In this document: piece after piece, positions 1 to 64,000 of the stretch | Numbering within the stretch: position 1 is the stretch's first letter | Layout: each line of letters starts with the position of its first letter | Source: a virus | Lineage: Duplodnaviria; Caudoviricetes | Strand: one strand, 5' to 3' | Length of the DNA stretch: 64,000 nucleotides | IMG/VR virus record: IMGVR_UViG_3300036793_000172 | Span: 1-64,000 of that record | Notes under the pieces: model-generated | Told to the model about the DNA's origin: nothing | Seen by the model: only the letters and a program-made list of their open reading frames with translations | Databases searched by the model: none | Translations under genes and position numbers: made by a program

Positions 1-49
1 GGCCGATATGGGTCGGGTCGGGAGGTCATTTGCGTTGTCAGCGGTTCAA

Positions 50-80
50 CCGGGGGCGGCGGTGATGGTGCCGCCCCCGG
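50..80 (-). terminator. Stem-loop, probable terminator after the DinG gene
   Basis: Perfect 11-bp inverted repeat CCGGGGGCGGC (50-60) / GCCGCCCCCGG (70-80), just past the stop at 87. Confidence 0.6.
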
Positions 81-86
81 GGTGGA

Positions 87-2048
87 TCAGCCTCGGCGAG
101 CGGTCAGCTCGTCCAAGTAGGACACTGCCTCCTCCGAGGTGAAGACCCGGCGGGCCGGGGGGAGAGCGTTCATGATCGTCTTCCCGTACGGCTTGGACAC
201 CAGGCGCGAGTCGAGGATCGCGACCATGCCCTCGTCGGACTTCGAGCGGATCAGGCGACCGAAGCCCTGGAAGAGCTTCAACGCCATCGCCGGAACGGCC
301 AGCTTGTTGAAGAACGCCCACTTGTTCCCGTGCTGGGTGTTCAGCGCATCACACTTGGCGTCGTAAACCACGTCGCCGGGGTTGGCGAAGGGGAGCTTGT
401 CCAATACCACCAGGCGAAGCGCGTCGCCCTGCACGTCGAAGCCGGTCGCGAAGGACGCCACTCCAAAGAGGACGGACGTCTCGTCGGCCTTGAAGGCGGC
501 GGCAATCTGCCGATTGGTCAGCGGGCCGTTCTGCTTGAACACCGTGAGACCGGCCGCCTCGAACGTCGGGGCCAGCGCCTGGTGCGCCTCGTCCATCGCC
601 GTGGTGGCACTGAACAGGAGCAAAGCACGCCCGCCCGCCGCGAGGACCAGCTTGCGCATCTCCGCCTGGGCCTGGACGCGCCAGCGGGCCGCGTTCCTCG
701 GGGTGGGGTCGATCATGTCCTTCGGGACGAACAGCGACGCCTGCTTCGGGTAGTCGAAGGGCGAACCGGCGTCGAAGGGCACGTACTCGGAGAGGCCCAC
801 GTTGCCGGTAACGAACGAATAGTCGCGGCCGACGGCGAGGGTCGCCGACAGCAGGACGCCCGTGTGCTGCTCCCACAGGGCGCGGTTCACGAACTCGGCG
901 ACGGACAGCGGCGAAAACTTCAGGCGCACGTCCCCGTGCTTCTTGTCGCGCTCAAGCCACCGGATCATTTCGACCCCGGCGCCGAGCACGGACAGGATGC
1001 GCTCCTGAGTGGACTCGGCGCGGCGGACGAGGCGAGCCTTCTTGATCTTGCCCTTGTCGTTGCCGTCGATGTCCTTGGCGGCGATGGCTTCCTGGATCGC
1101 GCGGACCGTGGAGAGCAGGCCGCCCATCTCGCCTTCCAGCGCCATCACGTCGGCGCGGGTCAGTCGCACGTTCTCTTCGCGGTCGAGGCGGCGGGCCAGC
1201 ACGGTGAAGAGACGCTTGACCGCGCCGTTGAAGGGAGCCACGACGGTGTTCGCCGCGCCCAAGTAGTTGTTGACCTCGCTGGCGAAGAAGTTCAGGCCGC
1301 GCTCAGAGAACTCGTTGGACATCGCGCCCGCCATGTAGGTCTCGAACTCGTGGCCCTCGTCGAGGATCACCGCGCCGAAGGTGGGCAGCAGCGACTTCGG
1401 CTCCTTGGTGGGCTCGTTGTCGATCTGCGCCTGACGGATGATCAGGTCGGTCGCGAGCACCGAGTGATTCACCAGCACGACGTTGCTCTGGCGTGCCTTC
1501 GTCTTCGCGATCTCCGCGAAGCAAATCTCGCCAAAGGGGCAGTTCGCCTTGCCGGGGCATTCGTCCGAAGAGGACACGAGCTTGCGCTGCTGCTGCGGGT
1601 CGATCGCGGTGGACAGGTCCTCCAGGTCACCGGAGTGGTCCTCGGCCAGCAGCTCGGTCACCAGCGCGTCCTGGTTGGCGACGGAGCCCGGCGCCAGCTC
1701 GGCCAGCTTCGCGCGGCAAACGTAGTTCGCGCGACCCTTCAGGAGCGCCCAGGTAAACGGCACGTCCAGGTTCTCTTCGAGAAAGGGGAGGTCCTTCGCG
1801 GCGTACTGAGTTTGCAATGCCTTGGTCGCGGTCGCGATGATCGCCGGGACGCCGGTCTTCACCGCGTGTTCAATCGCCGGGACGAGGCCCGCCAGGGACT
1901 TGCCGGTGCCGGTACCCGCCTGTGCGGCCAGGTGCTCGCCGGACGCGAGGGTGGCCTCGATGGCCTCGGCGAGACGCGTCTGCTCGGCGCGGGGCTCGTA
2001 GTTCGGCAGCGACCGAGCGAAGCTCGCCTGCGTCTCGTTCCAGCTCAT
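87..2048 (-). CDS. dinG: DinG/YoaA-family ATP-dependent DNA helicase (SF2, Fe-S)
   Basis: Q-motif RAEQ, Walker A AGTGTGKS, ATATKALQTQ, LKGRANYVC, Fe-S cysteines (YVC...ECPGKANCPFGEIC), DEGH, SATL, FATGFDVQGDALRLVVLDKLPF, QGFGRLIRS. SD GGAGGAG upstream. Confidence 0.93.
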   Translation of the reverse strand: MSWNETQASFARSLPNYEPRAEQTRLAEAIEATLASGEHLAAQAGTGTGKSLAGLVPAIEHAVKTGVPAIIATATKALQTQYAAKDLPFLEENLDVPFTWALLKGRANYVCRAKLAELAPGSVANQDALVTELLAEDHSGDLEDLSTAIDPQQQRKLVSSSDECPGKANCPFGEICFAEIAKTKARQSNVVLVNHSVLATDLIIRQAQIDNEPTKEPKSLLPTFGAVILDEGHEFETYMAGAMSNEFSERGLNFFASEVNNYLGAANTVVAPFNGAVKRLFTVLARRLDREENVRLTRADVMALEGEMGGLLSTVRAIQEAIAAKDIDGNDKGKIKKARLVRRAESTQERILSVLGAGVEMIRWLERDKKHGDVRLKFSPLSVAEFVNRALWEQHTGVLLSATLAVGRDYSFVTGNVGLSEYVPFDAGSPFDYPKQASLFVPKDMIDPTPRNAARWRVQAQAEMRKLVLAAGGRALLLFSATTAMDEAHQALAPTFEAAGLTVFKQNGPLTNRQIAAAFKADETSVLFGVASFATGFDVQGDALRLVVLDKLPFANPGDVVYDAKCDALNTQHGNKWAFFNKLAVPAMALKLFQGFGRLIRSKSDEGMVAILDSRLVSKPYGKTIMNALPPARRVFTSEEAVSYLDELTARRG

Positions 2049-2080
2049 GGTTGGCTCCTCCGGTGGGGTGCGTTAGTAAT

Positions 2081-2110
2081 ACTATGAGGGAAGGGGTGCC
2101 ATCCTGTCAA
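2081..2110 (-). promoter_or_regulatory. Putative housekeeping-sigma promoter for the DinG gene
   Basis: On the minus strand, TTGACA (2110-2105), an 18-nt spacer, then CATAGT in an AT-rich patch. It overlaps the stop codon of the upstream loader gene. Confidence 0.45.
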
Positions 2111-2748
2111 GGGTTTACCCGCCTGTCCCGCCCAGTGACCTGGATCATGCGCGCGCCGCCCACCAAACGACTGGTCAGGTGATCGCCGAAGTAGTCCTTG
2201 AGCGACTTCGGGTGGAGGTTGGTCGTGAAGATCGAAACGCGGCCCTTGGCCTGGCGCTCGTCCAGGAGTTCGGTCATGTTCGCCACGTCGGGCTCGTTGA
2301 ACTTTTCCCTACCGATGTCGTCGAAGACGAGGATCTCCGGACGCGTGAGGTCGGCGCGCATCTCCTCCATCGCTTCACGGTCACTGTAATTTTTCAGCAC
2401 CCGTAGTGATTTGTTGGCGGGATGAAACGCGAAACTGCAAAGTTCCAACCCTGCGCGGAGAGTTCCGGTGGCCACGGCGGAGTGGCTCTTCCCGACGCCC
2501 ACGTGCCCCCAGAGGAGCAGGTCGGTGTCCTGACCCTCCTGAGCCCACTCCAGGGCCTCACGAGGCATCTGGAAGGCCGCACGGAGGGGTTTGGGGGCGA
2601 GCCGATGGCTCGCGTCGTAGATTCGGGCCTGATCGAAGAGCCGTTCCTCGACCGGGTCCTCGGGCGGGTAGATGTTCTCGTAGCCCACGTAGGCCGGGTA
2701 GATGTCTGTCGGGAGGAAAGTGACGAACTCGATGTCGTGCTCGGTCAT
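2107..2748 (-). CDS. DnaC/IstB-like AAA+ ATPase (helicase loader), 213 aa
   Basis: Walker A GHVGVGKS, Walker B ILVFDDIG, FTTN, and SRL...GRDRR at the C-terminus. Start moved to ATG 2748, which has an ATGA overlap with the upstream gene. Confidence 0.88.
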   Translation of the reverse strand: MTEHDIEFVTFLPTDIYPAYVGYENIYPPEDPVEERLFDQARIYDASHRLAPKPLRAAFQMPREALEWAQEGQDTDLLLWGHVGVGKSHSAVATGTLRAGLELCSFAFHPANKSLRVLKNYSDREAMEEMRADLTRPEILVFDDIGREKFNEPDVANMTELLDERQAKGRVSIFTTNLHPKSLKDYFGDHLTSRLVGGARMIQVTGRDRRVNP

Positions 2749-3653
2749 TCCTGCACCCCGTAGCGCTTCTTCTCTTCGGGGGTCAGCTCCGCGTTGATCG
2801 CGTCGTGCTGCCCGTAATGGCCACCCTGCCACCGATGAGTCGTGCCTGGCGGGGCGTTCTTCACGAACTCCTCGACCGATTGCGGCTGTCGCTCGCCCCG
2901 GCGCATCTTGGTGATCTCGTAGTCGGAGAACCGCTTCACGGCGCCCGGCGTGAAGGGCGTGGACGCGTTCTCCACGACATACTTCGCGAGGGTGGCCTCT
3001 TCGGTGGCCGTGGTGCCGTGGGCCTTGCGGACCTGGCCCCACGCCTTGACCAGTGCCGTCTTGGTCTTCCGGTAGTTCGGCACATTGGCCTCGGCGGTGA
3101 TGACCATGACGGCGAAGCCGACCAGCTCGCGGTCGTCCAGGTCGATGGCGTCGCCCTTGAGCGCAGAGGTGGCCAGCGCGAGCAGCTGGTCGAAGTCGGT
3201 GCGGAGGGCTTCGTTGTTCAGCTCGGCCGAGTCGCGACGGGATGGCTTCTCCGGCTCGGCGAGGGCAGCTTCGTCGGTATCGGAAGGAGCGAAGCGACTG
3301 AAGATACCGGCTGCTTTTTCACTGGGGGAAGGATCTTCTCCTCCTCCCGGAGGGATTATAACCACATGGGTTTCAGTGGGTTCTACATGGGGGACGGATT
3401 CAACTCCGCCCCGGGACTCCGTCTTGGGGACCTTCTCCAATGGTCGGGGTCCATCCAACGCGCCGAAGTCGACAGTGCGCCCGGCATTCTTGGCCCATTC
3501 GACAATGGATTCCGTCAACCAAATCCGGCCGGACTGGAGACGGACCCAGTGGTCAGGGAAGGTTTTGGTTTCGACGAGCTGACTCACGCGACTCTTGGTC
3601 AGGCCGACGAGCGTGGCGATTTCGGTCAGCCCGACAACGGGTGGAGGAGGCAT
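2745..3653 (-). CDS. Putative replication initiator with N-terminal AlpA/excisionase-like HTH
   Basis: N-terminus VGLTEIATLVGLTKSRVSQL...FP...GRIWLTESIVEW, a low-complexity linker and a helical C-terminal domain. Lies directly upstream of the DnaC-like loader. Confidence 0.6.
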   Translation of the reverse strand: MPPPPVVGLTEIATLVGLTKSRVSQLVETKTFPDHWVRLQSGRIWLTESIVEWAKNAGRTVDFGALDGPRPLEKVPKTESRGGVESVPHVEPTETHVVIIPPGGGEDPSPSEKAAGIFSRFAPSDTDEAALAEPEKPSRRDSAELNNEALRTDFDQLLALATSALKGDAIDLDDRELVGFAVMVITAEANVPNYRKTKTALVKAWGQVRKAHGTTATEEATLAKYVVENASTPFTPGAVKRFSDYEITKMRRGERQPQSVEEFVKNAPPGTTHRWQGGHYGQHDAINAELTPEEKKRYGVQE

Positions 3654-3741
3654 GTCGAAGACCCTACACCTCGGTAAGGATTTCGACTAGCGGAGCTTCT
3701 CGTAGAGAATCTCTGGATCTTCGTCAACCCCTCCGAAGGGC

Positions 3742-3951
3742 ATGACGATCGCCAACCCTCATGGACTTGCTCTGGTGGCACCGGGCCGTCGCGACGAGGA
3801 CTGGTCTCCGGTTGACGATCTGCTCACCGACGAAGCGAGCACTCTCACCGACGAAGTGAGTCCCGCGATCATAGCGTGCCGCCTCCTGTGGCGGGGTAAC
3901 CGACACCGGGAAAGAGATGAGAGGAATTCGTCCAACAAATGCATTGTATGA
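3742..3951 (+). CDS. Hypothetical protein (uncertain)
   Basis: Fills the gap between divergent modules and has GAAGGG before the ATG. Contains a 17-bp direct repeat. No recognisable motif. Confidence 0.3.
   Translation: MTIANPHGLALVAPGRRDEDWSPVDDLLTDEASTLTDEVSPAIIACRLLWRGNRHRERDERNSSNKCIV
3823..3860. repeat. Two 17-bp direct repeats CTCACCGACGAAG(C/T)GAG with a 21-bp period
   Basis: Copies at 3823-3839 and 3844-3860, one mismatch. Confidence 0.85.
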
Positions 3952-3977
3952 ATGCATTCCTCGAAGGGAAGGTTTCA

Positions 3978-4136
3978 ATGGCACTCGCAGCTGCTGTCCT
4001 CGTCATCGCCCTGGTTCTCCTGGGCTTCGGCGTGTTCGGCGCCCTGAAGATCCTGCTCTGGATCGGTTTGGCCGTCCTGGTCGTCTCGCTCTGTCTCGGC
4101 GGCGCCGACCGTGTCCGGGCCCGTCGGAGGCTCTGA
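3978..4136 (+). CDS. Small membrane protein (52 aa), first gene of the lysis cassette
   Basis: MALAAAVLVIALVLLGFGVFGALKILLWIGLAVLVVSLCLGG has two hydrophobic segments and a basic tail. SD GAAGGGAAGG. Its TGA overlaps the endolysin ATG. Confidence 0.75.
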   Translation: MALAAAVLVIALVLLGFGVFGALKILLWIGLAVLVVSLCLGGADRVRARRRL

Positions 4137-5068
4137 TGGCCGTTGCTCTCGACTACTCCGCCGGTTTCCCCGGCGGCTCGGCCGTCAAGGTCGCCGCGTC
4201 CGGTGTGGTGCGCTACGTCGGCACCCCCGGCCGCACGAAGAACATCACCGCCTCCGAGTACCGCGACATGACCGCCAACGGCGTCGGCGTGGCTCTCGTC
4301 TACGAGAACCGCACCGGCGACTCGGCCGGAGGCTACGCGGCCGGGGTGACCGCCGCGCAAGCAGCGCGCGCGGACGCGAACAACGTCGGCTTCCCCACCA
4401 ACCGGCCGATCTACTTCGCCATCGACTCGGACCAGGGAGCCACCCCACCGGCCGTTGTGGCCGCGTACCTCGACGGTGCGGCGTCGGTGTTGGGCAAGGC
4501 GAACACGGGCGTCTACGGCCAGTACAGCGTCATCGAGCAGTGCGTGCCGTCGCACGCGGCCTACGGGTGGCAGACGGCGGCGTGGTCCGGCGGCAAGCGG
4601 TCGGCCAAGGCCGCCCTCTATCAGCGCATCGGCACCGTCGTCGTGGGCGGCATCGGATGCGACATCAACGACATCCTGGTCACCGACTGGGGCCAGCACA
4701 GCTACGCCGGGGCATCCGGCACTACCACCAGTAGCCAGGAGGATGAAATGGCATTCGGTGCACAGGCAGCGGCCGGAACCGGCCAGCACGTGGACATCGC
4801 CACGGTCGGCTGCAAGAACCTGCGGATCCACTGCTCCTTCAACCACGTGGTGAAGGTCAGGGCGGTCTTGTTCTACAAGGACACCGGCGGCAACCCGCAG
4901 GGCGACGGCGCTGGCGGGGGTTACGACGGCGAGTTCCGCAAGCCTGCGGAACACTGGGACTGGGCTCCGAACCGTCCGGGCCCCATGGCCATTCCCGCTG
5001 GAGCAACCACATGCACCGTCCTGTACGACGCCGACAGCCCCTTCTACGTGTCGGCGGCAGTGGCGTGA
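4136..5068 (+). CDS. Endolysin: DUF1906 (Rv2525c-like, GH25-like) catalytic domain plus unknown C-terminal domain, 310 aa
   Basis: LDYS...GVVRY...KNITASEY...GVALVYE...PIYFAID...GVYG...WQTAAWS pattern. SD GGAGG before ATG 4136. Followed by a holin-like gene. Confidence 0.88.
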   Translation: MAVALDYSAGFPGGSAVKVAASGVVRYVGTPGRTKNITASEYRDMTANGVGVALVYENRTGDSAGGYAAGVTAAQAARADANNVGFPTNRPIYFAIDSDQGATPPAVVAAYLDGAASVLGKANTGVYGQYSVIEQCVPSHAAYGWQTAAWSGGKRSAKAALYQRIGTVVVGGIGCDINDILVTDWGQHSYAGASGTTTSSQEDEMAFGAQAAAGTGQHVDIATVGCKNLRIHCSFNHVVKVRAVLFYKDTGGNPQGDGAGGGYDGEFRKPAEHWDWAPNRPGPMAIPAGATTCTVLYDADSPFYVSAAVA

Positions 5069-5325
5069 ACACCGTCTCCTGGGTGCCGGTCCGGAAGATC
5101 GCGGCGGTCATCATCGCAGCCGTGGTCTCCGCCGGGCCCCTCGCCATTCTGGACGCCGTGGGCGTCCACATCGATCAGGCGCTGGGCGTGCTGATCGTCG
5201 CCGTGCTGACCTCGGCGGCCGGGTACCTGACCCCGGCAAAGTCCGCTGCACCTGCGGATTCTCCCGCGCCACCACCGCCTCCGATCCCACCGGCCGCGCC
5301 GCCGGTGGCACCACCGGTTGCGTGA
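5065..5325 (+). CDS. Probable holin (86 aa)
   Basis: GTGA overlap with the endolysin stop, two TM segments, AAGYLTP motif and a Pro-rich tail. Confidence 0.7.
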   Translation: MNTVSWVPVRKIAAVIIAAVVSAGPLAILDAVGVHIDQALGVLIVAVLTSAAGYLTPAKSAAPADSPAPPPPPIPPAAPPVAPPVA

Positions 5326-5332
5326 TCATGTT

Positions 5333-5364
5333 GAAGGGGGCTGACTCTCGGGTCGGCCCCCTTC
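5333..5364 (+). terminator. Terminator hairpin after the lysis cassette
   Basis: GAAGGGGGCTGAC / GTCGGCCCCCTTC 13-bp stem with one G-U pair and a 6-nt loop, 7 nt after the holin stop. Confidence 0.7.
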
Positions 5365-5470
5365 TTCATGCCCTTACGCAGAGTGCGCACATAAGTAATC
5401 CGATTCCCCGTTTGTTTAGGGAACTGCATTATGGGACAATCTCGAAAGAAATCGAGCGAGGAGGTGCGCC

Positions 5471-5788
5471 ATGGCTTTGGATCTTGCGATCTCTCGCGCC
5501 ATCACCATGGTCCACATTCTGGAGCGGGCAGTCCACGACCAGGGACTTTGGAGTATGGACCTGTGTGGCGTCCGAGTCCAGGCCCAGCGCGCAATCGAGG
5601 AGGACCGGGTCGTTTTCTCGGCGGAGTTCCCTGAGATGGGGATCATCGAGGATACGACCTTTCCGATGAGCTTGTACTGCCGAGAAGACCTCGTTCTCGT
5701 CCGCAATGTGCCTTTCGCCGACCGTGCCGCCGACGAGTCGTTCACCATCGAGTGGACGCTGTCCCTCCCCGCTGGCGTCGCGGCATGA
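5471..5788 (+). CDS. Hypothetical protein (105 aa)
   Basis: Strong SD GAGGAGGTG. ATGA overlap with the helicase gene. Confidence 0.75.
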   Translation: MALDLAISRAITMVHILERAVHDQGLWSMDLCGVRVQAQRAIEEDRVVFSAEFPEMGIIEDTTFPMSLYCREDLVLVRNVPFADRAADESFTIEWTLSLPAGVAA

Positions 5789-7410
5789 CTGTCGTCGCCG
5801 AGTCTTTCGAGCCCGTCCGGGAACTGCCGAACGGGCAGAGCGTGTGGTCTCCGCTTGGGGGTCTGTTCGACTTCCAGGCGGAGCACATCGCCGAGGCCTA
5901 CGTGCGCACCGAGACCCAGCAGGGACTCGTCGCCGTGTGGGACACGGGCCTGGGCAAGACGTGGCTTGCGATGGTGCTGGCCGCCTACCTGTTCGAGGAC
6001 GGGAAGATCGACCTCGCGATCGTGGTGTCGGAGAAGAACAAGCTCACCGACTGGCGCGACGACTTCGAGCGCTACACCACCCTGTCGGCGCACCGGTACC
6101 ACGGGACCGGCCGCCAGAAGCGGTTGACGAAAGCCGGTCTGCCGCAGGTTCTGTGCACCACCTACGAGACCGGCCGCAACGAGCTGATGCAGCGCGCCGA
6201 GCGGGTGCCCGGTAAGCGCGGTCGCGGCGCGATGGAGGACGGGCCGTTGGTGGACACGCTCGGCCTGCGCGGCAAGCGGGTCCTTTGGGTCTTCGATGAG
6301 GTCACGAAGCTGAAGAACCGGTCCTCGGAACTGCACCAGGCGTACAACTACATCCTCGGCCAGCTCCGCAAGGGCCCGAGCCGTCAGCGGGTGATCGGCC
6401 TGACGGCGACCCCGTCCGAACGGGACTACTCCGACGCCTACAACGTGGGCCGGATCGTGTGCCCGGAGAAGATGCCGACGGTGACCGAGTTCGAGCGGGT
6501 CTTCACCCGGGGCGTCGACTCGTTCGGCCACCTCGTGTTCCGGCGCGACCGGGCCAACCAGTTCGCCGCCCTGTTCCAGGACATCATCCTGCGCAAGCGC
6601 AAGTCCGACCCGGACGTGGTCGAGCAGTTCCCCCGCCAGATCGAGAAGTCGGTGCACGTGGCGATGAACGCCGAGCACGCGAAGTTCTACCGGTCGGTGC
6701 AGGAGATCCTGCAACCGGCCGACGGCGAGGAGGAGACCCGTTCGTCCGCTCAGATCGAGGCGGACGAGCTGCGGATGTTCACGCTGCTGCGGATGACGGC
6801 CGGGCACCCGGCGGCGCACATCCACAAGGACAACCCGATCTCGCTGGCCATCACCGAGGCCGTGGGCCCGAAGGGCCTCATGGCGATCACCTCGTCGAAG
6901 ACGGAACGGCTGATCGAGCTGTTGAAGCCGCTCGTGAAGGGCCAGGGCGCTCAGGTGGTGGTGTTCACCGAGTACGGCGGTTCCGTGCTGCTGGAGATCG
7001 CCAGGGAGCTGCGGGACGCGGGCTTCTCGGTGTCGGAGTACCACGGCGGCCGGTCGCTGCACGCGAACGACGACTCGAAGAACCAGTTCATCAAGGGCAA
7101 CACGGAGATCCTGCTCGCGTCCGACGCCGCCAGCCGGGGCATGAACCTGAAGAACGCCGAGTACGTCGTGAACTACGAGCTGCCGGTGACGTTCTCCCGC
7201 TACCAGCAGCGGATCAACCGGGTGCACCGGATCGACTCGGACAAGCCCATCTGCACCGCGTACTCGCTCGTGCTGGAGGGCACGCTGGAGGAACAGATCA
7301 TGCACCTGTTCGCCCGGCGCAACACCGACCACGACGTGCTTCTCGGCGACGAGGAGGACGAGACCTCGTTCATCTCGGCCCGGGAGCGTAGGACGATCCT
7401 CGCCGCTTGA
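5785..7410 (+). CDS. SNF2-like SF2 helicase/ATPase, 541 aa
   Basis: WDTGLGKT, VFDEVT, GLTATP, VVVFTEY, SDAASRGMNL, NYELP and QQRINRVHRI motifs. Start at the ATG 5785 overlap. Confidence 0.87.
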   Translation: MTVVAESFEPVRELPNGQSVWSPLGGLFDFQAEHIAEAYVRTETQQGLVAVWDTGLGKTWLAMVLAAYLFEDGKIDLAIVVSEKNKLTDWRDDFERYTTLSAHRYHGTGRQKRLTKAGLPQVLCTTYETGRNELMQRAERVPGKRGRGAMEDGPLVDTLGLRGKRVLWVFDEVTKLKNRSSELHQAYNYILGQLRKGPSRQRVIGLTATPSERDYSDAYNVGRIVCPEKMPTVTEFERVFTRGVDSFGHLVFRRDRANQFAALFQDIILRKRKSDPDVVEQFPRQIEKSVHVAMNAEHAKFYRSVQEILQPADGEEETRSSAQIEADELRMFTLLRMTAGHPAAHIHKDNPISLAITEAVGPKGLMAITSSKTERLIELLKPLVKGQGAQVVVFTEYGGSVLLEIARELRDAGFSVSEYHGGRSLHANDDSKNQFIKGNTEILLASDAASRGMNLKNAEYVVNYELPVTFSRYQQRINRVHRIDSDKPICTAYSLVLEGTLEEQIMHLFARRNTDHDVLLGDEEDETSFISARERRTILAA

Positions 7411-7430
7411 TGAGGTAAGCTCCCACGAGA

Positions 7431-7462
7431 AAGCCCCCGCGAGCTGCAAACTCCGGGGGCTT
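7431..7462 (+). promoter_or_regulatory. Hairpin between the helicase and antirepressor genes (terminator/attenuator-like)
   Basis: AAGCCCCCG...GAG-CTGCAAA-CTC...CGGGGGCTT stem-loop. Confidence 0.55.
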
Positions 7463-7491
7463 GACCGATCCCTTTCTACCCAAGGAGACCG

Positions 7492-8283
7492 ATGACGCAC
7501 ATCGTACCTTCTGGCATGCCCTTCGGCGCAAGCCCCTTCGATCAGATCCGTCGAACTCGACCTGACGGCTCGGAATTCTGGTCAGCTCGCGAGTTGATGC
7601 TGGCGATGGGGTACCCCCGGTGGAACGAATTTCAGCATTCGATCAACCGCGCCATGGTCTCCGCTCAAGCCCAGGGACAAGACCCGGGGGAGGTTTTCAG
7701 TGTGTCCACTAAAAACCCCTCTGAGCTGGGAGGACGTCCTCGAAAGGACTACCACCTGACTCGCTTTGCAGCTTACTTGGTCGCAATGAACGGAGACCCA
7801 AACAAGCCAGAGGTAGCTGCCGCGCAGGCGTATTTCGCGATCCAGACGCGCCGTGCCGAGACCCAGCTCCCCGCCCAGCTCTCCCGCCGGGAGATCTTGG
7901 AGATGGCCCTGGAGTCGGAGACGAGGGCCGAGCAGGCAGAGGCGCAGCTGGCGATCGCCGCGCCCAAAGCCAAGATCGCCGAACGGTGGTTGGAGTCGGA
8001 GGACTCCATCAAGATCGTCGAGTGGGCGAAGAAGTTCGGCTTCACGCAGAACTACATGTACCAGCTGCTGCGCGGCGCGAACATCATCTTCAAGCAAAAG
8101 GACCACAGCGGCCCGAAGCGGTACCTCCACGCGGCGAAGAGGGGCTACGAGCACTGCTTCGAGAGCATCACCGAGTGGAACCCGGACATGCGGACGTGGA
8201 TCCCCGTACTGCTGATCACGCCCGTCGGGCAGGTCGAGCTTGCCCGCAAGCTGAACCTGCTGCCGGAAGAGCCAGAGGACTGA
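7492..8283 (+). CDS. Phage antirepressor (DinD/BRO-like N-domain plus KilAC-like C-domain)
   Basis: FDQIRR..EFWSARELM..GY.RW..F...DYHLTRFAAYLVAMNGDPNKPEVAAAQAYFA, then AAPKAKIAERWLES...IVEWAKKFG. SD AAGGAG. Confidence 0.88.
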   Translation: MTHIVPSGMPFGASPFDQIRRTRPDGSEFWSARELMLAMGYPRWNEFQHSINRAMVSAQAQGQDPGEVFSVSTKNPSELGGRPRKDYHLTRFAAYLVAMNGDPNKPEVAAAQAYFAIQTRRAETQLPAQLSRREILEMALESETRAEQAEAQLAIAAPKAKIAERWLESEDSIKIVEWAKKFGFTQNYMYQLLRGANIIFKQKDHSGPKRYLHAAKRGYEHCFESITEWNPDMRTWIPVLLITPVGQVELARKLNLLPEEPED

Positions 8284-9825
8284 TCAACCCACCCGCCACA
8301 CCCGGAACACAGCCGGGCGGACGGCCGGGTCCAAGACCCTCGTCGCGTTCTCGTTGTTGTAGAAGTAGGCGCACAAAGTCGCCCCGGCGGTCAAGTACAA
8401 CGTGGTCGCGGTGGACGAGGAGGTCTGGCCGTCGCCGAACGTCGGTGCCGAGAGCCACGCGGTACCGGCGGCCGGGTTGGACGAAGAGTTGTGGATGCCC
8501 ACGCCCCAGTTGCCGGTCGAGGAGAAGCCGGTGCCGACGCCCGCGTACGCGGAATAGAGGCCCGCCGTCACGACAGTGAAGGTGTTCGAGCCGTTCCAGG
8601 TGATCCCCGAAGCGGCCTGGAGCGCGCCACCGAAGGTGATCCTCGTCGCGCCCGAGGCGGCCACCGTCTGCTGCGCGTTGCTCGTGTACGCGCCACCGAT
8701 CAGGGTAGTGGCCGCCGTGAGCTGCGATTGGGCCGTGGAGAGGCCCGTCTCCACGTTGGTGATGCGGGTCAGGGTGGCCGGGTTGTCGGCGTGGGTGTGG
8801 TCGTTGCGGGCCGCGAAGACACCTGTCCCGACCGCGTTGGAGGAACCCACGCTGGACGGTGCCGTGGACGCCAGGGGCAGCGCGCCGTCGGCGAACGCCA
8901 GGGTCTCCACCGATCCGGCCTCGACGGCGCTGGCGACAATGGCCTTCTGGATGGGATCGGTTCGGGTGGTGAGGTTCGTGTTCACCAGGACGAACGTCGA
9001 GTTGTTCGACTGGGCGTTGATGGACTCGACGTTGGTGGTGCCGGTCAGGCCGGACACGGTTCCGGTGGAGTCGACCGTGAGTCCGGCCGAGGTCAGCTCG
9101 GAAGCGACCCGGCGGAACGCTGACCCCTGCGCGGCGGCACCGGCGGTCAGCACGATCTGGGTGGTGGCCGAGGCGTCGGGGAAGCCGTCGTAGTAGACCT
9201 GGGGCAGCTTCATCGCGGAGAACGCCGCCGCCACTCCGGCGAACATGGAACCGGCGTGCAGCGACACGTCAGCGAGGCCGCTCTGGGCGTCCCGGTGGGC
9301 ACCGGCGAGCATCAGGAGCGTGCCGGGCACCTGCTGCCAGTGCTGGAGTGCCTGGTCGGCCGAGTACAGCGCGGAGACCGGGTGCGGGCATCCGACGACA
9401 AGCCGGATCGGGTTCGTGACATCGACCAGGTACAGGCCCCATCCCCGGTCGGTGCCGAACTCGCTGTAGGCCATGACGTAGGACTTCTTGCTGACCGAGT
9501 CGACGCCGGAGGTCAGCGTGAAACCCAACGGGGTGAGCAGGCTCGTGGCGTCGGCGCCGGGGATGGCGATCCGGATGAGCCCGGCGACGCCGTTGGTCTT
9601 CTCGGTCGAGGTGGGTTCCCGGTACAGCTGGGCGGAGCTGAAGTTGCCGGTGAACTGGGCGATCATCGCGGTCAGGTCGGTGCCGGGCGGCGGCATGGCC
9701 GCCACGGCGGTGGACGCGTCGGTCGCGGCTGCGAAGAGACCGTCCTCGATGTGGTTCAGCCGGTCGGCGCTGATCGGGGTGAGGCCTGCGGTCCCGTCCG
9801 CCCAGCTCTGCTTGGTGTAGGTCAC
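8284..9825 (-). CDS. Tail fibre/receptor-binding-type minor tail protein, 513 aa
   Basis: N-terminal YTKQSWADG..G.TPISADRLNHIEDG anchor motif, a central alpha/beta domain, a coiled-coil stretch and a C1q-like beta-rich tip. Last gene of the tail operon. Confidence 0.7.
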   Translation of the reverse strand: MTYTKQSWADGTAGLTPISADRLNHIEDGLFAAATDASTAVAAMPPPGTDLTAMIAQFTGNFSSAQLYREPTSTEKTNGVAGLIRIAIPGADATSLLTPLGFTLTSGVDSVSKKSYVMAYSEFGTDRGWGLYLVDVTNPIRLVVGCPHPVSALYSADQALQHWQQVPGTLLMLAGAHRDAQSGLADVSLHAGSMFAGVAAAFSAMKLPQVYYDGFPDASATTQIVLTAGAAAQGSAFRRVASELTSAGLTVDSTGTVSGLTGTTNVESINAQSNNSTFVLVNTNLTTRTDPIQKAIVASAVEAGSVETLAFADGALPLASTAPSSVGSSNAVGTGVFAARNDHTHADNPATLTRITNVETGLSTAQSQLTAATTLIGGAYTSNAQQTVAASGATRITFGGALQAASGITWNGSNTFTVVTAGLYSAYAGVGTGFSSTGNWGVGIHNSSSNPAAGTAWLSAPTFGDGQTSSSTATTLYLTAGATLCAYFYNNENATRVLDPAVRPAVFRVWRVG

Positions 9826-12800
9826 GCGGTGCCTCCGGGGTAGAGATCAGTGCTCGGGTAGACGTTCGTATCGGGGTAGAGAGTTCCTGATGCCTGCGGG
9901 GCCACCGGTACGCCGGACTGGTTGCCGAGGACGCGGAACTTGTACCACCAGCTCCTCGGGATGGGGCTGTTCCAGGTCTGGAACCGGGAATCGTCGTAGA
10001 TCGATCCATAGTGGTCGTAGGCCATGACGTTCGGGCCGGTCGCCACGAGCCCGGTCCGGTGCGTGATGCCGGACAGCGTGCCGCCGTACCAGGGCCGGAT
10101 CACCAGGCTGGAGATCGTCGAGTTCGGTTCGTAGGACAGCACTCGCCACACGAGCGACGTTCCGGGCTTCTGGTTCGGGTCGACCGCCGTCGCAGTGGCG
10201 GGCGGGAACAGCAAGACGCCGTCGGGGTTGTTGCGGATGTCGAACGCTGGGTAGAAGACGTAGCCGCCGTCGCGGCTGAAGAACCAGAGGACCGGGTCGG
10301 CGTACACCGAGAGGGTATCGATGTCCCACTTGTCGGTCGACGGTCCCTTCTGGACGATTCGGGCCCGGTACTTCGGTGCCGAGACGAGCCGTCCCCGGGT
10401 GATCTGGTTGTAGGTGAAGGTGTTCTGGTGCGTCACGTTGGCCCATGTCGGGCTCTGAGCGGTCTGTGCGACGTTGGTGGCGTCGGGCGCCCAGTTGAAG
10501 GTCCGGAAGCTCGTGTCGAGCGTGTAGGAGGCGCCTCCGGGCCGGGAACCACCGGTGGGGTCGTAGAGGTCGCCTGCGAGTCCGCGCTTGGTGCCGGTCC
10601 ACTGCTGGCTGCTGGTCGAGAAGAACGTGCCGGTGATCGACCCGTTGACCTTGCCGACCATCACCCGGGGGAAGACGGTCGGGTCGATACCGCCCCGGTT
10701 CGCCGGTGCCAGGTTGTAGACGCTGAGGAACTGCACCGTGAGGATCGCGTTCGTCGGCAGCGGGGCAGTGAACAGGGTCGCGCCGGACTGCACGACACCG
10801 TTCACCACGATCCGGCCCTGGTAGTCCACGAAGACCTGGTTGTCGTAGTCCAGGCAGAGGATGTACCCGTGGCGGCCGTTGGGCTGCGTCGAGCCGAAGG
10901 TCCCGGCGATGTTGCGCAAGTAGACGGTCATCGTGCCGTCCCACACGCCGGTGTCGATCCAGAAGACCGATCCGTTGGCCGCCGCCGTCAGCGGGCCGCC
11001 CGTGTCGTCGCGGCCGGTGGTCTCCACGGTCGTGGTGGTGTCCCAGGAACCGGTTGCGTGCCAGGTGTTCCCGACGTTGTCGGTCCACAGGGTCATGCTG
11101 GCCGTGTCGACCCAGGCCCCGTTGCCTGCGCGGGGGATGCTCGCGATCGTCGGGCCCGGGAGCGCGCCGTAGTCGGTCGGCTGCCACTTCCAGGAGAGGA
11201 ACTGCTGGTTGAGGCGTCCCTTGATCCTCGGCATCGTGCGGGCGCCGACCCCGTGCGAGAAGGTGCGCACCCAGGTGCCGTTCAGCGAGATCCGCAGGCT
11301 GTACGGCGTGTAGGCGGGATCTTGTCCTGCTGGCAAGGAATAGTCGGCCTGTCCCAACGGGACGTACTTGGTCGGCAGCACCTCGATCGAGATGGTGTCG
11401 TTGGCCGCGACGGCCCGTGCGGTGCCGTTGGTGGTGAGCACGTTGGCGCGCGTGCCGGGGAAGGCGTACCCGACGATGTTGTTGAGGACGCCCTGATCGT
11501 CGATGTACAGAGGCGAGAGCGCCGCGAGCATGACCTCGGCGGTGGCGCTGCTGCCCATGGTGCCGACCTGGAACGTCAGGGTGCCCCAGGGGCTTCCCAC
11601 GTCGATCCGGTTGTACTGGCCCTCGGATGTGACCACGGCCTTGTTCGAGGAGATCGCCAGTGAGATCGGGTTCCCGCTGTTGTCCAGCGGAGTTTCCCAG
11701 ATCTGGCCGCTGTCCATGGTTCCCAGCACTGTCGCGTTGGGACGGTGGAACGTGTCGGTGTAGGCGATCAGCGACGGGGCCGACTGGAAGTCCTCCCACC
11801 GGAACGGCAGGGTGCCGGTGCCGTCGTTGACGGTATAGGAGGTGTACCACTCCGCGACGGAGTTAGTGTGCACCTTCATGGAGGACTCGGAGACGATGTA
11901 CCCGGTGGCTTCCTCGTAGATCTGGACGTACAGCGGGGAAGTCAGGTCCTGGGGAGCGCTGACGCGGGCCGCCGCGTAGATCCGGCCGCCGCCGGGCACC
12001 GCGACCGCGCCCGAGGTGATGCCGCCGGAGTCGGCCGGGTTCATGGTGCCCTGCTGCACCATGTCGAAGGTGTCGTTGAGAACCGTGATCGAGTTCCACG
12101 TCGTGTAGAAGGCCGTGACGCCATCCCACGTGAGCGGCGGCAGCGAGCGGTCCACCCGGGCCGAGGAGCCGAGCACCTGGTCGACCTTGGGCGTCACCGA
12201 CAGAACCGCGTCGCCGACCGCGTCCCAGGACGACTGGCTCGGGTCGAGGAAATCGTCGTCGGGCAGCAGCTGCTTGGGGTCCGACTGCTGCGCGGCGAAC
12301 TGGATCGCGGTGAGGACCCGGTTGCTGGCCATCGGCTTGCTGCGCAGCTCCGAGAAGTACGCCTGTCCGGACACCATCTGGTGGTCGGCGGTCAGCGTCC
12401 AGTTCGTCGCGTTGTCAAGGTTTTCGGTGTCGTAGAACAGCTCCGTGTACTGCGGAGTGTCGTCTGTGGACGCATAACTGAGCCGGTACGCCTGAAGCGA
12501 GCGCAGGCCGACGAAGTACCCCATCTTGGACTGCGCCTGATAGTCGATCACTTCGTACTGGTGCGGGCCTGCCTGCTCGAACGCCGGGGTGACGTTGATC
12601 GGGTGCAGCGGGAGGAAGTTCCAGGCCCAGTAGGAACCGCCGACGCGCGAGCGCACCTCGGCGTCGGTGAGAACCCGGGCGGTGGTGTTGGTGAAGCTCT
12701 TGCCGTTGTTGCCGGTGCCGACGTAGACGGTCTGGTTGTTGTTCAGCGCCGTGGCCATGCCGCTGACGGTGAGGCTGTCGTTCAGGCCCGGGACGATGGC

Positions 12801-14660
12801 CTGCTTGGCGCTCTGGGTCAGATCGGTCGGCGTGCCGGACACCCACATTCCCTGCGGGAAGGTCTGCACCTGCTTGTTGATCGGCTTGTAGACCTCGTAC
12901 ACCTGAGGCGAGAGGTTGCAGAACTCGAACTTCCACCACTTCGCCTTGGTGGGGTCGAAGTACATGTATCCGGACCTGAGCACGAAGTCGCGGAGGATGG
13001 GCGTCCAGCTGAGGTCTGCGTACCGGTCCGGCGCGCCGCCGATCATGCCCGATCGGTAGTCGACGGTCCAGAAGGTCGGGTTGTAGCGCAGGAGCGCGTT
13101 GTCGGTCTTCGGGTCGTTGACGCCCATGAAGGTCGACGCGAGGACGTAGGGGTCCGGGTCGGCCAGGAAGTCGATCGAGATGTCGTCGGTGAGCACGTCG
13201 TCGACCTTCAGCACGAAGTCGCTGAGGGTGAAGTCGCCGGTCTGGGGTGCGAGCTGCTGGAACCCTCCGAACCGCAGTGTGCTCACCGAATCCTGAAGGG
13301 GCACCGAGACTTTCTGCGAGTTCGAGTACCGCAGGATGGTGCCGACGAGCACGTTCATCCGCAGGTTCGTGCCGTCGTAGCCAACGGTGAACGTCATGGG
13401 GGTGGCCGGGTCGAAGGCGTCAATCGGCGTCAGCAACGAATCACCGTGCACTGTGGACAGAAGCAGTCCGGCCGGGGTCATCGCGATCAGGAACTCGCCG
13501 CAGTCGAAGATCGGGCTGTCGGTGGACTGGGTTCCGTTGGCGAACTTGAAGTTGAGCTTCGCGCCGATCCACCACGAGTGACTCGGCTGGAAATCGATGG
13601 CGGTGTTGTTCACATCGACGAAGGCGATGGTGCCGACGGGGGCGGTCGAGTGCAGCACATCGCCCGAGATGCCCTGGTCGTTGTGCACGATCGCCACACC
13701 GTCCGGCAAGGGATCCGACGGTGCGCGGAAGGCCGAGGTGGGGTTGTCGTTGGAGTAGTAGAGGTTGCACGTCGGTCCGTTGTAGAGCGGGTCGATGTAG
13801 AACCGATCCAGGACCTGGGCGTCTCCGCCGTCGTCGCGGCCGTCCACGTAGAAGTTCACCACGGCCCACGGGATCGGCTGTGGCTGGCTCTTCCAGACGG
13901 TAGTGAGGGCGTTCTGGTCCGTGGCCGGGGGCCGCAGGACGTTCTTGGCCTCGTTCACGCGCACGGAGAAGTTGACCACCGAGCCGAACAGGTCGGTGGT
14001 GGAGGCGAAGGTGTCCCGCGTCGCGGAGTCCGGGTTCGGCGGCTGGTAGGGCACGTCGCCCAGGCTGCCGACCGAGTAGCCCACGTAGAAGTTCCGGACC
14101 GCCAGCGAGTAGTCGACCTTCTCGCCGAACGGGCTCGTCGGAGCGTTCCCGTCGGTGGTGCGGGTCAGCAGGATCCGGATGTTGTCTGTCTCGATGGGAC
14201 GGATGGAGAACTCGGCATCACGCCAGTGGTTCGAGAAGCTGTGCTGCGGGTGCAGGTGGCCGGTGATGGAGCTGATCAGTGGAAGCACCTGTGGTGCGGA
14301 GTCGACCACTCGGTAGGTGATCGGCACGGGGTTCGCGTACGCGCCTTCGAGCATCGGCACCCACGCCCGGACGCCGTTGTCGTAGTACTCGACCATCACG
14401 GAGTGCGGGAAGATCGCCACGTCGAAGGAGATCTTGTTGATCGTCCTGGTCGAGGCGAGGGTGATTTGCAAGACTTCGGTCGTCGTGTCGGTGGCCGGTC
14501 GTGTGGGTGTGGACCAGAACCGCTGGGTGTCGGTCGACTGCTGCGCCTGAGTGCTGCTGCCGCTCTGCGCCACCGCACTGTTGAGCGACGCCATGGACAT
14601 GTTGTCTGTCCATGTCGGAGCGACTGAGCTGCCATTGGGCGAGTTGGCGGGAGTGGTCAT
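9822..14660 (-). CDS. Large baseplate/minor tail protein with discoidin- and lectin-like beta domains, 1612 aa
   Basis: Position after the baseplate wedge genes. T/G/D-rich beta composition. N-terminal RFWST...VLQITL...INKISFD pattern. Overlapping start and stop with neighbours. Confidence 0.7.
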   Translation of the reverse strand: MTTPANSPNGSSVAPTWTDNMSMASLNSAVAQSGSSTQAQQSTDTQRFWSTPTRPATDTTTEVLQITLASTRTINKISFDVAIFPHSVMVEYYDNGVRAWVPMLEGAYANPVPITYRVVDSAPQVLPLISSITGHLHPQHSFSNHWRDAEFSIRPIETDNIRILLTRTTDGNAPTSPFGEKVDYSLAVRNFYVGYSVGSLGDVPYQPPNPDSATRDTFASTTDLFGSVVNFSVRVNEAKNVLRPPATDQNALTTVWKSQPQPIPWAVVNFYVDGRDDGGDAQVLDRFYIDPLYNGPTCNLYYSNDNPTSAFRAPSDPLPDGVAIVHNDQGISGDVLHSTAPVGTIAFVDVNNTAIDFQPSHSWWIGAKLNFKFANGTQSTDSPIFDCGEFLIAMTPAGLLLSTVHGDSLLTPIDAFDPATPMTFTVGYDGTNLRMNVLVGTILRYSNSQKVSVPLQDSVSTLRFGGFQQLAPQTGDFTLSDFVLKVDDVLTDDISIDFLADPDPYVLASTFMGVNDPKTDNALLRYNPTFWTVDYRSGMIGGAPDRYADLSWTPILRDFVLRSGYMYFDPTKAKWWKFEFCNLSPQVYEVYKPINKQVQTFPQGMWVSGTPTDLTQSAKQAIVPGLNDSLTVSGMATALNNNQTVYVGTGNNGKSFTNTTARVLTDAEVRSRVGGSYWAWNFLPLHPINVTPAFEQAGPHQYEVIDYQAQSKMGYFVGLRSLQAYRLSYASTDDTPQYTELFYDTENLDNATNWTLTADHQMVSGQAYFSELRSKPMASNRVLTAIQFAAQQSDPKQLLPDDDFLDPSQSSWDAVGDAVLSVTPKVDQVLGSSARVDRSLPPLTWDGVTAFYTTWNSITVLNDTFDMVQQGTMNPADSGGITSGAVAVPGGGRIYAAARVSAPQDLTSPLYVQIYEEATGYIVSESSMKVHTNSVAEWYTSYTVNDGTGTLPFRWEDFQSAPSLIAYTDTFHRPNATVLGTMDSGQIWETPLDNSGNPISLAISSNKAVVTSEGQYNRIDVGSPWGTLTFQVGTMGSSATAEVMLAALSPLYIDDQGVLNNIVGYAFPGTRANVLTTNGTARAVAANDTISIEVLPTKYVPLGQADYSLPAGQDPAYTPYSLRISLNGTWVRTFSHGVGARTMPRIKGRLNQQFLSWKWQPTDYGALPGPTIASIPRAGNGAWVDTASMTLWTDNVGNTWHATGSWDTTTTVETTGRDDTGGPLTAAANGSVFWIDTGVWDGTMTVYLRNIAGTFGSTQPNGRHGYILCLDYDNQVFVDYQGRIVVNGVVQSGATLFTAPLPTNAILTVQFLSVYNLAPANRGGIDPTVFPRVMVGKVNGSITGTFFSTSSQQWTGTKRGLAGDLYDPTGGSRPGGASYTLDTSFRTFNWAPDATNVAQTAQSPTWANVTHQNTFTYNQITRGRLVSAPKYRARIVQKGPSTDKWDIDTLSVYADPVLWFFSRDGGYVFYPAFDIRNNPDGVLLFPPATATAVDPNQKPGTSLVWRVLSYEPNSTISSLVIRPWYGGTLSGITHRTGLVATGPNVMAYDHYGSIYDDSRFQTWNSPIPRSWWYKFRVLGNQSGVPVAPQASGTLYPDTNVYPSTDLYPGGTA

Positions 14661-15976
14661 GCTGGCGTCACCACCGTGGCCGTGTTGATGGAGCTTCGTG
14701 TCGGCGCGTACGGCATCGCGGTCATCACGCCGTCGTCGACCACACGGGCCGACAGGGCCTGCCCTGGCGTCATCGACGCGTCAGCGGCCTGGTAGGAGTG
14801 CGACGTGCCGTCGGAGTACACCACCAGCTCGTCATCGGTGGAGGAGATGACCGTTTCCCCGTTCAGTGCGTAGGACTTCGCGGCGGTGATGTCGTTGTTG
14901 TAGGACCACTCCTCGCCCTGGTACTGCGAGAAGGGCGGTCGCTGCTGGGGCAGCACCGGTGGCACCTCTTGCTGCGTCGACCCGTACGAGGTGCTGGTCT
15001 GGTACGGGTTGTACGAGAGGTTCGGGTTGATCACGATGTTCGGCGTGATCTCCCAGTACTCCGAGGACGCCGCCACGTTCCGGATGTTGATCGGGACGCT
15101 GATGCTCAGGCCCGAGTTGTCCACAGTGAACTGTGACCCGGCGGGCTTGAAGACGTTCATCACCCGGACCAGCTCGTACTGCTCGTCGATCGACAGCGGG
15201 CGCTTCGGGTGCAGCACGAAGTCCGACCGGGTGCTCTGCCCGGTGCGGCCGATGAACAGCTTCGTGGCACCGCCCCAGTCGCCCCAGGTGCGCTTCTCCA
15301 TGGCGGAGAAGGTGCCGATGTTCGTCTGGAGGAAGTTCCACGAGTAGGTGAGGGTGGAGCTGTTCATCAGCCCGGAGTTCTGCTCGTCGAGCCAGTCCCA
15401 GGCCTCGTACACGTCGACATCGATGTTGCACAAGGCCTGGGCCATGGACTTGATGCCCATGATCGACGCGCCCCAGGGGATGGTCTTGGCGAACTTGACC
15501 AGCCGCTCGCGGTAGCTCGCGTCGCGCGAGTGCAGGTCGTCCCACTCTTCCGAGCTGGCCGCGTCGCTGTAGGGGTCGAAGGAGAAGTTCGGCTGCAACT
15601 CGGCCTTGGTCCGCTGGATGCCGAAGAGGGCTCCGTAGAACCGATCCAGGTCCAGGAAGTGCATTCCGTTGAATCCATTTTGGAGCCTGGCCACAGCCAT
15701 CTGCTTGCGCAGGCCGCCTGCACCGGACGCGCCGAGCAAGACCTTCAGCAGCTTCACCAGATGCGAGGTGTCGCGCAGGTCGTAGATGTTCGGGTCCATG
15801 TGCCCGAGCCGGTCCATCACCCGGCGGTCGGGGACGATCGGGTCGGACACCGTGATGACGCCCTGGCTGATCTGCGGCTGGTTCGTGCCCAGCTGCATGC
15901 TCATCAGGTCTTGCGCGGCCGAGCTGGTGAAGCTCTCGAAGAAGCTCGGGACGTTGGCGAAGAGGTTGTCGGCCAT
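14657..15976 (-). CDS. Baseplate wedge protein (P2 gpI-like position), 439 aa
   Basis: Follows the baseplate J-like gene. LDRFYGALFGIQR, DASYRERL and FKPAG motifs are typical of wedge subunits. Confidence 0.65.
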   Translation of the reverse strand: MADNLFANVPSFFESFTSSAAQDLMSMQLGTNQPQISQGVITVSDPIVPDRRVMDRLGHMDPNIYDLRDTSHLVKLLKVLLGASGAGGLRKQMAVARLQNGFNGMHFLDLDRFYGALFGIQRTKAELQPNFSFDPYSDAASSEEWDDLHSRDASYRERLVKFAKTIPWGASIMGIKSMAQALCNIDVDVYEAWDWLDEQNSGLMNSSTLTYSWNFLQTNIGTFSAMEKRTWGDWGGATKLFIGRTGQSTRSDFVLHPKRPLSIDEQYELVRVMNVFKPAGSQFTVDNSGLSISVPINIRNVAASSEYWEITPNIVINPNLSYNPYQTSTSYGSTQQEVPPVLPQQRPPFSQYQGEEWSYNNDITAAKSYALNGETVISSTDDELVVYSDGTSHSYQAADASMTPGQALSARVVDDGVMTAMPYAPTRSSINTATVVTPA

Positions 15977-15977
15977 G

Positions 15978-17810
15978 TCACGCTCCCGTCATAAACGTGT
16001 TCCTGGCCCTCTGGATAACGCGCAGCGAGTTGAAGATCGGGTACTGGGCGTCGGAGAACGACACGTCGATCGCCCGGCCTCCGGTGGCGTAGACGCTCGT
16101 CTGCGTCGTGCCGTCGTAGGGGGAGATGGCGCACATCGCATAGGACGACGAGTCGTCGGTGCTCGTGAGGAACCGCACGTTGTCCACGCCCGGGACATTG
16201 TGGACGGTCTGGAGCACGTCGGAGACCTGGAGCTGAGCGTTGAAGCCGATGCTGTTGACCATGGCCGACAACGCGGTGCTGATGGCCGTGTTCACCGCCG
16301 TGGGGTCGTAGGCCCTGCTGTAGACGATGGCGAAGTTGAACTTGATCGGCACCCGCTTGCCCGCGTGCGCCTTGGCGTCGGTGCCCACGAGCCGCCACTG
16401 GTCGATGGCGTCCTGCACCATCCGGGCGACCTTGTTGTAGGTGTAGGAGATCGAGAAGGAGGAACCGTTCGCCGGGACGCGCGAGGTCTGCCACAAGAGC
16501 CCGTAGGCGCTGTTGGGGGCGAGACCGAAGGCGTCGTTGCGGCGAACGATCCAGTAGTCGGTGCCGAGGGTGTACGACGTCGAGGCGATCGAGAGGGTGC
16601 TCGGCACGCTGAGGATCGGGCCGAAGGCGAGCGGGACGAAGATGAACCCGTTGGGCGGTGTGGGGGTGGTGACGTTCGACGACTCGAAATACGCGTTGTA
16701 GTACGCCGACCCGGCCGTGGTGTTGTTGAACGTCACCGCGTTGCTGAACACGACGCTCTGCGTCGCCACGGTCGGCACCGAGCCGTTCACGTACACGTCG
16801 ATGCGGTTGTTCACCGCGCCGTTGGCGAACCGGGTGTTGCCGGGGTCGTTGCGGCTCGACTGCGGGATGTACTCGAAGTCGAGGTCGTAGAGGCCGTTCG
16901 GCATGTTCGCGCTGATCGAGGAGACGATCGCCGAGGCGTTGCTGCGGTCGCTCGGGTTCGACGGGGCGAAGGTGAAGTCCGCGCCCGGGATGAGGAAGCT
17001 GCCGCCGTCGATGTCTACGCCGCAGTAGACGTTGCTCGCGTAGATGTAGGCGGCGTTCTGCACCGTGGACGTGGCTGTCCCGGAGACGAGCTGGACCTGC
17101 TCCCGGTACCGCTTGCTCGACCCGATGACGTTCACGGCGCTCACGGCGAACGTGGAGGGCGTTGCGGGGTCCTGGAGCACCGACTGCGCGATGGCCGTGT
17201 ACATGGCCTGGGTGCCCGCCAGGGACCGGAACACGGTGGCCTTGAAGCGGGCGCGCAGGTCGTCGTCCGTCTCCTGGCCCGAGCCGCCGGAAAGCGGGTT
17301 GGCGTTGATGCACGTGGTGACGCCGTTGACCGAGGAGGCGATGGTGGTCAGCAGACCGGCCGCGACGTTGCCGGATGCTCCGGCCGTGACCGCCTGGACT
17401 GGTACGTCCACCGAGAGCTGGCCCGGGTTGAGGATGCTGCCGACGGTGGTCTGGACGTAGACCACTGGGTTGGTCTGGGCGAGCACCTGGGTGCCGGGAG
17501 CGATGACGGCCGCCGTGGTGGCGGCGAACTGGTCGTTGGGCCGGGTGAAGGTGACGACACCCTGTGCGCGCTGGGCCGGGATCCGGGTGATCCCGAACAA
17601 GGCGCAAAAGTCATCGAGGTCGCCGCCGACCTTGGAATCGATGTCGTACTGGTAAGTGATCAGGTGCTGATCGGAGTAGGCCTCGGCGATGGCTTCGCCG
17701 ACCGCGTCGAGGATCTTGCGGATCGGCGTGCCGATGGAGGTGTCGAGGTCGGGCTCGCTCGCCTGGAGCGCGGCGACCATGTTCGCGACGACATCGCTCG
17801 TGCTGGGCAT
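15978..17810 (-). CDS. Baseplate J-like wedge protein, 610 aa
   Basis: LDDFCALFGITR.PAQRAQGVVTF, VQAVTAGASGNV and GGSGQETDDDLRARF motifs. Confidence 0.88.
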   Translation of the reverse strand: MPSTSDVVANMVAALQASEPDLDTSIGTPIRKILDAVGEAIAEAYSDQHLITYQYDIDSKVGGDLDDFCALFGITRIPAQRAQGVVTFTRPNDQFAATTAAVIAPGTQVLAQTNPVVYVQTTVGSILNPGQLSVDVPVQAVTAGASGNVAAGLLTTIASSVNGVTTCINANPLSGGSGQETDDDLRARFKATVFRSLAGTQAMYTAIAQSVLQDPATPSTFAVSAVNVIGSSKRYREQVQLVSGTATSTVQNAAYIYASNVYCGVDIDGGSFLIPGADFTFAPSNPSDRSNASAIVSSISANMPNGLYDLDFEYIPQSSRNDPGNTRFANGAVNNRIDVYVNGSVPTVATQSVVFSNAVTFNNTTAGSAYYNAYFESSNVTTPTPPNGFIFVPLAFGPILSVPSTLSIASTSYTLGTDYWIVRRNDAFGLAPNSAYGLLWQTSRVPANGSSFSISYTYNKVARMVQDAIDQWRLVGTDAKAHAGKRVPIKFNFAIVYSRAYDPTAVNTAISTALSAMVNSIGFNAQLQVSDVLQTVHNVPGVDNVRFLTSTDDSSSYAMCAISPYDGTTQTSVYATGGRAIDVSFSDAQYPIFNSLRVIQRARNTFMTGA

Positions 17811-17812
17811 TT

Positions 17813-18244
17813 TTACACACTCACCTGGTTGGAGACGGTGACCGACTCACGGGCGAGCGTGGTCAGGGTGGCGGACAGGTAAATGGTGTCGAGCAGCGTG
17901 CGGACGGTGATGTTGTCGACGCTGCGGACCACGTCGGATGTGTCGTAAACCCCTTGCACGTCAACAACAGTATCCCGCAGAACCGACACCTGCTGGAGGA
18001 TGATGTAGTTCTGGAGCACGCGGTTCACCTCGGCCTGGACGAGCATCTGCATCTCCGGCGAGATCACCTGCCCCAGGTAGGACCGGATCGTCGATCCGTA
18101 GGCAGGGTGGAACCGGTCGAACCCGTACTCCTCGGTGAGGGCCAGTGTGAGGTCCTGCTTGATCCGCGCGGCGCCGGTGTACGTCAGGTATTGGCCAGTG
18201 CCGTTGATCGCCAGGTCCCCTTGCACGAGAGCAAGAGATTGCAT
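17813..18244 (-). CDS. gp25/GPW-like baseplate wedge protein, 143 aa
   Basis: GDL...RIKQDL..AL....G.DRFHPAYGS pattern. Directly upstream of the J-like gene. SD GAAGGGAGG before ATG 18244. Confidence 0.78.
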   Translation of the reverse strand: MQSLALVQGDLAINGTGQYLTYTGAARIKQDLTLALTEEYGFDRFHPAYGSTIRSYLGQVISPEMQMLVQAEVNRVLQNYIILQQVSVLRDTVVDVQGVYDTSDVVRSVDNITVRTLLDTIYLSATLTTLARESVTVSNQVSV

Positions 18245-18260
18245 CGGACCTCCCTTCACT

Positions 18261-18292
18261 TCTTATCTGCCCCATGCAGGGCTGCTGACAGG
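18261..18292 (-). promoter_or_regulatory. Late-promoter-like motif copy (CCTGT-N22-TAAGA)
   Basis: One of seven similarly spaced intergenic motifs upstream of structural genes. Confidence 0.55.
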
Positions 18293-18294
18293 CC

Positions 18295-19140
18295 TCAGTT
18301 CGGTCCGATGCGGCGCAGCTGGAGGCGGGTGCGGACGCCGAGGTTGATCGCGTTCATCGTGACGACAGCGGTGGAGAAGAACTGCCAGTAGATCTTGTCC
18401 CCGGCCACGAACAGCACATCGTTCTTCGCGTGCACCCAGGTCCCCTCGCCCGTGTTCACGCTCACTCGTGCGTCGGATGCGAACGAGTTCGTGCCGACGA
18501 CAGATCCGTTTTTCATGATCTTGCAGGCGAAAACCTGGCCCGACTGCGGTGGGATGTTGCCGTGCAAATCGCATTGGTAGCGGCCGGATACGGGGATCGT
18601 CGTGTAGGCATCGCCGGTGCCGGACAGGTTGCCGATCCAATTGCCGTAGGAGTCGCCCACCGTCCATGCCCAGGTGGCCTGGGCCGTGTTGTTGCCGGTC
18701 GCCAGCGCCTGGTTCGCGGTGAGGTTGATGGTGATGCGGGTCGACTGCGGCTCCGGGTTGAGCACCGTCCACGCGGTACCGTTCCACTGCTCGACCGTGT
18801 TGGTGTCGTCGCGGTAGACCGTCAGATTCACTTCCGGCCTGACAATGGAATCCCGGTCCGCCTGCGTGAGCACGTTGTAGACCGGACCCGGCCGCAGGGG
18901 CGTGCCGACGAGCTGCGCGAAGGCCCAGTCGTTGCCGAGGGACCGGTCGACGAACCAGCTCTCGCCGACCTGGGGCGGGATTCCCTTGTACCGCAGGTTG
19001 GTGCGGTCGATCTTGAAGGTCTGGGAGAGCTGGTCCCGGACGATGGCCACGTTGCCGTCCACGGACATCACCGAGACGACCTTCCACGCGAGGCCGTAGG
19101 CGGTGGTCCCGGCCGAGACCGGTTGCATGGGTCCGGTCAT
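18295..19140 (-). CDS. Probable baseplate spike/tail-tip protein (OB-like N-domain, C1q-like C-domain), 281 aa
   Basis: Lies between the hub and gp25-like genes. KVVSVMSVDG...PPQVGESWFV N-domain. TGATG overlap with the hub stop. Start reassigned to ATG 19140. Confidence 0.6.
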   Translation of the reverse strand: MTGPMQPVSAGTTAYGLAWKVVSVMSVDGNVAIVRDQLSQTFKIDRTNLRYKGIPPQVGESWFVDRSLGNDWAFAQLVGTPLRPGPVYNVLTQADRDSIVRPEVNLTVYRDDTNTVEQWNGTAWTVLNPEPQSTRITINLTANQALATGNNTAQATWAWTVGDSYGNWIGNLSGTGDAYTTIPVSGRYQCDLHGNIPPQSGQVFACKIMKNGSVVGTNSFASDARVSVNTGEGTWVHAKNDVLFVAGDKIYWQFFSTAVVTMNAINLGVRTRLQLRRIGPN

Positions 19141-21725
19141 CACACGGGTCCCTTCACGGGGTGCGCCGGGCCGTTGTTGACCGGCGTGGCGAGCGGCGTG
19201 TAGGTCGGGTACTTCTTGCCGCCCAGCGGCAGCAGGCCGAACACGTCGTTCTGCTGCTGGGTGATCCGCGCCGGGGCGTTGATCTTGGCGTAGGTGCGGA
19301 AGTAGCCGTCCGGGCCGAACTGGATCTGGTGATGCACCTCGGTCACGTACGCCTGGAAGTTGAACTCCGGCAACCGGAGGATCATGCCCGGCCACAGCTC
19401 GGGCATGAACGTCATCGGCACGTCGGCCTGGAACTGGTCCGCCCACCGGCGCATGAACAGGAACAGCGCCATGAAGAACTCCGGCCGCCCCTGCTGCACC
19501 GCCGGGATGTTGACCAGGTTCGGCCTGCCGCCGAAGCGACCGAGGTACTCGTCGAGGAACTGCTGCGTCGCGTCCTGGCCGAAGAGCGCCCGGAAGATCT
19601 GCGGGAAGTCCATCGTGGCCACGCCCTGGCTGGCCAGTTGCCAGTAGAGGCCGCCGCCGGTGGCTTGCTGCGCCGATCCGTCGCTGGCGAGCATCGAGTA
19701 CCCGAGGGGCGTGCCGACTACGTACTGGTGGGTGACGATCTGCTGATCCGACCAGGTGACGGTGAAGTCCATCAGTTCGATCGCGCGCACGTCCATCTTC
19801 GCGGCGATGCCCCAGAGGTCGAAGTAATCGGGGAACCAGGCCATGAAGTCCCCGTTGGGAGCACTGCAATAGGCGCGCATCGAGGCGGCCATGATGTTGC
19901 CCAGGAACGGCAGGAACGGTTCGTCGTTCATCATGGCCCGGGGCCCCGCGAGGACCTGGCTCGCCATGTCCGGCTGGAAGCCCCACGTGTACACGTTGAC
20001 CAAAGCGTTGAACACGTCGTCGGCGCTGTTCGACGTACCACCAGCACCGCCGGTGGTCACCGCTCCTCCGTCCACAGGGAATTCGTTCGGGTCTGATGTG
20101 GACACCGAGTAGCCGAGGATGCCCTGGATCTTCTGCGCCGCTGCGGGGGTGGTGGCTGCGTCGCTGTAGTTCACGCCCGGCAGCAGACCGCCATCGGTGA
20201 AGGCCGTTCCCGCCTTGGAGATATTCACCTGCTGGGCAGCGGGGACGCCATTGGTATGCGCGGCGGCTGTCCACCCGTTGCCCAGCGACACCTCAACGTG
20301 GCCGGTGCCGATGAAGAGCACAGCCCCCTTGACCGCCTTCGCCGTCTCGGCATCGATGATCTTGCACTTGGGACGCTCGGTGGCCACGGTCGATCGGGGC
20401 GCGATCAGTGGCTGACCGACTGCCCGGTAATAGGCCACGTCCACAAAGGACGAACAGTCGAGTGTCTTCGGGTCCGGCGAGTTGAAGGGGTCGTCGCCGC
20501 CCTCGCGGTAGAGGATGTGACCCGGGGGGTTCGCCTTGATCAGGTTGTACGCCTGCGCGGCGACGTTGCGGCCGGTCGCCCCGCTCGGGGCCGGGCTGCT
20601 GACCTTGGATCCGGTGAAGGTGCCCGCGTTCTGCCCGGTGGACATGATCTTCGCGACCATGGCCTCCGCCGGTGCCTCCTGCTTGGCGTATTTGTCTGGG
20701 GCAGCCGACCGTTGCACGGCCTGGCACGTGAGACCGAAGTCGGCGGTAGTGTAGTTGGGCACCTTCACCAAGGCGTCGAAGAACTTCCCCGCCGAATAGT
20801 TCACGTCCATGATCTGCGCGACGGTGCCCCAGCCCTGCGAGGGCCGCTGCTGGAAGACGCCGACGGAGTCCCGGTCGCCGAAGGCGAGGTTGTGCAAGCC
20901 GGACTCGACGATGCCGGTGGCGATGCCCTGCGCGGCGGCGCGGGAGGCGAGTCCTCGGCTGGCGGCCACGTTGTAGATCGTCGCCGCGATGTTCGCCTGG
21001 GTCTGGTCGATGGTGAGGCCACCGTACGAGCCCGCAGCGAGGGCACCACCGCCCTGAATCGGTCCGCTGATCCCTCCAGTCGAGGAACTGCCGCCGAGGG
21101 TGCCGATGAGCTTGCTCTCGTCGGCCGCCGCGATGATGGAGTCGCCGATGTCGGTGGCGAACTTGTACCAGTCGGTCGGGATCGCCCCGATGTGGATCTT
21201 CTCTTGCGGCCAGCTGATCACCTGGGTGAGAAGCCGGATCGCGAGGTCGCGGAGTCCGCCGTCGGCGGGTGCGGTGTTCGTGGCGGTCGCCTGCGCGGGC
21301 TGCTGGCCGGTCGCGGTGCTCGTCCCGGCCGCCTGCTGCCATCCGTGGACGAGCTGCGATGCGGCGGCCGAACCCGAGTCCCAGTACCAGAACTGCAAGC
21401 GCTTGAGCGTGCAGCTCGCCGACAGGTCCAGCACGCGCGGCCAGACGGAGAAGACCGGGCCCTCGTTCATGTACCCGGAGAACACGCGCACGTCGGCTCC
21501 CACGCGGCGCATGGTGACCACGATCCGGTCCATCGGGCGGATGAGGCCGTCGTACTTGCGCTGGGCGTTCTGGAGCTGGAAGTGGAACGTGTGCACCGCG
21601 TTCGTGCGGATGGTGAGGTCGCAGGCCACCAAATCCTCACTGATATCAAGGATTTCCGCCTTGCCCTGCTTGTTGGTGACGGAGATGTACGCCTTGACGG
21701 ACGGCGAGTAGATGAACGTGGCCAC
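19140..21725 (-). CDS. Baseplate hub/tail-associated lysin with lytic-transglycosylase-like and NlpC/P60 domains, 861 aa
   Basis: Hub-like termini (FQLQNAQRKY.., ELWPGM.L.LP..NFQAYV.EV.H). Internal VESGLHNL.FGDRDSVGVFQQRPSQGWG. Internal Y.EGG...LDCSSFV...GHV...AAH. Confidence 0.85.
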   Translation of the reverse strand: MATFIYSPSVKAYISVTNKQGKAEILDISEDLVACDLTIRTNAVHTFHFQLQNAQRKYDGLIRPMDRIVVTMRRVGADVRVFSGYMNEGPVFSVWPRVLDLSASCTLKRLQFWYWDSGSAAASQLVHGWQQAAGTSTATGQQPAQATATNTAPADGGLRDLAIRLLTQVISWPQEKIHIGAIPTDWYKFATDIGDSIIAAADESKLIGTLGGSSSTGGISGPIQGGGALAAGSYGGLTIDQTQANIAATIYNVAASRGLASRAAAQGIATGIVESGLHNLAFGDRDSVGVFQQRPSQGWGTVAQIMDVNYSAGKFFDALVKVPNYTTADFGLTCQAVQRSAAPDKYAKQEAPAEAMVAKIMSTGQNAGTFTGSKVSSPAPSGATGRNVAAQAYNLIKANPPGHILYREGGDDPFNSPDPKTLDCSSFVDVAYYRAVGQPLIAPRSTVATERPKCKIIDAETAKAVKGAVLFIGTGHVEVSLGNGWTAAAHTNGVPAAQQVNISKAGTAFTDGGLLPGVNYSDAATTPAAAQKIQGILGYSVSTSDPNEFPVDGGAVTTGGAGGTSNSADDVFNALVNVYTWGFQPDMASQVLAGPRAMMNDEPFLPFLGNIMAASMRAYCSAPNGDFMAWFPDYFDLWGIAAKMDVRAIELMDFTVTWSDQQIVTHQYVVGTPLGYSMLASDGSAQQATGGGLYWQLASQGVATMDFPQIFRALFGQDATQQFLDEYLGRFGGRPNLVNIPAVQQGRPEFFMALFLFMRRWADQFQADVPMTFMPELWPGMILRLPEFNFQAYVTEVHHQIQFGPDGYFRTYAKINAPARITQQQNDVFGLLPLGGKKYPTYTPLATPVNNGPAHPVKGPV

Positions 21726-21735
21726 ATGCGCCTCC

Positions 21736-22398
21736 TTAGAATGGCCGGTTGACGCCCGGCGAGGGCTGGGGACCGGTGATGGTGCCGGGCGCGAGCGGGA
21801 TGTCGGGTACCACGGGCTGGTTGGCGGGGTTGTCGTAGAAACTGTTGCCCGAGGCGTTCGGGTCGTTCACGGCGACCGAGCCGGGGTAGAAGAACTGCGC
21901 CGCGTCGTCCTTCTGCGTGATCCCGTAGTCCGGCTGGGACACCGAGTTACCGGTGCCGGTGAAGGTGGTCGTGTCCAACGGGTCGGTGACCGAGGCGAAG
22001 GTGACCGCCGGGAGGAAGACGTTTGAACCGGTGTGGTCCTCGTCGATCACGCCGTCGATGGGCACTCCGAGCCGCCAGAAGCCATAGGCGGGCACCGACA
22101 CGGCGACCGAGTTCTGGCTCACGCCCGAGGACGAGCCGATGTAGGCGCGCAACCAGTCCATGACTGGCTTCTGCTCCGCATAGCCGATCAGCTCGAAGGT
22201 GACCGTGAACATGCCCAGGGCCCGCTGGTGCGGGTAGAAGGCGCGGTTCTCGCGCGCGTGGCTCTCGGTGGCGATCACGTCCCAGGCGTAGGAGATCCCC
22301 CGCGCCCGGGTCTGCAAGAGGTACCCGGCTCCGGACCGCACGTAGGTCAGCGTGCAGTTCGATTGCCCTCGTGTCGTGACGGTGCTTCCTGCCATCAC
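21736..22398 (-). CDS. Tail/baseplate assembly protein (hypothetical), 220 aa
   Basis: Position between the tape measure and hub genes, coupled to its neighbours. Confidence 0.65.
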   Translation of the reverse strand: MMAGSTVTTRGQSNCTLTYVRSGAGYLLQTRARGISYAWDVIATESHARENRAFYPHQRALGMFTVTFELIGYAEQKPVMDWLRAYIGSSSGVSQNSVAVSVPAYGFWRLGVPIDGVIDEDHTGSNVFLPAVTFASVTDPLDTTTFTGTGNSVSQPDYGITQKDDAAQFFYPGSVAVNDPNASGNSFYDNPANQPVVPDIPLAPGTITGPQPSPGVNRPF

Positions 22399-22592
22399 CC
22401 CACCTCGGCAGTGGGGATCGGCCGGAAGGTCGGGAAGAGGTAGTCCTCCAGGTCCGCCCGGGTGATGTTGTGCGCGATGCCGCCGTCAGTGAAGGCGAAG
22501 CCGCCCATGTCCACAATGGCGTCGCCGCTGCGGTTGAGCGGCGCGGGCATCGACACGACGGTGTCCGCGCCCCAGATGTCGTTCGTAGCCAT
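22395..22592 (-). CDS. Small hypothetical tail-region protein, 65 aa
   Basis: SD AGGAGG upstream and an overlap with the next gene's start. Confidence 0.65.
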   Translation of the reverse strand: MATNDIWGADTVVSMPAPLNRSGDAIVDMGGFAFTDGGIAHNITRADLEDYLFPTFRPIPTAEVG

Positions 22593-22595
22593 GAC

Positions 22596-23264
22596 TCAGC
22601 CTCCTGCCGTGGGCGGTTGCCCTTGTGCCGCTTGCTGGAATTGTTGCAGGACGAGACCGTGGATGGTGCCATCGGCGGTGTTGGCGAGCGACGCCGCGAG
22701 GTCGGCGACGGTCATCTTCCCGTTGTAGTCGCTGCGCTTCCAGCCGAGCCCGCTGGACAGCCGGTCGATGAACTGGTTCTGCGCGACCTGCTTGAGCTGA
22801 TTCGTGTTGTCCTGCTGGATGAACAACGTCAGCGTGTAGCCGTAGGAGTATTTGCCGGTCTTGTGTTCGACCGTGGCGGCCGGGTTTCCCACGTCCCGCA
22901 ACGACTTCACGTAGACGGTGAAGTCCCAGTTGTGGGTGTCGTCGGTGTAGACGAACCGGTGCGGCGGGTGCATCGGGGTCTTGTCCGCACCGGACAGCTG
23001 CGCGGCCGTGGGAATGGCCGACTGCTTCGCCACCAGCCCGGCCATCTGCTTCTGGAAGGCCTCCGCCAACTGCCACGACTCCCGGCGGTTCTGCCGGTCC
23101 TGCCCGAACAACCCCTGGATGGTCATGTCGCCCATCGTGACGCCGTAGACCTGCACCACACGGCCGCCGACAGTGGGGATCACCGAGGCGTCCACGCTGT
23201 AATTCCACGACACCTGGGAAGGGTTGATGCGGAAGGTCACTCCGCCGAGGGAGGCAAGACCCAT
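22596..23264 (-). CDS. Tail tube initiator-like protein, 222 aa
   Basis: MGLASLGGVTFRINPSQVSWNY pattern, directly after the tape measure gene. Start reassigned to ATG 23264 (SD GGGAGG). Confidence 0.6.
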   Translation of the reverse strand: MGLASLGGVTFRINPSQVSWNYSVDASVIPTVGGRVVQVYGVTMGDMTIQGLFGQDRQNRRESWQLAEAFQKQMAGLVAKQSAIPTAAQLSGADKTPMHPPHRFVYTDDTHNWDFTVYVKSLRDVGNPAATVEHKTGKYSYGYTLTLFIQQDNTNQLKQVAQNQFIDRLSSGLGWKRSDYNGKMTVADLAASLANTADGTIHGLVLQQFQQAAQGQPPTAGG

Positions 23265-23266
23265 GA

Positions 23267-25747
23267 TCAGCCTCCCGGCTGCGGCGGCACACCCGACGCC
23301 GCAGCACTGTCGATGTTGACGTTCCCGCTGCCGGTGGCCGTGAACAGCCGGGCCGCGTCGGGCGACAGCGAGATGGTGACCTTGCCGCTGCCGCTGCTGT
23401 TGTCGGTGTTCGTCTGGGCGCCCTTGACCGGGTTGTCCTTCGCCCACTGGTCGGCATTGTCACCGAAGTTCTGCGACTTGGAGGAGTCCGGCATCGAGCC
23501 GATGTTCGTGTCCTGGACACCGGTGATCTCGGTGAGCTTCTTCCCGTTCAGGTTCGAGTCGGTGGAAGCAACCGAGACGCTGCCCTTGGTGATCTGGTCC
23601 GGGTAGTACTTGATCGCGTCGGCGAGTGAGACGACCTTGTCGCCGTCCTTGGACTGCACTCGGATCTTGGTGCTGGTGTCGCCGCCGAACCGCTCGATCG
23701 CGGCCTCGATCCCCGGGTCGGAGAGACCGTTGTTCCCGTGGGCCTTCTGCAAATCTTGGTATGCGGAAAGACTTTTCTGCTGCTGCTGCTGGGCTCCGGT
23801 GAGGTTGGCGCTGGTCTTGGATGCCGCCGCCTTGCGGTCGGCGTCACCCACGCTGGAGTTGAACTGATTGAGCCAGGACTGGAATCCGGAGCTGGTGTTG
23901 CCTTTCCCGAGAGAGGTCACCGCCGTCTGCTTGGCCACATCGTTGATCTGCTGCTGACCGCCCTTGCCGGACACCCAGTTGATATACGCCTCGGCAACCT
24001 TCTGCGATGACGAGTTCTGGTCGATGCCCGCGACCCCAGCTTGCTGCATAGCCATAGCCATCGCCGGGGTATTCCACTCGGGATTCTGAATCAGCTGGTT
24101 GGCGACATCGTACTGCGCTCCACCGGACTGCTGGACCTTGTCCGCACCACCCTTGGCCGCCATGAGCTGGTTGAGCTGCTTCTGCACGCCAGAGGAGGCG
24201 GCCGAGTTCATCATCGTGTTCGTGAGCGCTCGCTGAGATGCCATCTGCGGCATGACGTTGCCCTGCGCAGCCTGGCCCTGTACCTGGCCCGGGGTCATGC
24301 CGATCATCGACGCGCCTGCGTACTGGAGGACCGGGTTGGTGAGCACGCCCGCGCCGTAGGAGACGCCCGCGAGGTCACGGTTGTTGGAGGTCATCATCGT
24401 CATGGCCCCTGCGAGCGTTGAGGCGCTCGCTCCTGCGCCGCCCTGGAGCGCGGACTGGTAGTTGCCGACGAACGTCTTACGGAGCGCCTCGGCGCTCTGA
24501 GAGGTCTTGGAAGCCGCCTGGGAGACCTTTTGCAGGCTCTGGGTGAGCTGGTCGAGGTTCGTCTGCCCGTACTGGGCGCCGAGCTGGTTGTACTGCAAGC
24601 TCTCATCGGTGGACATGCCGAGATTCTTGTAGTTCTGCGAAACGAAATTCAGGTTCTGATCCCGCTGCTGGCCGGTGAAGCCGAGTTGGCTGACGCCCTG
24701 GAACGCCTGGCGGGCGCTGGCCTCGTCCATGCCGCCCAGGCTGAACCGGTTGCTCAGCACGTAGCCCTCTTCGGCTGCGCGGTTGGCGAAGCCCGAGGTG
24801 ACGTTCGCGTTGGCGCCGGTGCCGCCGCTGAAGAATGCGCCGAGCGCGTCGATCGGGCTGCCCATGTTGTCGCCCGCGTAGATCGACTGGTACCGGTTGT
24901 TCGCCGCTCGCTGGTCGGTCAGCCACGTGGCGGCGTCGTTGACGCCCTCCGCCCCGGCGACGATGCCGCCGATGACCGGCGCGCGCTTGAGCATGCCCAT
25001 CGTGCCGAATTGAGCGAAGTTGCCCGCCATCTCACTGTTGGAGGCCGCTTTCGCCCGCTGTGCCGCCGTGGCGTTGGAGTGCTTGCCGATGCTTCCGCTG
25101 CCCACGTACTGGTGGGCCAAGTTCGCCGCCCCGGCACGCATGCGGCTCTGGAGATTCCCGTAAGAGACCCAGCGGTCGTTCTGCTGTCGCGCCTGGGGGA
25201 GCTGGTACCCGCCGTGGCCGCCTCCACCGCCATGTCCTCCTCCACCACCGCCACCAGTCCCACCGCCGCCACCGCCACCGACGAGGCCGTCTTGCAACGA
25301 ACTCATGAGCTGGCTCAGCTGGGTCTGGTTCTGCGCCTGCATCTGCCGGATGAAGTTCGACATCGACTGGTGCCGGTCGCCCATCTGGCCCTGGGTGTCG
25401 CGCATCAGCTGGGCGAGGTTCTTCACCTCTTCCGTCATCTGCCGGGCCGCCTCGGCGATGGCCTTGGTGCTCTCCAGGACCGAATCGGTGTCGCTGGGCC
25501 TGCCCGACTTCACCGCACTGTTGGTCGCGTCGCCGTAGCCGAAGATCCCCTTCAGCTGGTCGAAGAACTGCTGCTGGCCCTCGACGATGCTGACGCGCAC
25601 AGGACCGCCGCCCGCACCACGCAGGCCGAAGTCACGAGGCGAGTCCGGCGGCTTCCCGGATGCCTGCTGTTGGTTCGCCGCAGCCGAATTGCGCGCGTTG
25701 AGACCGTCCTGCGCCTGGCGCTGACGTTCCTCCCGGGATGCCACCAC
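23267..25747 (-). CDS. Tape measure protein, 826 aa
   Basis: Ala/Gln/Gly/Ser-rich helical protein directly downstream of the frameshifted tail chaperone pair. Confidence 0.85.
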   Translation of the reverse strand: MVASREERQRQAQDGLNARNSAAANQQQASGKPPDSPRDFGLRGAGGGPVRVSIVEGQQQFFDQLKGIFGYGDATNSAVKSGRPSDTDSVLESTKAIAEAARQMTEEVKNLAQLMRDTQGQMGDRHQSMSNFIRQMQAQNQTQLSQLMSSLQDGLVGGGGGGGTGGGGGGGHGGGGGHGGYQLPQARQQNDRWVSYGNLQSRMRAGAANLAHQYVGSGSIGKHSNATAAQRAKAASNSEMAGNFAQFGTMGMLKRAPVIGGIVAGAEGVNDAATWLTDQRAANNRYQSIYAGDNMGSPIDALGAFFSGGTGANANVTSGFANRAAEEGYVLSNRFSLGGMDEASARQAFQGVSQLGFTGQQRDQNLNFVSQNYKNLGMSTDESLQYNQLGAQYGQTNLDQLTQSLQKVSQAASKTSQSAEALRKTFVGNYQSALQGGAGASASTLAGAMTMMTSNNRDLAGVSYGAGVLTNPVLQYAGASMIGMTPGQVQGQAAQGNVMPQMASQRALTNTMMNSAASSGVQKQLNQLMAAKGGADKVQQSGGAQYDVANQLIQNPEWNTPAMAMAMQQAGVAGIDQNSSSQKVAEAYINWVSGKGGQQQINDVAKQTAVTSLGKGNTSSGFQSWLNQFNSSVGDADRKAAASKTSANLTGAQQQQQKSLSAYQDLQKAHGNNGLSDPGIEAAIERFGGDTSTKIRVQSKDGDKVVSLADAIKYYPDQITKGSVSVASTDSNLNGKKLTEITGVQDTNIGSMPDSSKSQNFGDNADQWAKDNPVKGAQTNTDNSSGSGKVTISLSPDAARLFTATGSGNVNIDSAAASGVPPQPGG

Positions 25748-25748
25748 G

Positions 25749-26195
25749 TCACCTCCATCCTGCGTCCGGGTCCACCGTGACGGAACCGGCGTCGAACGAG
25801 CCCTTGCTCATCGATCGCACCTGTTCCATCAGGGACTCGTACTCGTCTCGGGCGTCGCTTGGAGACTTCCACTCGACGGCGGAATAGTCGATCAGTGTGC
25901 CCTCGGCGATCGGTGTGTCGTCCTCGACCACGTCCGGCTTGAAGTACTCGGGGAACAGCGTCTCCAAGTCGCCGCGCCCGGAGGCGACGATGGCTTCCTT
26001 GACCCGGCGCAGGTCCCGCTGAGCCTGCTCGTGGGACTGTTTGCGCAGGGAGAGCTGTTCGAGGTAGTCGAGGATGATCGATCCCTTGTGCTGCACGACA
26101 GACAGGTGCCGACCTGTCAGCAAACCCTGTCTTTGGGCCAACCGAAGCTCACCAGCGAGCCAGTCATCGACTCCGGTCAGCCCTACGCTTTTCCC
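25749..26195 (-). CDS. Tail assembly chaperone, -1 frameshift extension (gpGT-like, fused product about 326 aa)
   Basis: The open -1 frame begins at the GGGAAAA slippery site at the end of the upstream chaperone and ends 1 nt before the TMP start. Confidence 0.75.
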   Translation of the reverse strand, partial: GKSVGLTGVDDWLAGELRLAQRQGLLTGRHLSVVQHKGSIILDYLEQLSLRKQSHEQAQRDLRRVKEAIVASGRGDLETLFPEYFKPDVVEDDTPIAEGTLIDYSAVEWKSPSDARDEYESLMEQVRSMSKGSFDAGSVTVDPDAGWR

Positions 26196-26728
26196 ATGGC
26201 CTGCAACGTCTCGAACACCTCGTTGTCCAGTTCGAGGCACTTCTCGTGGATCTTGTCGACCACCTCGCGCCGGAGCGTGTCCGACACCCACTGGAACCGC
26301 TGCTGGAGCGCGGTCTCTTTGGGGTCGGTGGTGATCGGCTTCGGCAGCTCCTTGCCGTCGATGGCCGTCAGATAGGCGGCTACCTTGGCGAGAGTGAAGG
26401 CCCGTTCGAGCATGACGGTGTCGTTGAAGGGCTTGACCACCAAGCCCATCTGGAGGAACTCGGTCTGCGTCGGCGTGGAGATTGTGAACGAGTGTCCGAA
26501 AAGCTCGAAGGAATCGGTAAGCGCGCCCACGTAGAGAAGCCCGCTGAAAGGGTCCTTCCACCGGGCGTCGAACTCAGGAATGTCCTCCACGTAGTCCGGA
26601 TCCGTGATGTCCGGGACCGGCTCAGGCTCTTCCTGCTGCTGCGGTTCGGCGGGCGGAGCCGGTTGCTGCAAGGTCGGGAGCGACATCGCTGCGTTGAACG
26701 CTGCGTCGTCCGCGAACGACTCCGTCAT
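26183..26728 (-). CDS. Tail assembly chaperone (gpG-like), 181 aa
   Basis: Acidic protein between the tube and TMP genes. Ends ATG GGA AAA GCG TAG. Confidence 0.82.
   Translation of the reverse strand: MTESFADDAAFNAAMSLPTLQQPAPPAEPQQQEEPEPVPDITDPDYVEDIPEFDARWKDPFSGLLYVGALTDSFELFGHSFTISTPTQTEFLQMGLVVKPFNDTVMLERAFTLAKVAAYLTAIDGKELPKPITTDPKETALQQRFQWVSDTLRREVVDKIHEKCLELDNEVFETLQAMGKA
26189..26195 (-). other. Programmed -1 ribosomal frameshift site G GGA AAA
   Basis: The plus strand reads TTTTCCC at 26189-26195, an X XXY YYZ heptamer in the correct phase, one codon before the stop. Confidence 0.85.
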
Positions 26729-26758
26729 CGGTACCTTCCATTCACGTAGTCACATTCG

Positions 26759-27247
26759 TCACAATGCACTCGAATGCGTGTATGCGACGACGATTCCCTT
26801 CGTCACCGCCAGGGCTCCGACGGTAATCGTGTCGTTGTCGGAGATGTCGACCACGGTGCAGTTGTGGTAGTTCTTCCCGCGCGGACGGCCACCGCCCGGA
26901 GGCTGGATCACCGTCTGGCAGGTCACGTACGCGGGGTTCGCGGCCAGCACCTGGAACACGTCCACGATGTTGCTGGTGCCTGCCAGGCCGAACAGCTGCT
27001 CCCACACCCACGTGTTCCACAGCTCGCGGATGGTGAGGTTCAGCGTGCCGCCCGCGAGCACGCGGGAAGTCGCGATCTCGATGGGGTGGCGCTCGCCCAG
27101 AGGCTGAATGAACTGGTACCCCTGACCGGCGTCGGAGAAAGCGCGCTGGCCGCTGTCCTCGACGCCTTCGAGGAAGGCGATCGGGTGTCCGTTGTACGAG
27201 AACGTGGTAAAACCGCTGCCGACTACGCGGACCTGAGTATTGGGCAT
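26759..27247 (-). CDS. Tail tube protein, 162 aa
   Basis: Directly after the sheath gene. Size and beta pattern are typical (GTLNLTIRELWN...NYHNCTVVDI). Confidence 0.82.
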   Translation of the reverse strand: MPNTQVRVVGSGFTTFSYNGHPIAFLEGVEDSGQRAFSDAGQGYQFIQPLGERHPIEIATSRVLAGGTLNLTIRELWNTWVWEQLFGLAGTSNIVDVFQVLAANPAYVTCQTVIQPPGGGRPRGKNYHNCTVVDISDNDTITVGALAVTKGIVVAYTHSSAL

Positions 27248-27263
27248 TGTTCAGCTGCTCCTA

Positions 27264-28760
27264 TCAGGCCGCAGTGCTTGTGCTGGTGAGGTCGGTGGAA
27301 CCGCTCGTGGTGTCGACGGTGAAGTTGACCAGGATGTAGTTCAACGGCCACGTCGGCTTGTAGGCGAACATGACCTCGATGACCGTCGGGTCACCCGAGG
27401 GCGGGTTCTGTTCGCGCACTGCGAGGTTGTTGTAGTCGTTGATGACCCCCGTCGACTTCGCTGTCTCCAGCGCGCCGGACACGATGGACTTCACCGACAA
27501 GGCGGTGTTGTCGTCGATCGGGATACCGATCAGCCCGGCCGACTGCAACGAGTCTTCGAGCAGGTTGTATAGCGAGTCCTGCGCCCGGACCAGCGAGATC
27601 TCGCGGGTGAGCACGCCGCCCGCGTAGTTGGTCGTCAGACCGTGCCGGATGATCAGGGCGCCGTTGCGGGCCACCTCGGTCACCGTGACGCCCGCCGAGG
27701 CGAGCGTGTTCTTGTTCGGGGTCGTGAGGGCCTGCTGGACGGTTGTCGGGATCCCGCTGAAGCCCGCGAGGTACTTGCGGGTGAGCGGCATCTGCGGTGT
27801 CTGCCGGGCCAGCACGCCCGCGTAGGCGGCAGCCAGGTAGAAGCCGTCCAGAGTGGACGTGGAGTTGGTGTAGCCGTTGTAGTAATTCAGCTGATTCGGC
27901 CACGCCAGCACGATGCGCTTGGACGCAACGGACGCCAGGGTCACCACATCCGACGTGGCGGCCACGACCGACTGGTCGAAGCCGACGATCGCCATCCGCA
28001 GTGCTCGGTTGTTCGCGTCGGCCAGCAGGGCCGCGTTCAGGGTGGCGAGCATGCCACCCAGCGCCGACAGGCTGGTGATGCCGTCCCAGAGGGGCACGAC
28101 CACGTTCACCGAGGTGTTCGAGCCCGCGAGGAGCTGGTACGCCTGGGCGAACTGGTTCGCCACGGTTCCCTGGGTCGTGTCGAGCGCGATGGCGTAAATC
28201 CGTTGCGCGCCGTTCTGGATTGCCACCTGCGCGGCCATCGAGAGCGGGCTCACCAGGTTGCCGGTGGCCGGGTCGAGCGCCGGTCCGTAGGTGTCCTGGA
28301 AGGACGCGAAGTCCTCGAAGTAGTTGAGCGAGTGGTAGTTCACGTCTGTGTACTTATACGTGACGGTCACCTGGGGGAAGCCGACCTCGATCGCGCCGCC
28401 AGACGACTTGGTGATCGTCGTGACCGACTTGTCGACGCCCGCCGTGGTGTCGGTGGTGATCGAGTAGTCGTGGGGGACCGACGTGTCGTCCTTGACGAAC
28501 GTGTGCGGGATGCTCTGCCCGCTCGCATTCGGGTCGGTGACGTACCCGGTGACCACGATGGAGGCCGCGTTGATGCCCTTCTGCGTCAGCACGGCTGACG
28601 TGGTGGACGCGAACGACACCGTCTCGGAGAACGTGTGGTAACCCACCCCGGAGCCGATCAGGCAGATGACCGTTGGATCAATGCCCACCGGCACGAGCGT
28701 GGGCGTAGCGCCCGCGTCCACGTACACGTCAGGCGGCACATAGCTGGCGAAGTCGACCAA
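27264..28760 (-). CDS. Tail sheath protein, 498 aa (TTG start)
   Basis: YVPPDVYV N-terminus, PLTRKYLAGF, LAS.GV...IIRHGLTT, REISLVR..D and Y.PT.PLNYI.V.F C-terminal sheath motifs. Confidence 0.9.
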   Translation of the reverse strand: MVDFASYVPPDVYVDAGATPTLVPVGIDPTVICLIGSGVGYHTFSETVSFASTTSAVLTQKGINAASIVVTGYVTDPNASGQSIPHTFVKDDTSVPHDYSITTDTTAGVDKSVTTITKSSGGAIEVGFPQVTVTYKYTDVNYHSLNYFEDFASFQDTYGPALDPATGNLVSPLSMAAQVAIQNGAQRIYAIALDTTQGTVANQFAQAYQLLAGSNTSVNVVVPLWDGITSLSALGGMLATLNAALLADANNRALRMAIVGFDQSVVAATSDVVTLASVASKRIVLAWPNQLNYYNGYTNSTSTLDGFYLAAAYAGVLARQTPQMPLTRKYLAGFSGIPTTVQQALTTPNKNTLASAGVTVTEVARNGALIIRHGLTTNYAGGVLTREISLVRAQDSLYNLLEDSLQSAGLIGIPIDDNTALSVKSIVSGALETAKSTGVINDYNNLAVREQNPPSGDPTVIEVMFAYKPTWPLNYILVNFTVDTTSGSTDLTSTSTAA

Positions 28761-28801
28761 TGTGATGCAGCCCCTTCGTGGATACGCTGAACGCCTTCAT
28801 C

Positions 28802-28832
28802 TCTTCAGGGCAGATCAGCGCGAAGGCACAGG
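28802..28832 (-). promoter_or_regulatory. Late-promoter-like motif copy (CCTGT-N21-GAAGA)
   Basis: Intergenic, upstream of the sheath gene. Confidence 0.55.
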
Positions 28833-28834
28833 CT

Positions 28835-29512
28835 TCAGACCCAACCGGCCTGCGTGCGCTCCCAATCTCCTGGTGTGGGCGGGACCGTGGTCGAACCGGG
28901 CTCATCCGGGAACTTCGGGGCCGGGGAGCCGTCCAGGTAGTTGATAAACGTGACTGCCGACAAGGGAACCAGCGTCGCTGTGTTCGGGTCGCCGACGAAT
29001 TCGCCGATCAGGTCGAATGACAAGGATTTCTCGTAGATGATCTCGTCCGTTCCCCACGGGGTGCCCATGGCGGCCGAGTCGCCGAAGGGCCGCAGGTCGT
29101 CGAAGTTCGCGTTCATCCCGATGAAGTCGTTGTTCTCGATCTTGTCGCGGAAGACCTGGAGGTTCTGGTTCTCCTCGCCGAAGGCGAAGACGCGCACCAC
29201 CTCGTCGTAGAGCCGGTCGCGCTCCAGCGAGGACAGCGCGCTCACGGTGATGGTGACGGTTCCCTTGAAACGCCAACGGTGCACGGGGGTGAAGGTGTTG
29301 TTCGAGTTGTGCACATACTCGACGTGACCGATCCCGGCCGTCACCAGCTCGTCGTTGTCCTCGTACTGGATCCACAGGCCCGGGTAGTCGGCCTGCTTGA
29401 CCGGGTATTCGATCGAGATGTTCACGGCTCGGAAATCCGGCTCTGGGTAGGTCGTGGTGAAGACCGAGCGCAACGCTTCGGTGACGGCGCTTTTAAGAGG
29501 TACAAGGTAGAT
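28835..29512 (-). CDS. Tail completion/terminator-like protein, about 225 aa, probable ATC start
   Basis: Position directly before the sheath gene. SD AAAGGAGG lies 9 nt before the in-frame ATC at 29512. The first canonical start (TTG 29473) has no SD. Confidence 0.65.
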   Translation of the reverse strand: MYLVPLKSAVTEALRSVFTTTYPEPDFRAVNISIEYPVKQADYPGLWIQYEDNDELVTAGIGHVEYVHNSNNTFTPVHRWRFKGTVTITVSALSSLERDRLYDEVVRVFAFGEENQNLQVFRDKIENNDFIGMNANFDDLRPFGDSAAMGTPWGTDEIIYEKSLSFDLIGEFVGDPNTATLVPLSAVTFINYLDGSPAPKFPDEPGSTTVPPTPGDWERTQAGWV

Positions 29513-29528
29513 GGCGACTGCCCTCCTT

Positions 29529-30263
29529 TCAGGACGAGATCTTCAATCCCTTGCGCTTCGCAAGGGAATCCCACTCGGCCCCGTCGCAGGCGTAGACCGT
29601 CTGAAGAAGGAAACCAGACTCGAAGGCCGTGCGGGAGATCGCGGAGTTGATGTACTGGCTCGCGTGCAGGCCCGGGTGCCGCCAGCGGACACCCACGTTC
29701 CCGGCCCCGATCTGGCCGCCGACGAGTCCCCGGGGCGTGTTGGGTGCTCCGGCTACCCGGCGGCTGATGCGCCCGGGAGCGCCCGGGTAGGAGGCCACGG
29801 TGGTGGTCGTCTCCATGGCACCGGTGACGGGGTTCTTCCGGCGCGTGATCTTGCGCTGGCCGATCTTGGCGGCCTTGCGGAAGATGAGCACCTGCACCCG
29901 GCCGTCGTCGGTGGTGCGGACCCGCGTCTTGGGGTTCTTCGCCCGGATCGAGCCGTCATCGTCGGACACCCACATCGGGATGGTCTTGCCCGCGAGGTTC
30001 CTCATGGTGAAGGGCTTCGTGCCGCGTTCCTGGAACCATGTCCAGAAGTCAGGGAAATACACCCCGAAGAACCCCTGCCCGTAGACGGGCAGGAGCCGGT
30101 TCGCGGTCGCGCCGGTGACGCGGGGCATCATCTGCCGGGCGGCGTACACCGCGTTGATCGCCATGTAGCGCGCGGACATCGCATCCAGCTCTTCGAGGAG
30201 CATGACCATCCGGTCCGGCGTTCCCGCGCCGAACTGGAGCTGGGGTGCGATGAGGTCAGGCAC
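29529..30263 (-). CDS. Neck/virion morphogenesis protein (hypothetical), 244 aa
   Basis: Basic protein in the neck module. Its start overlaps the upstream ORF. Confidence 0.65.
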   Translation of the reverse strand: MPDLIAPQLQFGAGTPDRMVMLLEELDAMSARYMAINAVYAARQMMPRVTGATANRLLPVYGQGFFGVYFPDFWTWFQERGTKPFTMRNLAGKTIPMWVSDDDGSIRAKNPKTRVRTTDDGRVQVLIFRKAAKIGQRKITRRKNPVTGAMETTTTVASYPGAPGRISRRVAGAPNTPRGLVGGQIGAGNVGVRWRHPGLHASQYINSAISRTAFESGFLLQTVYACDGAEWDSLAKRKGLKISS

Positions 30264-30483
30264 GGTCGATGTCCTGGCCGTTCAGCCACGGGTCGACCTG
30301 ATCCTCTTCGAGCAGCTGCACGGTGAAGTTACCGTCGGGCCAGTGGATGCCGACCCATCGCTTCTCGGGGCTGTAGTGCTGCACGGTGGGCTGCAAGTGG
30401 TACGCGGTGTCCGGGACCGGCATGACCAGCCGCTCGGGCGCGTTCGGCAACCTGAGCGACCGTGGCCGGTGTGAGTTCTCCAT
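30256..30483 (-). CDS. Hypothetical protein, 75 aa
   Basis: SD AGGAG, packed between neck genes. Confidence 0.6.
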   Translation of the reverse strand: MENSHRPRSLRLPNAPERLVMPVPDTAYHLQPTVQHYSPEKRWVGIHWPDGNFTVQLLEEDQVDPWLNGQDIDRA

Positions 30484-30490
30484 CGCTCTC

Positions 30491-31225
30491 CTAGTCGAGC
30501 AGGCTCGGGGGGATCAGCGGGCCGTTGATCACTTCCACGTCGGTGAAGGTACGCGGCTCGTACCCGGTGCGGGTCAGGATCTCGGTGACCGCCGAGGAAT
30601 CAACCGGCGGCAACAGGAACGCAACGGTGCCGTGTTCCTCGTACCGGGCTTCGATCTTGTGATAGGTCAGCGAGGTCTGGATCTGCTCGGGGTGCCGGAA
30701 GCCGGTGCGCAGCGTGACCCGCGAGGGGGAGTCCGGCACCCGCCAGCGGGATCCGTCGGCGCGGAGGATGAAGTCGCCCTTGCGCATCCGGAAGTCCCAT
30801 GTGGTCTCTACCGACACTCGCTCAGGGTGCACGACACCGCGCGCGACGAGTTCTTCCTTCTCGTCGAGGTCGGCCCAGATGGACGGACGGACGATCTTCG
30901 CGCGGATGCCGCCCTCGAAGGTGGTGCCGTAGCAGTCCGGGCACTCGTTCTGGGTGGGCTGGTTGTACACGTCGGCGATGCGGTGCTGGACCGTACCCGT
31001 TGTGCCGTAACAACGTTGGCACCGTCCGACCAGTCCGTCCTGGAGGTCGATCAACGACCACATGAGCACGAACATCGAGTACTCGCCCACCTGGTACAAG
31101 GCTTGCGCGTGACGCATGCGCTCCTGGGTCGTCGCCCAATCCTCCTTCTGCCGCAACCACAAGGAGTCGCTGTCGACCGGATCGATGTCGCTGATCGAAC
31201 TCGGTCGTTGAATCGGAAAGGGCAT
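30491..31225 (-). CDS. Head-closure/neck protein with CxxC pairs, 244 aa
   Basis: CQRC...CPDCYGTTFEGG and DF.MRKGDFI...DG.RW motifs, neck-module position, SD AAGGAGG. Confidence 0.65.
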   Translation of the reverse strand: MPFPIQRPSSISDIDPVDSDSLWLRQKEDWATTQERMRHAQALYQVGEYSMFVLMWSLIDLQDGLVGRCQRCYGTTGTVQHRIADVYNQPTQNECPDCYGTTFEGGIRAKIVRPSIWADLDEKEELVARGVVHPERVSVETTWDFRMRKGDFILRADGSRWRVPDSPSRVTLRTGFRHPEQIQTSLTYHKIEARYEEHGTVAFLLPPVDSSAVTEILTRTGYEPRTFTDVEVINGPLIPPSLLD

Positions 31226-31236
31226 GATCCCTCCTT

Positions 31237-33489
31237 TCAGTACAGTTCAGCCCAGATCCGGAATCGCCACGGAACGATGACCCCGGCACCCGGAGCAGTG
31301 TTGTTGACGTTCTCGAAAAGGTTACTGGCCTGGGCAGAAATCACCGCCGTGTCTCCCGAGAATCCCGAGAGACAGAACCCGAGACCAGTCCGCCCTTGGT
31401 AGTTGATGACCTCGGTGGCCCCGACGAACAGGCTGGCCACGGCCGAAGCGGGATAGGAAACGGCCAGTACCACCACGTACCCGGCTGGAATCCACACCGG
31501 CGCACCAGACAGGCCAGTGTCAATCAGAGCGCTTGCGATGGGGGATGTTCCACTGCTGCCCACCACGACAGCGGTGGCGCTAGTCGGATCTCCGGAACGC
31601 CAGCCAAAGGTGGTCCCTGACGACACAACTCCCAGTTTGGCTGGATCCGCGCCCGCCAAAACGGTCCACTGTCGAGCTGGTGCGGTGCCGGTGAAACTGC
31701 CTGTGGCAAAACGGAAGCCGTAGTAGTAGCGGCCAGGAGAAACGTCCAAGACCGTCCACATCGTGCCCGCGTTGGTGAGGCTCGGCGAACCAGAGGTAGC
31801 CAGAACACGTGGCATCGACTGCACCGGGGGTTCGCCGACCGGGCGATACGACGGCATCGCGATCGGCATCATCTGCCGACCGTAAATCACGGGCTCCAGC
31901 TGTTGAGCTGTATAGACGGCTTGAACTGTCGCAGAGAAAGTATTTGGATGCGCACCATCGGCCGTGTAGATGGTGGCTCCCGCGCCTGGGTTCCATTTCC
32001 AGCTCGTCTGTGGGTCAGCGATGAGCGCACGCCAGTCGACAAGCCCATCGAGAGGATGACCGCGCTGCCCAACCTTGGCCGTACTGCCGTCCGGGATCGT
32101 GATCGAGGCGCCGGACTGAGAAAGCCACATCGAAATCTGGCCGTACACGCTGGTCAAGTACGACGCGTCGTCGGTCGGGTTCTGGGTTGTGTTGACCGCG
32201 CCCGCGTTGGTGAACCGGGACTGATTCGCCGTGGTGGCCCAAGCGTCCGAGCTGGCCGAGAGTGGAGTGGGGTAGCCCGAGTAGACGGGGGTGCCCGTAG
32301 CGCCGAGCATCGTCCACATTGTCTGCATGGCCGACTTCACCTGTGCCACAGTGAGGTTGGCGTTGATGTCGTTCATGGCCAGGTTGGTGATCACACCGCT
32401 GCACCGGGCAACGACGGACATCTGCCAGGGTGCGTTGTCCGGCACGTAGCAGCCCGCACGGTTGCCGCCCTGGGCGATGCGCCACCAGCTGTGTCCGTCG
32501 ACTGACCTCGGGAAGATCCCGGCTGGTTCGCCGTCGCGGCAGTCCCCACCCGTGCCCTGCACAAGCGAGTCGCCGAACAAGGCGACGCACCGCTTGGTCG
32601 GGATGTTCCCGGTGATCGCCGTGGCGAACGGGATCTTCATCCAAGAGGATGCCGTCGTAGAGTTCGCTGTGGTGGTGTTGCCGTTCGTCTGCGTGGTGAC
32701 GCCGGTGTCGCACAGAGCCGAGCCGACGGCCGGAAGGCTCGTCGAAGTGGAGTCCAGCACCCAATCCACAAAGGGCGCTGTGTTGCTCGCTCCGCTGGCT
32801 CCTGCGTACGGCAGGTACCCGGTGGCCGATCCGGTGTCGAAGCCGCCCAGGATGGCAATGCAGTCGCCCTGGCGGGTCTTCTCCAGCAGCGGGATCGGCC
32901 GGGACTTGCGGTAGTCGCCTGCGGCAAACACCACCGTGCCGCTGGTGTCGGTCTGGGTGTCCCAGTTGACCACGTACCGGTTCACCTGGCGCCAGTACGC
33001 GGAACCAGTAGCCGGGGTCTGCCCGGTCCCGGCCTGGATGCACACCCAACTCGATCCGCCGGAGGTCACCTGGTCGAGCAATGCGTACGCAGTGCCCGAC
33101 GCATAGGCCGTGGAGCTGGACACCAAGCGCGGGTTTCCCGCCGGGTACTCGATGGTCATGCGAGCAGTGACGCTCTGCTGTCCGGCGATCTCGCAGGATG
33201 CGTTGCCCGCCTGCGGTGTGTTGCTCGTCCAGATGTTCGCCCACTCGACCTGGAGCGTGTCCGCACCGGAGGCGATCACCCGGAGGAGCTTGCGCGTCTG
33301 GCGGCAGCGGGTCTGGATCAGCCCGGCCGTCGCCGTCGCACCGCCGTTGCCGTTGAAGTGGGTTCCATTGGCCACGGGGAGGAACGTCTTCGCCTGTGCG
33401 TCCACGTACTGTCTCGTGACCGCTTGCAGCGCGGTCGCCGGATCAGCGGGCAACTGCACGGGCCCACCGAACTGCATCGGTGTCGTCAC
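31237..33489 (-). CDS. Fibre/appendage protein with CBM-like motif and SGNH/GDSL esterase domain, 750 aa
   Basis: Fibre motif PA...AVTRQYVD, CBM5/12-like AYASGTAY..LDQV...W, and SGNH blocks FGDSL, GGNRA, NLAMND, DGAHP. Confidence 0.8.
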   Translation of the reverse strand: MTTPMQFGGPVQLPADPATALQAVTRQYVDAQAKTFLPVANGTHFNGNGGATATAGLIQTRCRQTRKLLRVIASGADTLQVEWANIWTSNTPQAGNASCEIAGQQSVTARMTIEYPAGNPRLVSSSTAYASGTAYALLDQVTSGGSSWVCIQAGTGQTPATGSAYWRQVNRYVVNWDTQTDTSGTVVFAAGDYRKSRPIPLLEKTRQGDCIAILGGFDTGSATGYLPYAGASGASNTAPFVDWVLDSTSTSLPAVGSALCDTGVTTQTNGNTTTANSTTASSWMKIPFATAITGNIPTKRCVALFGDSLVQGTGGDCRDGEPAGIFPRSVDGHSWWRIAQGGNRAGCYVPDNAPWQMSVVARCSGVITNLAMNDINANLTVAQVKSAMQTMWTMLGATGTPVYSGYPTPLSASSDAWATTANQSRFTNAGAVNTTQNPTDDASYLTSVYGQISMWLSQSGASITIPDGSTAKVGQRGHPLDGLVDWRALIADPQTSWKWNPGAGATIYTADGAHPNTFSATVQAVYTAQQLEPVIYGRQMMPIAMPSYRPVGEPPVQSMPRVLATSGSPSLTNAGTMWTVLDVSPGRYYYGFRFATGSFTGTAPARQWTVLAGADPAKLGVVSSGTTFGWRSGDPTSATAVVVGSSGTSPIASALIDTGLSGAPVWIPAGYVVVLAVSYPASAVASLFVGATEVINYQGRTGLGFCLSGFSGDTAVISAQASNLFENVNNTAPGAGVIVPWRFRIWAELY

Positions 33490-33523
33490 GTCATCCTCCT
33501 AGTCTCCGCGCCAATTGCCTTTC

Positions 33524-33820
33524 TCAGGCAGCTACCTTCACGTAAGTGAAGTGCCACATGATGACGACAGGCTCGGTGAATCCTTCGGCGCAGGTGAAGT
33601 CCGCGTAGAACTTATTGGTGAAGTACGTGGTGTCGTCGATGTAAGCCTTGGTCACAAAAACCTTGTCAGGGCGCGGGTTTTCGATGCCCCATGAGACGAA
33701 CAACGTCTGTCCGGGGCAGTCCAGCTCATAGCTGTTGTCCTGACCGGGGGTGACCGTCTGAGGCGTCGCCGTGTTGTCCAACTCGAACCCGACACCGAAC
33801 GGCAGATTCTTGACTACCAT
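33524..33820 (-). CDS. Small beta-rich protein, paralogue of 34523-34813
   Basis: Shares SWG(I/V), A.I.D and W.F..(V/L)KV with the 96-aa ORF. Confidence 0.7.
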   Translation of the reverse strand: MVVKNLPFGVGFELDNTATPQTVTPGQDNSYELDCPGQTLFVSWGIENPRPDKVFVTKAYIDDTTYFTNKFYADFTCAEGFTEPVVIMWHFTYVKVAA

Positions 33821-33831
33821 GTGACTCCCTC

Positions 33832-34521
33832 TCAGAAGAACGCGAAGAACCCGCTGGTGTCAACGGGTGTGCTGGTGCTGGGGACGGGGGTCGACATCCA
33901 GGTGGAGATGCTGGCCGACTCGTCGGTGTTGAAGTAGCGGACGTCGTCGACCACGCCAGGGCCGATACTGCTGACGCCGGAGATGTTCATGCCCGCGACG
34001 ACGAAGTTAGTCGTACTGGCCAGCGTTCCAGTGTTGGCCAGGATCGCCACCTGAGTGCCGTCCTTGAACAATTTCAAATTGGTGCCGTCGAAGGTGAGAG
34101 CCACGTGAGACCAGGTGCCGACCGTGAGCGCGGTTCCGTTGACGGCAACCAGGCCGCCAAGCCGCGCGTCCCCCTGAAGGACGTTCGACGTGGAGAAGTC
34201 ACCTCGCTGACACCAGATGGCGAAGTCAGTCGAGCCGCTGGTCTGCATGGCCCCGCAGATCAGTTGCGCGTCGCCCGCTGGCAGCGAGGAGGGTTTGATC
34301 CACGCCATTACCGTGCACGTGGCCCCCGAAACGGCAGGGACGGTACCGCTGGCGCCCGTGGTGTTGGTGCCGAGGCTGTTCTGGAAACCCGCGTTCGTGT
34401 GCCCGGACGCCGTGTAGCTGCCACTGCCGACGGTGAGCGTGTGGCTGTTGCCGGAGTCGTCGACAATCGTCGTGCCGGACCCGGCGTCAAAGCTGTACGC
34501 AGCCAGCGGTGTTCCGGGCAT
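33832..34521 (-). CDS. LamG/concanavalin A-like lectin domain protein, 229 aa
   Basis: AAYSFD.GSGT...D.SGN, TVMAWIKP, WSHVALTFDG..LKLF.DG and G.VDDVRYFN motifs. Confidence 0.85.
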   Translation of the reverse strand: MPGTPLAAYSFDAGSGTTIVDDSGNSHTLTVGSGSYTASGHTNAGFQNSLGTNTTGASGTVPAVSGATCTVMAWIKPSSLPAGDAQLICGAMQTSGSTDFAIWCQRGDFSTSNVLQGDARLGGLVAVNGTALTVGTWSHVALTFDGTNLKLFKDGTQVAILANTGTLASTTNFVVAGMNISGVSSIGPGVVDDVRYFNTDESASISTWMSTPVPSTSTPVDTSGFFAFF

Positions 34522-34522
34522 C

Positions 34523-34813
34523 TCAGCCCACCTTGAGCAAGACGAAAGTCCAAGTCAGCGAAACGTCCTGGTCAGCGTAACTAAGGCTTCGGAACACTCC
34601 CCAAAAGGCGTTGTTGTCATTGATGGTCGCGTTCCGGATGTGCACTTCCGGCCATCCACCCCTCACGCCCCAGGAGAGAATCTTGTGTCCCTCCGGCGGT
34701 GTGTAAATGTAATCGTCCACGTCGCCGTTGCTGCCATTGGCCGGGATCGACCGAGTAACAGTGTCATAGACCAGTTCCGGGTCCACACTGGCGTCAATGG
34801 TGATCTTCGACAT
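34523..34813 (-). CDS. Small beta-rich protein, paralogue of 33524-33820
   Basis: Similar length and motif pattern. SD AGGAG. Confidence 0.7.
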   Translation of the reverse strand: MSKITIDASVDPELVYDTVTRSIPANGSNGDVDDYIYTPPEGHKILSWGVRGGWPEVHIRNATINDNNAFWGVFRSLSYADQDVSLTWTFVLLKVG

Positions 34814-34822
34814 TCACTTCTC

Positions 34823-35467
34823 CTAGAATCCCTTAGACAGCGCGATGACGTACCACTTCGAAGTCGTGGAGTTGTAGACCGCGCCGAGCATGTCCCTTTT
34901 GGACGCCGTGGTCGTCAGGGTGACCGAGGGGATCGTGGTGCCCAGCGCGAAGGCCGTGTCGAGGGTGATGGTGCGTGAACCGGTGGCGTCCTGGATCAGT
35001 TCCCAGATGATCTTCTGGCCGTCGACTGGGTTGGTCGGGTTGCCCAGAGTCCGGTTGCCGCCGAGCGTTACGCGAAAGTAGTTGCCCAGGGAGGCATTCG
35101 TGGCAACCGTTGCCGCGTCGGTAAGGGTTACCGGTGGGGGCTGGTAACCACCAGCGGAGAGGCCTCCCTCGATCCGTACCGTGTACTGCCCGGACGTGGG
35201 GGCCGTGGTGAAGGTCAGCGTCGCGGTGTTCGCCGTCGTCGCCTGGTTCGGCACGACGACTTCGTTGCCCGACGTATCCCTGACGGTGACCATGATCGCC
35301 GACGTGTTGAGGTTGTGAGTGACGACAGCCGAGGTCGAGCCGGAAGGCACCGTTCCCGTGTAGACAGCGACAAGCCGCGTATCGACGTACTGCTTGGTCG
35401 AATAGTCCAGCGCCACGGCTGGATCCAGCGGTGCTTGCTTCCGCGAAATCGCGACCCTTGTCGCCAT
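34823..35467 (-). CDS. Fibre-type virion protein, 214 aa
   Basis: STKQYVD and VVTHNLN motifs, plus a C-terminal TLGGNRTLGNPTNP..GQ...W.L.QD.TGSRT module. Confidence 0.75.
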   Translation of the reverse strand: MATRVAISRKQAPLDPAVALDYSTKQYVDTRLVAVYTGTVPSGSTSAVVTHNLNTSAIMVTVRDTSGNEVVVPNQATTANTATLTFTTAPTSGQYTVRIEGGLSAGGYQPPPVTLTDAATVATNASLGNYFRVTLGGNRTLGNPTNPVDGQKIIWELIQDATGSRTITLDTAFALGTTIPSVTLTTTASKRDMLGAVYNSTTSKWYVIALSKGF

Positions 35468-36384
35468 CAGATCACCTTCTGGACGACCACCGTGTACTCG
35501 CCGGAAGCCATGGCGATGTCCGGTGTGATGCCGATGGTGGTGGTGGTGTCGCGGGTGATGTAGACCTCGACCTCATCGTAGGGAGAAGCGGTGCGGTACA
35601 CCGCCACCGTGATCGCCTTCGAGCCGAGACCGTGCGTCACAGTCCACGTGTTGCCCGCCGTCACGACCGGGCTCGTGGTCGTGTAGCCCGTGTCGTTGTC
35701 CGCCGACGCCGCCGGGTTGAGGAAGACGAACGTGCCGGTCGTCGTGCCGAGGGTGAACGAGTCGTTCGAGAGGATCGCCAGCTGGTTGTCGAACGAGCCC
35801 TGCTGCACGACCCACATCGAGCCCGGCGACGCCAGGGCCGTGGTGTTCCAGTTCGAGGCGTAAGCCATGGCCGCACCGGCGGCAGTCCACACGCGCGGGC
35901 CGTTCTCTGCACCGGTGGTCTGCCCGGTCAGCAGGAACACATCACCGGCCGTCGGCGTCACGCCGTCGATGGTGGCCGGGGCCGAGGTGACCGAAACGTT
36001 CGACGCTGTCGCGGCCCGGACCTTGCCCTTGAACACGAGGCCCGCCGACAGGGCGGCGACGGCGTTGTCCACGTAGTTCTTCGTGGACGCGTCCTGCGCG
36101 CTGCTCGGGTCGAGCAGACCGGTGATCTTCTGGCTGTTCCAGGCGACGGCGCTGGTCGGCGCCGCGAATTGGTCGAGCCGCTTGGACTGGATCGCGGTGT
36201 CCCAGTCGTTGATCGCCGTGTGGTCTGTCGTCGTCGATCCACGGTTCGCCAGCGACGCGCCAAAGGCGGCGGCGGCGTCGACTTGCTGCTTGGTGGCTCC
36301 GTCAGTGGTGGACGAACCGTCGGCCATGTTGACGACCTTCAGCCCTCCCATGTCCTTCTGGGAGATTGCCTTCTTCGCTGTCAT
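35467..36384 (-). CDS. Fibre-type virion protein, 305 aa
   Basis: DGATKQQVD, DASTKNYVD, KGKVRAAT..NV...DG and WTVTHGLG motifs. Confidence 0.78.
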   Translation of the reverse strand: MTAKKAISQKDMGGLKVVNMADGSSTTDGATKQQVDAAAAFGASLANRGSTTTDHTAINDWDTAIQSKRLDQFAAPTSAVAWNSQKITGLLDPSSAQDASTKNYVDNAVAALSAGLVFKGKVRAATASNVSVTSAPATIDGVTPTAGDVFLLTGQTTGAENGPRVWTAAGAAMAYASNWNTTALASPGSMWVVQQGSFDNQLAILSNDSFTLGTTTGTFVFLNPAASADNDTGYTTTSPVVTAGNTWTVTHGLGSKAITVAVYRTASPYDEVEVYITRDTTTTIGITPDIAMASGEYTVVVQKVI

Positions 36385-36388
36385 CGGC

Positions 36389-36901
36389 TCATCCTCCGAT
36401 TAGGGCCACGCCAGCGATGGGCGAGTCCGTAGTGATCGACAAATTGTTGACGTCCACGTGGCTGACGATGAACTCATCCCACTGGATCAGGTAGTCCGCG
36501 CTGAAGACGCTCACGGCTGCCGGACGCCTGCCGAGGTTGTGAGTGACGGTCCATACGGTCTGGGCGATCGTCTGCGTGTGCACGTAGCTGCCGCTGCCCC
36601 CTCCGCCGCCCCCAGCGACGATCTGAGCGAACAACGGCATGGGCACGTCCGTAGTGCCCACCACGCGCCCGTAGAGCCGTACAGAGTCATCTGGGCCCAG
36701 GAACTCGGGGATCAGTCCATTGGCCGTGTAGACGGTCGAGTTGGCGATCGCCGTCCCGCTCGGTGTCTGGATGCTGGCGAGGGTGGTGCCCGTGGAGTCG
36801 GTGAAGATCTGGATCCCGGTGGCGGGTGGGGTCAACACAGGCTCGTACGGCCCCTGCAAAACCAAGGCCGTACGGTCAATCGGGAAGAGATTGCGTGCCA
36901 C
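36389..36901 (-). CDS. Virion appendage protein, 170 aa
   Basis: Gly linker followed by YVHTQ..A..VWTVTHNLG. Confidence 0.72.
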   Translation of the reverse strand: MARNLFPIDRTALVLQGPYEPVLTPPATGIQIFTDSTGTTLASIQTPSGTAIANSTVYTANGLIPEFLGPDDSVRLYGRVVGTTDVPMPLFAQIVAGGGGGGSGSYVHTQTIAQTVWTVTHNLGRRPAAVSVFSADYLIQWDEFIVSHVDVNNLSITTDSPIAGVALIGG

Positions 36902-36910
36902 CCGGCCTCC

Positions 36911-37774
36911 TTAGTACCAGCGCGCGTAGAAGCGGGGGCGGCCCGGAAGTCCACCGGCGTAACGGGTGGGGCCGTACCGGCCGTACACGCCACCGCCGAC
37001 CAGGACCGCTGGCTTGCCGAGGCCCATGTTCCGGATCTTGAAGGTGTCGAGCTGCGACTTCAGCAAATCCTGTTCATCTGCAAGGATTTGTCCCCACCGG
37101 TCGAGGTAGTCGCGCCGGTCGAGGCGGGTCACTTCGCCGCCCATGAACATCGGCTGTTCCACATAGGACCGGCGCAGGTGCTTGAGCACCTCGACGTACA
37201 GGGCCTGTTCGAGGAGAGCGCCCCACATCTGGATCGGGAAGGACGCGCCGCCGTCGCCGTCGATCGTGTACGTCTGGTACGGCTGCGCCCGGGTGTTCAG
37301 GATCCCCACGGCCACGGTGAGCAGCTGGGAGATCCGGCCCCGGGTGAAGTGCGACTGGAAGTACGTCTGGAGGTTCGGGCCGCCGTTGGGCGAGTCGAAC
37401 ATGTCCGCGAAGCGGATCCACACACTCTCCACGATCAACTTCATCCCGGGCGCGAGCGCGGCATAGTCGGGGCTGAACGGGCCGATGATGACGAACGACT
37501 TCTGGAAGTCGGCCGTGCCGCTCACCGCGTAGTCCCACTCAAGCTGCATCGGCGAGGTCTGCTCGGTTTCCGCCGAAGTCAGCGTCACCTCGTAGGTGCC
37601 CACGTCGACCCGCGTCGCGGCCCGGGTGAAGACGACCGCGTTGGTGTCCTCATTGGTCATCGTCACGGTGACCGTGTTGCTGTCCGGATCGCCAGGGACG
37701 CCGTGGACGTACACGACCATGCCCAGTACGGGGTTGTCGTACTGGTTCACGAAAGTCCGGTCCGGCGGCGTCAT
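36911..37774 (-). CDS. Head-tail adaptor (neck 1)-like protein with N-terminal Ig-like domain, 287 aa
   Basis: First neck-module gene. Beta N-domain (GTYEVTL), then helical domain with RLDRRDY..RW. Start reassigned to ATG 37774. Confidence 0.6.
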   Translation of the reverse strand: MTPPDRTFVNQYDNPVLGMVVYVHGVPGDPDSNTVTVTMTNEDTNAVVFTRAATRVDVGTYEVTLTSAETEQTSPMQLEWDYAVSGTADFQKSFVIIGPFSPDYAALAPGMKLIVESVWIRFADMFDSPNGGPNLQTYFQSHFTRGRISQLLTVAVGILNTRAQPYQTYTIDGDGGASFPIQMWGALLEQALYVEVLKHLRRSYVEQPMFMGGEVTRLDRRDYLDRWGQILADEQDLLKSQLDTFKIRNMGLGKPAVLVGGGVYGRYGPTRYAGGLPGRPRFYARWY

Positions 37775-37778
37775 GGCG

Positions 37779-38456
37779 TCAGACCTCGAAGATGGCGATG
37801 AACGGGCTCCAGATGGCCGACGTGCCGCCACCCTGGCCCGAGCCGACGATGGCCGGGTCCTGGGCGCGGACGCGCAGCTGGAAGTTGACCGACTGCTGGG
37901 TCGAGGACGCGCCCCGGATGTACCAGTACGCGCCAGCGGTCGGCGGGTTTCCGGCGACGACTCCGTATGACGAGCCGGTGAACCGCTGCTCCATCACCGA
38001 GGACGAGTTCTCGATGAAGTTCAGGGTCACCTGGTTCGCGTGATCGTTGGCCACGTACTGCCAGCGGGTCATCACCAGACACGCCCGGCCGCCGGGGATC
38101 ATCGCGGTGACCTGAACCGCGACCGGCGCGGCCGTCCAGTTGACCTGGGTGGCGTTGACCTGGGTGGCGTTGATGGCCGAGGCCAGCAGACCGTAGTTGC
38201 CGAACCGCTGCCACACGCCCGCGACGGACGAGGACGGCTGGTTCCAGATCCACATGATGTTCAGGTCGGCCTGCCACACGAAGCGGCCGTGGTTGACGGC
38301 GCTCCACCCGGTGGGCAGCGACGCGTAGTTCGCTACGACCTGCACGCCTGGGACGTTGTCCAGCTTGGTGAACGTGTCGCTGAAGTCCGTGGTGGTGAAC
38401 GGGTCCGTTCCCACCGGGTTCATCAGCGCGAGGTTGGGGGTCTTGCTCGCTGTCAT
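37779..38456 (-). CDS. Fibre-like virion protein, 225 aa
   Basis: TPNLALMNP..TD.F...D....F.KLD N-terminal anchor motif. SD AGGGAAG. Confidence 0.65.
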   Translation of the reverse strand: MTASKTPNLALMNPVGTDPFTTTDFSDTFTKLDNVPGVQVVANYASLPTGWSAVNHGRFVWQADLNIMWIWNQPSSSVAGVWQRFGNYGLLASAINATQVNATQVNWTAAPVAVQVTAMIPGGRACLVMTRWQYVANDHANQVTLNFIENSSSVMEQRFTGSSYGVVAGNPPTAGAYWYIRGASSTQQSVNFQLRVRAQDPAIVGSGQGGGTSAIWSPFIAIFEV

Positions 38457-38505
38457 CCAACTTCCCTAAGCGTGACGCCCTCACGGGCTGAGTGGTGAGC
38501 AGGAG

Positions 38506-38546
38506 GCGAACCGGGCAGGGAAGGGAGTAGAACCTGCCCGGCTCGC
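38506..38546 (-). terminator. Stem-loop, probable terminator
   Basis: GCGA-A-CCGGGCAGG / CCTGCCCGG-C-TCGC with a 13-nt loop, just after the 38567 stop. Confidence 0.55.
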
Positions 38547-38566
38547 AACCCGTTGCCCTCCGGGAA

Positions 38567-39178
38567 TTACTTACCGGCGGAGGTCTTCTCTTCCTCGGCG
38601 TCCTCGCCCTTCGGCGCGGTCGCCACGTTGCCGTCGGCGTCGGTCGCCGCTGCGCGCTGCTCAGCGGTCATGCCACCCACGACGATCTTGTTGGTCTTCA
38701 GGTCGTCGAGCTTGGCCGCCAGGTCCTTGCGGGCCTCGTCGGCGGTCAGGTTCTCTTCCGGCAGAGTGACGAGGCTGGAATCGACCTCGGTGTCGTTCGG
38801 GTCGAGCGCCCGGGCCGCAAGGGCGAGCGCCTGCGCGCGGCCCACGTCGAACACCGGCGACACCTCGCGGATGTTCTGGTGCGCTGCACCGGCGGTGTCC
38901 GAGGTGTCGAGGGTGCCGTACTGGAAGTGCGGGTTCGGACGGTAGTCCTCGTTCTCCCGGTAGCCGCCGTACTCGACGTAGTCCGACACGTCGGCGTTGA
39001 CGCCCAGGCGGGCGAAGTCGCTCTTCTCCTCGGGCTTGTCGGCGTTGGAGTTCACCGCCGGGGCGGTGTCCGTCTTCGACGCCGTGTCGGTGGTCGATGC
39101 GGGGGCCGTGGATGGAGCGGTTTCCGTCTTGGCGGCGGTGGCCGAAGTGTCCTCGGTCTTGGGTGCTGGCTGGGTCAT
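38567..39178 (-). CDS. Acidic hypothetical protein, 203 aa
   Basis: SD AAGGAG. Low-complexity T/A/K N-terminus. Confidence 0.72.
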   Translation of the reverse strand: MTQPAPKTEDTSATAAKTETAPSTAPASTTDTASKTDTAPAVNSNADKPEEKSDFARLGVNADVSDYVEYGGYRENEDYRPNPHFQYGTLDTSDTAGAAHQNIREVSPVFDVGRAQALALAARALDPNDTEVDSSLVTLPEENLTADEARKDLAAKLDDLKTNKIVVGGMTAEQRAAATDADGNVATAPKGEDAEEEKTSAGK

Positions 39179-39239
39179 CGTTCCGAATCTCCTTGTCGTT
39201 CCTTGATCTCGACCACCGTCGATGCAGGGGCCGACGCGT

Positions 39240-39779
39240 TCAGTTCAGCTCGCGCTCACGGTCGGTTACCCGAACGCGACGCCAGATCACTTCCTGACGG
39301 CCGCCGATCATGCGGTCTGTGTGCTCAGGGGTGAACTGGCTCTTGAGGTAGACGTGCTTCGGGCACAGCGGCGGGATCTGGTCCTGCTTGGTCGCCTTGA
39401 CCGACACGGGCTCTTCGCACAGGCCCGGGTTCGGTCCGCGCCCGGCGGGGCCGATGCACTTCACCATGAGGGTGTCGTTGTCCTGCGGACGCTCGACCGC
39501 CTCGTCGCTGGCCTTGCGGCGCTGGTCTTCCCGGGCCTGCCACGAGTCGCGGTGCTTGTTGAGGATGGCCTTGATCTCGTCGTCGGCTTCCTCAACCTCG
39601 AACACGCCGCGCGTGAGGGCACGCTGGAACTGGACGTTGTTCAGGACTGGTTCCGGCACGGGCTGCACGTCGAGGCCGTCGGGGTGCCCTGCACCCTCCC
39701 AGGTGACCTCGCTGCCGCTCTCCTTGTCGGAGAAGACAGTGGGGCCGCTCTGCTTGTTGCGGATCATGGTAAGCGCCAT
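39240..39779 (-). CDS. Hypothetical protein with C..C..CPKH putative Zn site, 179 aa
   Basis: SD GAAGGGA before ATG 39779, directly downstream of the capsid gene. Confidence 0.72.
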   Translation of the reverse strand: MALTMIRNKQSGPTVFSDKESGSEVTWEGAGHPDGLDVQPVPEPVLNNVQFQRALTRGVFEVEEADDEIKAILNKHRDSWQAREDQRRKASDEAVERPQDNDTLMVKCIGPAGRGPNPGLCEEPVSVKATKQDQIPPLCPKHVYLKSQFTPEHTDRMIGGRQEVIWRRVRVTDRERELN

Positions 39780-39816
39780 GAGTAGTGTCCCTTCGATCGG
39801 TAGTGGTCCCTTCACT

Positions 39817-39848
39817 TCTTCGTCCGCCTCTATGGAGGTCACGACAGG
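39817..39848 (-). promoter_or_regulatory. Late-promoter-like motif copy (CCTGT-N22-GAAGA)
   Basis: Same spacing as the 18261-18292 copy and shares the 14-mer AAGAAGTGAAGGGA. Confidence 0.6.
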
Positions 39849-39854
39849 AAGGGG

Positions 39855-39907
39855 TAAAAGAATGCGGCCCCCGACCCATTACGAAAATGGTTCAAGGACC
39901 GCATTCT
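39855..39907 (-). terminator. Rho-independent terminator after the major capsid gene
   Basis: AGAATGCGG / CCGCATTCT outer stem with an inner CCATT/AATGG stem, followed by a T-run on the minus strand. Confidence 0.7.
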
Positions 39908-39947
39908 AAAATCGTTTCCCAAGGCTAAGCCTTCGAGGCGATGACCC

Positions 39948-40937
39948 CTACGACTTAGAGATGGTTGCAATTCCGCGAGGATTCAAGATCAACATCGACA
40001 CCATTTCATCGAAGACCCAGCCCTTCCAGAACGCGTCCACGTGGTGGTTCTCTTCCACGTCGAGCGAGTAGAGGACGGGGAACACGCCGAGGAAGTTCGG
40101 CTCCGGCGTCAGGAAGATCGTGCCCTGCGGCACGATGATCGAACGCTGGATCTGGAACTCGCCGAACGTCGTGATGGTCTCACCGGCGACGACGCGGTCC
40201 TTGAACGCCCAACCCGTGGTGTTGATGTCCCACCGGAAGAAGTCCCGGTAGTCCATCGGGTTCACGAGCAGACGGGCCGACTGGAGTTCGTGCATGTCGG
40301 TCTGGGCCACGGCCGTGTACAGCGAGGCCGGGGTGAAGTACCCCGATGCCTCGGTGATGGTGTGGTCCGGGGTGACGATGTGGTCCGGCCGAGTCGCGTA
40401 GTCGTTGACTGCGGACTGGAGCAGGACCATCAGGCGGGAGTCTTCCTGCTTGAGGATCGCCTGCTTGGTCTCGTCCTGGGCCTGCTCAACCGCGTTGATG
40501 CGGAGGTAGAACAGGTCCTCCTTGCGGATCGCTGGCTGCGAGGCGATGCGGAAGAACCGCACCGGAACGCGCTTGCCCTCGAACGGGGTGATGCGAACTT
40601 CACCCTCGTGACCGGACATGATGTACGCCTGGCCGAGGTCGTCCCACACGTCGTACTCGACCGGGGTGCCCGGCGTGACCGGGTCCTCGATGAGCACGTT
40701 GCGGGTGATGCCCTGGTAGCGCAGCTTCAGCTGGATCGGGCCGATCATGCCGACGCCGAGGCGCTTGATCCCGTTGGTGTCGTCCGACAGGATCAAGGCC
40801 ATCTTCTTGACCTTGGCTTCGTGCGTGAGGGCTTGTCCGCCCTCCTTGCGCGCGATGATTCCGGCGACGTAGTCGTCCGACTTCTTCGCGACGCGACCAC
40901 CGAGGCCACCACCTGGGGCGAGAGTCATCTGGCTCAT
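39948..40937 (-). CDS. Major capsid protein (Bxz1-like), 329 aa
   Basis: MIGPIQLKLRYQGI.RNVL.ED, EGEVRITPFEGKR..V..FRIAS.P.I.KEDL and KGWVFDEMVSM..LNPRG match the recalled cluster C-type capsid. Position after the decoration and scaffold genes. Confidence 0.92.
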   Translation of the reverse strand: MSQMTLAPGGGLGGRVAKKSDDYVAGIIARKEGGQALTHEAKVKKMALILSDDTNGIKRLGVGMIGPIQLKLRYQGITRNVLIEDPVTPGTPVEYDVWDDLGQAYIMSGHEGEVRITPFEGKRVPVRFFRIASQPAIRKEDLFYLRINAVEQAQDETKQAILKQEDSRLMVLLQSAVNDYATRPDHIVTPDHTITEASGYFTPASLYTAVAQTDMHELQSARLLVNPMDYRDFFRWDINTTGWAFKDRVVAGETITTFGEFQIQRSIIVPQGTIFLTPEPNFLGVFPVLYSLDVEENHHVDAFWKGWVFDEMVSMLILNPRGIATISKS

Positions 40938-40963
40938 GTAAGTCTTTTTCCTCTCTCGCTCGA

Positions 40964-41473
40964 TCAGACGGTGCCCTGGAGGCCGCCGACGACGATCTTG
41001 GTCGACGAGACGACCTTGATCAGTCGGGCGACGGGGCGGGTGGAAGCACCGGAAGCACCAGCCGGGACGAGCTTGCCTCGGTTGGCGCCAGTGGTGCTGG
41101 CATACACCAGCGAAATCGTGCCGTTGGTCGGCTCCACCCAGGTCAGGGTGCTGTCGAACGCCGGAGCGAGGATCTCGAACTCAGCGGACGGGTCAAGCGT
41201 CCACACTGCCATCGCGTTCACACCCTGCTCGGTGATCTCGTCGATGCCGTCGCCGCCGATGTAGTTCGCGCACAGACCATACGGAACGCCCGTACCGTCG
41301 AGCAGCGACACATTCTCGCCGACCGTCTTCATCATCGCCATGCCCGGGTAAATCTGAACCGAGTAGTCCCACGCTGGATCAAGGAACTGGCTCTTCGGGG
41401 TGGCCTGGGCAAATGCGTAGAGTGGTCGGATCGTCCTCTTGATGTAGGACTTCCCGAGAGGAACTCGAAGCAC
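40964..41473 (-). CDS. Capsid decoration/cement-like protein, 169 aa
   Basis: Directly upstream of the MCP. KRT.RPLY...QATPK..FLDP.W...I.PGM motif. SD AAGGAGG. Confidence 0.7.
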   Translation of the reverse strand: MLRVPLGKSYIKRTIRPLYAFAQATPKSQFLDPAWDYSVQIYPGMAMMKTVGENVSLLDGTGVPYGLCANYIGGDGIDEITEQGVNAMAVWTLDPSAEFEILAPAFDSTLTWVEPTNGTISLVYASTTGANRGKLVPAGASGASTRPVARLIKVVSSTKIVVGGLQGTV

Positions 41474-41541
41474 GTGCAGCCCTCCTTCGGCTAACAGGGG
41501 TTGGAGGGCCCCGTTGCCGGGAAGCGTCCCTCTCCTTCACG

Positions 41542-41572
41542 CCTTCCGCGCTCTCATCAGGGGTTGAACAGG
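41542..41572 (-). promoter_or_regulatory. Late-promoter-like motif copy (CCTGT-N21-GAAGG)
   Basis: Intergenic, upstream of the decoration/MCP genes. Confidence 0.55.
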
Positions 41573-41668
41573 CTAGAAACCAATTCTGGGAATGACGTTC
41601 AGACGCTGGACGGCGGGGCTATACCACACATATGGCCAACACACAGGTTCCCGACGTAAGGTGACGGC

Positions 41669-42253
41669 ATGCCCCGAGACCTTTCCGTGCAGCGCGAACG
41701 TGCCCTCGGCGATGCTCTGCACCTTTACAACGGTCAAGCATTTGATGGCGCGGTAGAACGGGAGGGTTCCGAGGTAGCTACGCAAGCACTGCTGGGAACC
41801 GCAGACGCCATCTTCCGATGGTTGACTGGGCCAGTCAGTTTCCACATCCGGTTCGGTGAAGTCTTCAAGCAGGACGGCACGCCGACCGGGCGACAAATCG
41901 GAGGACACCCCATGCAGCTTCACGACGACGAGCAGGTCACCTTGTCCGTTTCGGTGGCCGACGCCAAGGGCGCGGCCATCTCTGACGACCCGTCGACCAC
42001 GACCGACGACCTTCAGTGGTCGGTGGCCGACCAGGGTGTGGCCACCCTTCAGGTAAGCGCGGACACCCGCTCCTGCACCGTGGTCGCGGGCACGGTGGGT
42101 TCCACTGTGGTCACCATTCAGCTGGGTTCGCTCTCGGCCACCGAGGCCATCGACGTGGTCCCGGGCAGCGCGGCGCTGATCACCATCTCGGAGGGCACCC
42201 CGGAGCCGCAGTCTTCGGCCACCCCTCCGGCGTCGGGCACCGCGTCCGTCTGA
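41669..42253 (+). CDS. Ig-like (Big_2-type) domain protein on the opposite strand, with a second in-frame start at 41912
   Basis: VTLSVSV.DAKG...LQWSV.DQGVATL.V...GT..VT Ig pattern. SD GGAGG 7 nt before ATG 41912. Confidence 0.7.
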   Translation: MPRDLSVQRERALGDALHLYNGQAFDGAVEREGSEVATQALLGTADAIFRWLTGPVSFHIRFGEVFKQDGTPTGRQIGGHPMQLHDDEQVTLSVSVADAKGAAISDDPSTTTDDLQWSVADQGVATLQVSADTRSCTVVAGTVGSTVVTIQLGSLSATEAIDVVPGSAALITISEGTPEPQSSATPPASGTASV

Positions 42254-42265
42254 GCCTGAACGGAA

Positions 42266-42305
42266 GAAAGCCCCGGGACCATGGCAGCAGGGTCCCGGGG
42301 CTTTC
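42266..42305. terminator. Bidirectional terminator between convergent genes
   Basis: Perfect 15-bp inverted repeat GAAAGCCCCGGGACC / GGTCCCGGGGCTTTC with a 10-nt loop. Confidence 0.85.
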
Positions 42306-42317
42306 GCTTGTGCGCGA

Positions 42318-43208
42318 TCAGAGGAAGATGTCCTCGGCGCTTCCGTCGTCCACCACACTGGAGGTGGTCTGGATGCTCTGCATGGACGGTGCCTGGCGGG
42401 CACCGGCCGTACGCGGCACCAGACGCGGGTTGCGCTGGGGGTTCCTCTTGGCCGCCGTGCGGACGTTCTCCAGGGTCGCGATCTCCTGCTCGATCGACTC
42501 GGTGGTGCGCGACGCGTCCTTCTCGATCGACGCGCCGAGCGCGAGGTCCGAGTCGGCGTCGGCGATACCGGCCTGGATCTGCAAGCGCGCCAGGCGGATC
42601 GCCGCGAAGGGACGAGAGGTGTCGTCCTTCTTGGACGAGGTCCGCTGGGCGTTGGCGAAGTCACCCTGGAGCGGGAACGCGGTGTTGGGCACCATCGGGT
42701 TGCCCACCCGCACGTCGGACTCGGTCTTGACCTCCGAGAGCGGGCGCGGGTTCTGTGTGCCGTCCACCGGCGCGGTCACGTCCACCAGCTCGTGGAACGC
42801 GGGTGCGCCGATGTCCTGGCCCGGGGTGTAGACCGTGGTGGTCGCGTCGGCGGCCACGTCGTTGGTCGATCCCGGCACCAGGCCCGGGGTCTGCACGTTG
42901 CCCATGGCCTCAGGCGCTTCGGCCTCCTGAGTGGACTGTGTCGCCGGGACGGCCGGAGGCTCAGGCACCGGCTGGGCCGGGTTCTGCGCGTCCGCCTGCT
43001 TGGTCATCGCGGTGACGACCTTGCCCTCGACGCCAGCAAGCTGGCTGAGGTGGCGCAGGCCGAGCCCGAAGCGGTTGATCTGCTCCTGCTGCACCTGGGT
43101 CACGTTGATCAGTGCGGCGACCCGGGCCGCGAGGCGACCGTTGTCCTCGCGCAACTGGGCAATCTCGTTCTGCTGCTCGGCGAGAGCGGCAATTGCTGGT
43201 CGTGCCAT
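42318..43208 (-). CDS. Probable capsid scaffolding protein, 296 aa
   Basis: Between the protease and capsid genes. Coiled-coil N-terminus and P/Q/A/E-rich linker. Confidence 0.62.
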   Translation of the reverse strand: MARPAIAALAEQQNEIAQLREDNGRLAARVAALINVTQVQQEQINRFGLGLRHLSQLAGVEGKVVTAMTKQADAQNPAQPVPEPPAVPATQSTQEAEAPEAMGNVQTPGLVPGSTNDVAADATTTVYTPGQDIGAPAFHELVDVTAPVDGTQNPRPLSEVKTESDVRVGNPMVPNTAFPLQGDFANAQRTSSKKDDTSRPFAAIRLARLQIQAGIADADSDLALGASIEKDASRTTESIEQEIATLENVRTAAKRNPQRNPRLVPRTAGARQAPSMQSIQTTSSVVDDGSAEDIFL

Positions 43209-43251
43209 GGTCTACTCTTCTCCTTCAACCACAATTTTTCTTGTCGTACTG

Positions 43252-45891
43252 TCACTTCTTCTTGGCGAACGGGTTGCTCTTGACAGGCTTCTTCTTGTCG
43301 TCGCCCGCGTCGTCGTCGGTGTCCTTGTCCGGATCCGAGTCGTCGTCCCCGTCGTCATCCGGGTCGGCGAGATCGCGCGGGTCGACCGGGCCCGGGTCGT
43401 CCTTGCCTGGAGGCGCCTGCTCCTCGTCGTCGGGGACGCCGTCACCGTCCTGGTCCTCGTCGCCCTCCGGCGGGGCTCCCTGCTCGCCGTAGGCGCCTTC
43501 CGCGTCCTGAGCGGGCACCAGGACGCCCTTGCCGCACGCCGGGCACACATCACCCTCGGCGGCCTCTCCGCCGCCCTCCATGCCCTCCTGCTGGGTCATG
43601 GGGTCGCTCGACGCCATCGGGTCGGAACCGGCCTGCGGGTCATCGGTGTCGACGGTGGTCGGCTCGGCCCCGCCGAACTCGGTTCCGCAGTTGTCGCACA
43701 CCAGGTCCGGCTGCACGTCCATGCCCGGGTCGTTCGGGTCCGGGACGATCGAGTCGTCGTAGTCCTGCTGCTGCTGGCGCAGGTCGATCTGCTTGGCCTT
43801 GTCCAGGTCGGGGTCCTGGAACATCTTCGGTGGCGCGACGAACCCGCACACGGGGCAGGCGTTGCCGTCCCAGGCGTCGTCTTCGCCGCAGACGGGGCAG
43901 TTCTCCTCGCGGAGGGTGTCCACGTCGGCGGGCGCCTTCGTCTCGCCGTAGGCCGTGTGACGGCTCGCCTGGTACCCGGTGCCCGGCTGCCGGTAGTTCA
44001 TCTCCGGGAGCTTCTGCTTGCGGAAGTCTTCCCACTTCTGCTCGGAGTTGCTGCGCGACTTCTCGCGGCCGACGTTGAGCTGGTAGTTGGTGCCCTTGCT
44101 CTCGGTCTTCTCCCGCTCGCTCTTCTGGTTCAGCCGCTGCTGCGCCAGCCATGTGACCGCCTGCACCTGGTGCCCCGCGATCGGCTGGCCCTCCTTCTCG
44201 GAGATCTGGCGCGCGGCCTCGTGGTAGTGACTCACCACGTGGTCGTAGTTGCGGCGGTTGAGGGATCCGTCCTTGCGCTTGGTACCGGCCAGCGGTGCCT
44301 TCGAGTAGTCCTCGTCCGACATGCGGTGCCCAGCGGCCACTGACAAGGCGTGCCGGTCGACGACCACGTGCGGCACCGTCGGATCCTTGTCGCCGCCGTG
44401 CTCGATCAGGTGCGCGAAGTCGCGGATCTTGGGTCCAGAGAGCACGTCGTTGTAGTTCGCGCCCTTCAAGACCTTGTCGGCGTTGTTCTTCTGACTCTCC
44501 GAGGCGAGGATGCCGCCGCCCTTGCCGCCGATGCCCTTATGCCCGTCCAGGACTCGCGCGGCGTTGTGCATGTTGGCGACCCACGGCGTCTGCGGCGAGT
44601 AGATCGCGAGCATCCCGGCAGCAAGGTGGTTGTCTCCGTGCGGGTGCCGGAGGTCGTGCGGCTCCTGGGGCTCGGGCTCAGAGAATTCCTTGCCAGCAGA
44701 CAAAGCCTTTGACTTGCGCGTCTCGTGCGCTGCGAGCTGGCGGTGGTAGTCGGCGCTCTCGTCGAGCTTCTCCGGACGCACCGGGGCGAGCTTGGAGATG
44801 CTCTTCGCGATGTTGTGCGCGTCCTTGTACCAGGTCTTGCCGGATGCCTTCTCGTCGTCGGTCGCCTGGTTCCACATCTTCACGATGTTGTCGTGGTGCA
44901 CCGGGTGCGCCTGGAACCACGGGTGGTCTTCCACCTTGTCGTACTTCGCGGCCTCGGCCTGGAGCGCGGCTTCACGGTGCGCCTCGTGCCAGGTGTGGCC
45001 GCAGCCGAAGCACTCGGCGTTGCCCCGGGTATCGGCGATGGTGTCCTTGCACCGGCAGGCGAGGCACTGCGACGCCTGCACGAACTTCAGCGATGCCCAG
45101 CGCGATTCCGGCGACGGAGCCGGGAGACGGCGCGGCGGCTCGGGAGTAGTCCATTGCGGACCCGGGTCGATCTGGCGTGCAGCTGTCCGGCGGGTCGAAG
45201 TCATCGCGAGATGGTCAAGGCCGGGACCCAGCTCCGGCTTGCCCAGGAAGTACGCGGTCGGATCAGCCGGGGGCTCGACCAAGAGCGAGTTCTCGAAGAA
45301 CCTCAGCCCGTAGCAGGTCTCCCGGATCAGGGTGCCGACCTTTCGACCGGAACCCGTTACCCTGTAATGGGTTTTGCCCTTCATTCCGGGCACGTGCGCG
45401 CAGTACTCCAGCGGCGTGGTGGCCTTGCGGTTGCACACCGAGCAGATCGAGTAGGCCACGTCCACGCCCATCGACGTGCGCTCGATATGTCCGAGGATGA
45501 TCGCCTTCGCCAGCTTCGGGTATTTGAGCCCGTCGACCTCCATGAGGCCCTCGACCCACGTGTCCGGCGTGCCGTCGGGGTTGCGGTCCTCGTGCAGGGC
45601 CGCGTCGATGATGAGCCCGCGCATGCGCCGGTGGTCGTCGTTGTGGTGGTTGACGAACACGGGCTTGCCGATGAAGGTGCGATAGCCCTTTGCGATCTCC
45701 TCGGCCGGGAACTCGTCGAAGTTGTCATTGCAACGGGAGCTGATCATCCGCGAGCGGACGTACAGCATCCCGTGCTTCGGGGTGTAGCTGAACTCATGCC
45801 GATGGGCGACGCGGGCGTTGGCCGGAAGCTCCACGCCGGACCCGTCACTCCAGTTGGCGCTCAGGATCTCCGCCGTGGCGAACTTCAGCAC
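43252..45891 (-). CDS. Prohead (capsid maturation) protease polyprotein with an inserted domain, Zn ribbons and acidic tail, 879 aa
   Basis: N-domain NDNFDEF..EE...Y.TFIGKPVFVNH...RG.I.DA...TSMG..V.YS.CSVC (His/Ser protease pattern), several CxxC pairs, and a D/E-rich tail ending NPFAKKK. Confidence 0.8.
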   Translation of the reverse strand: MLKFATAEILSANWSDGSGVELPANARVAHRHEFSYTPKHGMLYVRSRMISSRCNDNFDEFPAEEIAKGYRTFIGKPVFVNHHNDDHRRMRGLIIDAALHEDRNPDGTPDTWVEGLMEVDGLKYPKLAKAIILGHIERTSMGVDVAYSICSVCNRKATTPLEYCAHVPGMKGKTHYRVTGSGRKVGTLIRETCYGLRFFENSLLVEPPADPTAYFLGKPELGPGLDHLAMTSTRRTAARQIDPGPQWTTPEPPRRLPAPSPESRWASLKFVQASQCLACRCKDTIADTRGNAECFGCGHTWHEAHREAALQAEAAKYDKVEDHPWFQAHPVHHDNIVKMWNQATDDEKASGKTWYKDAHNIAKSISKLAPVRPEKLDESADYHRQLAAHETRKSKALSAGKEFSEPEPQEPHDLRHPHGDNHLAAGMLAIYSPQTPWVANMHNAARVLDGHKGIGGKGGGILASESQKNNADKVLKGANYNDVLSGPKIRDFAHLIEHGGDKDPTVPHVVVDRHALSVAAGHRMSDEDYSKAPLAGTKRKDGSLNRRNYDHVVSHYHEAARQISEKEGQPIAGHQVQAVTWLAQQRLNQKSEREKTESKGTNYQLNVGREKSRSNSEQKWEDFRKQKLPEMNYRQPGTGYQASRHTAYGETKAPADVDTLREENCPVCGEDDAWDGNACPVCGFVAPPKMFQDPDLDKAKQIDLRQQQQDYDDSIVPDPNDPGMDVQPDLVCDNCGTEFGGAEPTTVDTDDPQAGSDPMASSDPMTQQEGMEGGGEAAEGDVCPACGKGVLVPAQDAEGAYGEQGAPPEGDEDQDGDGVPDDEEQAPPGKDDPGPVDPRDLADPDDDGDDDSDPDKDTDDDAGDDKKKPVKSNPFAKKK

Positions 45892-45926
45892 CGCTACCTC
45901 ACCTCACACATGCCGCTGCCTCTATC

Positions 45927-45958
45927 CCTTCAATGGGTGTGAAACGCATTCCGACAGT
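45927..45958 (-). promoter_or_regulatory. Late-promoter-like motif copy (ACTGT-N22-GAAGG)
   Basis: Upstream of the protease gene. Shares GAAGGGATAGAG with the 63640 copy. Confidence 0.5.
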
Positions 45959-46141
45959 TCACTTGAAGGACGTGAGGTAGCCGTCATGCTCTTCCCAATA
46001 AACCTTGTCACGTGTTCCGCGACGGGTTTTGAGGTACCGCCGGATCTCCGTGACGGTGACGCCGGAGAGCAGGCGACGACCGTTGCGGAGGAGGTCGTAA
46101 CGGTCGTCGCCCTGACGTTCGAGCATCCAGGTGTCGCTCAT
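45959..46141 (-). CDS. Hypothetical protein, 60 aa
   Basis: ATGA overlap with the collagen-like gene. Confidence 0.65.
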
Positions 46142-47013
46142 GTAGTCGGCGGGCTGGTGGTGGGCGTCTGCTCGCACCGGAGGTACGTCGGGCCGGTCGG
46201 GTTGCCCAGTGCGTCGGTGTCCTGGTGCTGCTGGGCCGTGTAGCCGTCCGGGCACGTCGGTCCGGGCTGTCCCTGCGCGCCTTGCTGGCCGGTGGCACCC
46301 GTCGCTCCTGTGGCTCCGGTGTCGCCCTTCACGCCCTGCTGTCCCTGGGCGCCAGTCGCGCCGGTCGCACCCGTATCGCCCTTCACGCCCTGCCCCCCCG
46401 TATCACCTTTTGGGCCAGTCACCGGCGGAGGAATCAACGGTTTGATCAAGTCGGTGAGGTGTTGATCCGACGGGGGCGCGGGGATGAGCGGTTTGATGAT
46501 CGCCAGAAGTTCTTCCGTCGTTGGCGTATGGCCGTTCTGCGGCGGATTCTCGGTGATAACCTGGCGAATGAGAGCACGTAGTTGATCGTCAGTAGGGGTA
46601 AGACCCGGGGTGCCGGAAGGGCCGACAGGGCCCGGGGCGGGAACGGTGGCGACCGGTTTCCCGCCCAGTGCACGCACCTGGTTCTCCAGGGCGTTGCCGT
46701 CTCCCTGCACCTTCGACAACTGGGCTTCGAGCGAGTTGATGTGGCTCTGGTTGTCGGCCGTGGTGCTCTGGATCGCCGTGGTGCGGGCGAACGAGAACAC
46801 CACGGCGATGATGAGAGCACCGAGGACCATCAAGCCAGCGATGCGCCAGCGGCGATCGGTGCGGTCCATCTTGCGCAGGTCGGCGTCACGTGCCTCGATC
46901 TGATCCATCAGGTGCGCAGCACGAGCGCTGACGCGGTACCCGTCGTCACGTTCCACAACGGGGGAGAAGCGGCCGTCTTCCAGGCTTTCTGTCTCAGGTT
47001 CGGTGTGCCGCAT
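46138..47013 (-). CDS. Membrane-anchored coiled-coil plus collagen-like (GXY) protein, 291 aa
   Basis: TM segment [20 protein letters not shown], a coiled coil, and about 17 GXY triplets (about 46259-46417). SD GGAG. Confidence 0.82.
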
Positions 47014-47016
47014 GAT

Positions 47017-47367
47017 TTACTCCGGGACCACAGGGGCCCGTGGGGGGATCGGAATATCGTGTCGTACGAGCAGCCGTTCTAGTGTCGCACTCCAAGTGGC
47101 CTCCCGCTCATAAGCCTGTCGCATGACTTCTCGGTTCGTCCGGGCTTCCACGGCGTCGAGCCGGGCCTCCCGGGCGTCCTTCTGGGCTTCTTCGCGCTCG
47201 GCGAGCATGCGCGCGTTGTCGTCTTTGAGGGCCTTATAGTCGTCCTGGCGTACTTCACGCAAGTGCAGGCGCTTCTGATTGCGTGCGTCGTAGATCGTCT
47301 TGAGGAGCGTTCCGCCGACGAGGGCGACGATCACACTGCCGATGATCTGCCAGACTTCAGGAGTCAT
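47017..47367 (-). CDS. Single-TM coiled-coil protein, 116 aa
   Basis: VWQIIGSVIVALVGG TM segment followed by a charged helix. Start reassigned to ATG 47367. Confidence 0.72.
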   Translation of the reverse strand: MTPEVWQIIGSVIVALVGGTLLKTIYDARNQKRLHLREVRQDDYKALKDDNARMLAEREEAQKDAREARLDAVEARTNREVMRQAYEREATWSATLERLLVRHDIPIPPRAPVVPE

Positions 47368-47773
47368 CGCTATCATCACCCCCGTCGCGGAAAAGGTAAT
47401 TGACAGTCCGGTAGCGCTCAAGCACCCAGCCGCCACTCGCCAAGATCAAACACACGATGACGATGGTTCCGGACACCGAGGCGACCTGGCTGGAGAACAT
47501 CTTCCAGACCAGCGCCGCCGCGTAGATGGTGGTGCCGCCCATGATCATCGGAAGCCCCAGTTGCTCGTAAAAGGGGCGATCAGTCGTCACGGCGATCAGC
47601 GAGAGCGCGCCGCCGATGACGAGAAAAGCAAACCTAATCGTGTTAGGCCATTCCGGGTCTGTGAACGTCGCGGAAGGCGGGGGAGAGATCAATCCCACGA
47701 CCCCCGCCAAGATCAGCAAGACGTAAATGCCGCCCTGGATCCACCGCGACGCCCTGCCAACCCTGGTGATCAC
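47357..47773 (-). CDS. Four-TM membrane protein, 138 aa
   Basis: Four hydrophobic segments. The GTG start directly follows the upstream TAA. Confidence 0.75.
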   Translation of the reverse strand: MITRVGRASRWIQGGIYVLLILAGVVGLISPPPSATFTDPEWPNTIRFAFLVIGGALSLIAVTTDRPFYEQLGLPMIMGGTTIYAAALVWKMFSSQVASVSGTIVIVCLILASGGWVLERYRTVNYLFRDGGDDSDDS

Positions 47774-47935
47774 TTAATGCCCGAATCCAGTCACCCCGAT
47801 GAGCAGAGCAACGGTGACGAGGATGACGGACAGTTGCAGCAGGATGTGGCGGCGGTACTCCGTGGTGTACCACAGGAGCAGGTCGAGACCCGCCAAAATC
47901 AGTGCGACGATGACAAGAATATTTCCGATGGTCAT
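47774..47935 (-). CDS. Small two-TM membrane protein, 53 aa (not in the ORF track)
   Basis: Hand translation gives MTIGNILVIVALILAGLDLLLWYTTEYRRHILLQLSVILVTVALLIGVTGFGH. SD AGAGGAG. Confidence 0.72.
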   Translation of the reverse strand: MTIGNILVIVALILAGLDLLLWYTTEYRRHILLQLSVILVTVALLIGVTGFGH

Positions 47936-47947
47936 GACCATTCTCCT

Positions 47948-48367
47948 CTAACCGTTGATGGTCGGGAATTGTGCCAAGATGCCCTTTACCGCGACCTGGA
48001 TGTCATCATCGCTCAACTCGACGGTGGGGTCATCATTGAATTTCCGCATCAGGGCTTTGAACCCGACGAGGTGTTGGGGTGTGTCGTAGTCCTCGACGAA
48101 ATCGTGCTGGTCGATCGTGTCCTGGACGACCTTCTTGTCCAGCGTGTTCGGCATGACCCACAGCGTGCCGTCAGTGGAGAACGGCACCTCGGTCACGAGC
48201 GTCGCCATGCAGTTCTCGCCAGCGGCCTTGCTCAGCTCGCTCTGGAACTGCACGAGGCCGATCTTCTTGTCGACCTCGAAGCTCAGCGCACCGGGCCACG
48301 GCTCGTAAGGCTGATCGGCGTCGGCTGCCTGCGGGGCCTCTTCCGGCTCCGTTTCCACGCTGCTCAT
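47948..48367 (-). CDS. Acidic hypothetical protein, 139 aa
   Basis: SD AGGGAG. Packed in the operon. Confidence 0.72.
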   Translation of the reverse strand: MSSVETEPEEAPQAADADQPYEPWPGALSFEVDKKIGLVQFQSELSKAAGENCMATLVTEVPFSTDGTLWVMPNTLDKKVVQDTIDQHDFVEDYDTPQHLVGFKALMRKFNDDPTVELSDDDIQVAVKGILAQFPTING

Positions 48368-48378
48368 ATTTCTCCCTA

Positions 48379-51300
48379 TTACATAAACAGTTCTTCAGGG
48401 TCCTCGGAATCCATTCCAAGGGCCTTACTGAGGGCTTCGTAGTGGGTGCCCTCGATCTTGAGATCGCCGAAGTTGCGGGCTCGGGCGCCGTCGCGGGCAC
48501 CCTCGTTGATCAGGTCCTGCTGCTCGGCGAAGTCGAAGTCACGCAGGGCGGACTTCTGCAAACCCTTGTCCTGTGCCAAGTAGGCCCGCGCCGAGGCGGT
48601 GAAGTCGAAGCTCACGTCGTTCCCTTCCTGCTTCGCCGGGGTGGCCCCGGTCATGATCCCTTGCGCGGCGGCCGTGGCCTGGAAGCTGGCCACGATGTCG
48701 CCGACCGAGCCGGTGAACTGGTTCGGTGTGGCCGAGCCCTCGTCGGCGTCGATCGAGGAGGCGGTCTCCGGCGGCTGGTACTGCGCGATCGGGTTGTCCG
48801 GCACCGGGTCCTCGGCGCCACCGTCCGTGGACGGCAGTGCGGGCTCCGGCTCCTCGTGCAAGGTCCCGTAGTAGCCCATGGAGTCGTAGGAGTCCGACGA
48901 GAGCAGGTTGGTCGGCACCTCGTCCTCGTTGTTCCAGCTCTTCGGGTCCTCGCTGGTGGCGAAGCCGGTCGAGCCGGGGTTCTGCGAGTTCGAGTGCAGG
49001 GGCGCGGCGTAGGGGAAACCGGGCTGGTCGTCCTCGCCCTGCAACGGCGACCACGAGTCGTGCGCGGCCGTCTTCTGCTCACCCGCCTTGGCGATCTCGT
49101 TCCACGGCGCCGACTTCATTTCCTTACGGAGCGCAGGGTTTTTCTTCGCGTGGTCGATGTCCCACCACGCGGCCTGCTCGTGGCAGTCGCCCTTGGGGTC
49201 GTCCGGGTTGGGGATGACCCTGCCATCCTTCATGGACAAGTCCTTTTCGGACGGGATAACCACCACGTGGCCTTGGTACACACCGTTCGGGGAAGTCCAG
49301 GTGTGGTGGACCACGCCGCCCTCGGGGAACTTCTGGCCGACCTCCTCTTCCCACTCGCGGACGGCCGCGTGCAGGCTCGTGGTGTCGCCCTCCTCGTGGT
49401 GACCGCCGGGCAGCTCCCACGTGCCGCGCGCCGGGTCCTTCTCGTCGTCGAGCCCGCGCTGGAGCATGAGGATGCGGCCCGTGTCGGCGGCCTTCAGTGC
49501 GACGCCGGAGACGGTGGGGCCGTCCTTCTTGGCCGCGAGCACCGGGCCCAGCTCGTCAACGTCCACCAGACCCATCTCGTCATCGAGGCCTCCGGTGTGC
49601 AACGAACTGGTGTCGGAGATGCCGCCGGACATCATCGGGCCCATGTCCGGGTTCTGATCCGAGACCGGGTCGGCCGTGTGCCCTTGACCGTCCTCGGCGA
49701 CCTGTCCCGTGCCGCCGCAGTGGCCGCAGCCCCAACCGGCGCACTGCGGGCAGTTGGTAAGCGGCAGCCCGATCCAGGAGGGGATGCCGTAGCCGAAGTC
49801 GGGCGCGTGCCGCCGGGTGTCGTTGGTCTTGTGGTGCTTGCGCCGTTCGTCGTCGATGACCGAGCCGATGAAGCCGATGGCGTGGCCACAGTGCGAGCAC
49901 TTGTGCTTCTCGATGGCCTCTTCGGTCAGCGTGCCGCCGCAGTACGGGCACTTGCGGCGGTGCTCTTCGTCCTCTTCCTCGGCGACCATCTGCAAAGCGG
50001 CCGAGTGCGTGAGCCCGTACGCCATAAGGATCTTCATGACATCGGCGGGATCGTCGTCGTTGTCGAGCATCGCGCTCGCGATCGTCGACAAGGGACTGTC
50101 GGAGATGCCGGGCACCTCGTCCGGCTCGTGCGCCTCGCCGAAGACGAGAGCCCCGAGCTTGATCTCCCGGCCGAACATGCCCCGGCTCTGCGCCTCGTAC
50201 ATCAGCGCGAGCGAGTGCGAGCACTGGCGGCCGTGGAACCGCAGCCGGTCCCAGGCCCAGTCGCCCCACTTGCAGTCGCACGACCAGTCAGCGATCTTGA
50301 AGGTGCCGGGCCGGTAGGTGATGTAGTTCTGGTACGCGCCGTGGTCGCCCTGGACCTCACCGGCCAGCCCCTCGGTGGTGGCGACCTTGATGTTCACCTT
50401 GCCCTCGCGGCGGATGCGCTTGGCCTTGTTGCGCACGTCCGTCCAGCTCGCGACGACCTGGAACCGGAACTCCTCGTCCTTGCGGGCGGTGCGCAGCATC
50501 AGGGCCGCTGCCTCAGGTGCGATCTGAGGCCTTTGCGACCGTCCCCGACGTGCGTAGTCGTCCATTGCCTTCTGACGACGCTCCTGGCGCTCCTCGGGTG
50601 TCTCCTGGGGCTTCTGCTGCTTCGGGGCACGCGGAGGGGACGGGTACGGGCAGTACCTGTCCGTGCAGTACTTGGTCTTGACGCCGTCCGGATGGTCGGT
50701 GGTCTCCAGGTGCTCCCTGATCTGGCTCTTGAGGAACTGCCGGTTCTCCTCGTGCTGGCGGGCCAGCTCCTCATCGGACACCGCATCGGCGTGACCGGAG
50801 CCGCCGCAGGCCTCACACGTTTCCCGGCGCATCCGGTAGGCGTCCGGGTCCTCCTCCGGGTGAACGCCCGGCTTCTCCTGGTAGTCCGGGTTCTCTTCTT
50901 CAATGTCGTAGTGGCCGTTGCCCTCGCACTCCGGGCACGGACCGGCGGGGATCGCGCTCTCGTGCCGCAGCGACGCGCGGTAGAAGGTGCTCTCCGCCAG
51001 GTTCCGTTGCAGCTGCGTCGGCCGGTAGAGGTCCTTCTTGTCGGCGTTGTCCGGGTGGTCGAGGTCGAGCTTCGGGTCGCCCGGGTCCTGGTAGCTGTTC
51101 CACCACTTCTGCCCGGCTGGCGACCGGCCGCCGTGGTCGAACATGTGGGTCGGGTGCTGACGCCGCAGCTCGTCCTGCATGGCGCTGCCGTAGCCCTTGC
51201 CCCGGCTCTCCTCGTCATAGACCTTCATGTCGTGGATGGCCAGGGCCGGGTGGGCTGGGTCGCCGGGCTTGGTCTTGGAGTAGTAGATCGTCCCCGCGAC

Positions 51301-52974
51301 TCCGGACCCGTGATTGGGCCCCTGATGCGGACCGTTGTGGATCTTGAAGAGGTGGTGCGACCAGCCCGGGTGAGTCTCTTCGCCTTCCTCGTGCCAGGGG
51401 TCGGCACGGCCCTCCCAGACCGGGTGGTCGTTGCCGGGTCCCACGGCGTTGTAAGTGGTGAAGTCGACCCCCGTGGGCGGCTCGGGGTGATTGCGCGACG
51501 GCATGGCGAGCTTCGAGCTGAGTTGACCGTCCATTTTGGATCCCTTGGCGCTCATCAAGGCTTGTGGACCCGGCTCGGAGATCGGGCACACCTGCTGCTC
51601 CCACCGGGTTGTCCATGGGCACGCACCACGGTTCTGAGGGACAGCCAACAGCGTGTTGTTGCGGTCGTTCGGGAAGGTGCACTGCGCCATGCGGCGCCAC
51701 GTGCACCAGTCGGGTCCATCGCTTGCTGCCGTCCGGCTGGTACCCGCGTCCCGGGACATCTCGGTCAGCGTGCACACGCCGTCGTCGTGGTGGCGGATCG
51801 CGTGATCGCGGTCGTGGTCCGGGAAGTCGCAATCGGTCGCCATCCCATACCGGGCGCCGTGCTTCTGCAACGTGCCGTGCACGTCGTAACCGGTGTCCTC
51901 GTCGTAGTGCGGGAAACCGTGCTTGTCCGCATCGTAGACGAGCGCCTGCACGGGTTCCTTACGCAGCAACGCGGACGCGGTGCGGTGGTGGCCTTCGACG
52001 GCGAAGAGGTTGTTCTCGTGCTTGACGAACATCGGGTGGTGCGTGCCGGGGTAGCTCTGCCCGACCTCGGTGACGCCGTGCTCTTTCACGTGCTGCACAT
52101 CATCGCCGGGGTTCTGCACGTACCTGTTCACATGCTTGTCCACCACGTACGGCTGGGTCGCGTACACGTGGTGCTTGGACAAGTCGACATTCCGGACTTC
52201 GCCCCTGTCGCGCCAATCCTGGTAATCGTTCTCGTTGTGGTTGGACAGCATGTGGTAGAGGCCCTCGTGATGAGCGACCGGCTTGATGTCGTTTTCCTTA
52301 TCCTGCTTGGCTTTCTCGTACGCCTCGCCGTGGCGCTCGTGGTATCCCGAGGGGTAGTCGTCGTAGTCCTCGTAATGCCCGCGCTCGTACGTGTTCGGAT
52401 CCGGTGCCGTGTCGTCCCACAGGTTCTCGTCGAAGCCGCCCTCGGGATGGCGACTGCCGTACAGGGCCCGGTCCTCTTCCTTGTGAAACTCGTGCTGACC
52501 CTCGTAGCCCTCGACGTAACCGGCGAAGCCAGCGTGCTTCACCGGCGTCAGCGTGTGCAGACGGCTGAAGTGCTGCTCGCCGGTGCGGTGGTCGTGGCCG
52601 AACCGGGTCAGCAGCGCGTGCGTCTCCGGGTCGGTGAGCTTCGAGATGCGGTCGTTGTTCGGCCGGGCAAGCGGGTCGTACACGGTCGCACCCGCGCCGC
52701 CGACGCCGCCGGAGCGGGGGTCGGCGTCCGGCTTCGGGTGGTTCGAGGGGTCGCCGATCAGCTCCGGCGTCCACTGTGCGCCGTCGTGCGCGGACATGGT
52801 GCCGCCGCACGCGGTGCACGTTGCCTGCCGGACCTTGCCGTTATCGGTCAGGTCGGTGAAGTCGTTCGCTCCGCAGTAGGAGCACGACGCGGGCTGCTCC
52901 TTGTTCGGCAGGACGGCCTCGGCTGGACCCGTGTTGTCCTGCTCCAACGCGAACTTGCGGAAGTTGAAGCCCAT
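48379..52974 (-). CDS. Large polyvalent protein: ParB-like, GNAT, SWIM Zn finger, Zn ribbons and Nudix hydrolase domains, 1531 aa
   Basis: ATQPYV...FAVEGHHR (ParB-like), IHDMKV.DEESRGKGYGSAM...SPAGQKWW (GNAT), WSCDC...CSH (SWIM), WELPGGHHEEGDTTSLHAAVREWEEEVG (Nudix box). Confidence 0.85.
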   Translation of the reverse strand: MGFNFRKFALEQDNTGPAEAVLPNKEQPASCSYCGANDFTDLTDNGKVRQATCTACGGTMSAHDGAQWTPELIGDPSNHPKPDADPRSGGVGGAGATVYDPLARPNNDRISKLTDPETHALLTRFGHDHRTGEQHFSRLHTLTPVKHAGFAGYVEGYEGQHEFHKEEDRALYGSRHPEGGFDENLWDDTAPDPNTYERGHYEDYDDYPSGYHERHGEAYEKAKQDKENDIKPVAHHEGLYHMLSNHNENDYQDWRDRGEVRNVDLSKHHVYATQPYVVDKHVNRYVQNPGDDVQHVKEHGVTEVGQSYPGTHHPMFVKHENNLFAVEGHHRTASALLRKEPVQALVYDADKHGFPHYDEDTGYDVHGTLQKHGARYGMATDCDFPDHDRDHAIRHHDDGVCTLTEMSRDAGTSRTAASDGPDWCTWRRMAQCTFPNDRNNTLLAVPQNRGACPWTTRWEQQVCPISEPGPQALMSAKGSKMDGQLSSKLAMPSRNHPEPPTGVDFTTYNAVGPGNDHPVWEGRADPWHEEGEETHPGWSHHLFKIHNGPHQGPNHGSGVAGTIYYSKTKPGDPAHPALAIHDMKVYDEESRGKGYGSAMQDELRRQHPTHMFDHGGRSPAGQKWWNSYQDPGDPKLDLDHPDNADKKDLYRPTQLQRNLAESTFYRASLRHESAIPAGPCPECEGNGHYDIEEENPDYQEKPGVHPEEDPDAYRMRRETCEACGGSGHADAVSDEELARQHEENRQFLKSQIREHLETTDHPDGVKTKYCTDRYCPYPSPPRAPKQQKPQETPEERQERRQKAMDDYARRGRSQRPQIAPEAAALMLRTARKDEEFRFQVVASWTDVRNKAKRIRREGKVNIKVATTEGLAGEVQGDHGAYQNYITYRPGTFKIADWSCDCKWGDWAWDRLRFHGRQCSHSLALMYEAQSRGMFGREIKLGALVFGEAHEPDEVPGISDSPLSTIASAMLDNDDDPADVMKILMAYGLTHSAALQMVAEEEDEEHRRKCPYCGGTLTEEAIEKHKCSHCGHAIGFIGSVIDDERRKHHKTNDTRRHAPDFGYGIPSWIGLPLTNCPQCAGWGCGHCGGTGQVAEDGQGHTADPVSDQNPDMGPMMSGGISDTSSLHTGGLDDEMGLVDVDELGPVLAAKKDGPTVSGVALKAADTGRILMLQRGLDDEKDPARGTWELPGGHHEEGDTTSLHAAVREWEEEVGQKFPEGGVVHHTWTSPNGVYQGHVVVIPSEKDLSMKDGRVIPNPDDPKGDCHEQAAWWDIDHAKKNPALRKEMKSAPWNEIAKAGEQKTAAHDSWSPLQGEDDQPGFPYAAPLHSNSQNPGSTGFATSEDPKSWNNEDEVPTNLLSSDSYDSMGYYGTLHEEPEPALPSTDGGAEDPVPDNPIAQYQPPETASSIDADEGSATPNQFTGSVGDIVASFQATAAAQGIMTGATPAKQEGNDVSFDFTASARAYLAQDKGLQKSALRDFDFAEQQDLINEGARDGARARNFGDLKIEGTHYEALSKALGMDSEDPEELFM

Positions 52975-52975
52975 C

Positions 52976-53893
52976 TCAGAAGGCCTTCTCGGGGAACCGG
53001 TGTGTTGCTAGACTACACACATGATCAACCTTGCCAAGGTCGGCAGCCGTGGCCCCCGGAAGTCGATCGAGGACCGCTTCTGGAGCAAGGTGACTCGCGC
53101 AGGTGAGACAGATTGCTGGCTGTGGACCGGTGCGACTACCCGCCTCGGATACGGCAATTTTTGGGATGGCACCTACACCGCCCGAGGTCGCCCACGCATG
53201 GTCGAGGCTCACCGCTGGGCCTACTCCCACTTCGTGGTTCCGCCCGGCGAGATGCACGTGCGACACGCCTGCGACGTTCGTGCCTGCGTGAACTTCACGG
53301 CACACCTGCTGCTGGGGACGATCGGAGATAACATTCGCGATCGCGAGGAGCGAGGACGCGGGGTAATCCCTGACAACCGAGGCTTTGCCCGAGGCAAGGG
53401 CGCGAAGCTCACTGCGGATCAAGTCCGCGCCATCCGCGCCGCCAGCACCGGCGCTTGGGGTGAGCAAGGCCGATTGGCGACGGAGTTCGGAGTTTCCCGC
53501 CAGATGATCGGAAGCATCCTCAGCGGGCGACGCTGGGTTGAGTGATGCCCGGACCTGACGAGCAGGATCGGGACGATCGAACAACACGGTTCCGAGTTCT
53601 TCATAGTCGTCCGACGCGAGATGATGCTCGCTCGCGGTCGTCTGCGCGGCCGTACTCAGCTGGGACGCGACGTAGGAGCCGCCGCCCATGCCGTCGTCGA
53701 GCACGACCTGGTACTCCTCGGCCCCGGGCCACGGTCCGTCGAACACCGCCTCGACGGTGCCGAGGATGCCGTCAACGGTCATCACCCGCTGCGTCGGCTT
53801 GAAGTCCCAGTAGTCTTCCGAACTCACTCCACCGGTCTTCTGCACGCCGAGAGTGTCGTGGGCGATCCGGGTGTGCCGACCGCTGAAGTTCAT
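52976..53893 (-). CDS. Head-region protein; about 116 genuine N-terminal codons, then read-through antisense to the HNH gene
   Basis: SD GAGGAGG before ATG 53893. No stop until TGA 52976-52978, 1 nt before the 52974 start. Confidence 0.6.
   Translation of the reverse strand: MNFSGRHTRIAHDTLGVQKTGGVSSEDYWDFKPTQRVMTVDGILGTVEAVFDGPWPGAEEYQVVLDDGMGGGSYVASQLSTAAQTTASEHHLASDDYEELGTVLFDRPDPARQVRASLNPASPAEDASDHLAGNSELRRQSALLTPSAGAGGADGADLIRSELRALASGKASVVRDYPASSLLAIANVISDRPQQQVCREVHAGTNVAGVSHVHLAGRNHEVGVGPAVSLDHAWATSGGVGAIPKIAVSEAGSRTGPQPAICLTCASHLAPEAVLDRLPGATAADLGKVDHVCSLATHRFPEKAF
53000..53020 (+). promoter_or_regulatory. Extended -10 promoter for a leaderless HNH transcript
   Basis: TG-C-TAGACT (53006-53014) ends 6 nt before ATG 53021, with no SD. 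It sits inside a GTGTGT/ACACAC inverted repeat. Confidence 0.55.
53021..53545 (+). CDS. HNH homing endonuclease with C-terminal HTH, 174 aa
   Basis: FWSKV...CWLW.G...GYG...AHR...VRH.CD.RACVN..HL..GT..DN..D, then KLTADQVRAIR...LA.EFGVS...I..I..G..W. Opposite strand to its neighbours. Confidence 0.93.
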   Translation: MINLAKVGSRGPRKSIEDRFWSKVTRAGETDCWLWTGATTRLGYGNFWDGTYTARGRPRMVEAHRWAYSHFVVPPGEMHVRHACDVRACVNFTAHLLLGTIGDNIRDREERGRGVIPDNRGFARGKGAKLTADQVRAIRAASTGAWGEQGRLATEFGVSRQMIGSILSGRRWVE

Positions 53894-53908
53894 GGCTGCC
53901 TCCTCGCT

Positions 53909-53940
53909 TCTTAGATCGGCATTTCCGGGTCTCAGGCAGG
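53909..53940 (-). promoter_or_regulatory. Late-promoter-like motif copy (CCTGC-N22-TAAGA)
   Basis: Upstream of ATG 53893. Confidence 0.5.
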
Positions 53941-54168
53941 CCCTGCGCAACCTTTCTCGTCCTCGACGGCATCCACTACCGCCTGGGCGAGATCGATCGT
54001 GAACTGGACCGGCTTGCCCAGCAGCGAGCGGGAGGTCACGCAGACCTCGATGCCCGCGCGGAGGATGTCCCGCACGGGTCCGCGCAGTGTGGCCGGTTCG
54101 ATCACGTCGAGGTGCGCCAGGGCCGCCGACATCAGCGACGAGGCGCTGCGTGGGGAGTGCTCGTTCAT
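53932..54168 (-). CDS. Hypothetical protein, 78 aa
   Basis: ATGA overlap with the portal stop. Confidence 0.65.
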   Translation of the reverse strand: MNEHSPRSASSLMSAALAHLDVIEPATLRGPVRDILRAGIEVCVTSRSLLGKPVQFTIDLAQAVVDAVEDEKGCAGPA

Positions 54169-56348
54169 GCGGTCTCCTCGTCCCATTCGGCCTTCCACTG
54201 CTCGTCGCGGGGCACGTGGACGTGACGGCGCATCCCGGCGTGCTTCGGACCGCCGAAGCGGCCGGTCGGCCGGTAGTCCTCCGGTCGCTTCTCCTCCGAG
54301 TTGTCCGGCGGCGTGAAGTGCTCGGCCGTCGCCTCACGGATCTGGCCGTAGGCGTAGCGGAAACCGGCGGTCTTGCGGGAGGCCGGTTTCGGCATGGTGG
54401 CGCGCTGCTCGTCGGACTCGGCCGGTCGCTGATCGCCGGGGTTCTGCCCTTGCGGCGGAGGCATGAGGATCACCTGTCCTTGTCCGGTCGCCTGGTCGGT
54501 CGGGGTACCACCCTCGGTGTCCTGGTCGGTGTTGGCCAGGTCGTCCGGTGTCGGCGCGAGCGCGGGGTTGTCCGGCGGCACGGCACCGAGGGCCGGGATG
54601 GCCGCGTCCTGCCCGGCCATCTCCTCGCTCTGCGGCTTCATCGCCTTCGGCTGGAAGTCCTGCTTCAGGTCGTCCGGGATCGGCAGGTTCTGGTCCCGCA
54701 GCGCCAGGTAGGTCTCGCGGCGGGTCTCCTGCTCGGCGATCGCCAGCGCCACCTGCTCGGCCTTGCGGACTTCGAGCATGTCGTCGAAGTCGATGCCGGT
54801 GTTCTCCAGCCGGTTGTGGTACGGGACCGGCACGCCGCTCATGTTGAGCGATTCGAGGAACTGGCGCTCCATCTGCTCGTCGGCGAGGTTCATGGTGGCG
54901 AACTTCAGCTCCGGCACGAGTAGCTTCGGCTGCTCCACGATGCGCTGCTCGCCGGTCTCCTCGTCGACCTCCAGGACCTCTTCCATCTTCACGTATCGCT
55001 TGCCGCCGCGCTCCTCGTAGTCCCAGTGCTCCTGGGCCTCGGCCACAATGGACGCCCGGTCCTGGAAGAAGTCGGAGATCTGGCGCTGGTAGTGGGTCAG
55101 CAGTTGCGTGACGATGTCGCGGTTCAGGGCGTCGGCCGCGTACGTCTCGCCCTGGTCGGCTCCCTGGAGGACGGTGCGGGAAAGACCGAACACCTGGAGG
55201 ATGCGGTCCTCGATGCGCTCGAAGTCGGCCGTCAGGTCGGGCATGTTCTCCCGCCCGAACACGGGCGCCATGTCGGTGGCGAAGTGCGAGGTGAGCACCC
55301 GGAAGTCACCGGCCAGGGCCGCGTCCATCGACTCCTCGAAGTCCAGCAGATCGTCGGGCGTGGGGATCCACGGCGAGTCGGTGCCGAGATCACTTGCCGA
55401 TGCGCCAAGCTTTACGAGGATCAGTGGCGTGTAGAGCCGGTCGGCGATCGCGTCGAGTGCCGAGTTGAGCATCTCCTCCTGAAGGATCGCGCGGAAGCCG
55501 CGCATCAGGATCGGCAGACCGCGCTTGTGGAACGTGTCGCCCTTGAACTTGATCTGCTTCAGCAGCATGTTCGAGACCGGCATGAGGGCGTCCTCGCCCG
55601 CGTACGCGGTCAGCTCGGGGTAGTTCTGGACGAGCGCGTTGTACTCCCACACCGGCTGGCGGTCCTGGAGGACCTTGCGCAGCGTCTCGGGCAGGCGGAT
55701 GAGGAAGCGCGGGTCCTTGAGGAACGGCGACTTCTCCACGTTCACGTCGTCGGGGTTGAGCAGTTCGTCGTCTTCCCAGACGCCAAGGGTTTCGTTGAAC
55801 GAGCCGAGCGGCCACGCCTCGCCGGTGATCCAGTACTCACGGCCGACGTCGATCAGGTAGTTGCGGTAGTCGAGCTGATCGAAGAACAGGTCCTCGTAGA
55901 AGCCCTTGATCTGGTCGTCCTTGCAGTCGACCTCGATGCCCTGCAAGGGGAACTTCGTGAAGATGTCGATGCACGCCGCGACGATCGGGTGCGTCAGGTA
56001 CAGCAGGCGGCAGAACTGCCTGATCTTCCTGAGTTCGTCCTCTTTGGTCACGTCGAACGGCAGGTTGTTCTGCCGCCAGTAGAACATCGGGTCGCGAGGG
56101 CGGCCGGTCGCGAACGACACGTTGGCCGTCTGCGTCCCGGTCGCACCCGAGCCTGCCGCCGTGCGGCGCATCCCGAGGCGCTGCTTGCGCATGCGCGTCA
56201 TGACCTCGGCGCTGTTGTCCTTCGCCGCGTTGCCGATGTTCGGCAAGGACACGCCGGTCTTCGGCATCCTCCTCGCCTCGGACACCGACTGGTTCAGGAT
56301 CAGTCCACCGGCGCGACGCCTGCGGTCGTTGACCTCGAAATCCGCCAC
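54165..56348 (-). CDS. Portal protein (Bxz1-like), 727 aa
   Basis: CRLLYLTHPIVAACIDIF.KFPL.G, GREYW..GEA.P...LLNPD.V and RGLPIL.RGFR...YTPLIL.KLG portal-type motifs. Confidence 0.87.
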   Translation of the reverse strand: MADFEVNDRRRRAGGLILNQSVSEARRMPKTGVSLPNIGNAAKDNSAEVMTRMRKQRLGMRRTAAGSGATGTQTANVSFATGRPRDPMFYWRQNNLPFDVTKEDELRKIRQFCRLLYLTHPIVAACIDIFTKFPLQGIEVDCKDDQIKGFYEDLFFDQLDYRNYLIDVGREYWITGEAWPLGSFNETLGVWEDDELLNPDDVNVEKSPFLKDPRFLIRLPETLRKVLQDRQPVWEYNALVQNYPELTAYAGEDALMPVSNMLLKQIKFKGDTFHKRGLPILMRGFRAILQEEMLNSALDAIADRLYTPLILVKLGASASDLGTDSPWIPTPDDLLDFEESMDAALAGDFRVLTSHFATDMAPVFGRENMPDLTADFERIEDRILQVFGLSRTVLQGADQGETYAADALNRDIVTQLLTHYQRQISDFFQDRASIVAEAQEHWDYEERGGKRYVKMEEVLEVDEETGEQRIVEQPKLLVPELKFATMNLADEQMERQFLESLNMSGVPVPYHNRLENTGIDFDDMLEVRKAEQVALAIAEQETRRETYLALRDQNLPIPDDLKQDFQPKAMKPQSEEMAGQDAAIPALGAVPPDNPALAPTPDDLANTDQDTEGGTPTDQATGQGQVILMPPPQGQNPGDQRPAESDEQRATMPKPASRKTAGFRYAYGQIREATAEHFTPPDNSEEKRPEDYRPTGRFGGPKHAGMRRHVHVPRDEQWKAEWDEETA

Positions 56349-56360
56349 GCCTACTCCCTA

Positions 56361-56543
56361 TTACTCTGTGGCGGGCTCTTCCGCCACCGTTTCGTCGTCG
56401 GCCTTCTTCAGCACTCCCCAGGAGATGAGCTTATCGACGTGGGTCTGATCCCTGGGTGTTTCGTAAGGGATTTCGACCTGCGAGCCGATCTCGTGCCTGC
56501 CTTCGGGGGAAATCCAGTTGTCCGTCACAATAAATTGCGCCAT
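56361..56543 (-). CDS. Small hypothetical protein, 60 aa
   Basis: TGATG overlap with the upstream gene. Ends before the portal SD. Confidence 0.65.
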   Translation of the reverse strand: MAQFIVTDNWISPEGRHEIGSQVEIPYETPRDQTHVDKLISWGVLKKADDETVAEEPATE

Positions 56544-58429
56544 CAGAATCCATTCTCCTCGCGGATCTTCGTCAGGACTGCCTGCGGGTCGCTGGCGTGG
56601 GCAAGCGCGAGATGGCGCACGTACCGGTCCTCGTCGAGCATCGCGCCGGAAACCGTGCGGTACAACAAGGATTTCTTCGCGAACGGGTTGCCGTCGTCGG
56701 AGTCGTCGCCGCCGTCATCCTCGTCGGGTGGGGCCTGCCCTGGCGGCTGCTCCTGGTCGTCCGGAACCCCGTCACCATCCTGATCGGCATTCGGGTCAAC
56801 CGGTTGCCCAGCGGCCGGATCACCCGGATCCTGACCAGGCCACTGTGGACCCATACCCGGCACCTGCACCGGCATACCATTAATGGTTTGCGGGAAGGCA
56901 GGGTATTGCGGCTGAACCTGCACGGTGAAGCAGGCCGAGCAGAATTGGCATTCGATCGTGCCGTCATTGCGCGCCAGCACCTGACCGGATCCGCAGAAGG
57001 GGCAGTGGAACACCACTTCGGCGTCGCCGGAGTCGTGCGCCATGATCACGATGCGCGGCATGCCCTGGGCGATGGCGCGGGCCACCTTGGAGTGTCCGGC
57101 GCCGCTCCAGCCAACCCGGAGGGCGATGCGCTCGTTGTTGCCCAATGTGGAGTGCAGTCCGTCCACATAGCCCTGGTAGAAGTGCTCCGGGTGCGGCGAG
57201 CTGTCGTGGGCACTGTCCATCTCGGACAAGTCCGCGTTGTCAATGTCGGTCGCGTGCTTCTCCCCGAGCAAATGCCCGTGGTGCCACTCCTGCTCTTCCG
57301 GCGGCAGGTCGTCAAAGGACTGACCCCGGGAGTGCTTGATCCAGTCCTGGGAGGTGAGCTTGCGCTCGACCCCGGCGCCGGAGTGCTCTCCCCGGCCGAA
57401 GTAAGCGTCGTGCTCTTCCTGGCCACCGACGATGCCCGGCTGCTCGAACCGGCGCTGCTGTGCGTCCTGGGCGCGGCGGAACTCGTCCCAGTCGGCCGCA
57501 TAGTGCGGGTTGTAGGTGGTGGTGTTCGCGCTGGTGGTGCCGTTCGTGGTGGTGGTGATGTACGTCGGGCAGTACGTGTGGATGTCCGGGGCGTACCACC
57601 GTCCGGCGTTCCAGTGGCCGTTGGCGCTGGCCGTGTGCCGGTACTGGCCGAGGTCGTGCGCCATCTCGTGCATGTGCTGCGGAAGGATGCCGATCTTCTG
57701 GTCGCCGAACTCGCCGTTCAGGTGCAGGAACGCGTTCTGCCCCCGGGTCTCGCTGGTCATCGCCGGGCGCGCGTGCGGGGAGAACATCTTCGAGTGCGCC
57801 GCGAAGGCCGCCTCCTCGCCGTGGGCGTCGAAGCCACGGCCGGTGGCAGCGTGGCCGAACGCGTCGTGCACCGCGCGGAACTTGTCGTTGTCGTCGTCGG
57901 AGAAGAACGGGTGGCTGCCGGTGCTAGCGGTCTTCAGCACCTTGATGCGCTTGTTGTCGCGCAGATCCGACACCATCTCGTGGACGTTCTTGTACGGGTC
58001 GTAGTCCACCGGGTGGACCTTGATTCCCATGCGGTTCGTCAAGTGATCGTACTGCTGGTTGACTTCGTCGCCCATGCGGTGGAAAGCAGGCACGGCCTTG
58101 TCATCCCAGTCGGGCAGCTTCTGGTACGCCCGGCCGATCGTCTTCAGGTCGTGGGCGTTGGTGCGCACGTCGGCGTAGCTGTGGTCGTGCGGGTCGCCCA
58201 GGCCGACGTTGCGGTTGTAGGCGCGGGCACCCTCGATGATGTTGTGCACGCCCTCGAAGGGCGCGTTGTGCACGTGGTGGTCCTCGCGCCCGACAGCCTC
58301 GGCACGTTCGTCCTGAATGTGCTGGGGAAGGATGAGCGCACCGTGGTGCACGGGCAGACGGCGGCCGTTCGAGGTGTGGTACACCCCGAACTTCTGCTTC
58401 TGCCACAACTCGTGCGGGTGGTTCTCCAC
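56543..58429 (-). CDS. Modular head-region protein: zincin-like domain, Zn ribbon and acidic tail, 628 aa
   Basis: FRAVHDAFGH...GEEAAF..H...ETRGQN, CPFC...CQFC and DQDGDGVPDD...NPFAKK motifs. Confidence 0.75.
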   Translation of the reverse strand: MENHPHELWQKQKFGVYHTSNGRRLPVHHGALILPQHIQDERAEAVGREDHHVHNAPFEGVHNIIEGARAYNRNVGLGDPHDHSYADVRTNAHDLKTIGRAYQKLPDWDDKAVPAFHRMGDEVNQQYDHLTNRMGIKVHPVDYDPYKNVHEMVSDLRDNKRIKVLKTASTGSHPFFSDDDNDKFRAVHDAFGHAATGRGFDAHGEEAAFAAHSKMFSPHARPAMTSETRGQNAFLHLNGEFGDQKIGILPQHMHEMAHDLGQYRHTASANGHWNAGRWYAPDIHTYCPTYITTTTNGTTSANTTTYNPHYAADWDEFRRAQDAQQRRFEQPGIVGGQEEHDAYFGRGEHSGAGVERKLTSQDWIKHSRGQSFDDLPPEEQEWHHGHLLGEKHATDIDNADLSEMDSAHDSSPHPEHFYQGYVDGLHSTLGNNERIALRVGWSGAGHSKVARAIAQGMPRIVIMAHDSGDAEVVFHCPFCGSGQVLARNDGTIECQFCSACFTVQVQPQYPAFPQTINGMPVQVPGMGPQWPGQDPGDPAAGQPVDPNADQDGDGVPDDQEQPPGQAPPDEDDGGDDSDDGNPFAKKSLLYRTVSGAMLDEDRYVRHLALAHASDPQAVLTKIREENGF

Positions 58430-58485
58430 TTGCTACTCTCCCAGCGGCTCGGTCATCGCCATTTCACGGTGGTGGTGATCTTCCC

Positions 58486-58526
58486 GGCCGTCCCCGGAAG
58501 ATGTCGTCCAGCTTCCCGGGACGGCC
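58486..58526 (-). terminator. Stem-loop, probable terminator
   Basis: 15-bp inverted repeat with one mismatch (GGCCGTCCCCGGAAG / CTTCCCGGGACGGCC), just after the 58531 stop. Confidence 0.65.
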
Positions 58527-58530
58527 ACCC

Positions 58531-59031
58531 TTATTCCTCGTCCTCCGGCCCGTACACGTCGTGCAGGAGCACGCGTGAGGCCAGCGTCACCAGCTCACTC
58601 GCCTCGTCCTCATCGAGCTGACCGAGCACCTCGCGCAGGGACGACTCCTGGCGGATGCGTTCCTCCACGAAGGACTGGGCCTCTTCGGCGATCGCCTGGA
58701 AGTTGGCGGTGTAGCCCGAACTGGCCAGCATGGTCAGCACGCCCAGGCTGCCGTCGGTGTCGTAGGCCTGGCGGGCGCTCGTGTGCGGGACGGGCCCGAC
58801 TTCGAGTGAGTCCTCCAAGCCGTCCTGGACAGCCGCGTATTTCTTGCTTGCTGGCAAGACTTCCGCGCCCAGACTCTGGATCGTCACCTCACCTCGGCGA
58901 CTGCCGTCCAGCCACTGCACGTGCCCGGTGTTGGTGCTCGCGAAGGCGAGCAGGCGGCCGTGATCGCCGAGGGAAAGGCCCTGATGGCCGCCGCCGACGT
59001 AACTCACGGCCTGGCCCTCGTAGAAATTCAC
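58531..59031 (-). CDS. Hypothetical protein, 166 aa
   Basis: The GTG start overlaps the upstream TAG. SD GGAGG. Confidence 0.7.
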   Translation of the reverse strand: MNFYEGQAVSYVGGGHQGLSLGDHGRLLAFASTNTGHVQWLDGSRRGEVTIQSLGAEVLPASKKYAAVQDGLEDSLEVGPVPHTSARQAYDTDGSLGVLTMLASSGYTANFQAIAEEAQSFVEERIRQESSLREVLGQLDEDEASELVTLASRVLLHDVYGPEDEE

Positions 59032-59858
59032 TATGCCTCCGGGTACCTGCGCACGGTGTTCCGGGCCAGGGCCACGACTTCGCGTGGTGTGAGGCCCGGA
59101 TTCTGCTGAGCCACCGAGGTGGCCACACTGACAAGACGACCGGCCCGGGTGGTGCGGCTGGCCGACTTGTAGCTGCGCTTGTTCGGCCTGAAGCCGGTGG
59201 GCGGGTGGTACGGGTCGATCTCCGGGTGCCGGTCGATGTCGGCCAGTGGGCCGCAGCTCGGGCAGTTCCACCAGCCGTTGCCGTTGGCCGCCACTACCAG
59301 GTTGGTGTCCTGGGTGCGGCACCGGAAGTTCGGGCAGGCGGCTCCGCGCAGCACGAGCGGGTTCGAGGCCTGCTTACTGCCGATGAACGGGACCTTCGTC
59401 TGCGTGGACGGGTAGTTGTGCCGCGCCACGGCGGGCGGGTCCACGTCGGTAGTGGGCGTCATGAAGCCGGTGCCGCCGCACTCGCGGCACTTGGTCTTGT
59501 CCTGAAGGTCGTAACCGGAACCGTGGCACACGGGGCAACGCTTCGGGCCCATGTGCGGGTCGTCGGAGTTCGCCATCGGATTCACGCCCGGCATCGGTCC
59601 CTTGTAGACATCCCACCCGGGGATCTCCGAGCCGACGGGGCCGGGGTCGGTGTACGCCTGCTTCGTCATGAAGTCGACGAACTCCGGCTCAGGCTGGGCC
59701 AGCGCGGCGGACACCTGGAAGATGCGCTGCTGCTGGGCCTTGTCGCCCGGGTCGAACAGGTCGATGTCCTGGGATCCGCAGTCGCAGCGGAGACCGGCGG
59801 TTACCCTCTCGACCGCGCCGTGTCCGGCGCAGGACCAGCAGAAGAGGTCGGTCGTCAT
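59031..59858 (-). CDS. Multi-Zn-ribbon protein (DnaJ-like CxxCxGxG motifs), 275 aa
   Basis: CWSC..C.C, CPVCHGSG...CRECGGTG and CPNFRC...CPSC motifs. Confidence 0.75.
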   Translation of the reverse strand: MTTDLFCWSCAGHGAVERVTAGLRCDCGSQDIDLFDPGDKAQQQRIFQVSAALAQPEPEFVDFMTKQAYTDPGPVGSEIPGWDVYKGPMPGVNPMANSDDPHMGPKRCPVCHGSGYDLQDKTKCRECGGTGFMTPTTDVDPPAVARHNYPSTQTKVPFIGSKQASNPLVLRGAACPNFRCRTQDTNLVVAANGNGWWNCPSCGPLADIDRHPEIDPYHPPTGFRPNKRSYKSASRTTRAGRLVSVATSVAQQNPGLTPREVVALARNTVRRYPEA

Positions 59859-61828
59859 CAGTCTTCGTCCTCCTCATCCTGCTGCTGTGGGCGGAGACCG
59901 CCACCGTCGGAAGTGGTTTGCCGGATCGGCTCTTGCGCCCGTTGCGGCGTGTTCACGTTGCGGTCTTCCATGCGCTGGCGGGGCGCCTGGTTGATCTGGC
60001 CCTCCCACGTGCGCTCGTTGAACTCGTCGCCGACGCCGGTCGGGTTGAACATGTCGGGCCGGTCGCGGGTCTGCTCGGCGACCCGGTACACGCCCTGGAA
60101 CGGGTTCGGCGCTGCCATGCCCGCACCCATCCCCGCTCCTGCGCCTCCGCCACCGGCGGGGCTGTTCGGGAAGGGGCTCGACGACACCGACGGGTTGGGG
60201 ATCGTCATCGGCTGCATGGGCGGCATGGCTTCCGCGCCGGGGCCGCCCTGCTGCATCGACGGCGGGGGAGTCGGCGTGCTGCTGCCGCCGGTCGAGTCGC
60301 CCGGGTTCGGACCCGTATCCGTCGAGGATGCGTCCGCGTAATGGGCGGCTGCCTCACGGTCGCCGAACGACGAGTGCTTCGACATCTCCATCGCGCGGAA
60401 GGACGCCTTCGCCTTTTCCTCGGAGTCGTGGTGCGAAAGGACCTTGCCGGTGCCCTTCTGCGTGACCACCCAGCCCTCGCCGTCGGGATTCGGCTTCACG
60501 TACTGATAGTCGGCCGTCTTGGCCGCGTAGTAGCCGGGCCCGAAGGGGTTGGTCGTCTGGCGCTTCGGCTTGGCCGAGCCAGGAGGGGCCGGTGCGGGTG
60601 CGCGGCGCAAGTTCTCCGGCGCGATGTAGGTGTGACCCACCTCGGAGTCCCGGTGCTTCACGCCCACCCAGATGTCGCCATTCGCGTCGTCACCGGGCTC
60701 GGTGACGTGATCGACCTTGCCGACATACCCGGCGGGCACGTCAATGCCCATGTCCGGGTCATGGTGGTCGTGGAGAACCTTGACGTATTCGCCCTTCTGC
60801 AAGGGCTTGCGCGCACCGGAGTAGTGCAGCCGCTGCATCCGCTCCTGCACCCACGGGTGGTCGCCCGGCAGGCGCGGATGGTGGTCCTGGTCTCCTTCGA
60901 GGTGCTTCCACTCGTTCCCGTGCCGGTACACGGGCCGGTTGCAGTCGTAGCAGGCGCCGACGTTCGACCGCTTCCGGTCGGCCACCTCGTTGGGGTCGGG
61001 GGTGGTGACGTAGCCGCCGCGCGCTTCCTTGGTGTTCAGGCCGTTCTCGTTCGAGTACGAATGCCCGTCGCCCTCGGTGCCGGTCGACTGCACCGGCGGC
61101 ACCGCGCCGAAGTAGTCGACGCGCTCGTTCGCCTCGGGCAGGGAGACATCCGCCGGGAAGCCCGCCTGCTGGTCTCCAGCGGCGCCTTCCTCACCCCCGG
61201 CGAAGTAGAAAGGGTTCGGACCGGTTCCGGTCTGCACTCCTTCGTCCTCGTAGCCGACGGCGGCGCTCTTGGTGTTGCCCGGGTTCTGGTACGGGCCGAA
61301 GTTCATCGGCCGGTTCACCCAGAAGTCGGGCTGCTCCTGCCACTGCGACGGCTGCATGGGGAACTCGCCCTGCATCGGGTTCACCGGGTCGCCGCCGGTC
61401 GGGTGCTGCGGGTAGGTGCCCGTCTGGCCCGTCTCCGGCCCCTGCTCCTGCTCACCGCTCGGGTAGTAGGGATTGCCGGGTGTCTCGTCGGCCGCCGACT
61501 GGACGGTGATCCACTGGCCCGAGGCCTCGTGGAAGAACTGCATCGGCTCGGCGGCGGCTTCGGCTGCCTCGGCCGCAGCGCGGGCTTCGGCGTAGATCCC
61601 GTAGTCCTCACGGAAGGACGAGACGACTTCGTCACGCAGGATCTCGTGGGCGACCCGGGCCTCGATCTGGTCCATGGTCAACGCGAGACGGTGTTCGAAC
61701 TCCCGCTCGGTCTGCGCCAGGGCGAGGAACGGCCAGAGGTTCGCCGTGGCCATCTTGGCGACGCCGAGGTCCAGCGCGTGGTGCTCCTCCTCGGCGTCCC
61801 GCGAGGCTTCCAGCCAGAGACTTGTCAT
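59858..61828 (-). CDS. Modular P/Q/G-rich head-region protein, 656 aa
   Basis: Helical N-domain, an SH3-like module, a GKVLSHH..EEKA..S.RAM module and low-complexity linkers. SD GAAGG. Confidence 0.75.
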   Translation of the reverse strand: MTSLWLEASRDAEEEHHALDLGVAKMATANLWPFLALAQTEREFEHRLALTMDQIEARVAHEILRDEVVSSFREDYGIYAEARAAAEAAEAAAEPMQFFHEASGQWITVQSAADETPGNPYYPSGEQEQGPETGQTGTYPQHPTGGDPVNPMQGEFPMQPSQWQEQPDFWVNRPMNFGPYQNPGNTKSAAVGYEDEGVQTGTGPNPFYFAGGEEGAAGDQQAGFPADVSLPEANERVDYFGAVPPVQSTGTEGDGHSYSNENGLNTKEARGGYVTTPDPNEVADRKRSNVGACYDCNRPVYRHGNEWKHLEGDQDHHPRLPGDHPWVQERMQRLHYSGARKPLQKGEYVKVLHDHHDPDMGIDVPAGYVGKVDHVTEPGDDANGDIWVGVKHRDSEVGHTYIAPENLRRAPAPAPPGSAKPKRQTTNPFGPGYYAAKTADYQYVKPNPDGEGWVVTQKGTGKVLSHHDSEEKAKASFRAMEMSKHSSFGDREAAAHYADASSTDTGPNPGDSTGGSSTPTPPPSMQQGGPGAEAMPPMQPMTIPNPSVSSSPFPNSPAGGGGAGAGMGAGMAAPNPFQGVYRVAEQTRDRPDMFNPTGVGDEFNERTWEGQINQAPRQRMEDRNVNTPQRAQEPIRQTTSDGGGLRPQQQDEEDED

Positions 61829-61843
61829 TGCGTCCTTCTTCGC

Positions 61844-62158
61844 TTACGGGTTGCGGAGGGTGGTCTTGTCCTCGTCCGGGCCCTCGACGTGGGGTACCGG
61901 CTGACGACGGTGGTCGGATCGGTCCTGCGGGTCCTTCCACAGCGGGTCGGACGTGACCGGGTCTCCGAAGGGCTCAGAGCCGTTGTAAGGCGCTGGGCCG
62001 CCGGGGGTGGCTGGATCCATGCCATCGGTGCTGGGGGGCAGCGCAGGAGGCGTTGGGCGGCCATCAGGGCTGCCGTCGGCCATGTTGGTCGTGTCCATCG
62101 ACATGTCCGACGACAGGCTGCCCTCGGCGAGGACCTTGAACGCAGCGCGGAAGTCCAT
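61844..62158 (-). CDS. Acidic Pro-rich hypothetical protein, 104 aa
   Basis: SD AAAGGAGG before ATG 62158. Confidence 0.68.
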   Translation of the reverse strand: MDFRAAFKVLAEGSLSSDMSMDTTNMADGSPDGRPTPPALPPSTDGMDPATPGGPAPYNGSEPFGDPVTSDPLWKDPQDRSDHRRQPVPHVEGPDEDKTTLRNP

Positions 62159-62184
62159 CAGGCCCTCCTTTCCCCGACAGTCCC

Positions 62185-63600
62185 TCAGCGACCCTGGGTG
62201 CGCAGGAACGCCTGGCGCTGGGCGATGAACTGCTGCGCCTTCGCGATCTCCGGGTCCACGGCCGACTGCTTGCCGTTCACTGGCGGGTTCGGGAACGCCG
62301 GTCCCGCCGGTGCCTGGGTGCTCTGCTGACGGCCACCCATGTCCATCTGCGCGGGCTGGCCCGGCTGCCACTGGCTCGGGTTGTTGGTCTCGTCGTCGGC
62401 TTCCATCGCGCCGTACGGCTTCACCGCGCGGTCGCCCTGGTCGCCGCCGTAGCCGTAGACCGGGTCAGGCTGGCCCAAGTTCGAGGAGGGCGCGTTGCCG
62501 CCGTCCTGCTGTCCCGGGCCGTAGCCACCGGCGCCCATATCACCGGCCCAGCCGGAGTCGTCGTAACCGGCCATCACGCGGCGGTAGGCGGCCTCGGCGG
62601 CGGCCTTGCGCTGCGACGCCTGCGACGCGAGCGGGCTCTTCGCGTTGCGCTCCTGCACCTGCTGCTCGGTCTCGTTGATCGCCTGCGGGATCAGCTTGGG
62701 GTCCATCACCCACGGGAACGCGACCTCAGCCGGAAGAGGTGTCGGCGCGATCTTGGTGTCGGAAGGGTCGACCACCTGCTGGATCTCCGGCAGGCCCGAG
62801 TACGCCTGCTTCGGGAGCTGCGGGGCCTGACGCACGGCCACCCGACCGTGGCCCCCGCAAGTCGGGCACTGTGCGTGCTGCATGGACGCCGATCCTTTCT
62901 TCTGGTTCGCGTCGCCGTTGTCGGCGTCGGCGGTGGAGTTGGTCACGCCGAGACCCGGGTCGTTCTCCGGCGTCACGTCAGAAGCACCCGACGACGGCGC
63001 GCCATCCAGCTCTTGCAGCTGTGGTGCGCGCTCGGAGGTCGTGGCGGTTTCGGGGAGGGCGTTCTCGTAGTTGCCGGTGGGGAACACGTCGAACGTGCCG
63101 CCCCCGGCTTCCGGCAGGGCGTCGGCGACCTTGATGGTGCCGGACTTCACCTCACGGGCGTGCAGAGCGGCCACGTGGGAGAAGAACAGGTCCTCGGCGA
63201 CATCGGCGTCCTCGCCGAACTTGCCGGAGATCTTGCGGGCGACACCCTTGGCCTGCTCGGTGAACTCGGCCGGGTGTTCCTTGACGAGTGACGCGGTTTT
63301 CCCGTACCAGAGGGAAGCCTGGGCGAGGATCTCGTGCTCGTTGGCGCGCAGGTCCGTGCCGGTGTCGATGTCGCCAAGCCAGTCGGTGGCGGCGGTGTGG
63401 TGCTCGTGCACCCGGACCGGGACAAGGTGATCACGCACGACGGCATCGGCAAGGTCGAGTTCGTTGGCCGCTGCCGCCGTGCGGACGTTCGCCGCGCGGA
63501 TCGCGCTGGCTTCGTTCACCAGACGTGTCGCCTCGGCCAGGGACACGCCAGGCTTTGCCGCCTCGGCCATGAGCCGGTGGGCATCGTGGGATGTGGGCAT
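62185..63600 (-). CDS. Modular head-region hypothetical protein, 471 aa
   Basis: SD CAGGAG before ATG 63600. Helical N-domain, CPTC motif and P/G/Q-rich linkers. Confidence 0.75.
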   Translation of the reverse strand: MPTSHDAHRLMAEAAKPGVSLAEATRLVNEASAIRAANVRTAAAANELDLADAVVRDHLVPVRVHEHHTAATDWLGDIDTGTDLRANEHEILAQASLWYGKTASLVKEHPAEFTEQAKGVARKISGKFGEDADVAEDLFFSHVAALHAREVKSGTIKVADALPEAGGGTFDVFPTGNYENALPETATTSERAPQLQELDGAPSSGASDVTPENDPGLGVTNSTADADNGDANQKKGSASMQHAQCPTCGGHGRVAVRQAPQLPKQAYSGLPEIQQVVDPSDTKIAPTPLPAEVAFPWVMDPKLIPQAINETEQQVQERNAKSPLASQASQRKAAAEAAYRRVMAGYDDSGWAGDMGAGGYGPGQQDGGNAPSSNLGQPDPVYGYGGDQGDRAVKPYGAMEADDETNNPSQWQPGQPAQMDMGGRQQSTQAPAGPAFPNPPVNGKQSAVDPEIAKAQQFIAQRQAFLRTQGR

Positions 63601-63639
63601 CGCTGCGGTCTCCTGAACTGTTGGCGTCCGCTCTCTATC

Positions 63640-63670
63640 CCTTCGGAGCGGACCTGCAACAGCCAACAGG
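63640..63670 (-). promoter_or_regulatory. Late-promoter-like motif copy (CCTGT-N21-GAAGG)
   Basis: Upstream of the 63600 gene. Confidence 0.55.
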
Positions 63671-63672
63671 AA

Positions 63673-63915
63673 CTAGCGAGAACCGGTCCTGTCGTGCAGA
63701 CGTAATGCCATTTCGTGAATGCGTTTCTCTGCGTCATTCTGAGAATGCGATTTATCGTCATTCCACAGAGGATTGGGCCAGTCGATGTACTCGTCGAGGT
63801 CGTCGGAGAACCCCGTGCAGAGACGATGCGGCCCGGCGGGCCGATCGCAGATGATCTCGGCCTCGCAGGGCTTCCCGTTGCCGCAGCGCTTCAGCGCATC
63901 CATGCCATCGATCAC
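63673..63915 (-). CDS. Cys-rich hypothetical protein, about 80 aa
   Basis: The GTG start at 63915 overlaps the stop of the upstream partial gene (GTGA). Confidence 0.55.
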   Translation of the reverse strand: MIDGMDALKRCGNGKPCEAEIICDRPAGPHRLCTGFSDDLDEYIDWPNPLWNDDKSHSQNDAEKRIHEMALRLHDRTGSR

Positions 63916-64000
63916 TTCCCCTTGTCGTTCCACCAACCTTTTGCCTGCTTCAGCTCCGCCATCTTCGCGCCGATCTTCGCGGCGAACTCCTCGTCGTCCT
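63912..64000 (-). CDS. 3' end of a CDS truncated by the window edge
   Basis: Open frame DDEEFAAKIGAKMAELKQAKGWWNDKGK ending in TGA at 63912-63914. Confidence 0.55.
   Translation of the reverse strand, partial: DDEEFAAKIGAKMAELKQAKGWWNDKGK

What the first reader, a model, noticed from the sequence alone, without database searches (positions are those of the whole stretch)
42318..63600. Candidate system: head-packaged polyproteins cut by the prohead protease at [K/R/H]-x-A sites to release effector domains
Seen: about 21 kb around the portal and protease encode large modular acidic proteins whose linkers repeatedly contain K/R/H-x-A. Examples: protease MLKFA, RRTAA, HREAA, RHTA; 1531-aa protein RKFA, SRTAA, SKLA, LRTA, QKTAA, QKSA; portal RRTAA, RKTA; 628-aa RHTA, HYAA; 656-aa TKSAA, TKEA, AKTA, DREAA, YRVA; 471-aa VRTAA, IKVA, PKQA; 275-aa TKQA, SKQA; scaffold TKQA, VRTAA; MCP N-terminal GRVA. 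The motifs often sit exactly at domain edges: before the GNAT and SWIM domains, after the Nudix domain, and on both sides of the protease insert. Established: T4 gp21 and phiKZ gp175 process internal head proteins at short motifs, and polyvalent proteins deliver anti-host enzymes. Inference: a cassette architecture in which effector domains are swapped between cleavage tags, packaged, matured and injected with the DNA.
Basis: partly seen in the sequence, partly recalled or inferred. Interest (0 to 1): 0.88.

Follow-up and report, generated by a model that had tools for sequence, protein, structure and literature searches.

The report
Phage head protease cut-site motif
The head proteins of this large actinobacterial phage and its relatives carry far too many copies of a short tag (basic residue, any residue, alanine, then a small residue), placed just where a herpesvirus-like head protease would be expected to cut, so the tag is very probably that protease's cleavage signal, though no cleavage has been measured.

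Summary
In the window's head-module proteins [KRH]-x-A occurs 116 times against about 83 expected (z 4.2; 0 of 400 local shuffles reach it). Mirror and shifted patterns show no excess, and the rest of the genome has none. The signal sharpens to [KRH]-x-A-[AGS] (40 vs 20) and [KR]-T-A-[AG] (8 vs 0.7).

It replicates out of sample in IMG/VR relatives, in Rhodococcus phage E3, in Mycobacterium phage Myrna, and in 132 diverse proteins that begin with the same protease domain ([KR]TA[AGS] 113 vs 16, z 25).

Sites with a variable middle residue are conserved:
- just after the protease domain
- 28 and 44 residues from the scaffold C-terminus
- at residue 17 of the major capsid protein
- in both portal termini
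- at module junctions of the large multi-domain proteins.

The protease domain folds like T4 gp21 and the herpesvirus assemblins. The layout copies herpesvirus pUL26 (release site, maturation site, Ala at P1).

Cleavage itself, packaging of the enzyme domains and their injection remain inferred. Only Nudix and DUF7178 are confirmed by profiles; SWIM falls just below its cutoff and ParB-like and GNAT found no profile match.

This is a new variant of a known kind, directly testable on the isolates Myrna and E3.

The parts
43252..45891 (-). 879-aa prohead protease protein. Assemblin-like protease domain aa 1-237 (45181-45891), DUF7178 module aa 238-647 (43951-45180), double zinc-ribbon and acidic tail aa 648-879.
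   Evidence: phrog_18299 head maturation protease E 2e-20, DUF7178 E 1e-29. AF2 pLDDT 85.8. Fold matches: T4 gp21 Z 10.8, VZV protease Z 9.7. H82, S140 and H166 invariant in 43 sequences.
45181..45189 (-). Candidate release site R235-T-A237 (then A), directly after the protease domain.
   Evidence: Relatives have QRTAS, QRTAT or SKTAS at this place. 106 of 137 family representatives have [KRH].A 8-32 aa after the domain anchor against 60 expected. Logo: K/R - T/A - A - S/A.
43951..43959 (-). Candidate site H645-T-A647 (then YGET), between DUF7178 and the zinc-ribbon tail.
   Evidence: Relatives have RRTAY, SKLAY, HLAY, HVAY, and phage E3 gp77 has KRKQAY. In G001, L008 and L010 the gene is split into separate ORFs at this point.
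42318..43208 (-). Scaffold protein, 296 aa.
   Evidence: Lies between the protease and the cement/MCP genes. It is fused to the C-terminus of the protease protein in G003 and in E3 gp77.
42405..42413 (-). Candidate maturation site R266-T-A268 (then G), 28 aa from the scaffold C-terminus.
   Evidence: LVP-[RK]-x-A-[GST] is kept in all four aligned scaffolds: RTA, KSA, RTA, RAA. The same LVP...RTAS is seen in fused family members.
42453..42461 (-). Second candidate site R250-T-A252 (then A), 44 aa from the scaffold C-terminus.
   Evidence: Relatives have KQA, KRA, KNA at the aligned place.
43194..43202 (-). R3-P-A5 at the scaffold N-terminus.
   Evidence: RTA and RKA in two relatives. In the G003 protease-scaffold fusion the same RPA lies at the junction that precedes the scaffold domain.
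39948..40937 (-). Major capsid protein, 329 aa.
   Evidence: phrog_2522 E 7.5e-105.
40887..40895 (-). Candidate MCP propeptide site R15-V-A17 (then KKSDDYV).
   Evidence: G-L-x-x-[RK]-x-A followed by K/R/P-x-S-D-D/E-Y-V in four relatives, E3 gp79 and Myrna gp99. The middle residue is V, Q, T, I, F, F.
48379..52974 (-). 1531-aa multi-domain (polyvalent) protein. Zinc ribbon about aa 26-92, module 229-410, Cys/Trp module 415-480, SWIM-containing module 826-1012, Nudix 1163-1281, conserved C-terminal module 1304-1531.
   Evidence: NUDIX E 1.6e-13. SWIM 17.8 bits against a cutoff of 19.6. Modules are permuted or missing in relatives.
51727..51735 (-). Candidate site R414-T-A416 (then A), in front of the Cys/Trp module.
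   Evidence: KTAA, KTAA, KTAD and TTAA (twice) directly precede the same module in relatives, where the upstream domains differ.
50485..50493 (-). Candidate site R828-T-A830, in front of the SWIM module.
   Evidence: LRTAA in five relatives and LRAAA in one.
49066..49074 (-). Candidate site K1301-T-A1303 (then A), after Nudix.
   Evidence: KTAA, KQAS, KEAS, KAAS, KEAS, KTAS, KTAA in relatives.
48547..48555 (-). Conserved K1474-S-A1476 in the C-terminal module; weaker candidate.
   Evidence: K-x-A kept in 7 of 8 relatives with x = E, S, T, M, but it lies inside a conserved block.
54165..56348 (-). Portal protein, 727-aa ORF.
   Evidence: phrog_2833 E 1.5e-146. 37% identity to the portals of E3, Gordonia and cluster C phages.
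56157..56165 (-). Candidate portal N-terminal site R62-T-A64 (then A).
   Evidence: All 16 aligned portals keep a basic residue at the aligned place, and most follow it with x then A or G, in an otherwise variable Gly-rich stretch before the conserved core.
54366..54374 (-). Candidate portal C-terminal site K659-T-A661 (then G).
   Evidence: MPKPA-x-[RK]-[KR]-x-A in 9 of 12 aligned portals, with x = T, V, I.
56543..58429 (-). 628-aa protein: phrog_3170 module aa 14-254, variable middle, conserved zinc-ribbon and acidic C-terminal module aa 432-628.
   Evidence: The N-terminal module is found at 84% identity inside a 1050-aa protein of G002, while the C-terminal module is kept in all relatives.
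57629..57637 (-). Candidate site H265-T-A267 (then S), just after the phrog_3170 module.
   Evidence: RHTG in L003. Homology with the G002 protein ends at this point.
59858..61828 (-). 656-aa head-module protein of unknown function.
   Evidence: [KRH].A 14 vs 7.6 expected, z 2.6.
60512..60520 (-). Candidate site K437-T-A439 (then D), in front of the conserved YQYVKPNPDG module.
   Evidence: KLAD and KQAE in relatives.
59031..59858 (-). 275-aa Cys-rich protein (12 Cys, DnaJ-type CxxCxGxG zinc-finger-like).
   Evidence: DnaJ_CXXCXGXG E 1.3e-4, below cutoff. Conserved in relatives.
62185..63666 (-). 493-aa ORF (start uncertain), first large gene of the head module.
   Evidence: [KRH].A 16 vs 8.7 expected, z 2.95. 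R275-x-A kept in 7 of 7 relatives; x-T-A-[AS]-[ST]-D-W kept at aa 90.

Best explanation
The window holds the head-assembly module of a roughly 150-kb actinobacterial myovirus-type phage related to Rhodococcus phage E3 and the cluster C mycobacteriophages.

Its prohead protease is an assemblin-like serine protease. The likely triad is His82-Ser140-His166, inferred from invariance and spacing.

The tag [K/R/H]-x-A followed by a small residue (S/A/G, sometimes T/Y/D) is most probably this protease's recognition site, with the basic residue at P3, Ala at P1 and the cut after Ala. That is the register used by herpesvirus assemblin ([V/L/I]-x-A|S) and by T4 gp21 ([L/I]-x-E|).

Inside the procapsid the enzyme would:
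(1) free itself from its own C-terminal modules at A237 and A647;
(2) cut the scaffold 28 and 44 residues from its C-terminus, detaching the presumed capsid-binding tail;
(3) remove a 17-residue propeptide from the major capsid protein;
(4) trim both ends of the portal;
(5) cut the large multi-domain proteins at module junctions into separate pieces.

Shown here: the motif statistics, conservation and placement, the protease fold, and the fusion, fission and shuffling of modules. Inferred: the cleavage itself, the scissile bond, retention of the pieces in the head, and their ejection into the host.
For: (a) Enrichment is register-specific and limited to the head module. [KRH].A 116 vs 83 (z 4.2, 0 of 400); [KRH].A[AGS] 40 vs 20; mirror patterns null; rest of genome 177 vs 200.

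(b) It replicates out of sample. Six IMG/VR relatives give z 2.7-5.0 for [KRH].A[AGS] in head proteins and 2.2 in a seventh, partial locus, with about 0 elsewhere except in G003, whose non-head set holds large head-module ORFs that match none of ours. E3: 36 vs 16.4 (z 5.1) against 84 vs 78.8 in the rest. Myrna: [KRH].A 94 vs 57.7 (z 6.0). 108,056 aa of C-terminal extensions from 132 family representatives: [KRH].A[AGS] 678 vs 389 (z 16), [KR]TA[AGS] 113 vs 16.4 (z 25), mirror AT[KR] 41 vs 66.

(c) Sites are conserved with a free P2 at functionally telling places.

(d) Assemblin fold: VIA-align Z 10.8 to T4 gp21, 9.7 to VZV protease, 7.5 to HCMV protease. The top 14 Foldseek rows are all T4 gp21 or herpesvirus proteases. 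H82, S140 and H166 are invariant.

(e) The layout equals herpesvirus pUL26: release site after the protease domain, maturation site about 37 aa from the scaffold C-terminus, P1 Ala (PMC4498786). G003, E3 gp77 and Myrna gp97 are true protease-scaffold fusions.

(f) Natural gene fission falls at the predicted sites. The protease gene is three ORFs in G001 and L008 and two in L010, broken at about aa 240 and 643.

(g) Family members carry GNAT, Nudix and DUF7178 fused to the protease, with tandem tags such as HTASKTAS between the domains.

(h) Codons differ among sites.
Against: No proteomic, N-terminal or biochemical datum exists for any member that I could find; the E3 proteome paper is not held.

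About 70% of [KRH].A matches are expected background, so individual sites are uncertain.

Across BLAST alignments the motif as a class is not better conserved than control tripeptides (0.35 against 0.32-0.46).

The association with homology-block edges is modest (20 vs 12.8).

Foldseek E-values are weak (best 6e-3, TM 0.33-0.46).

The three-dimensional juxtaposition of H82, S140 and H166 was not checked, and H166 sits next to an invariant Cys cluster, so it could be a metal ligand instead.

Some conserved sites have G at P1 or lack the basic P3 (TTAA).

Packaging of the multi-domain proteins rests only on gene position, on fusion to the protease in relatives, and on the E3 GenBank label 'structural protein' for gp70, which is not a detectable homologue of the window's proteins.
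Confidence: 0.6

Rival explanations
1. The tag is a short docking motif, not a cut site. It would be bound by the capsid inner surface, the scaffold, the portal or a protease exosite to recruit proteins into the procapsid, and stay intact.
For: The same statistics fit any shared recognition function. T4 uses capsid-targeting sequences to load internal proteins (named in PMC10052503).
Against: A loading signal needs one copy per protein, yet many proteins carry several, often in tandem and between domains. Its position right after the protease domain and near the scaffold C-terminus mirrors known cleavage sites. Gene fission occurs at the same points.
Confidence: 0.12
2. The tag is cut, but by another enzyme or at another bond, for example a trypsin-like cut after the basic residue by a host or second phage protease.
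For: The basic residue is the most constrained position besides Ala. The scissile bond is inferred only by analogy.
Against: No second protease was found in the module. His substitutes for K/R, which is unusual for trypsin-like specificity. Ala and the small P1' residue are conserved, as in assemblin sites. The tag is confined to proteins that meet the prohead protease.
Confidence: 0.1
3. The tag has no function of its own. It is a linker remnant carried along when modules are duplicated and shuffled, so related linkers inflate the counts.
For: Modules clearly move between proteins. Family sequences are not independent.
Against: The tag precedes unrelated modules and also occurs in MCP, portal and scaffold, which do not shuffle. 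The middle residue and the codons vary while K/R/H and A are kept. The mirror pattern is not enriched. The signal persists between phages with only 37% portal identity.
Confidence: 0.08
4. Chance or composition artefact in Ala-rich, high-GC proteins.
For: The motif is short and degenerate; about 83 matches are expected by chance in the head proteins.
Against: Local shuffles that keep composition in 10-40-aa blocks never reach the observed count. Equally Ala-rich non-head proteins show no excess. Out-of-sample z is 16-25.
Confidence: 0.02

Closest known systems
Herpesvirus assemblin / pUL26 protease-scaffold system (MEROPS S21)
   Same: Fold (Z 9.7 to VZV protease, 7.5 to HCMV). Candidate Ser-His-His triad. 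Protease domain of about 240 aa followed at once by a release site. A second site a few tens of residues from the scaffold C-terminus. Ala at P1 and a small residue (Ser/Ala) at P1'. True protease-scaffold fusions in G003, E3 and Myrna. The related phage Myrna has a T=16 capsid like HSV-1 (PMC7150772).
   Different: P3 is basic (K/R/H) instead of V/L/I. The protease carries an invariant four-Cys cluster. Extra enzyme modules are inserted between protease and scaffold or encoded in neighbouring giant proteins. MCP and portal also carry sites. Sequence identity is only 12%.
T4 gp21, phiKZ gp175 and SPN3US gp245 processing of internal and ejection proteins
   Same: Best structural match (T4 gp21, Z 10.8). 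One short P3-x-P1 motif reused in MCP, portal, scaffold/core and internal head proteins. Several motif copies per substrate. Self-cleavage of the protease (PMC10052503).
   Different: P1 is Glu there and Ala here. Known substrates there mostly lose an N-terminal propeptide, whereas here tags lie between several catalytic modules of one chain. In many members here the protease itself heads the multi-domain chain.
Polyvalent proteins of phages and conjugative elements (Iyer et al. 2017, PMC5512222)
   Same: Very large phage proteins that combine unrelated enzymatic and zinc-ribbon modules, are encoded beside the portal, are predicted to be packaged, and show extreme domain mosaicism. Release of domains by embedded peptidases was proposed there.
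   Different: That survey found zincin-like metallopeptidases as the hub domain, and assemblin-like peptidases only at C-termini. Here the assemblin domain is N-terminal (all 150 best hits), no metallopeptidase was detected, and a defined inter-module tag is proposed. Actinobacteria are not among the lineages that survey names as over-represented.
HK97 gp4-type prohead proteases (S78)
   Same: Same clan; gene order protease - scaffold - MCP.
   Different: No Pfam S78 or S77 match. HK97 has no separate scaffold and cuts a delta domain.

Membership tests
Assemblin-like prohead serine proteases (herpes S21 / T4 gp21 S77 clan) | Assemblin fold | tested here: met
   AF2 model pLDDT 85.8. VIA-align Z 10.8 (rmsd 2.6 A over 126 residues) to T4 gp21 and 9.7 to VZV protease, well above unrelated rows. 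Foldseek ranks 1-14 are all T4 gp21 or herpesvirus proteases, though E is only 6e-3 to 0.1.
Assemblin-like prohead serine proteases (herpes S21 / T4 gp21 S77 clan) | Conserved Ser nucleophile with His (and a second His or Glu) | tested here: inconclusive
   H82, S140 and H166 are invariant in 43 sequences, with T4-like order and spacing. Their spatial juxtaposition was not examined, and H166 adjoins an invariant Cys cluster.
Assemblin-like prohead serine proteases (herpes S21 / T4 gp21 S77 clan) | Gene placed with scaffold and major capsid protein genes | tested here: met
   Order protease - scaffold - cement protein - MCP, the same in E3 and Myrna.
Assemblin-like prohead serine proteases (herpes S21 / T4 gp21 S77 clan) | Proteolytic activity on capsid precursors | not testable with these tools
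   Needs biochemistry or virion proteomics.
Herpesvirus pUL26-type protease-scaffold architecture | Release site directly after the protease domain and maturation site near the scaffold C-terminus, P1 Ala | tested here: inconclusive
   Conserved [KRH]-x-A-[SAG] at both places. That they are cut is inferred.
Polyvalent proteins (Iyer et al. 2017) | Two or more unrelated effector-type domains in one phage polypeptide | tested here: met
   In the 1531-aa protein: NUDIX E 1.6e-13, a SWIM block at 17.8 bits against a cutoff of 19.6, and several zinc ribbons. In the protease protein: protease domain plus DUF7178. ParB-like and GNAT are not confirmed.
Polyvalent proteins (Iyer et al. 2017) | Context of a portal/terminase packaging module | tested here: met
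   The large proteins flank the portal on both sides.
Polyvalent proteins (Iyer et al. 2017) | Packaged in the virion and delivered to the host | not testable with these tools
   Indirect only: the same domain types are fused to the prohead protease in P0135, P0138 and P0141.
Prohead-protease-processed internal head proteins (T4 IPs, phiKZ/SPN3US ejection proteins) | One recurring cleavage motif shared by MCP, portal, scaffold and internal proteins | tested here: met
   Statistical and comparative evidence.
Prohead-protease-processed internal head proteins (T4 IPs, phiKZ/SPN3US ejection proteins) | Processed forms observed in mature virions | not testable with these tools
   No published data found.

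The most novel reading that the evidence does not exclude
A very large clade of actinobacterial phages (over 2,700 protease clusters at 50% identity, including the cluster C mycobacteriophages with herpes-like T=16 capsids) uses an assemblin with herpesvirus-type Ala-at-P1 specificity. This clade has turned the cut-site tag into a universal 'cut here' joint. Any enzyme module flanked by the tag can then be fused to the protease, the scaffold or a neighbouring carrier protein, loaded into the procapsid, excised and delivered with the DNA. That would explain the rampant fusion, fission and permutation of modules.
Probability: 0.35. Interest if true: 0.8.

Novelty: new variant of a known kind. 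Interest (0 to 1): 0.66.

Why it matters
If the tag is the cleavage signal, the mature virion proteome of hundreds of sequenced cluster C mycobacteriophages and of Gordonia and Rhodococcus phages can be predicted from sequence. That covers mature MCP, portal and scaffold fragments and a set of released enzymes.

Mis-annotations can be corrected; Myrna gp97, for example, is noted as 'tape measure' in RefSeq.

It adds a substrate-specificity link (Ala at P1, release and maturation sites) to the known structural link between tailed phages and herpesviruses, in a lineage that also shares the T=16 capsid.

It also suggests a simple rule for loading foreign proteins into these capsids. The prediction can be tested at once on isolates that are already in culture collections.

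Tried and rejected
- The first AF2 run of the protease domain, with six sequences, gave pLDDT 52 and was discarded. A 43-sequence alignment fixed it.
- Pfam finds no protease family for the domain, even at E 10. A PDB sequence search found nothing for the protease or for DUF7178.
- The class-wide conservation test on BLAST alignments did not separate [KRH].A from control tripeptides. Most matches are background, and linker alignments slip by one or two residues, so I relied on per-site alignments and out-of-sample counts instead.
- The test against homology-block edges was only modest.
- Pfam and NCBIfam did not confirm the ParB-like or GNAT assignments in the 1531-aa protein, nor any family for the 493-, 656- and 628-aa proteins beyond PHROGs of unknown function.
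- An Atlas look-up of the putative GNAT segment failed because the machine was busy.
- The HhH-glycosylase idea for DUF7178 from other notes could not be tested.
- The E3 proteome paper is not in the library. Five literature searches found no cleavage data for this lineage.
- A DNA-repeat explanation was rejected because the codons differ.
- Complex prediction was not used, because an enzyme-substrate pair is outside what that test can judge.
Full report
WHAT THE WINDOW IS. The window is the first 64 kb of a 90.8-kb IMG/VR virus record, 65% G+C and estimated 59% complete. Nearly all genes lie on the minus strand. Its portal is 37% identical to the portals of Gordonia, Rhodococcus (E3, Finch) and cluster C mycobacteriophages, including Myrna.

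The head module, read 5' to 3' on the minus strand, is:
- a 493-aa ORF, then proteins of 656, 275 and 628 aa
- the portal
- an HNH_3-like gene on the opposite strand
- a 1531-aa protein
- small membrane proteins and a collagen-repeat protein
- an 879-aa protease protein, then the scaffold
- a Phage_cement_3 protein and the major capsid protein.

IS THE MOTIF MORE THAN CHANCE?

In the 12 head-module proteins [KRH].A occurs 116 times against 81.9 expected from shuffles (z 4.3). In the other 75 proteins it occurs 177 times against 200 (z -1.9). Shuffling only inside 10-, 20- or 40-residue blocks keeps local composition and gives the same result: z 4.2, and 0 of 400 shuffles reach the observed count.

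The effect is register-specific. A.[KRH], [KRH]A, A[KRH], [KRH]...A and [DE].A are not enriched.

It sharpens to [KRH].A[AGS] (40 vs 20) and to [KR]TA[AG] (8 vs 0.7 in head proteins, 0 vs 2.4 elsewhere). In an unbiased count of 15,040 three- and four-residue words, RTAA (5 vs 0.19) ranks behind five zinc-ribbon CxxC words and QNPG.

The codons used at the sites differ, so the constraint is on the protein.

OUT-OF-SAMPLE REPLICATION.
- IMG/VR relatives. Seventeen were fetched (portal 53-87% identical), three of them complete genomes of 150-155 kb with terminal repeats. In seven that I analysed, head-module proteins give z 2.2-5.0 for [KRH].A[AGS]. Other proteins give about 0. The exception is G003, whose 'other' set holds unmatched giant head-module ORFs.
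- Phage E3. Five large head-module proteins give 36 vs 16.4 (z 5.1). The rest of 100 kb gives 84 vs 78.8.
- Myrna. gp87, gp89, gp96 and gp97 give [KRH].A 94 vs 57.7 (z 6.0).
- The wider family. A profile of the protease domain finds 2,736 clusters among 1.84 billion representatives. The best 150 all carry the domain at the N-terminus of proteins of 249 to 2,422 aa. In 108,056 aa of their C-terminal extensions, [KRH].A[AGS] is 678 vs 389 (z 16) and [KR]TA[AGS] is 113 vs 16.4 (z 25). The mirror AT[KR] is depleted at 41 vs 66.

WHERE THE CONSERVED SITES LIE.
- After the protease domain. RRTA-A at aa 235-238 corresponds to QRTAS, QRTAT or SKTAS in relatives. In 106 of 137 family representatives a [KRH].A lies 8-32 residues after the domain's PADP anchor, against 60 expected. 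The logo is P3 K68/R30/H8, P2 T40/A28, P1 A, P1' S52/A22, P2' K/R.
- Between DUF7178 and the zinc-ribbon tail. RHTA-Y corresponds to RRTAY, SKLAY, HLAY, HVAY, and to KRKQAY in E3.
- Scaffold. LVP-RTA-G, 28 residues from the C-terminus, corresponds to RTAT, KSAS and RAAS. A second site 44 residues from the end corresponds to KQA, KRA and KNA. An R-x-A at residues 3-5 lies, in the G003 protease-scaffold fusion, exactly at the junction before the scaffold domain.
- Major capsid protein. G-L-x-x-[RK]-x-A is followed by K-x-S-D-D-Y-V in four relatives, E3 and Myrna. The middle residue is V, Q, T, I, F, F.
- Portal. One site lies in the variable N-terminal stretch and one in the C-terminal MPKPA-x-RK-x-A.
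- The 1531-aa protein. Tags stand in front of the Cys/Trp module (RTAA, KTAA, KTAD, TTAA), in front of the SWIM module (LRTAA in five relatives) and after Nudix (K-T/Q/E/A-A-S/A).
- The 628-aa and 656-aa proteins. Tags stand after phrog_3170 and in front of the YQYVKPNPDG module.

MODULARITY. The blocks of the 1531-aa protein (26-92, 229-410, 415-480, 826-1012, 1148-1531) occur in different orders, numbers and proteins in relatives. The N-terminal module of the 628-aa protein sits at 84% identity inside a 1050-aa protein of G002.

The protease gene is one ORF here. It is two ORFs in L010 and three in G001 and L008, broken at about aa 240 and 643, that is at the two predicted sites. In G003, E3 and Myrna the protease protein ends in the scaffold.

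Other family members carry several GNAT domains, Nudix and DUF7178 behind the protease domain. Tandem tags such as HTASKTAS lie between DUF7178 and Nudix. Fusion to the prohead protease is the best available argument that such enzyme modules enter the procapsid.

THE PROTEASE. With a 43-sequence alignment AF2 gives pLDDT 85.8. VIA-align against 48,161 chains puts T4 gp21 first (Z 10.8, rmsd 2.6 A over 126 residues), followed by the VZV (9.7), HCMV (7.5) and KSHV (6.4) proteases. The first 14 Foldseek rows are the same two families, at weak E-values.

H82, S140 and H166 are invariant, with T4-like order and spacing. Four invariant cysteines (150, 153, 164, 193) suggest an inserted metal site.

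MECHANISM PROPOSED. Assemblin-family enzymes read P3-x-P1. Herpesviruses use [V/L/I]-x-A|S, at a release site after the protease domain and a maturation site that removes the capsid-binding C-terminal tail of the scaffold (PMC4498786). By established knowledge, T4 uses [L/I]-x-E|. SPN3US reuses one motif in the MCP, the portal, the protease itself and the ejection proteins, often several times per propeptide (PMC10052503).

The layout here reproduces the herpesvirus plan with a basic P3. I therefore read [K/R/H]-x-A|(S/A/G) as the cleavage signal. It would be used for self-release, scaffold release, MCP and portal trimming, and dissection of the multi-domain proteins. All cleavage steps, and the fate of the fragments, are inferences.

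LIMITS. Roughly 70% of the matches are background. As a class the motif is not better conserved than control tripeptides in BLAST alignments. The domain-edge statistic is modest. ParB-like and GNAT assignments in the 1531-aa protein are unconfirmed. No experimental cleavage data for the lineage were found.

COMPARISON AND NOVELTY. Prohead-protease processing of internal proteins, polyvalent proteins (PMC5512222) and assemblin Ala-Ser specificity are each known. Three things are new here:
- the predicted specificity for this large actinophage clade
- the N-terminal protease heading polyvalent chains
- the use of the tag as a general inter-module joint.

The scan's other first-reader notes on this genome propose the same linker idea; none had been followed up.

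Noticed in passing
window 42318-63666, head proteins; e.g. 1531-aa protein about aa 1325 and 656-aa protein about aa 180: Two further short words are over-represented in head proteins: QNPG (5 vs 0.08 expected) and NPF (5 vs 0.47). NPF-AKK ends the protease protein and recurs in the 628-aa protein. They could be a second kind of short linear signal, for example for capsid binding.
   Followed up: no
window 43255-43950 (protease tail) and 56546-57148 (628-aa C-terminal module): Both carry the same DQDGDGVPDD(E/Q)EQ-PPG stretch (BLASTP E 6e-6). It resembles a calcium-binding Asp-rich repeat and is followed by an acidic run and NPFAKK.
   Followed up: partly
window 45298-45444 (protease domain aa 150-193): Four cysteines (C150, C153, C164, C193) are invariant in 43 family members, which suggests a metal site inserted in the assemblin fold between the Ser and the second His.
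   Followed up: no
L030 2560-5121 (G001) and L008 15022-17215: In two independent relatives the protease, DUF7178 and tail modules are three ORFs in different frames that overlap by about 25-29 nt (measured in G001). These are either separate genes or programmed frameshifts that make fused and unfused forms.
   Followed up: partly
L038 18701-22336 (Mycobacterium phage Myrna gp97): The RefSeq note calls gp97 'tape measure', but it begins with the assemblin-like protease domain, and its C-terminal tail carries the basic-x-Ala sites and ends hydrophobic (SLMFG) like the scaffold tails of relatives. It lies directly upstream of the cement and capsid genes, so it is the protease-scaffold fusion.
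   Followed up: partly
window 53021-53545 (+): A 174-aa HNH_3-like endonuclease gene (E 1.2e-3, below cutoff) lies on the opposite strand between the portal and the 1531-aa gene, overlapped by a long minus-strand ORF (52976-54337).
   Followed up: no
window 46138-47013 (-), 47017-47773 (-): A 291-aa protein with a transmembrane segment and collagen triple-helix repeats (E 1.6e-9), and two small membrane proteins, sit in the middle of the head module between the polyvalent gene and the protease.
   Followed up: no
window 41669-42253 (+): A 194-aa acidic ORF with high third-position G+C lies on the plus strand between the scaffold and cement genes and has no family match. It is the only plus-strand candidate gene inside the capsid gene row.
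   Followed up: no
L036 36599-38410 (E3 gp76, annotated LysM-like): E3 gp76 is a short homologue of the 1531-aa protein. It keeps only the SWIM block and the last roughly 90 residues, so that C-terminal piece is the most widely conserved part and may anchor the protein in the head.
   Followed up: partly

Follow-up and report, generated by a model that had tools for sequence, protein, structure and literature searches.

We consider it reasonably likely that the 1531-aa protein encoded in our window (the whole 64,000-nt stretch of DNA analysed here, part of a Bixzunavirus-like actinophage contig) is a modular, multi-enzyme polyvalent protein that is produced alongside the head proteins, then loaded into the procapsid. 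We infer packaging and, more weakly, ejection, substrates and a role in counter-defence. The preliminary description had placed the protein in the polyvalent class, and this assignment holds: at least two unrelated effector-type domains share one viral chain (Nudix, ParB/Srx, GNAT-like, SWIM and zinc ribbons), and the gene lies among virion structural genes, in a slot between the portal and the protease-capsid genes that recurs at 17 or more loci. Proteins of this kind are already known (polyvalent proteins; head-fused Nudix domains), and the family itself is undescribed. It is present in the head module of large actinophages, cluster C mycobacteriophages included, and our reading would correct the annotation of at least 171 proteins, for which the database labels are 'MutT', 'hydrolase', 'LysM-like endolysin' or none.

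Gene and module architecture

A real gene occupies 48379-52974 on the minus strand, as claimed earlier: a single 1531-aa ORF (P0001, stop included) whose product has 171 database homologues (E down to 0). The ATG start is backed by the homologue P0005, which aligns from residue 1, and a Shine-Dalgarno-like GAGAAGG lies ~9 nt upstream. The plus-strand ORF covering the gene (48442-53106), with its V/R/L/G-rich translation, was dismissed as an antisense artefact of a high-GC gene. A related-locus search with the 1531-aa protein as single query found no locus, and neither the C-terminal domain nor any other module showed paralogy with other genes of the window.

The motifs that the preliminary description had pointed out (GHHR, RGKGYG, CxC...CxH, the Nudix box and CxxCxGxG) were each found in place (Table 1). 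They stand above chance because alignments of 3 to 68 relatives show little or no change at their key residues (the SWIM ligands; R1206, E1207, E1210 and E1211; Q274, G328 and R331; R591 and G594). The His/Asp-rich linkers it mentioned are also present, residues 105-400 containing 11-12% His and 10-13% Asp compared with 5.6% His in the whole protein; the stretch from 105 to 250 is likely a flexible linker.

Table 1 Modules of the 1531-aa protein and neighbouring head genes (window positions; res, residues of the protein).
Feature	Position (strand)	Remarks
N-terminal four-Cys zinc ribbon module, CSYC...CTAC	52663-52899 (-)	res 26-104; kept in 94/119 homologues
His/Asp/Glu-rich region, partly conserved	52225-52662 (-)	res 105-250; H 11%, D 9.6%, E 11.6%
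ParB/sulfiredoxin-like module, ATQ...GHHR...DADKHG	51880-52203 (-)	res 258-365; GHHR at 328-331 (51982-51993); model, fold matches, relatives' ParBc_2 matches
Small Cys/Trp-rich module, fold unassigned	51535-51732 (-)	res 415-480; in 56/119 homologues, moves independently of its neighbours
Mini-GNAT-like module, acetyl-CoA loop RGKGYG	51055-51399 (-)	res 526-640; loop at 591-596 (51187-51204); maps onto PF00583 stretches of relatives
Pair of DnaJ-type CxxCxGxG motifs	50794-50937 (-)	res 680-727; motif reading, no Pfam match
SWIM core, four-stranded sheet and CxC...CxH zinc finger	50155-50463 (-)	res 838-940; CxC at 899-901, CxH at 918-920 (50215-50280)
Three-helix subdomain after SWIM	49957-50109 (-)	res 956-1006; AF2 model, unspecific helical matches only
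Zinc ribbon and two adjacent CxxCxGxG motifs	49705-49950 (-)	ribbon res 1009-1029; motifs res 1075-1090
Nudix hydrolase domain, NudE-like	49075-49518 (-)	res 1153-1300; Nudix box 1190-1213 (49336-49407)
Pro-rich linker with conserved short motifs KTA, NP.STGFAT.EDP, EPALP	48823-49074 (-)	res 1301-1384; invariant columns
C-terminal domain, FAEQQ.LI.EG...RARN...GTHY	48382-48822 (-)	res 1385-1531; in 118/119 homologues and Tonenili gp250
C-terminal acidic-[LI]-F tail, PEELFM	48382-48399 (-)	common to the scaffold-like protein
Portal gene, upstream of the 1531-aa gene	54165-56348 (-)	phrog_2833 E 1.5e-146; synteny
879-aa prohead-protease-like protein with DUF7178	43252-45891 (-)	
296-aa scaffold-like protein ending AEDIFL	42318-43208 (-)	named scaffold by position and composition only
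Major head protein	39948-40937 (-)	phrog_2522 E 7.5e-105; 61% identity to Tonenili major head protein

Almost all relatives share a constant chassis consisting of the N-terminal zinc ribbon, the SWIM core, the NudE-like Nudix domain, the short-motif linker and the C-terminal domain. In the variable N-terminal half lies shuffled cargo, here the ParB/Srx-like and mini-GNAT modules and elsewhere Arr-like ADP-ribosyltransferase, extra GNATs and inteins, and module order varies between relatives. Among the 120 relatives listed, Pfam recognises GNAT in 13, Arr-ms in 10, and ParBc and inteins in two each; in some relatives (L004 and L006), an ORF of its own encodes the N-terminal cargo half, and this ORF lacks the tail. 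CxxC...CxxC ribbons occur twice (residues 31/53 and 1009/1026) and CxxCxGxG four times (680, 720, 1075 and 1083), yet the protein search gave no Pfam family match for a DnaJ-type zinc finger. An ESM Atlas feature search with the C-terminal domain yielded no usable match.

Evidence for the individual domains

The four domains named in the preliminary description fared differently. The Nudix claim is firm (Pfam E 1.6e-13, with an invariant catalytic REx2EE), and the ParB/Srx and SWIM claims have good support from fold, conserved motifs and relatives or structural matches; for GNAT, the loop and the Pfam-passing orthologous modules stand, and support for the module in this protein itself is indirect.

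The Nudix domain matches PF00293 at 51.3 bits (cut-off 21.1) over residues 1163-1281. Its REWEEEVG is the intact RE..EE part of the Nudix box GX5EX7REUXEEXGU, and R1206, E1207, E1210 and E1211 do not vary among 15 relatives and hardly vary among 68. In the upstream part of the box, Asp replaces Glu and one residue is added, with spacing identical to that of T4 NudE, to which the domain is 30% identical over 89 aa; by these measures it appears NudE-like. The nearest phage Nudix domains (37-47% identity) each lie inside a head-protein fusion, namely Sonali gp3 (portal and MuF), Pam4 gp13 (MuF) and Gilgamesh gp52 (prohead-protease S78), and such fusions have been described as evidence of head packaging (PMC9503650). 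For the domain in our protein, the best sequence matches in the PDB and NCBIfam, all of them weak, are to MutT-type enzymes, in line with a late cytoplasmic housekeeping enzyme outside the virion, whose MutT-like Nudix would keep the nucleotide pool clean during replication with the other modules as accessories. We regard this as very unlikely, given the conserved head-block position, the scaffold-like tail and the fusion of this Nudix clade to head proteins elsewhere; moreover, in pairwise comparison T4 NudE is at least as similar to the domain as the MutT-type enzymes are.

Support for the ParB/Srx module comes from its predicted fold, its GHHR motif and its relatives. The AF2 model (pLDDT 84) retrieved ParB/Srx-type folds at all of Foldseek ranks 1-49 (probability 0.9-1.0, best E 5.7e-3), and VIA gave a middling Z of 5.9 (rmsd 3.8, 83 aligned). 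In the model, GHHR is flanked by strand 88-93 and helix 95-104; its G and R are kept in all of 61 sequences, and a profile of relatives places it against GERR of ParB 4umk (E 0.0021). Small homologues of the module match PF08857 (16/60, best E 3.4e-7) and PF23719 (21/60), the two covering the same stretch in the members examined. There was no direct match to PF02195 or PF08857 (contig, E up to 10; protein, E up to 1), a PDB profile search with the small module alignment returned chance-level rows only, and a related-locus search with the module alignment returned only four already-known loci. The common fold and the GxxR phosphate-binding motif at a strand-to-helix junction are shared with the ParB/Srx superfamily (ParBc_2, sulfiredoxin, SerK, ParB, Noc, SbnI), of which the phage module would be a highly divergent subfamily, differing in that it has no ParA partner, HTH or parS-binding domain. 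Its nearest relatives (sulfiredoxin, SerK, ParBc_2) would suit a nucleotide-dependent phosphotransferase or nuclease equally as well as a signal degrader.

In the SWIM core, 68 relatives all keep C918 and H920, and C899 and C901 show at least 90% conservation; an alignment of 15 has no change at any of the four. PF04434 scores below its cut-off (16.4 against 19.6 bits, E 0.0067). With the AF2 model (pLDDT 86), ZSWIM8 (PDB 9rwz) was rank 1 of 48,161 chains in VIA (Z 7.3, rmsd 3.5, 88 aligned, 18% identity), with a Foldseek probability of 0.99, so that fold support is moderate at a Z below 8. Both place the CxC...CxH ligands where a strand gives way to a helix, following a small sheet. As ZSWIM8 serves a eukaryotic ubiquitin ligase as its substrate receptor, no function is transferable to the phage SWIM.

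The mini-GNAT-like module carries RGKGYG, which fits motif A (R/Q-x-x-G-x-G/A, the acetyl-CoA pyrophosphate loop), with R591 and G594 invariant in a three-sequence alignment. Orthologous modules pass the PF00583 cut-off of 20.7 bits (P0004, 29.5; P0005, 25.9; P0014, 44.8), their matching stretches mapping to residues 525-610 at 44-53% identity, and the ESM Atlas neighbours are viral GNAT clusters (0.93). Neither the protein nor the contig matched PF00583 or PF14542 directly. Against the PDB, a profile of the small module alignment gave chance-level rows only, P0014 as a single sequence gave no match, and a larger GNAT alignment gave mainly Nudix matches, with RibT at E 0.41; a homologue search for short relatives of the region gave one match only.

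Head-gene context and the shared C-terminal tail

The gene order in the window is g656, g628, portal, a small gene, the 1531-aa gene, protease, scaffold-like gene and major capsid, and full or partial conservation of this order extends to phage Tonenili and no fewer than 17 IMG/VR loci. The scaffold-like protein has no PHROG match. The usual MuF/portal anchor is absent: no MuF (PF04233) was detected in the 1531-aa protein or in the 90.8-kb contig, itself estimated to be 59% complete, and no portal domain is fused to the protein. The head-block position and the head-protein fusions of the Nudix clade both fit a virion-carried protein. Immediately downstream, the window contains membrane and holin-like genes.

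We show that the 1531-aa protein and the scaffold-like protein share an acidic-[LI]-F ending, which is new here. It occurs in only these two of the 548 open frames in the window. In related loci, the tail is present in 13 of 15 polyvalent proteins and 8 of 11 scaffold-like proteins, against a background of 5 of ~2300 other frames (~0.2%) in the 15 loci. In Tonenili, the endings are GLW for gp250 and SLFI for the neighbouring gp249. The common tail points to scaffold-like loading into the procapsid, and, judged from sequence, the 1531-aa protein is probably loaded into the capsid. In the sequence of events we propose, it would be co-produced with the head proteins and enter the procapsid, where the tail would serve as a loading tag by binding the same internal site as the scaffold-like protein. 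Ejected along with the DNA, it would then be active during the first minutes of infection. Possible substrates for the Nudix domain are ADP-ribose, NAD-derived or dinucleoside-polyphosphate compounds; the GNAT module may acylate a host target, and the ParB/Srx module may be a nucleotide-dependent nuclease or phosphotransferase. Destruction of alarmones by Nudix or ParB and acetylation of host proteins by GNAT, as suggested in the preliminary description, are plausible in light of the literature (PMC5512222, PMC9503650). The family would offer candidates for enzymes acting early against Actinobacteria, with NudE-like Nudix beside Arr-like ADP-ribosyltransferases in relatives.

The shared scaffold tail could also be compatible with expulsion or degradation at maturation in the fashion of a scaffold. 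An assembly-only factor would enter the procapsid by its tail and be removed or degraded at maturation, its enzymes confined to the producing cell or procapsid; the common tail, the adjoining gene for a large prohead protease, and [RKH]-T-A motifs close to the borders of modules, here and in other proteins of the head module, are all in line with it. We consider it unlikely, because the Nudix catalytic residues and the GNAT loop are strictly conserved in a fast-shuffling family, a better fit for a selected effector, and because the Nudix clade is fused elsewhere to portal and MuF, which remain in virions.

The protein might also be a polyprotein precursor whose linkers are cut by the prohead protease, releasing small head-borne enzymes, which is compatible with our preferred reading of a packaged polyvalent protein and which we find rather doubtful, if more credible than an assembly-only role. 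Long His/Asp-rich and Pro-rich linkers would suit such processing, as would a conserved K-T-A-type motif directly after the Nudix domain and further [RKH]TA at residues 415, 829 and 1100. There is precedent in processed head-carried proteins, such as T4 Alt and the internal proteins. Another is P1 DdrB, which is head-carried and processed (PMC5512222). However, [RKH]TA is weakly enriched (5 seen against ~1.4 expected, a rough estimate), one site falls within the ParB helix and the site before SWIM is not conserved; with 2 of 5 sites in folded parts or not conserved, we keep [RKH]-T-A as protease sites as an idea only.

If the simple candidate signal formed by the tail works, it would explain cargo selection in these phages and might allow reporter loading into phage particles in Mycobacterium smegmatis. 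A broader and more tentative possibility, which we put below packaging itself, is that the family is a cargo chassis in which the C-terminal domain and tail mimic the scaffold C-terminus, a portable tag bringing exchangeable enzymes into Bixzunavirus-like procapsids. This would be a tailed-phage counterpart of encapsulin cargo peptides, and mycobacteriophage capsids could then take up, and perhaps deliver, any protein bearing the tag. T4 capsid-targeting sequences and encapsulin cargo-loading peptides are comparable in that a short terminal peptide sends a non-structural enzyme into an HK97-type shell; T4 uses an N-terminal tag that is cleaved off, whereas the putative tag here is C-terminal, a scaffold-like copy put forward from sequence statistics alone.

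Relation to known systems

The polyvalent proteins (PMC5512222; P1 DarB and DdrB) likewise combine a multi-domain chain, a location among structural genes and shuffled modules, and ParB/Srx and GNAT are among their listed constituents. Unlike that class, the 1531-aa protein has no MuF, portal, ArdC or metallopeptidase hub, and its family is instead built on a constant part made of SWIM, Nudix and a C-terminal domain with a scaffold-like tail; in the description of the class, SWIM comes up solely in connection with SNF2 ATPases and Nudix a single time (PMC5512222). Packaging has been shown for the P1 proteins and is probable for the 1531-aa protein; we found nothing relevant in the literature on Bixzunavirus virion proteomics or structures. 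T4 NudE and the head-fused Nudix domains (PMC9503650) resemble ours in sequence, in the box spacing of NudE and in their late or head gene blocks. They differ in setting, NudE being a solo enzyme and Sonali gp3 (Arthrobacter), Pam4 gp13 (Pseudanabaena) and Gilgamesh gp52 (Streptomyces) being portal, MuF or S78 fusions, compared with a SWIM chassis here.

Mycobacterium phage Tonenili gp250 occupies the same portal-to-protease-capsid slot and has a homologous SWIM core (~40% identity) and C-terminal domain; it carries a LysM domain and lacks the Nudix, ParB-like and GNAT modules. The GenBank label 'LysM-like endolysin' of this Bixzunavirus homologue would suggest a role in cell-wall binding or lysis, for which the LysM of gp250 and the membrane/holin-like genes noted above could be cited. 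We find this reading scarcely credible, since only the SWIM core and C-terminus are common to gp250, and we rejected 'endolysin' for the 1531-aa protein, which has no LysM and no domain of a wall-degrading (muralytic) family. The Bixzunavirus 'LysM-like' proteins belong to PHROG 2940 and 30974, where their function is unassigned.

Gene and family

P0001, the 1531-aa protein, falls into the polyvalent class of PMC5512222, as the preliminary description had proposed, and belongs to a family that this paper does not describe. Among 5.8 billion proteins searched, it has 171 homologues (850-2680 aa), mostly on contigs of up to ~175 kb, and the E values reach down to 0; the gene is therefore real. 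Its product is of ordinary composition, a GAGAAGG site lies 5' of its ATG, and the alignment with one homologue begins at residue 1. The overlapping plus-strand open frame gives a V/R/L/G-rich translation and was rejected as antisense text. The source is a viral IMG/VR contig of 90.8 kb, with ~65% G+C and an estimated completeness of 59%.

Domains of the polyvalent protein

All four domain calls of the preliminary description are upheld, GNAT by indirect evidence. The Nudix domain exceeds the cut-off of Pfam PF00293 (51.3 vs 21.1 bits), and the catalytic residues R1206, E1207, E1210 and E1211 show no variation across 15 relatives and almost none across 68. It shares 30% identity over 89 residues with T4 NudE, including a slightly longer box, and the GenBank annotation of NudE lists FAD, diadenosine polyphosphates, ADP-ribose and NADH as substrates. 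The closest phage Nudix domains (37-47% identity) are found in three head-gene proteins, namely Arthrobacter phage Sonali gp3 (portal, Nudix and MuF), Pseudanabaena phage Pam4 gp13 (MuF and Nudix) and Streptomyces phage Gilgamesh gp52 (prohead protease S78 and Nudix, adjoining the capsid gene). Such fusions to head proteins have been taken to indicate carriage of NudE-like enzymes within phage heads (PMC9503650).

The SWIM core scores 16.4 bits in Pfam, under the cut-off of 19.6, and its CxC...CxH ligands are conserved in 68 relatives (C918 and H920 invariant, C899 and C901 at least 90%). The model of residues 800-1040 (pLDDT 86) contains a sheet of four strands and places the ligands where strand passes into helix. 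Compared with 48,161 chains in a search independent of Foldseek, it matched ZSWIM8 (9rwz) first (Z 7.3, rmsd 3.5, 88 aligned), a match to which Foldseek assigns a probability of 0.99. The three-helix subdomain that follows gave only unspecific structural matches.

Neither Pfam directly nor a small-profile search matched the ParB/Srx module. It bears the signature ATQ...GHHR...DADKHG and is kept in 36 relatives. Foldseek ranks 1-49 for its model (residues 235-400, pLDDT 84) are all ParB/Srx-type folds, among them sulfiredoxin, SerK, ParB, Noc, SbnI, PadC and KorB (probabilities 0.9-1.0, best E 5.7e-3); the structure comparison VIA gave a middling Z of at most 5.9. An exhaustive search by profile yielded 238 relatives of the module, including many solo proteins 116-270 aa long. 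Among 60 of these, 16 match ParBc_2 (best E 3.4e-7) and 21 match PF23719, the two matches covering the same stretch in individually examined members, and a profile built from these relatives pairs GHHR with the box GERR in ParB from H. pylori (E 0.0021). We accept the module as a member of the ParB/Srx superfamily.

GNAT is the weakest of the four calls; P0001 itself has no direct Pfam match to it. Residues 525-610 share 44-53% identity with stretches of three homologues that pass the PF00583 cut-off of 20.7 bits (P0004, 29.5; P0005, 25.9; P0014, 44.8), and the RGKGYG loop is consistent with GNAT motif A, R591 and G594 being invariant. Residues 578-628 also match a second P0014 module, itself matching the minimal GNAT family PF14542, and ESM Atlas feature neighbours of the region include viral GNAT clusters (0.93).

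P0001 further contains four CxxCxGxG motifs and two ribbons, one with four Cys (residues 31-56, kept by 94 of 119 relatives) and another at 1009-1029. Residues 415-480 form a Cys/Trp module, and linkers rich in His and Asp occur as well. The SWIM core, Nudix domain, short-motif linker and C-terminal domain are near-universal among relatives; the N-terminal half is variable and the order of its modules differs. The linker in question, Pro-rich and without predicted fold (residues 1301-1384), carries strictly conserved K-T-A, NP.STGFAT.EDP..W and EPALP.T.G motifs, which may be docking or cleavage sites. The 120 listed relatives include extra GNATs (13), an Arr-like ADP-ribosyltransferase (10), ParBc (2) and inteins (2). 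The Arr-like rifampin ADP-ribosyltransferase domain (PF12120) shares a chain with Nudix in P0011, P0019, P0022, P0045, P0059 and others; this pair could write and trim ADP-ribose. The homologues P0048 and P0069 contain intein and LAGLIDADG domains (PF14528, PF14890, PF05203) within the chain.

At two related loci, L004 and L006, the polyvalent gene is present as two ORFs overlapping by 4-10 nt, the first encoding the variable N-terminal half and the second the SWIM-Nudix-C-terminal half; this could be translational coupling in a split gene, or a frameshift site. The first L006 ORF continues in frame through the small upstream gene.

Head-gene neighbourhood

By tblastn, at least 17 IMG/VR loci, and also Mycobacterium phage Tonenili, keep the order of the head block in full or partially; the capsid proteins of Tonenili and the window share 61% identity. 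The Tonenili homologue gp250, labelled 'LysM-like endolysin', shares only the SWIM core and C-terminus with P0001 and has a LysM domain where P0001 has Nudix.

Features of the head-gene block and related loci
Feature	Position	Strand	Remarks
Major head protein			After the 879-aa gene, with the scaffold-like gene; phrog_2522, E 7.5e-105
296-aa scaffold-like protein	42318-43208	-	Downstream of 879-aa protein, between it and capsid gene
879-aa protease-like protein	43252-45891	-	Downstream of polyvalent gene; prohead-protease and DUF7178 matches
Small membrane-type and collagen-repeat genes	45959-47436	-	Downstream of polyvalent gene
Polyvalent protein P0001	48379-52974	-	1531 aa
Pro-rich linker of P0001	48823-49074	-	After Nudix
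453-aa ORF	52976-54337	-	Start overlapped by portal ORF
174-aa ORF	53021-53545	+	Within 453-aa ORF; weak HNH_3 match, E 0.0012
Small conserved gene			Upstream of polyvalent gene, with portal
Portal			Upstream of polyvalent gene; phrog_2833, E 1.5e-146
628-aa protein	56543-58429	-	Upstream of portal; phrog_3170
Two-ORF polyvalent gene, L004	6018-9131 and 9128-11833
Two-ORF polyvalent gene, L006	6591-9098 and 9089-11929
375-aa protein, L013	3451-4578	+	Between polyvalent gene and protease
375-aa protein, L014	3756-4883	+	Between polyvalent gene and protease

The location of the holin-like/membrane and collagen-repeat genes, between polyvalent and protease genes, is unusual; one membrane-type gene weakly matches a holin PHROG (E 1.5e-4). 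In related loci, only ~110-130 aa of the 453-aa ORF are conserved, and the polyvalent gene directly follows them. Because of this and the HNH_3 match, a homing-endonuclease-like gene seems to have inserted on the opposite strand, the antisense frame still being open.

A shared C-terminal tail

The C-terminus of the polyvalent protein reads ...EDPEELFM, that of the scaffold-like protein ...SAEDIFL. Taking the tail to be an acidic stretch, then [LI]-[FW], then at most two further residues, we found it in 2 of the window's 548 open frames of at least 60 aa, exclusively these two proteins. Across 15 related loci (2325 frames), it is present in 13/15 polyvalent and 8/11 scaffold-like proteins, and in only five other frames. 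The Tonenili termini are GLW (gp250) and SLFI (the adjoining protease-containing gp249). The 296-aa protein has a coiled-coil-like N-terminus, ends in AEDIFL and matched nothing in PHROG or Pfam; it is probably the scaffold.

The C-termini of scaffolds bind coat proteins in well-studied phages. Because of this precedent and the tail common to both proteins, the simplest reading is that the two would share a docking site in the procapsid. The protein has a new carrier, in which a SWIM chassis and a scaffold-like tail replace MuF or portal, and we infer with good support that P0001 is probably packaged in the head; the literature searched for proteomic data on Bixzunavirus virions yielded none.

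Two of the five other tail-bearing frames are one 375-aa head-module protein of L013 and L014, ending in ...PEGGLF, which is a third tail-bearing head-module protein and possibly another cargo. NPFAKK[KS] is a second motif shared among head-module proteins: the 879-aa protein has NPFAKKK at its very end, after a long acidic run, and the 628-aa protein has NPFAKKS ~45 residues before its C-terminus.
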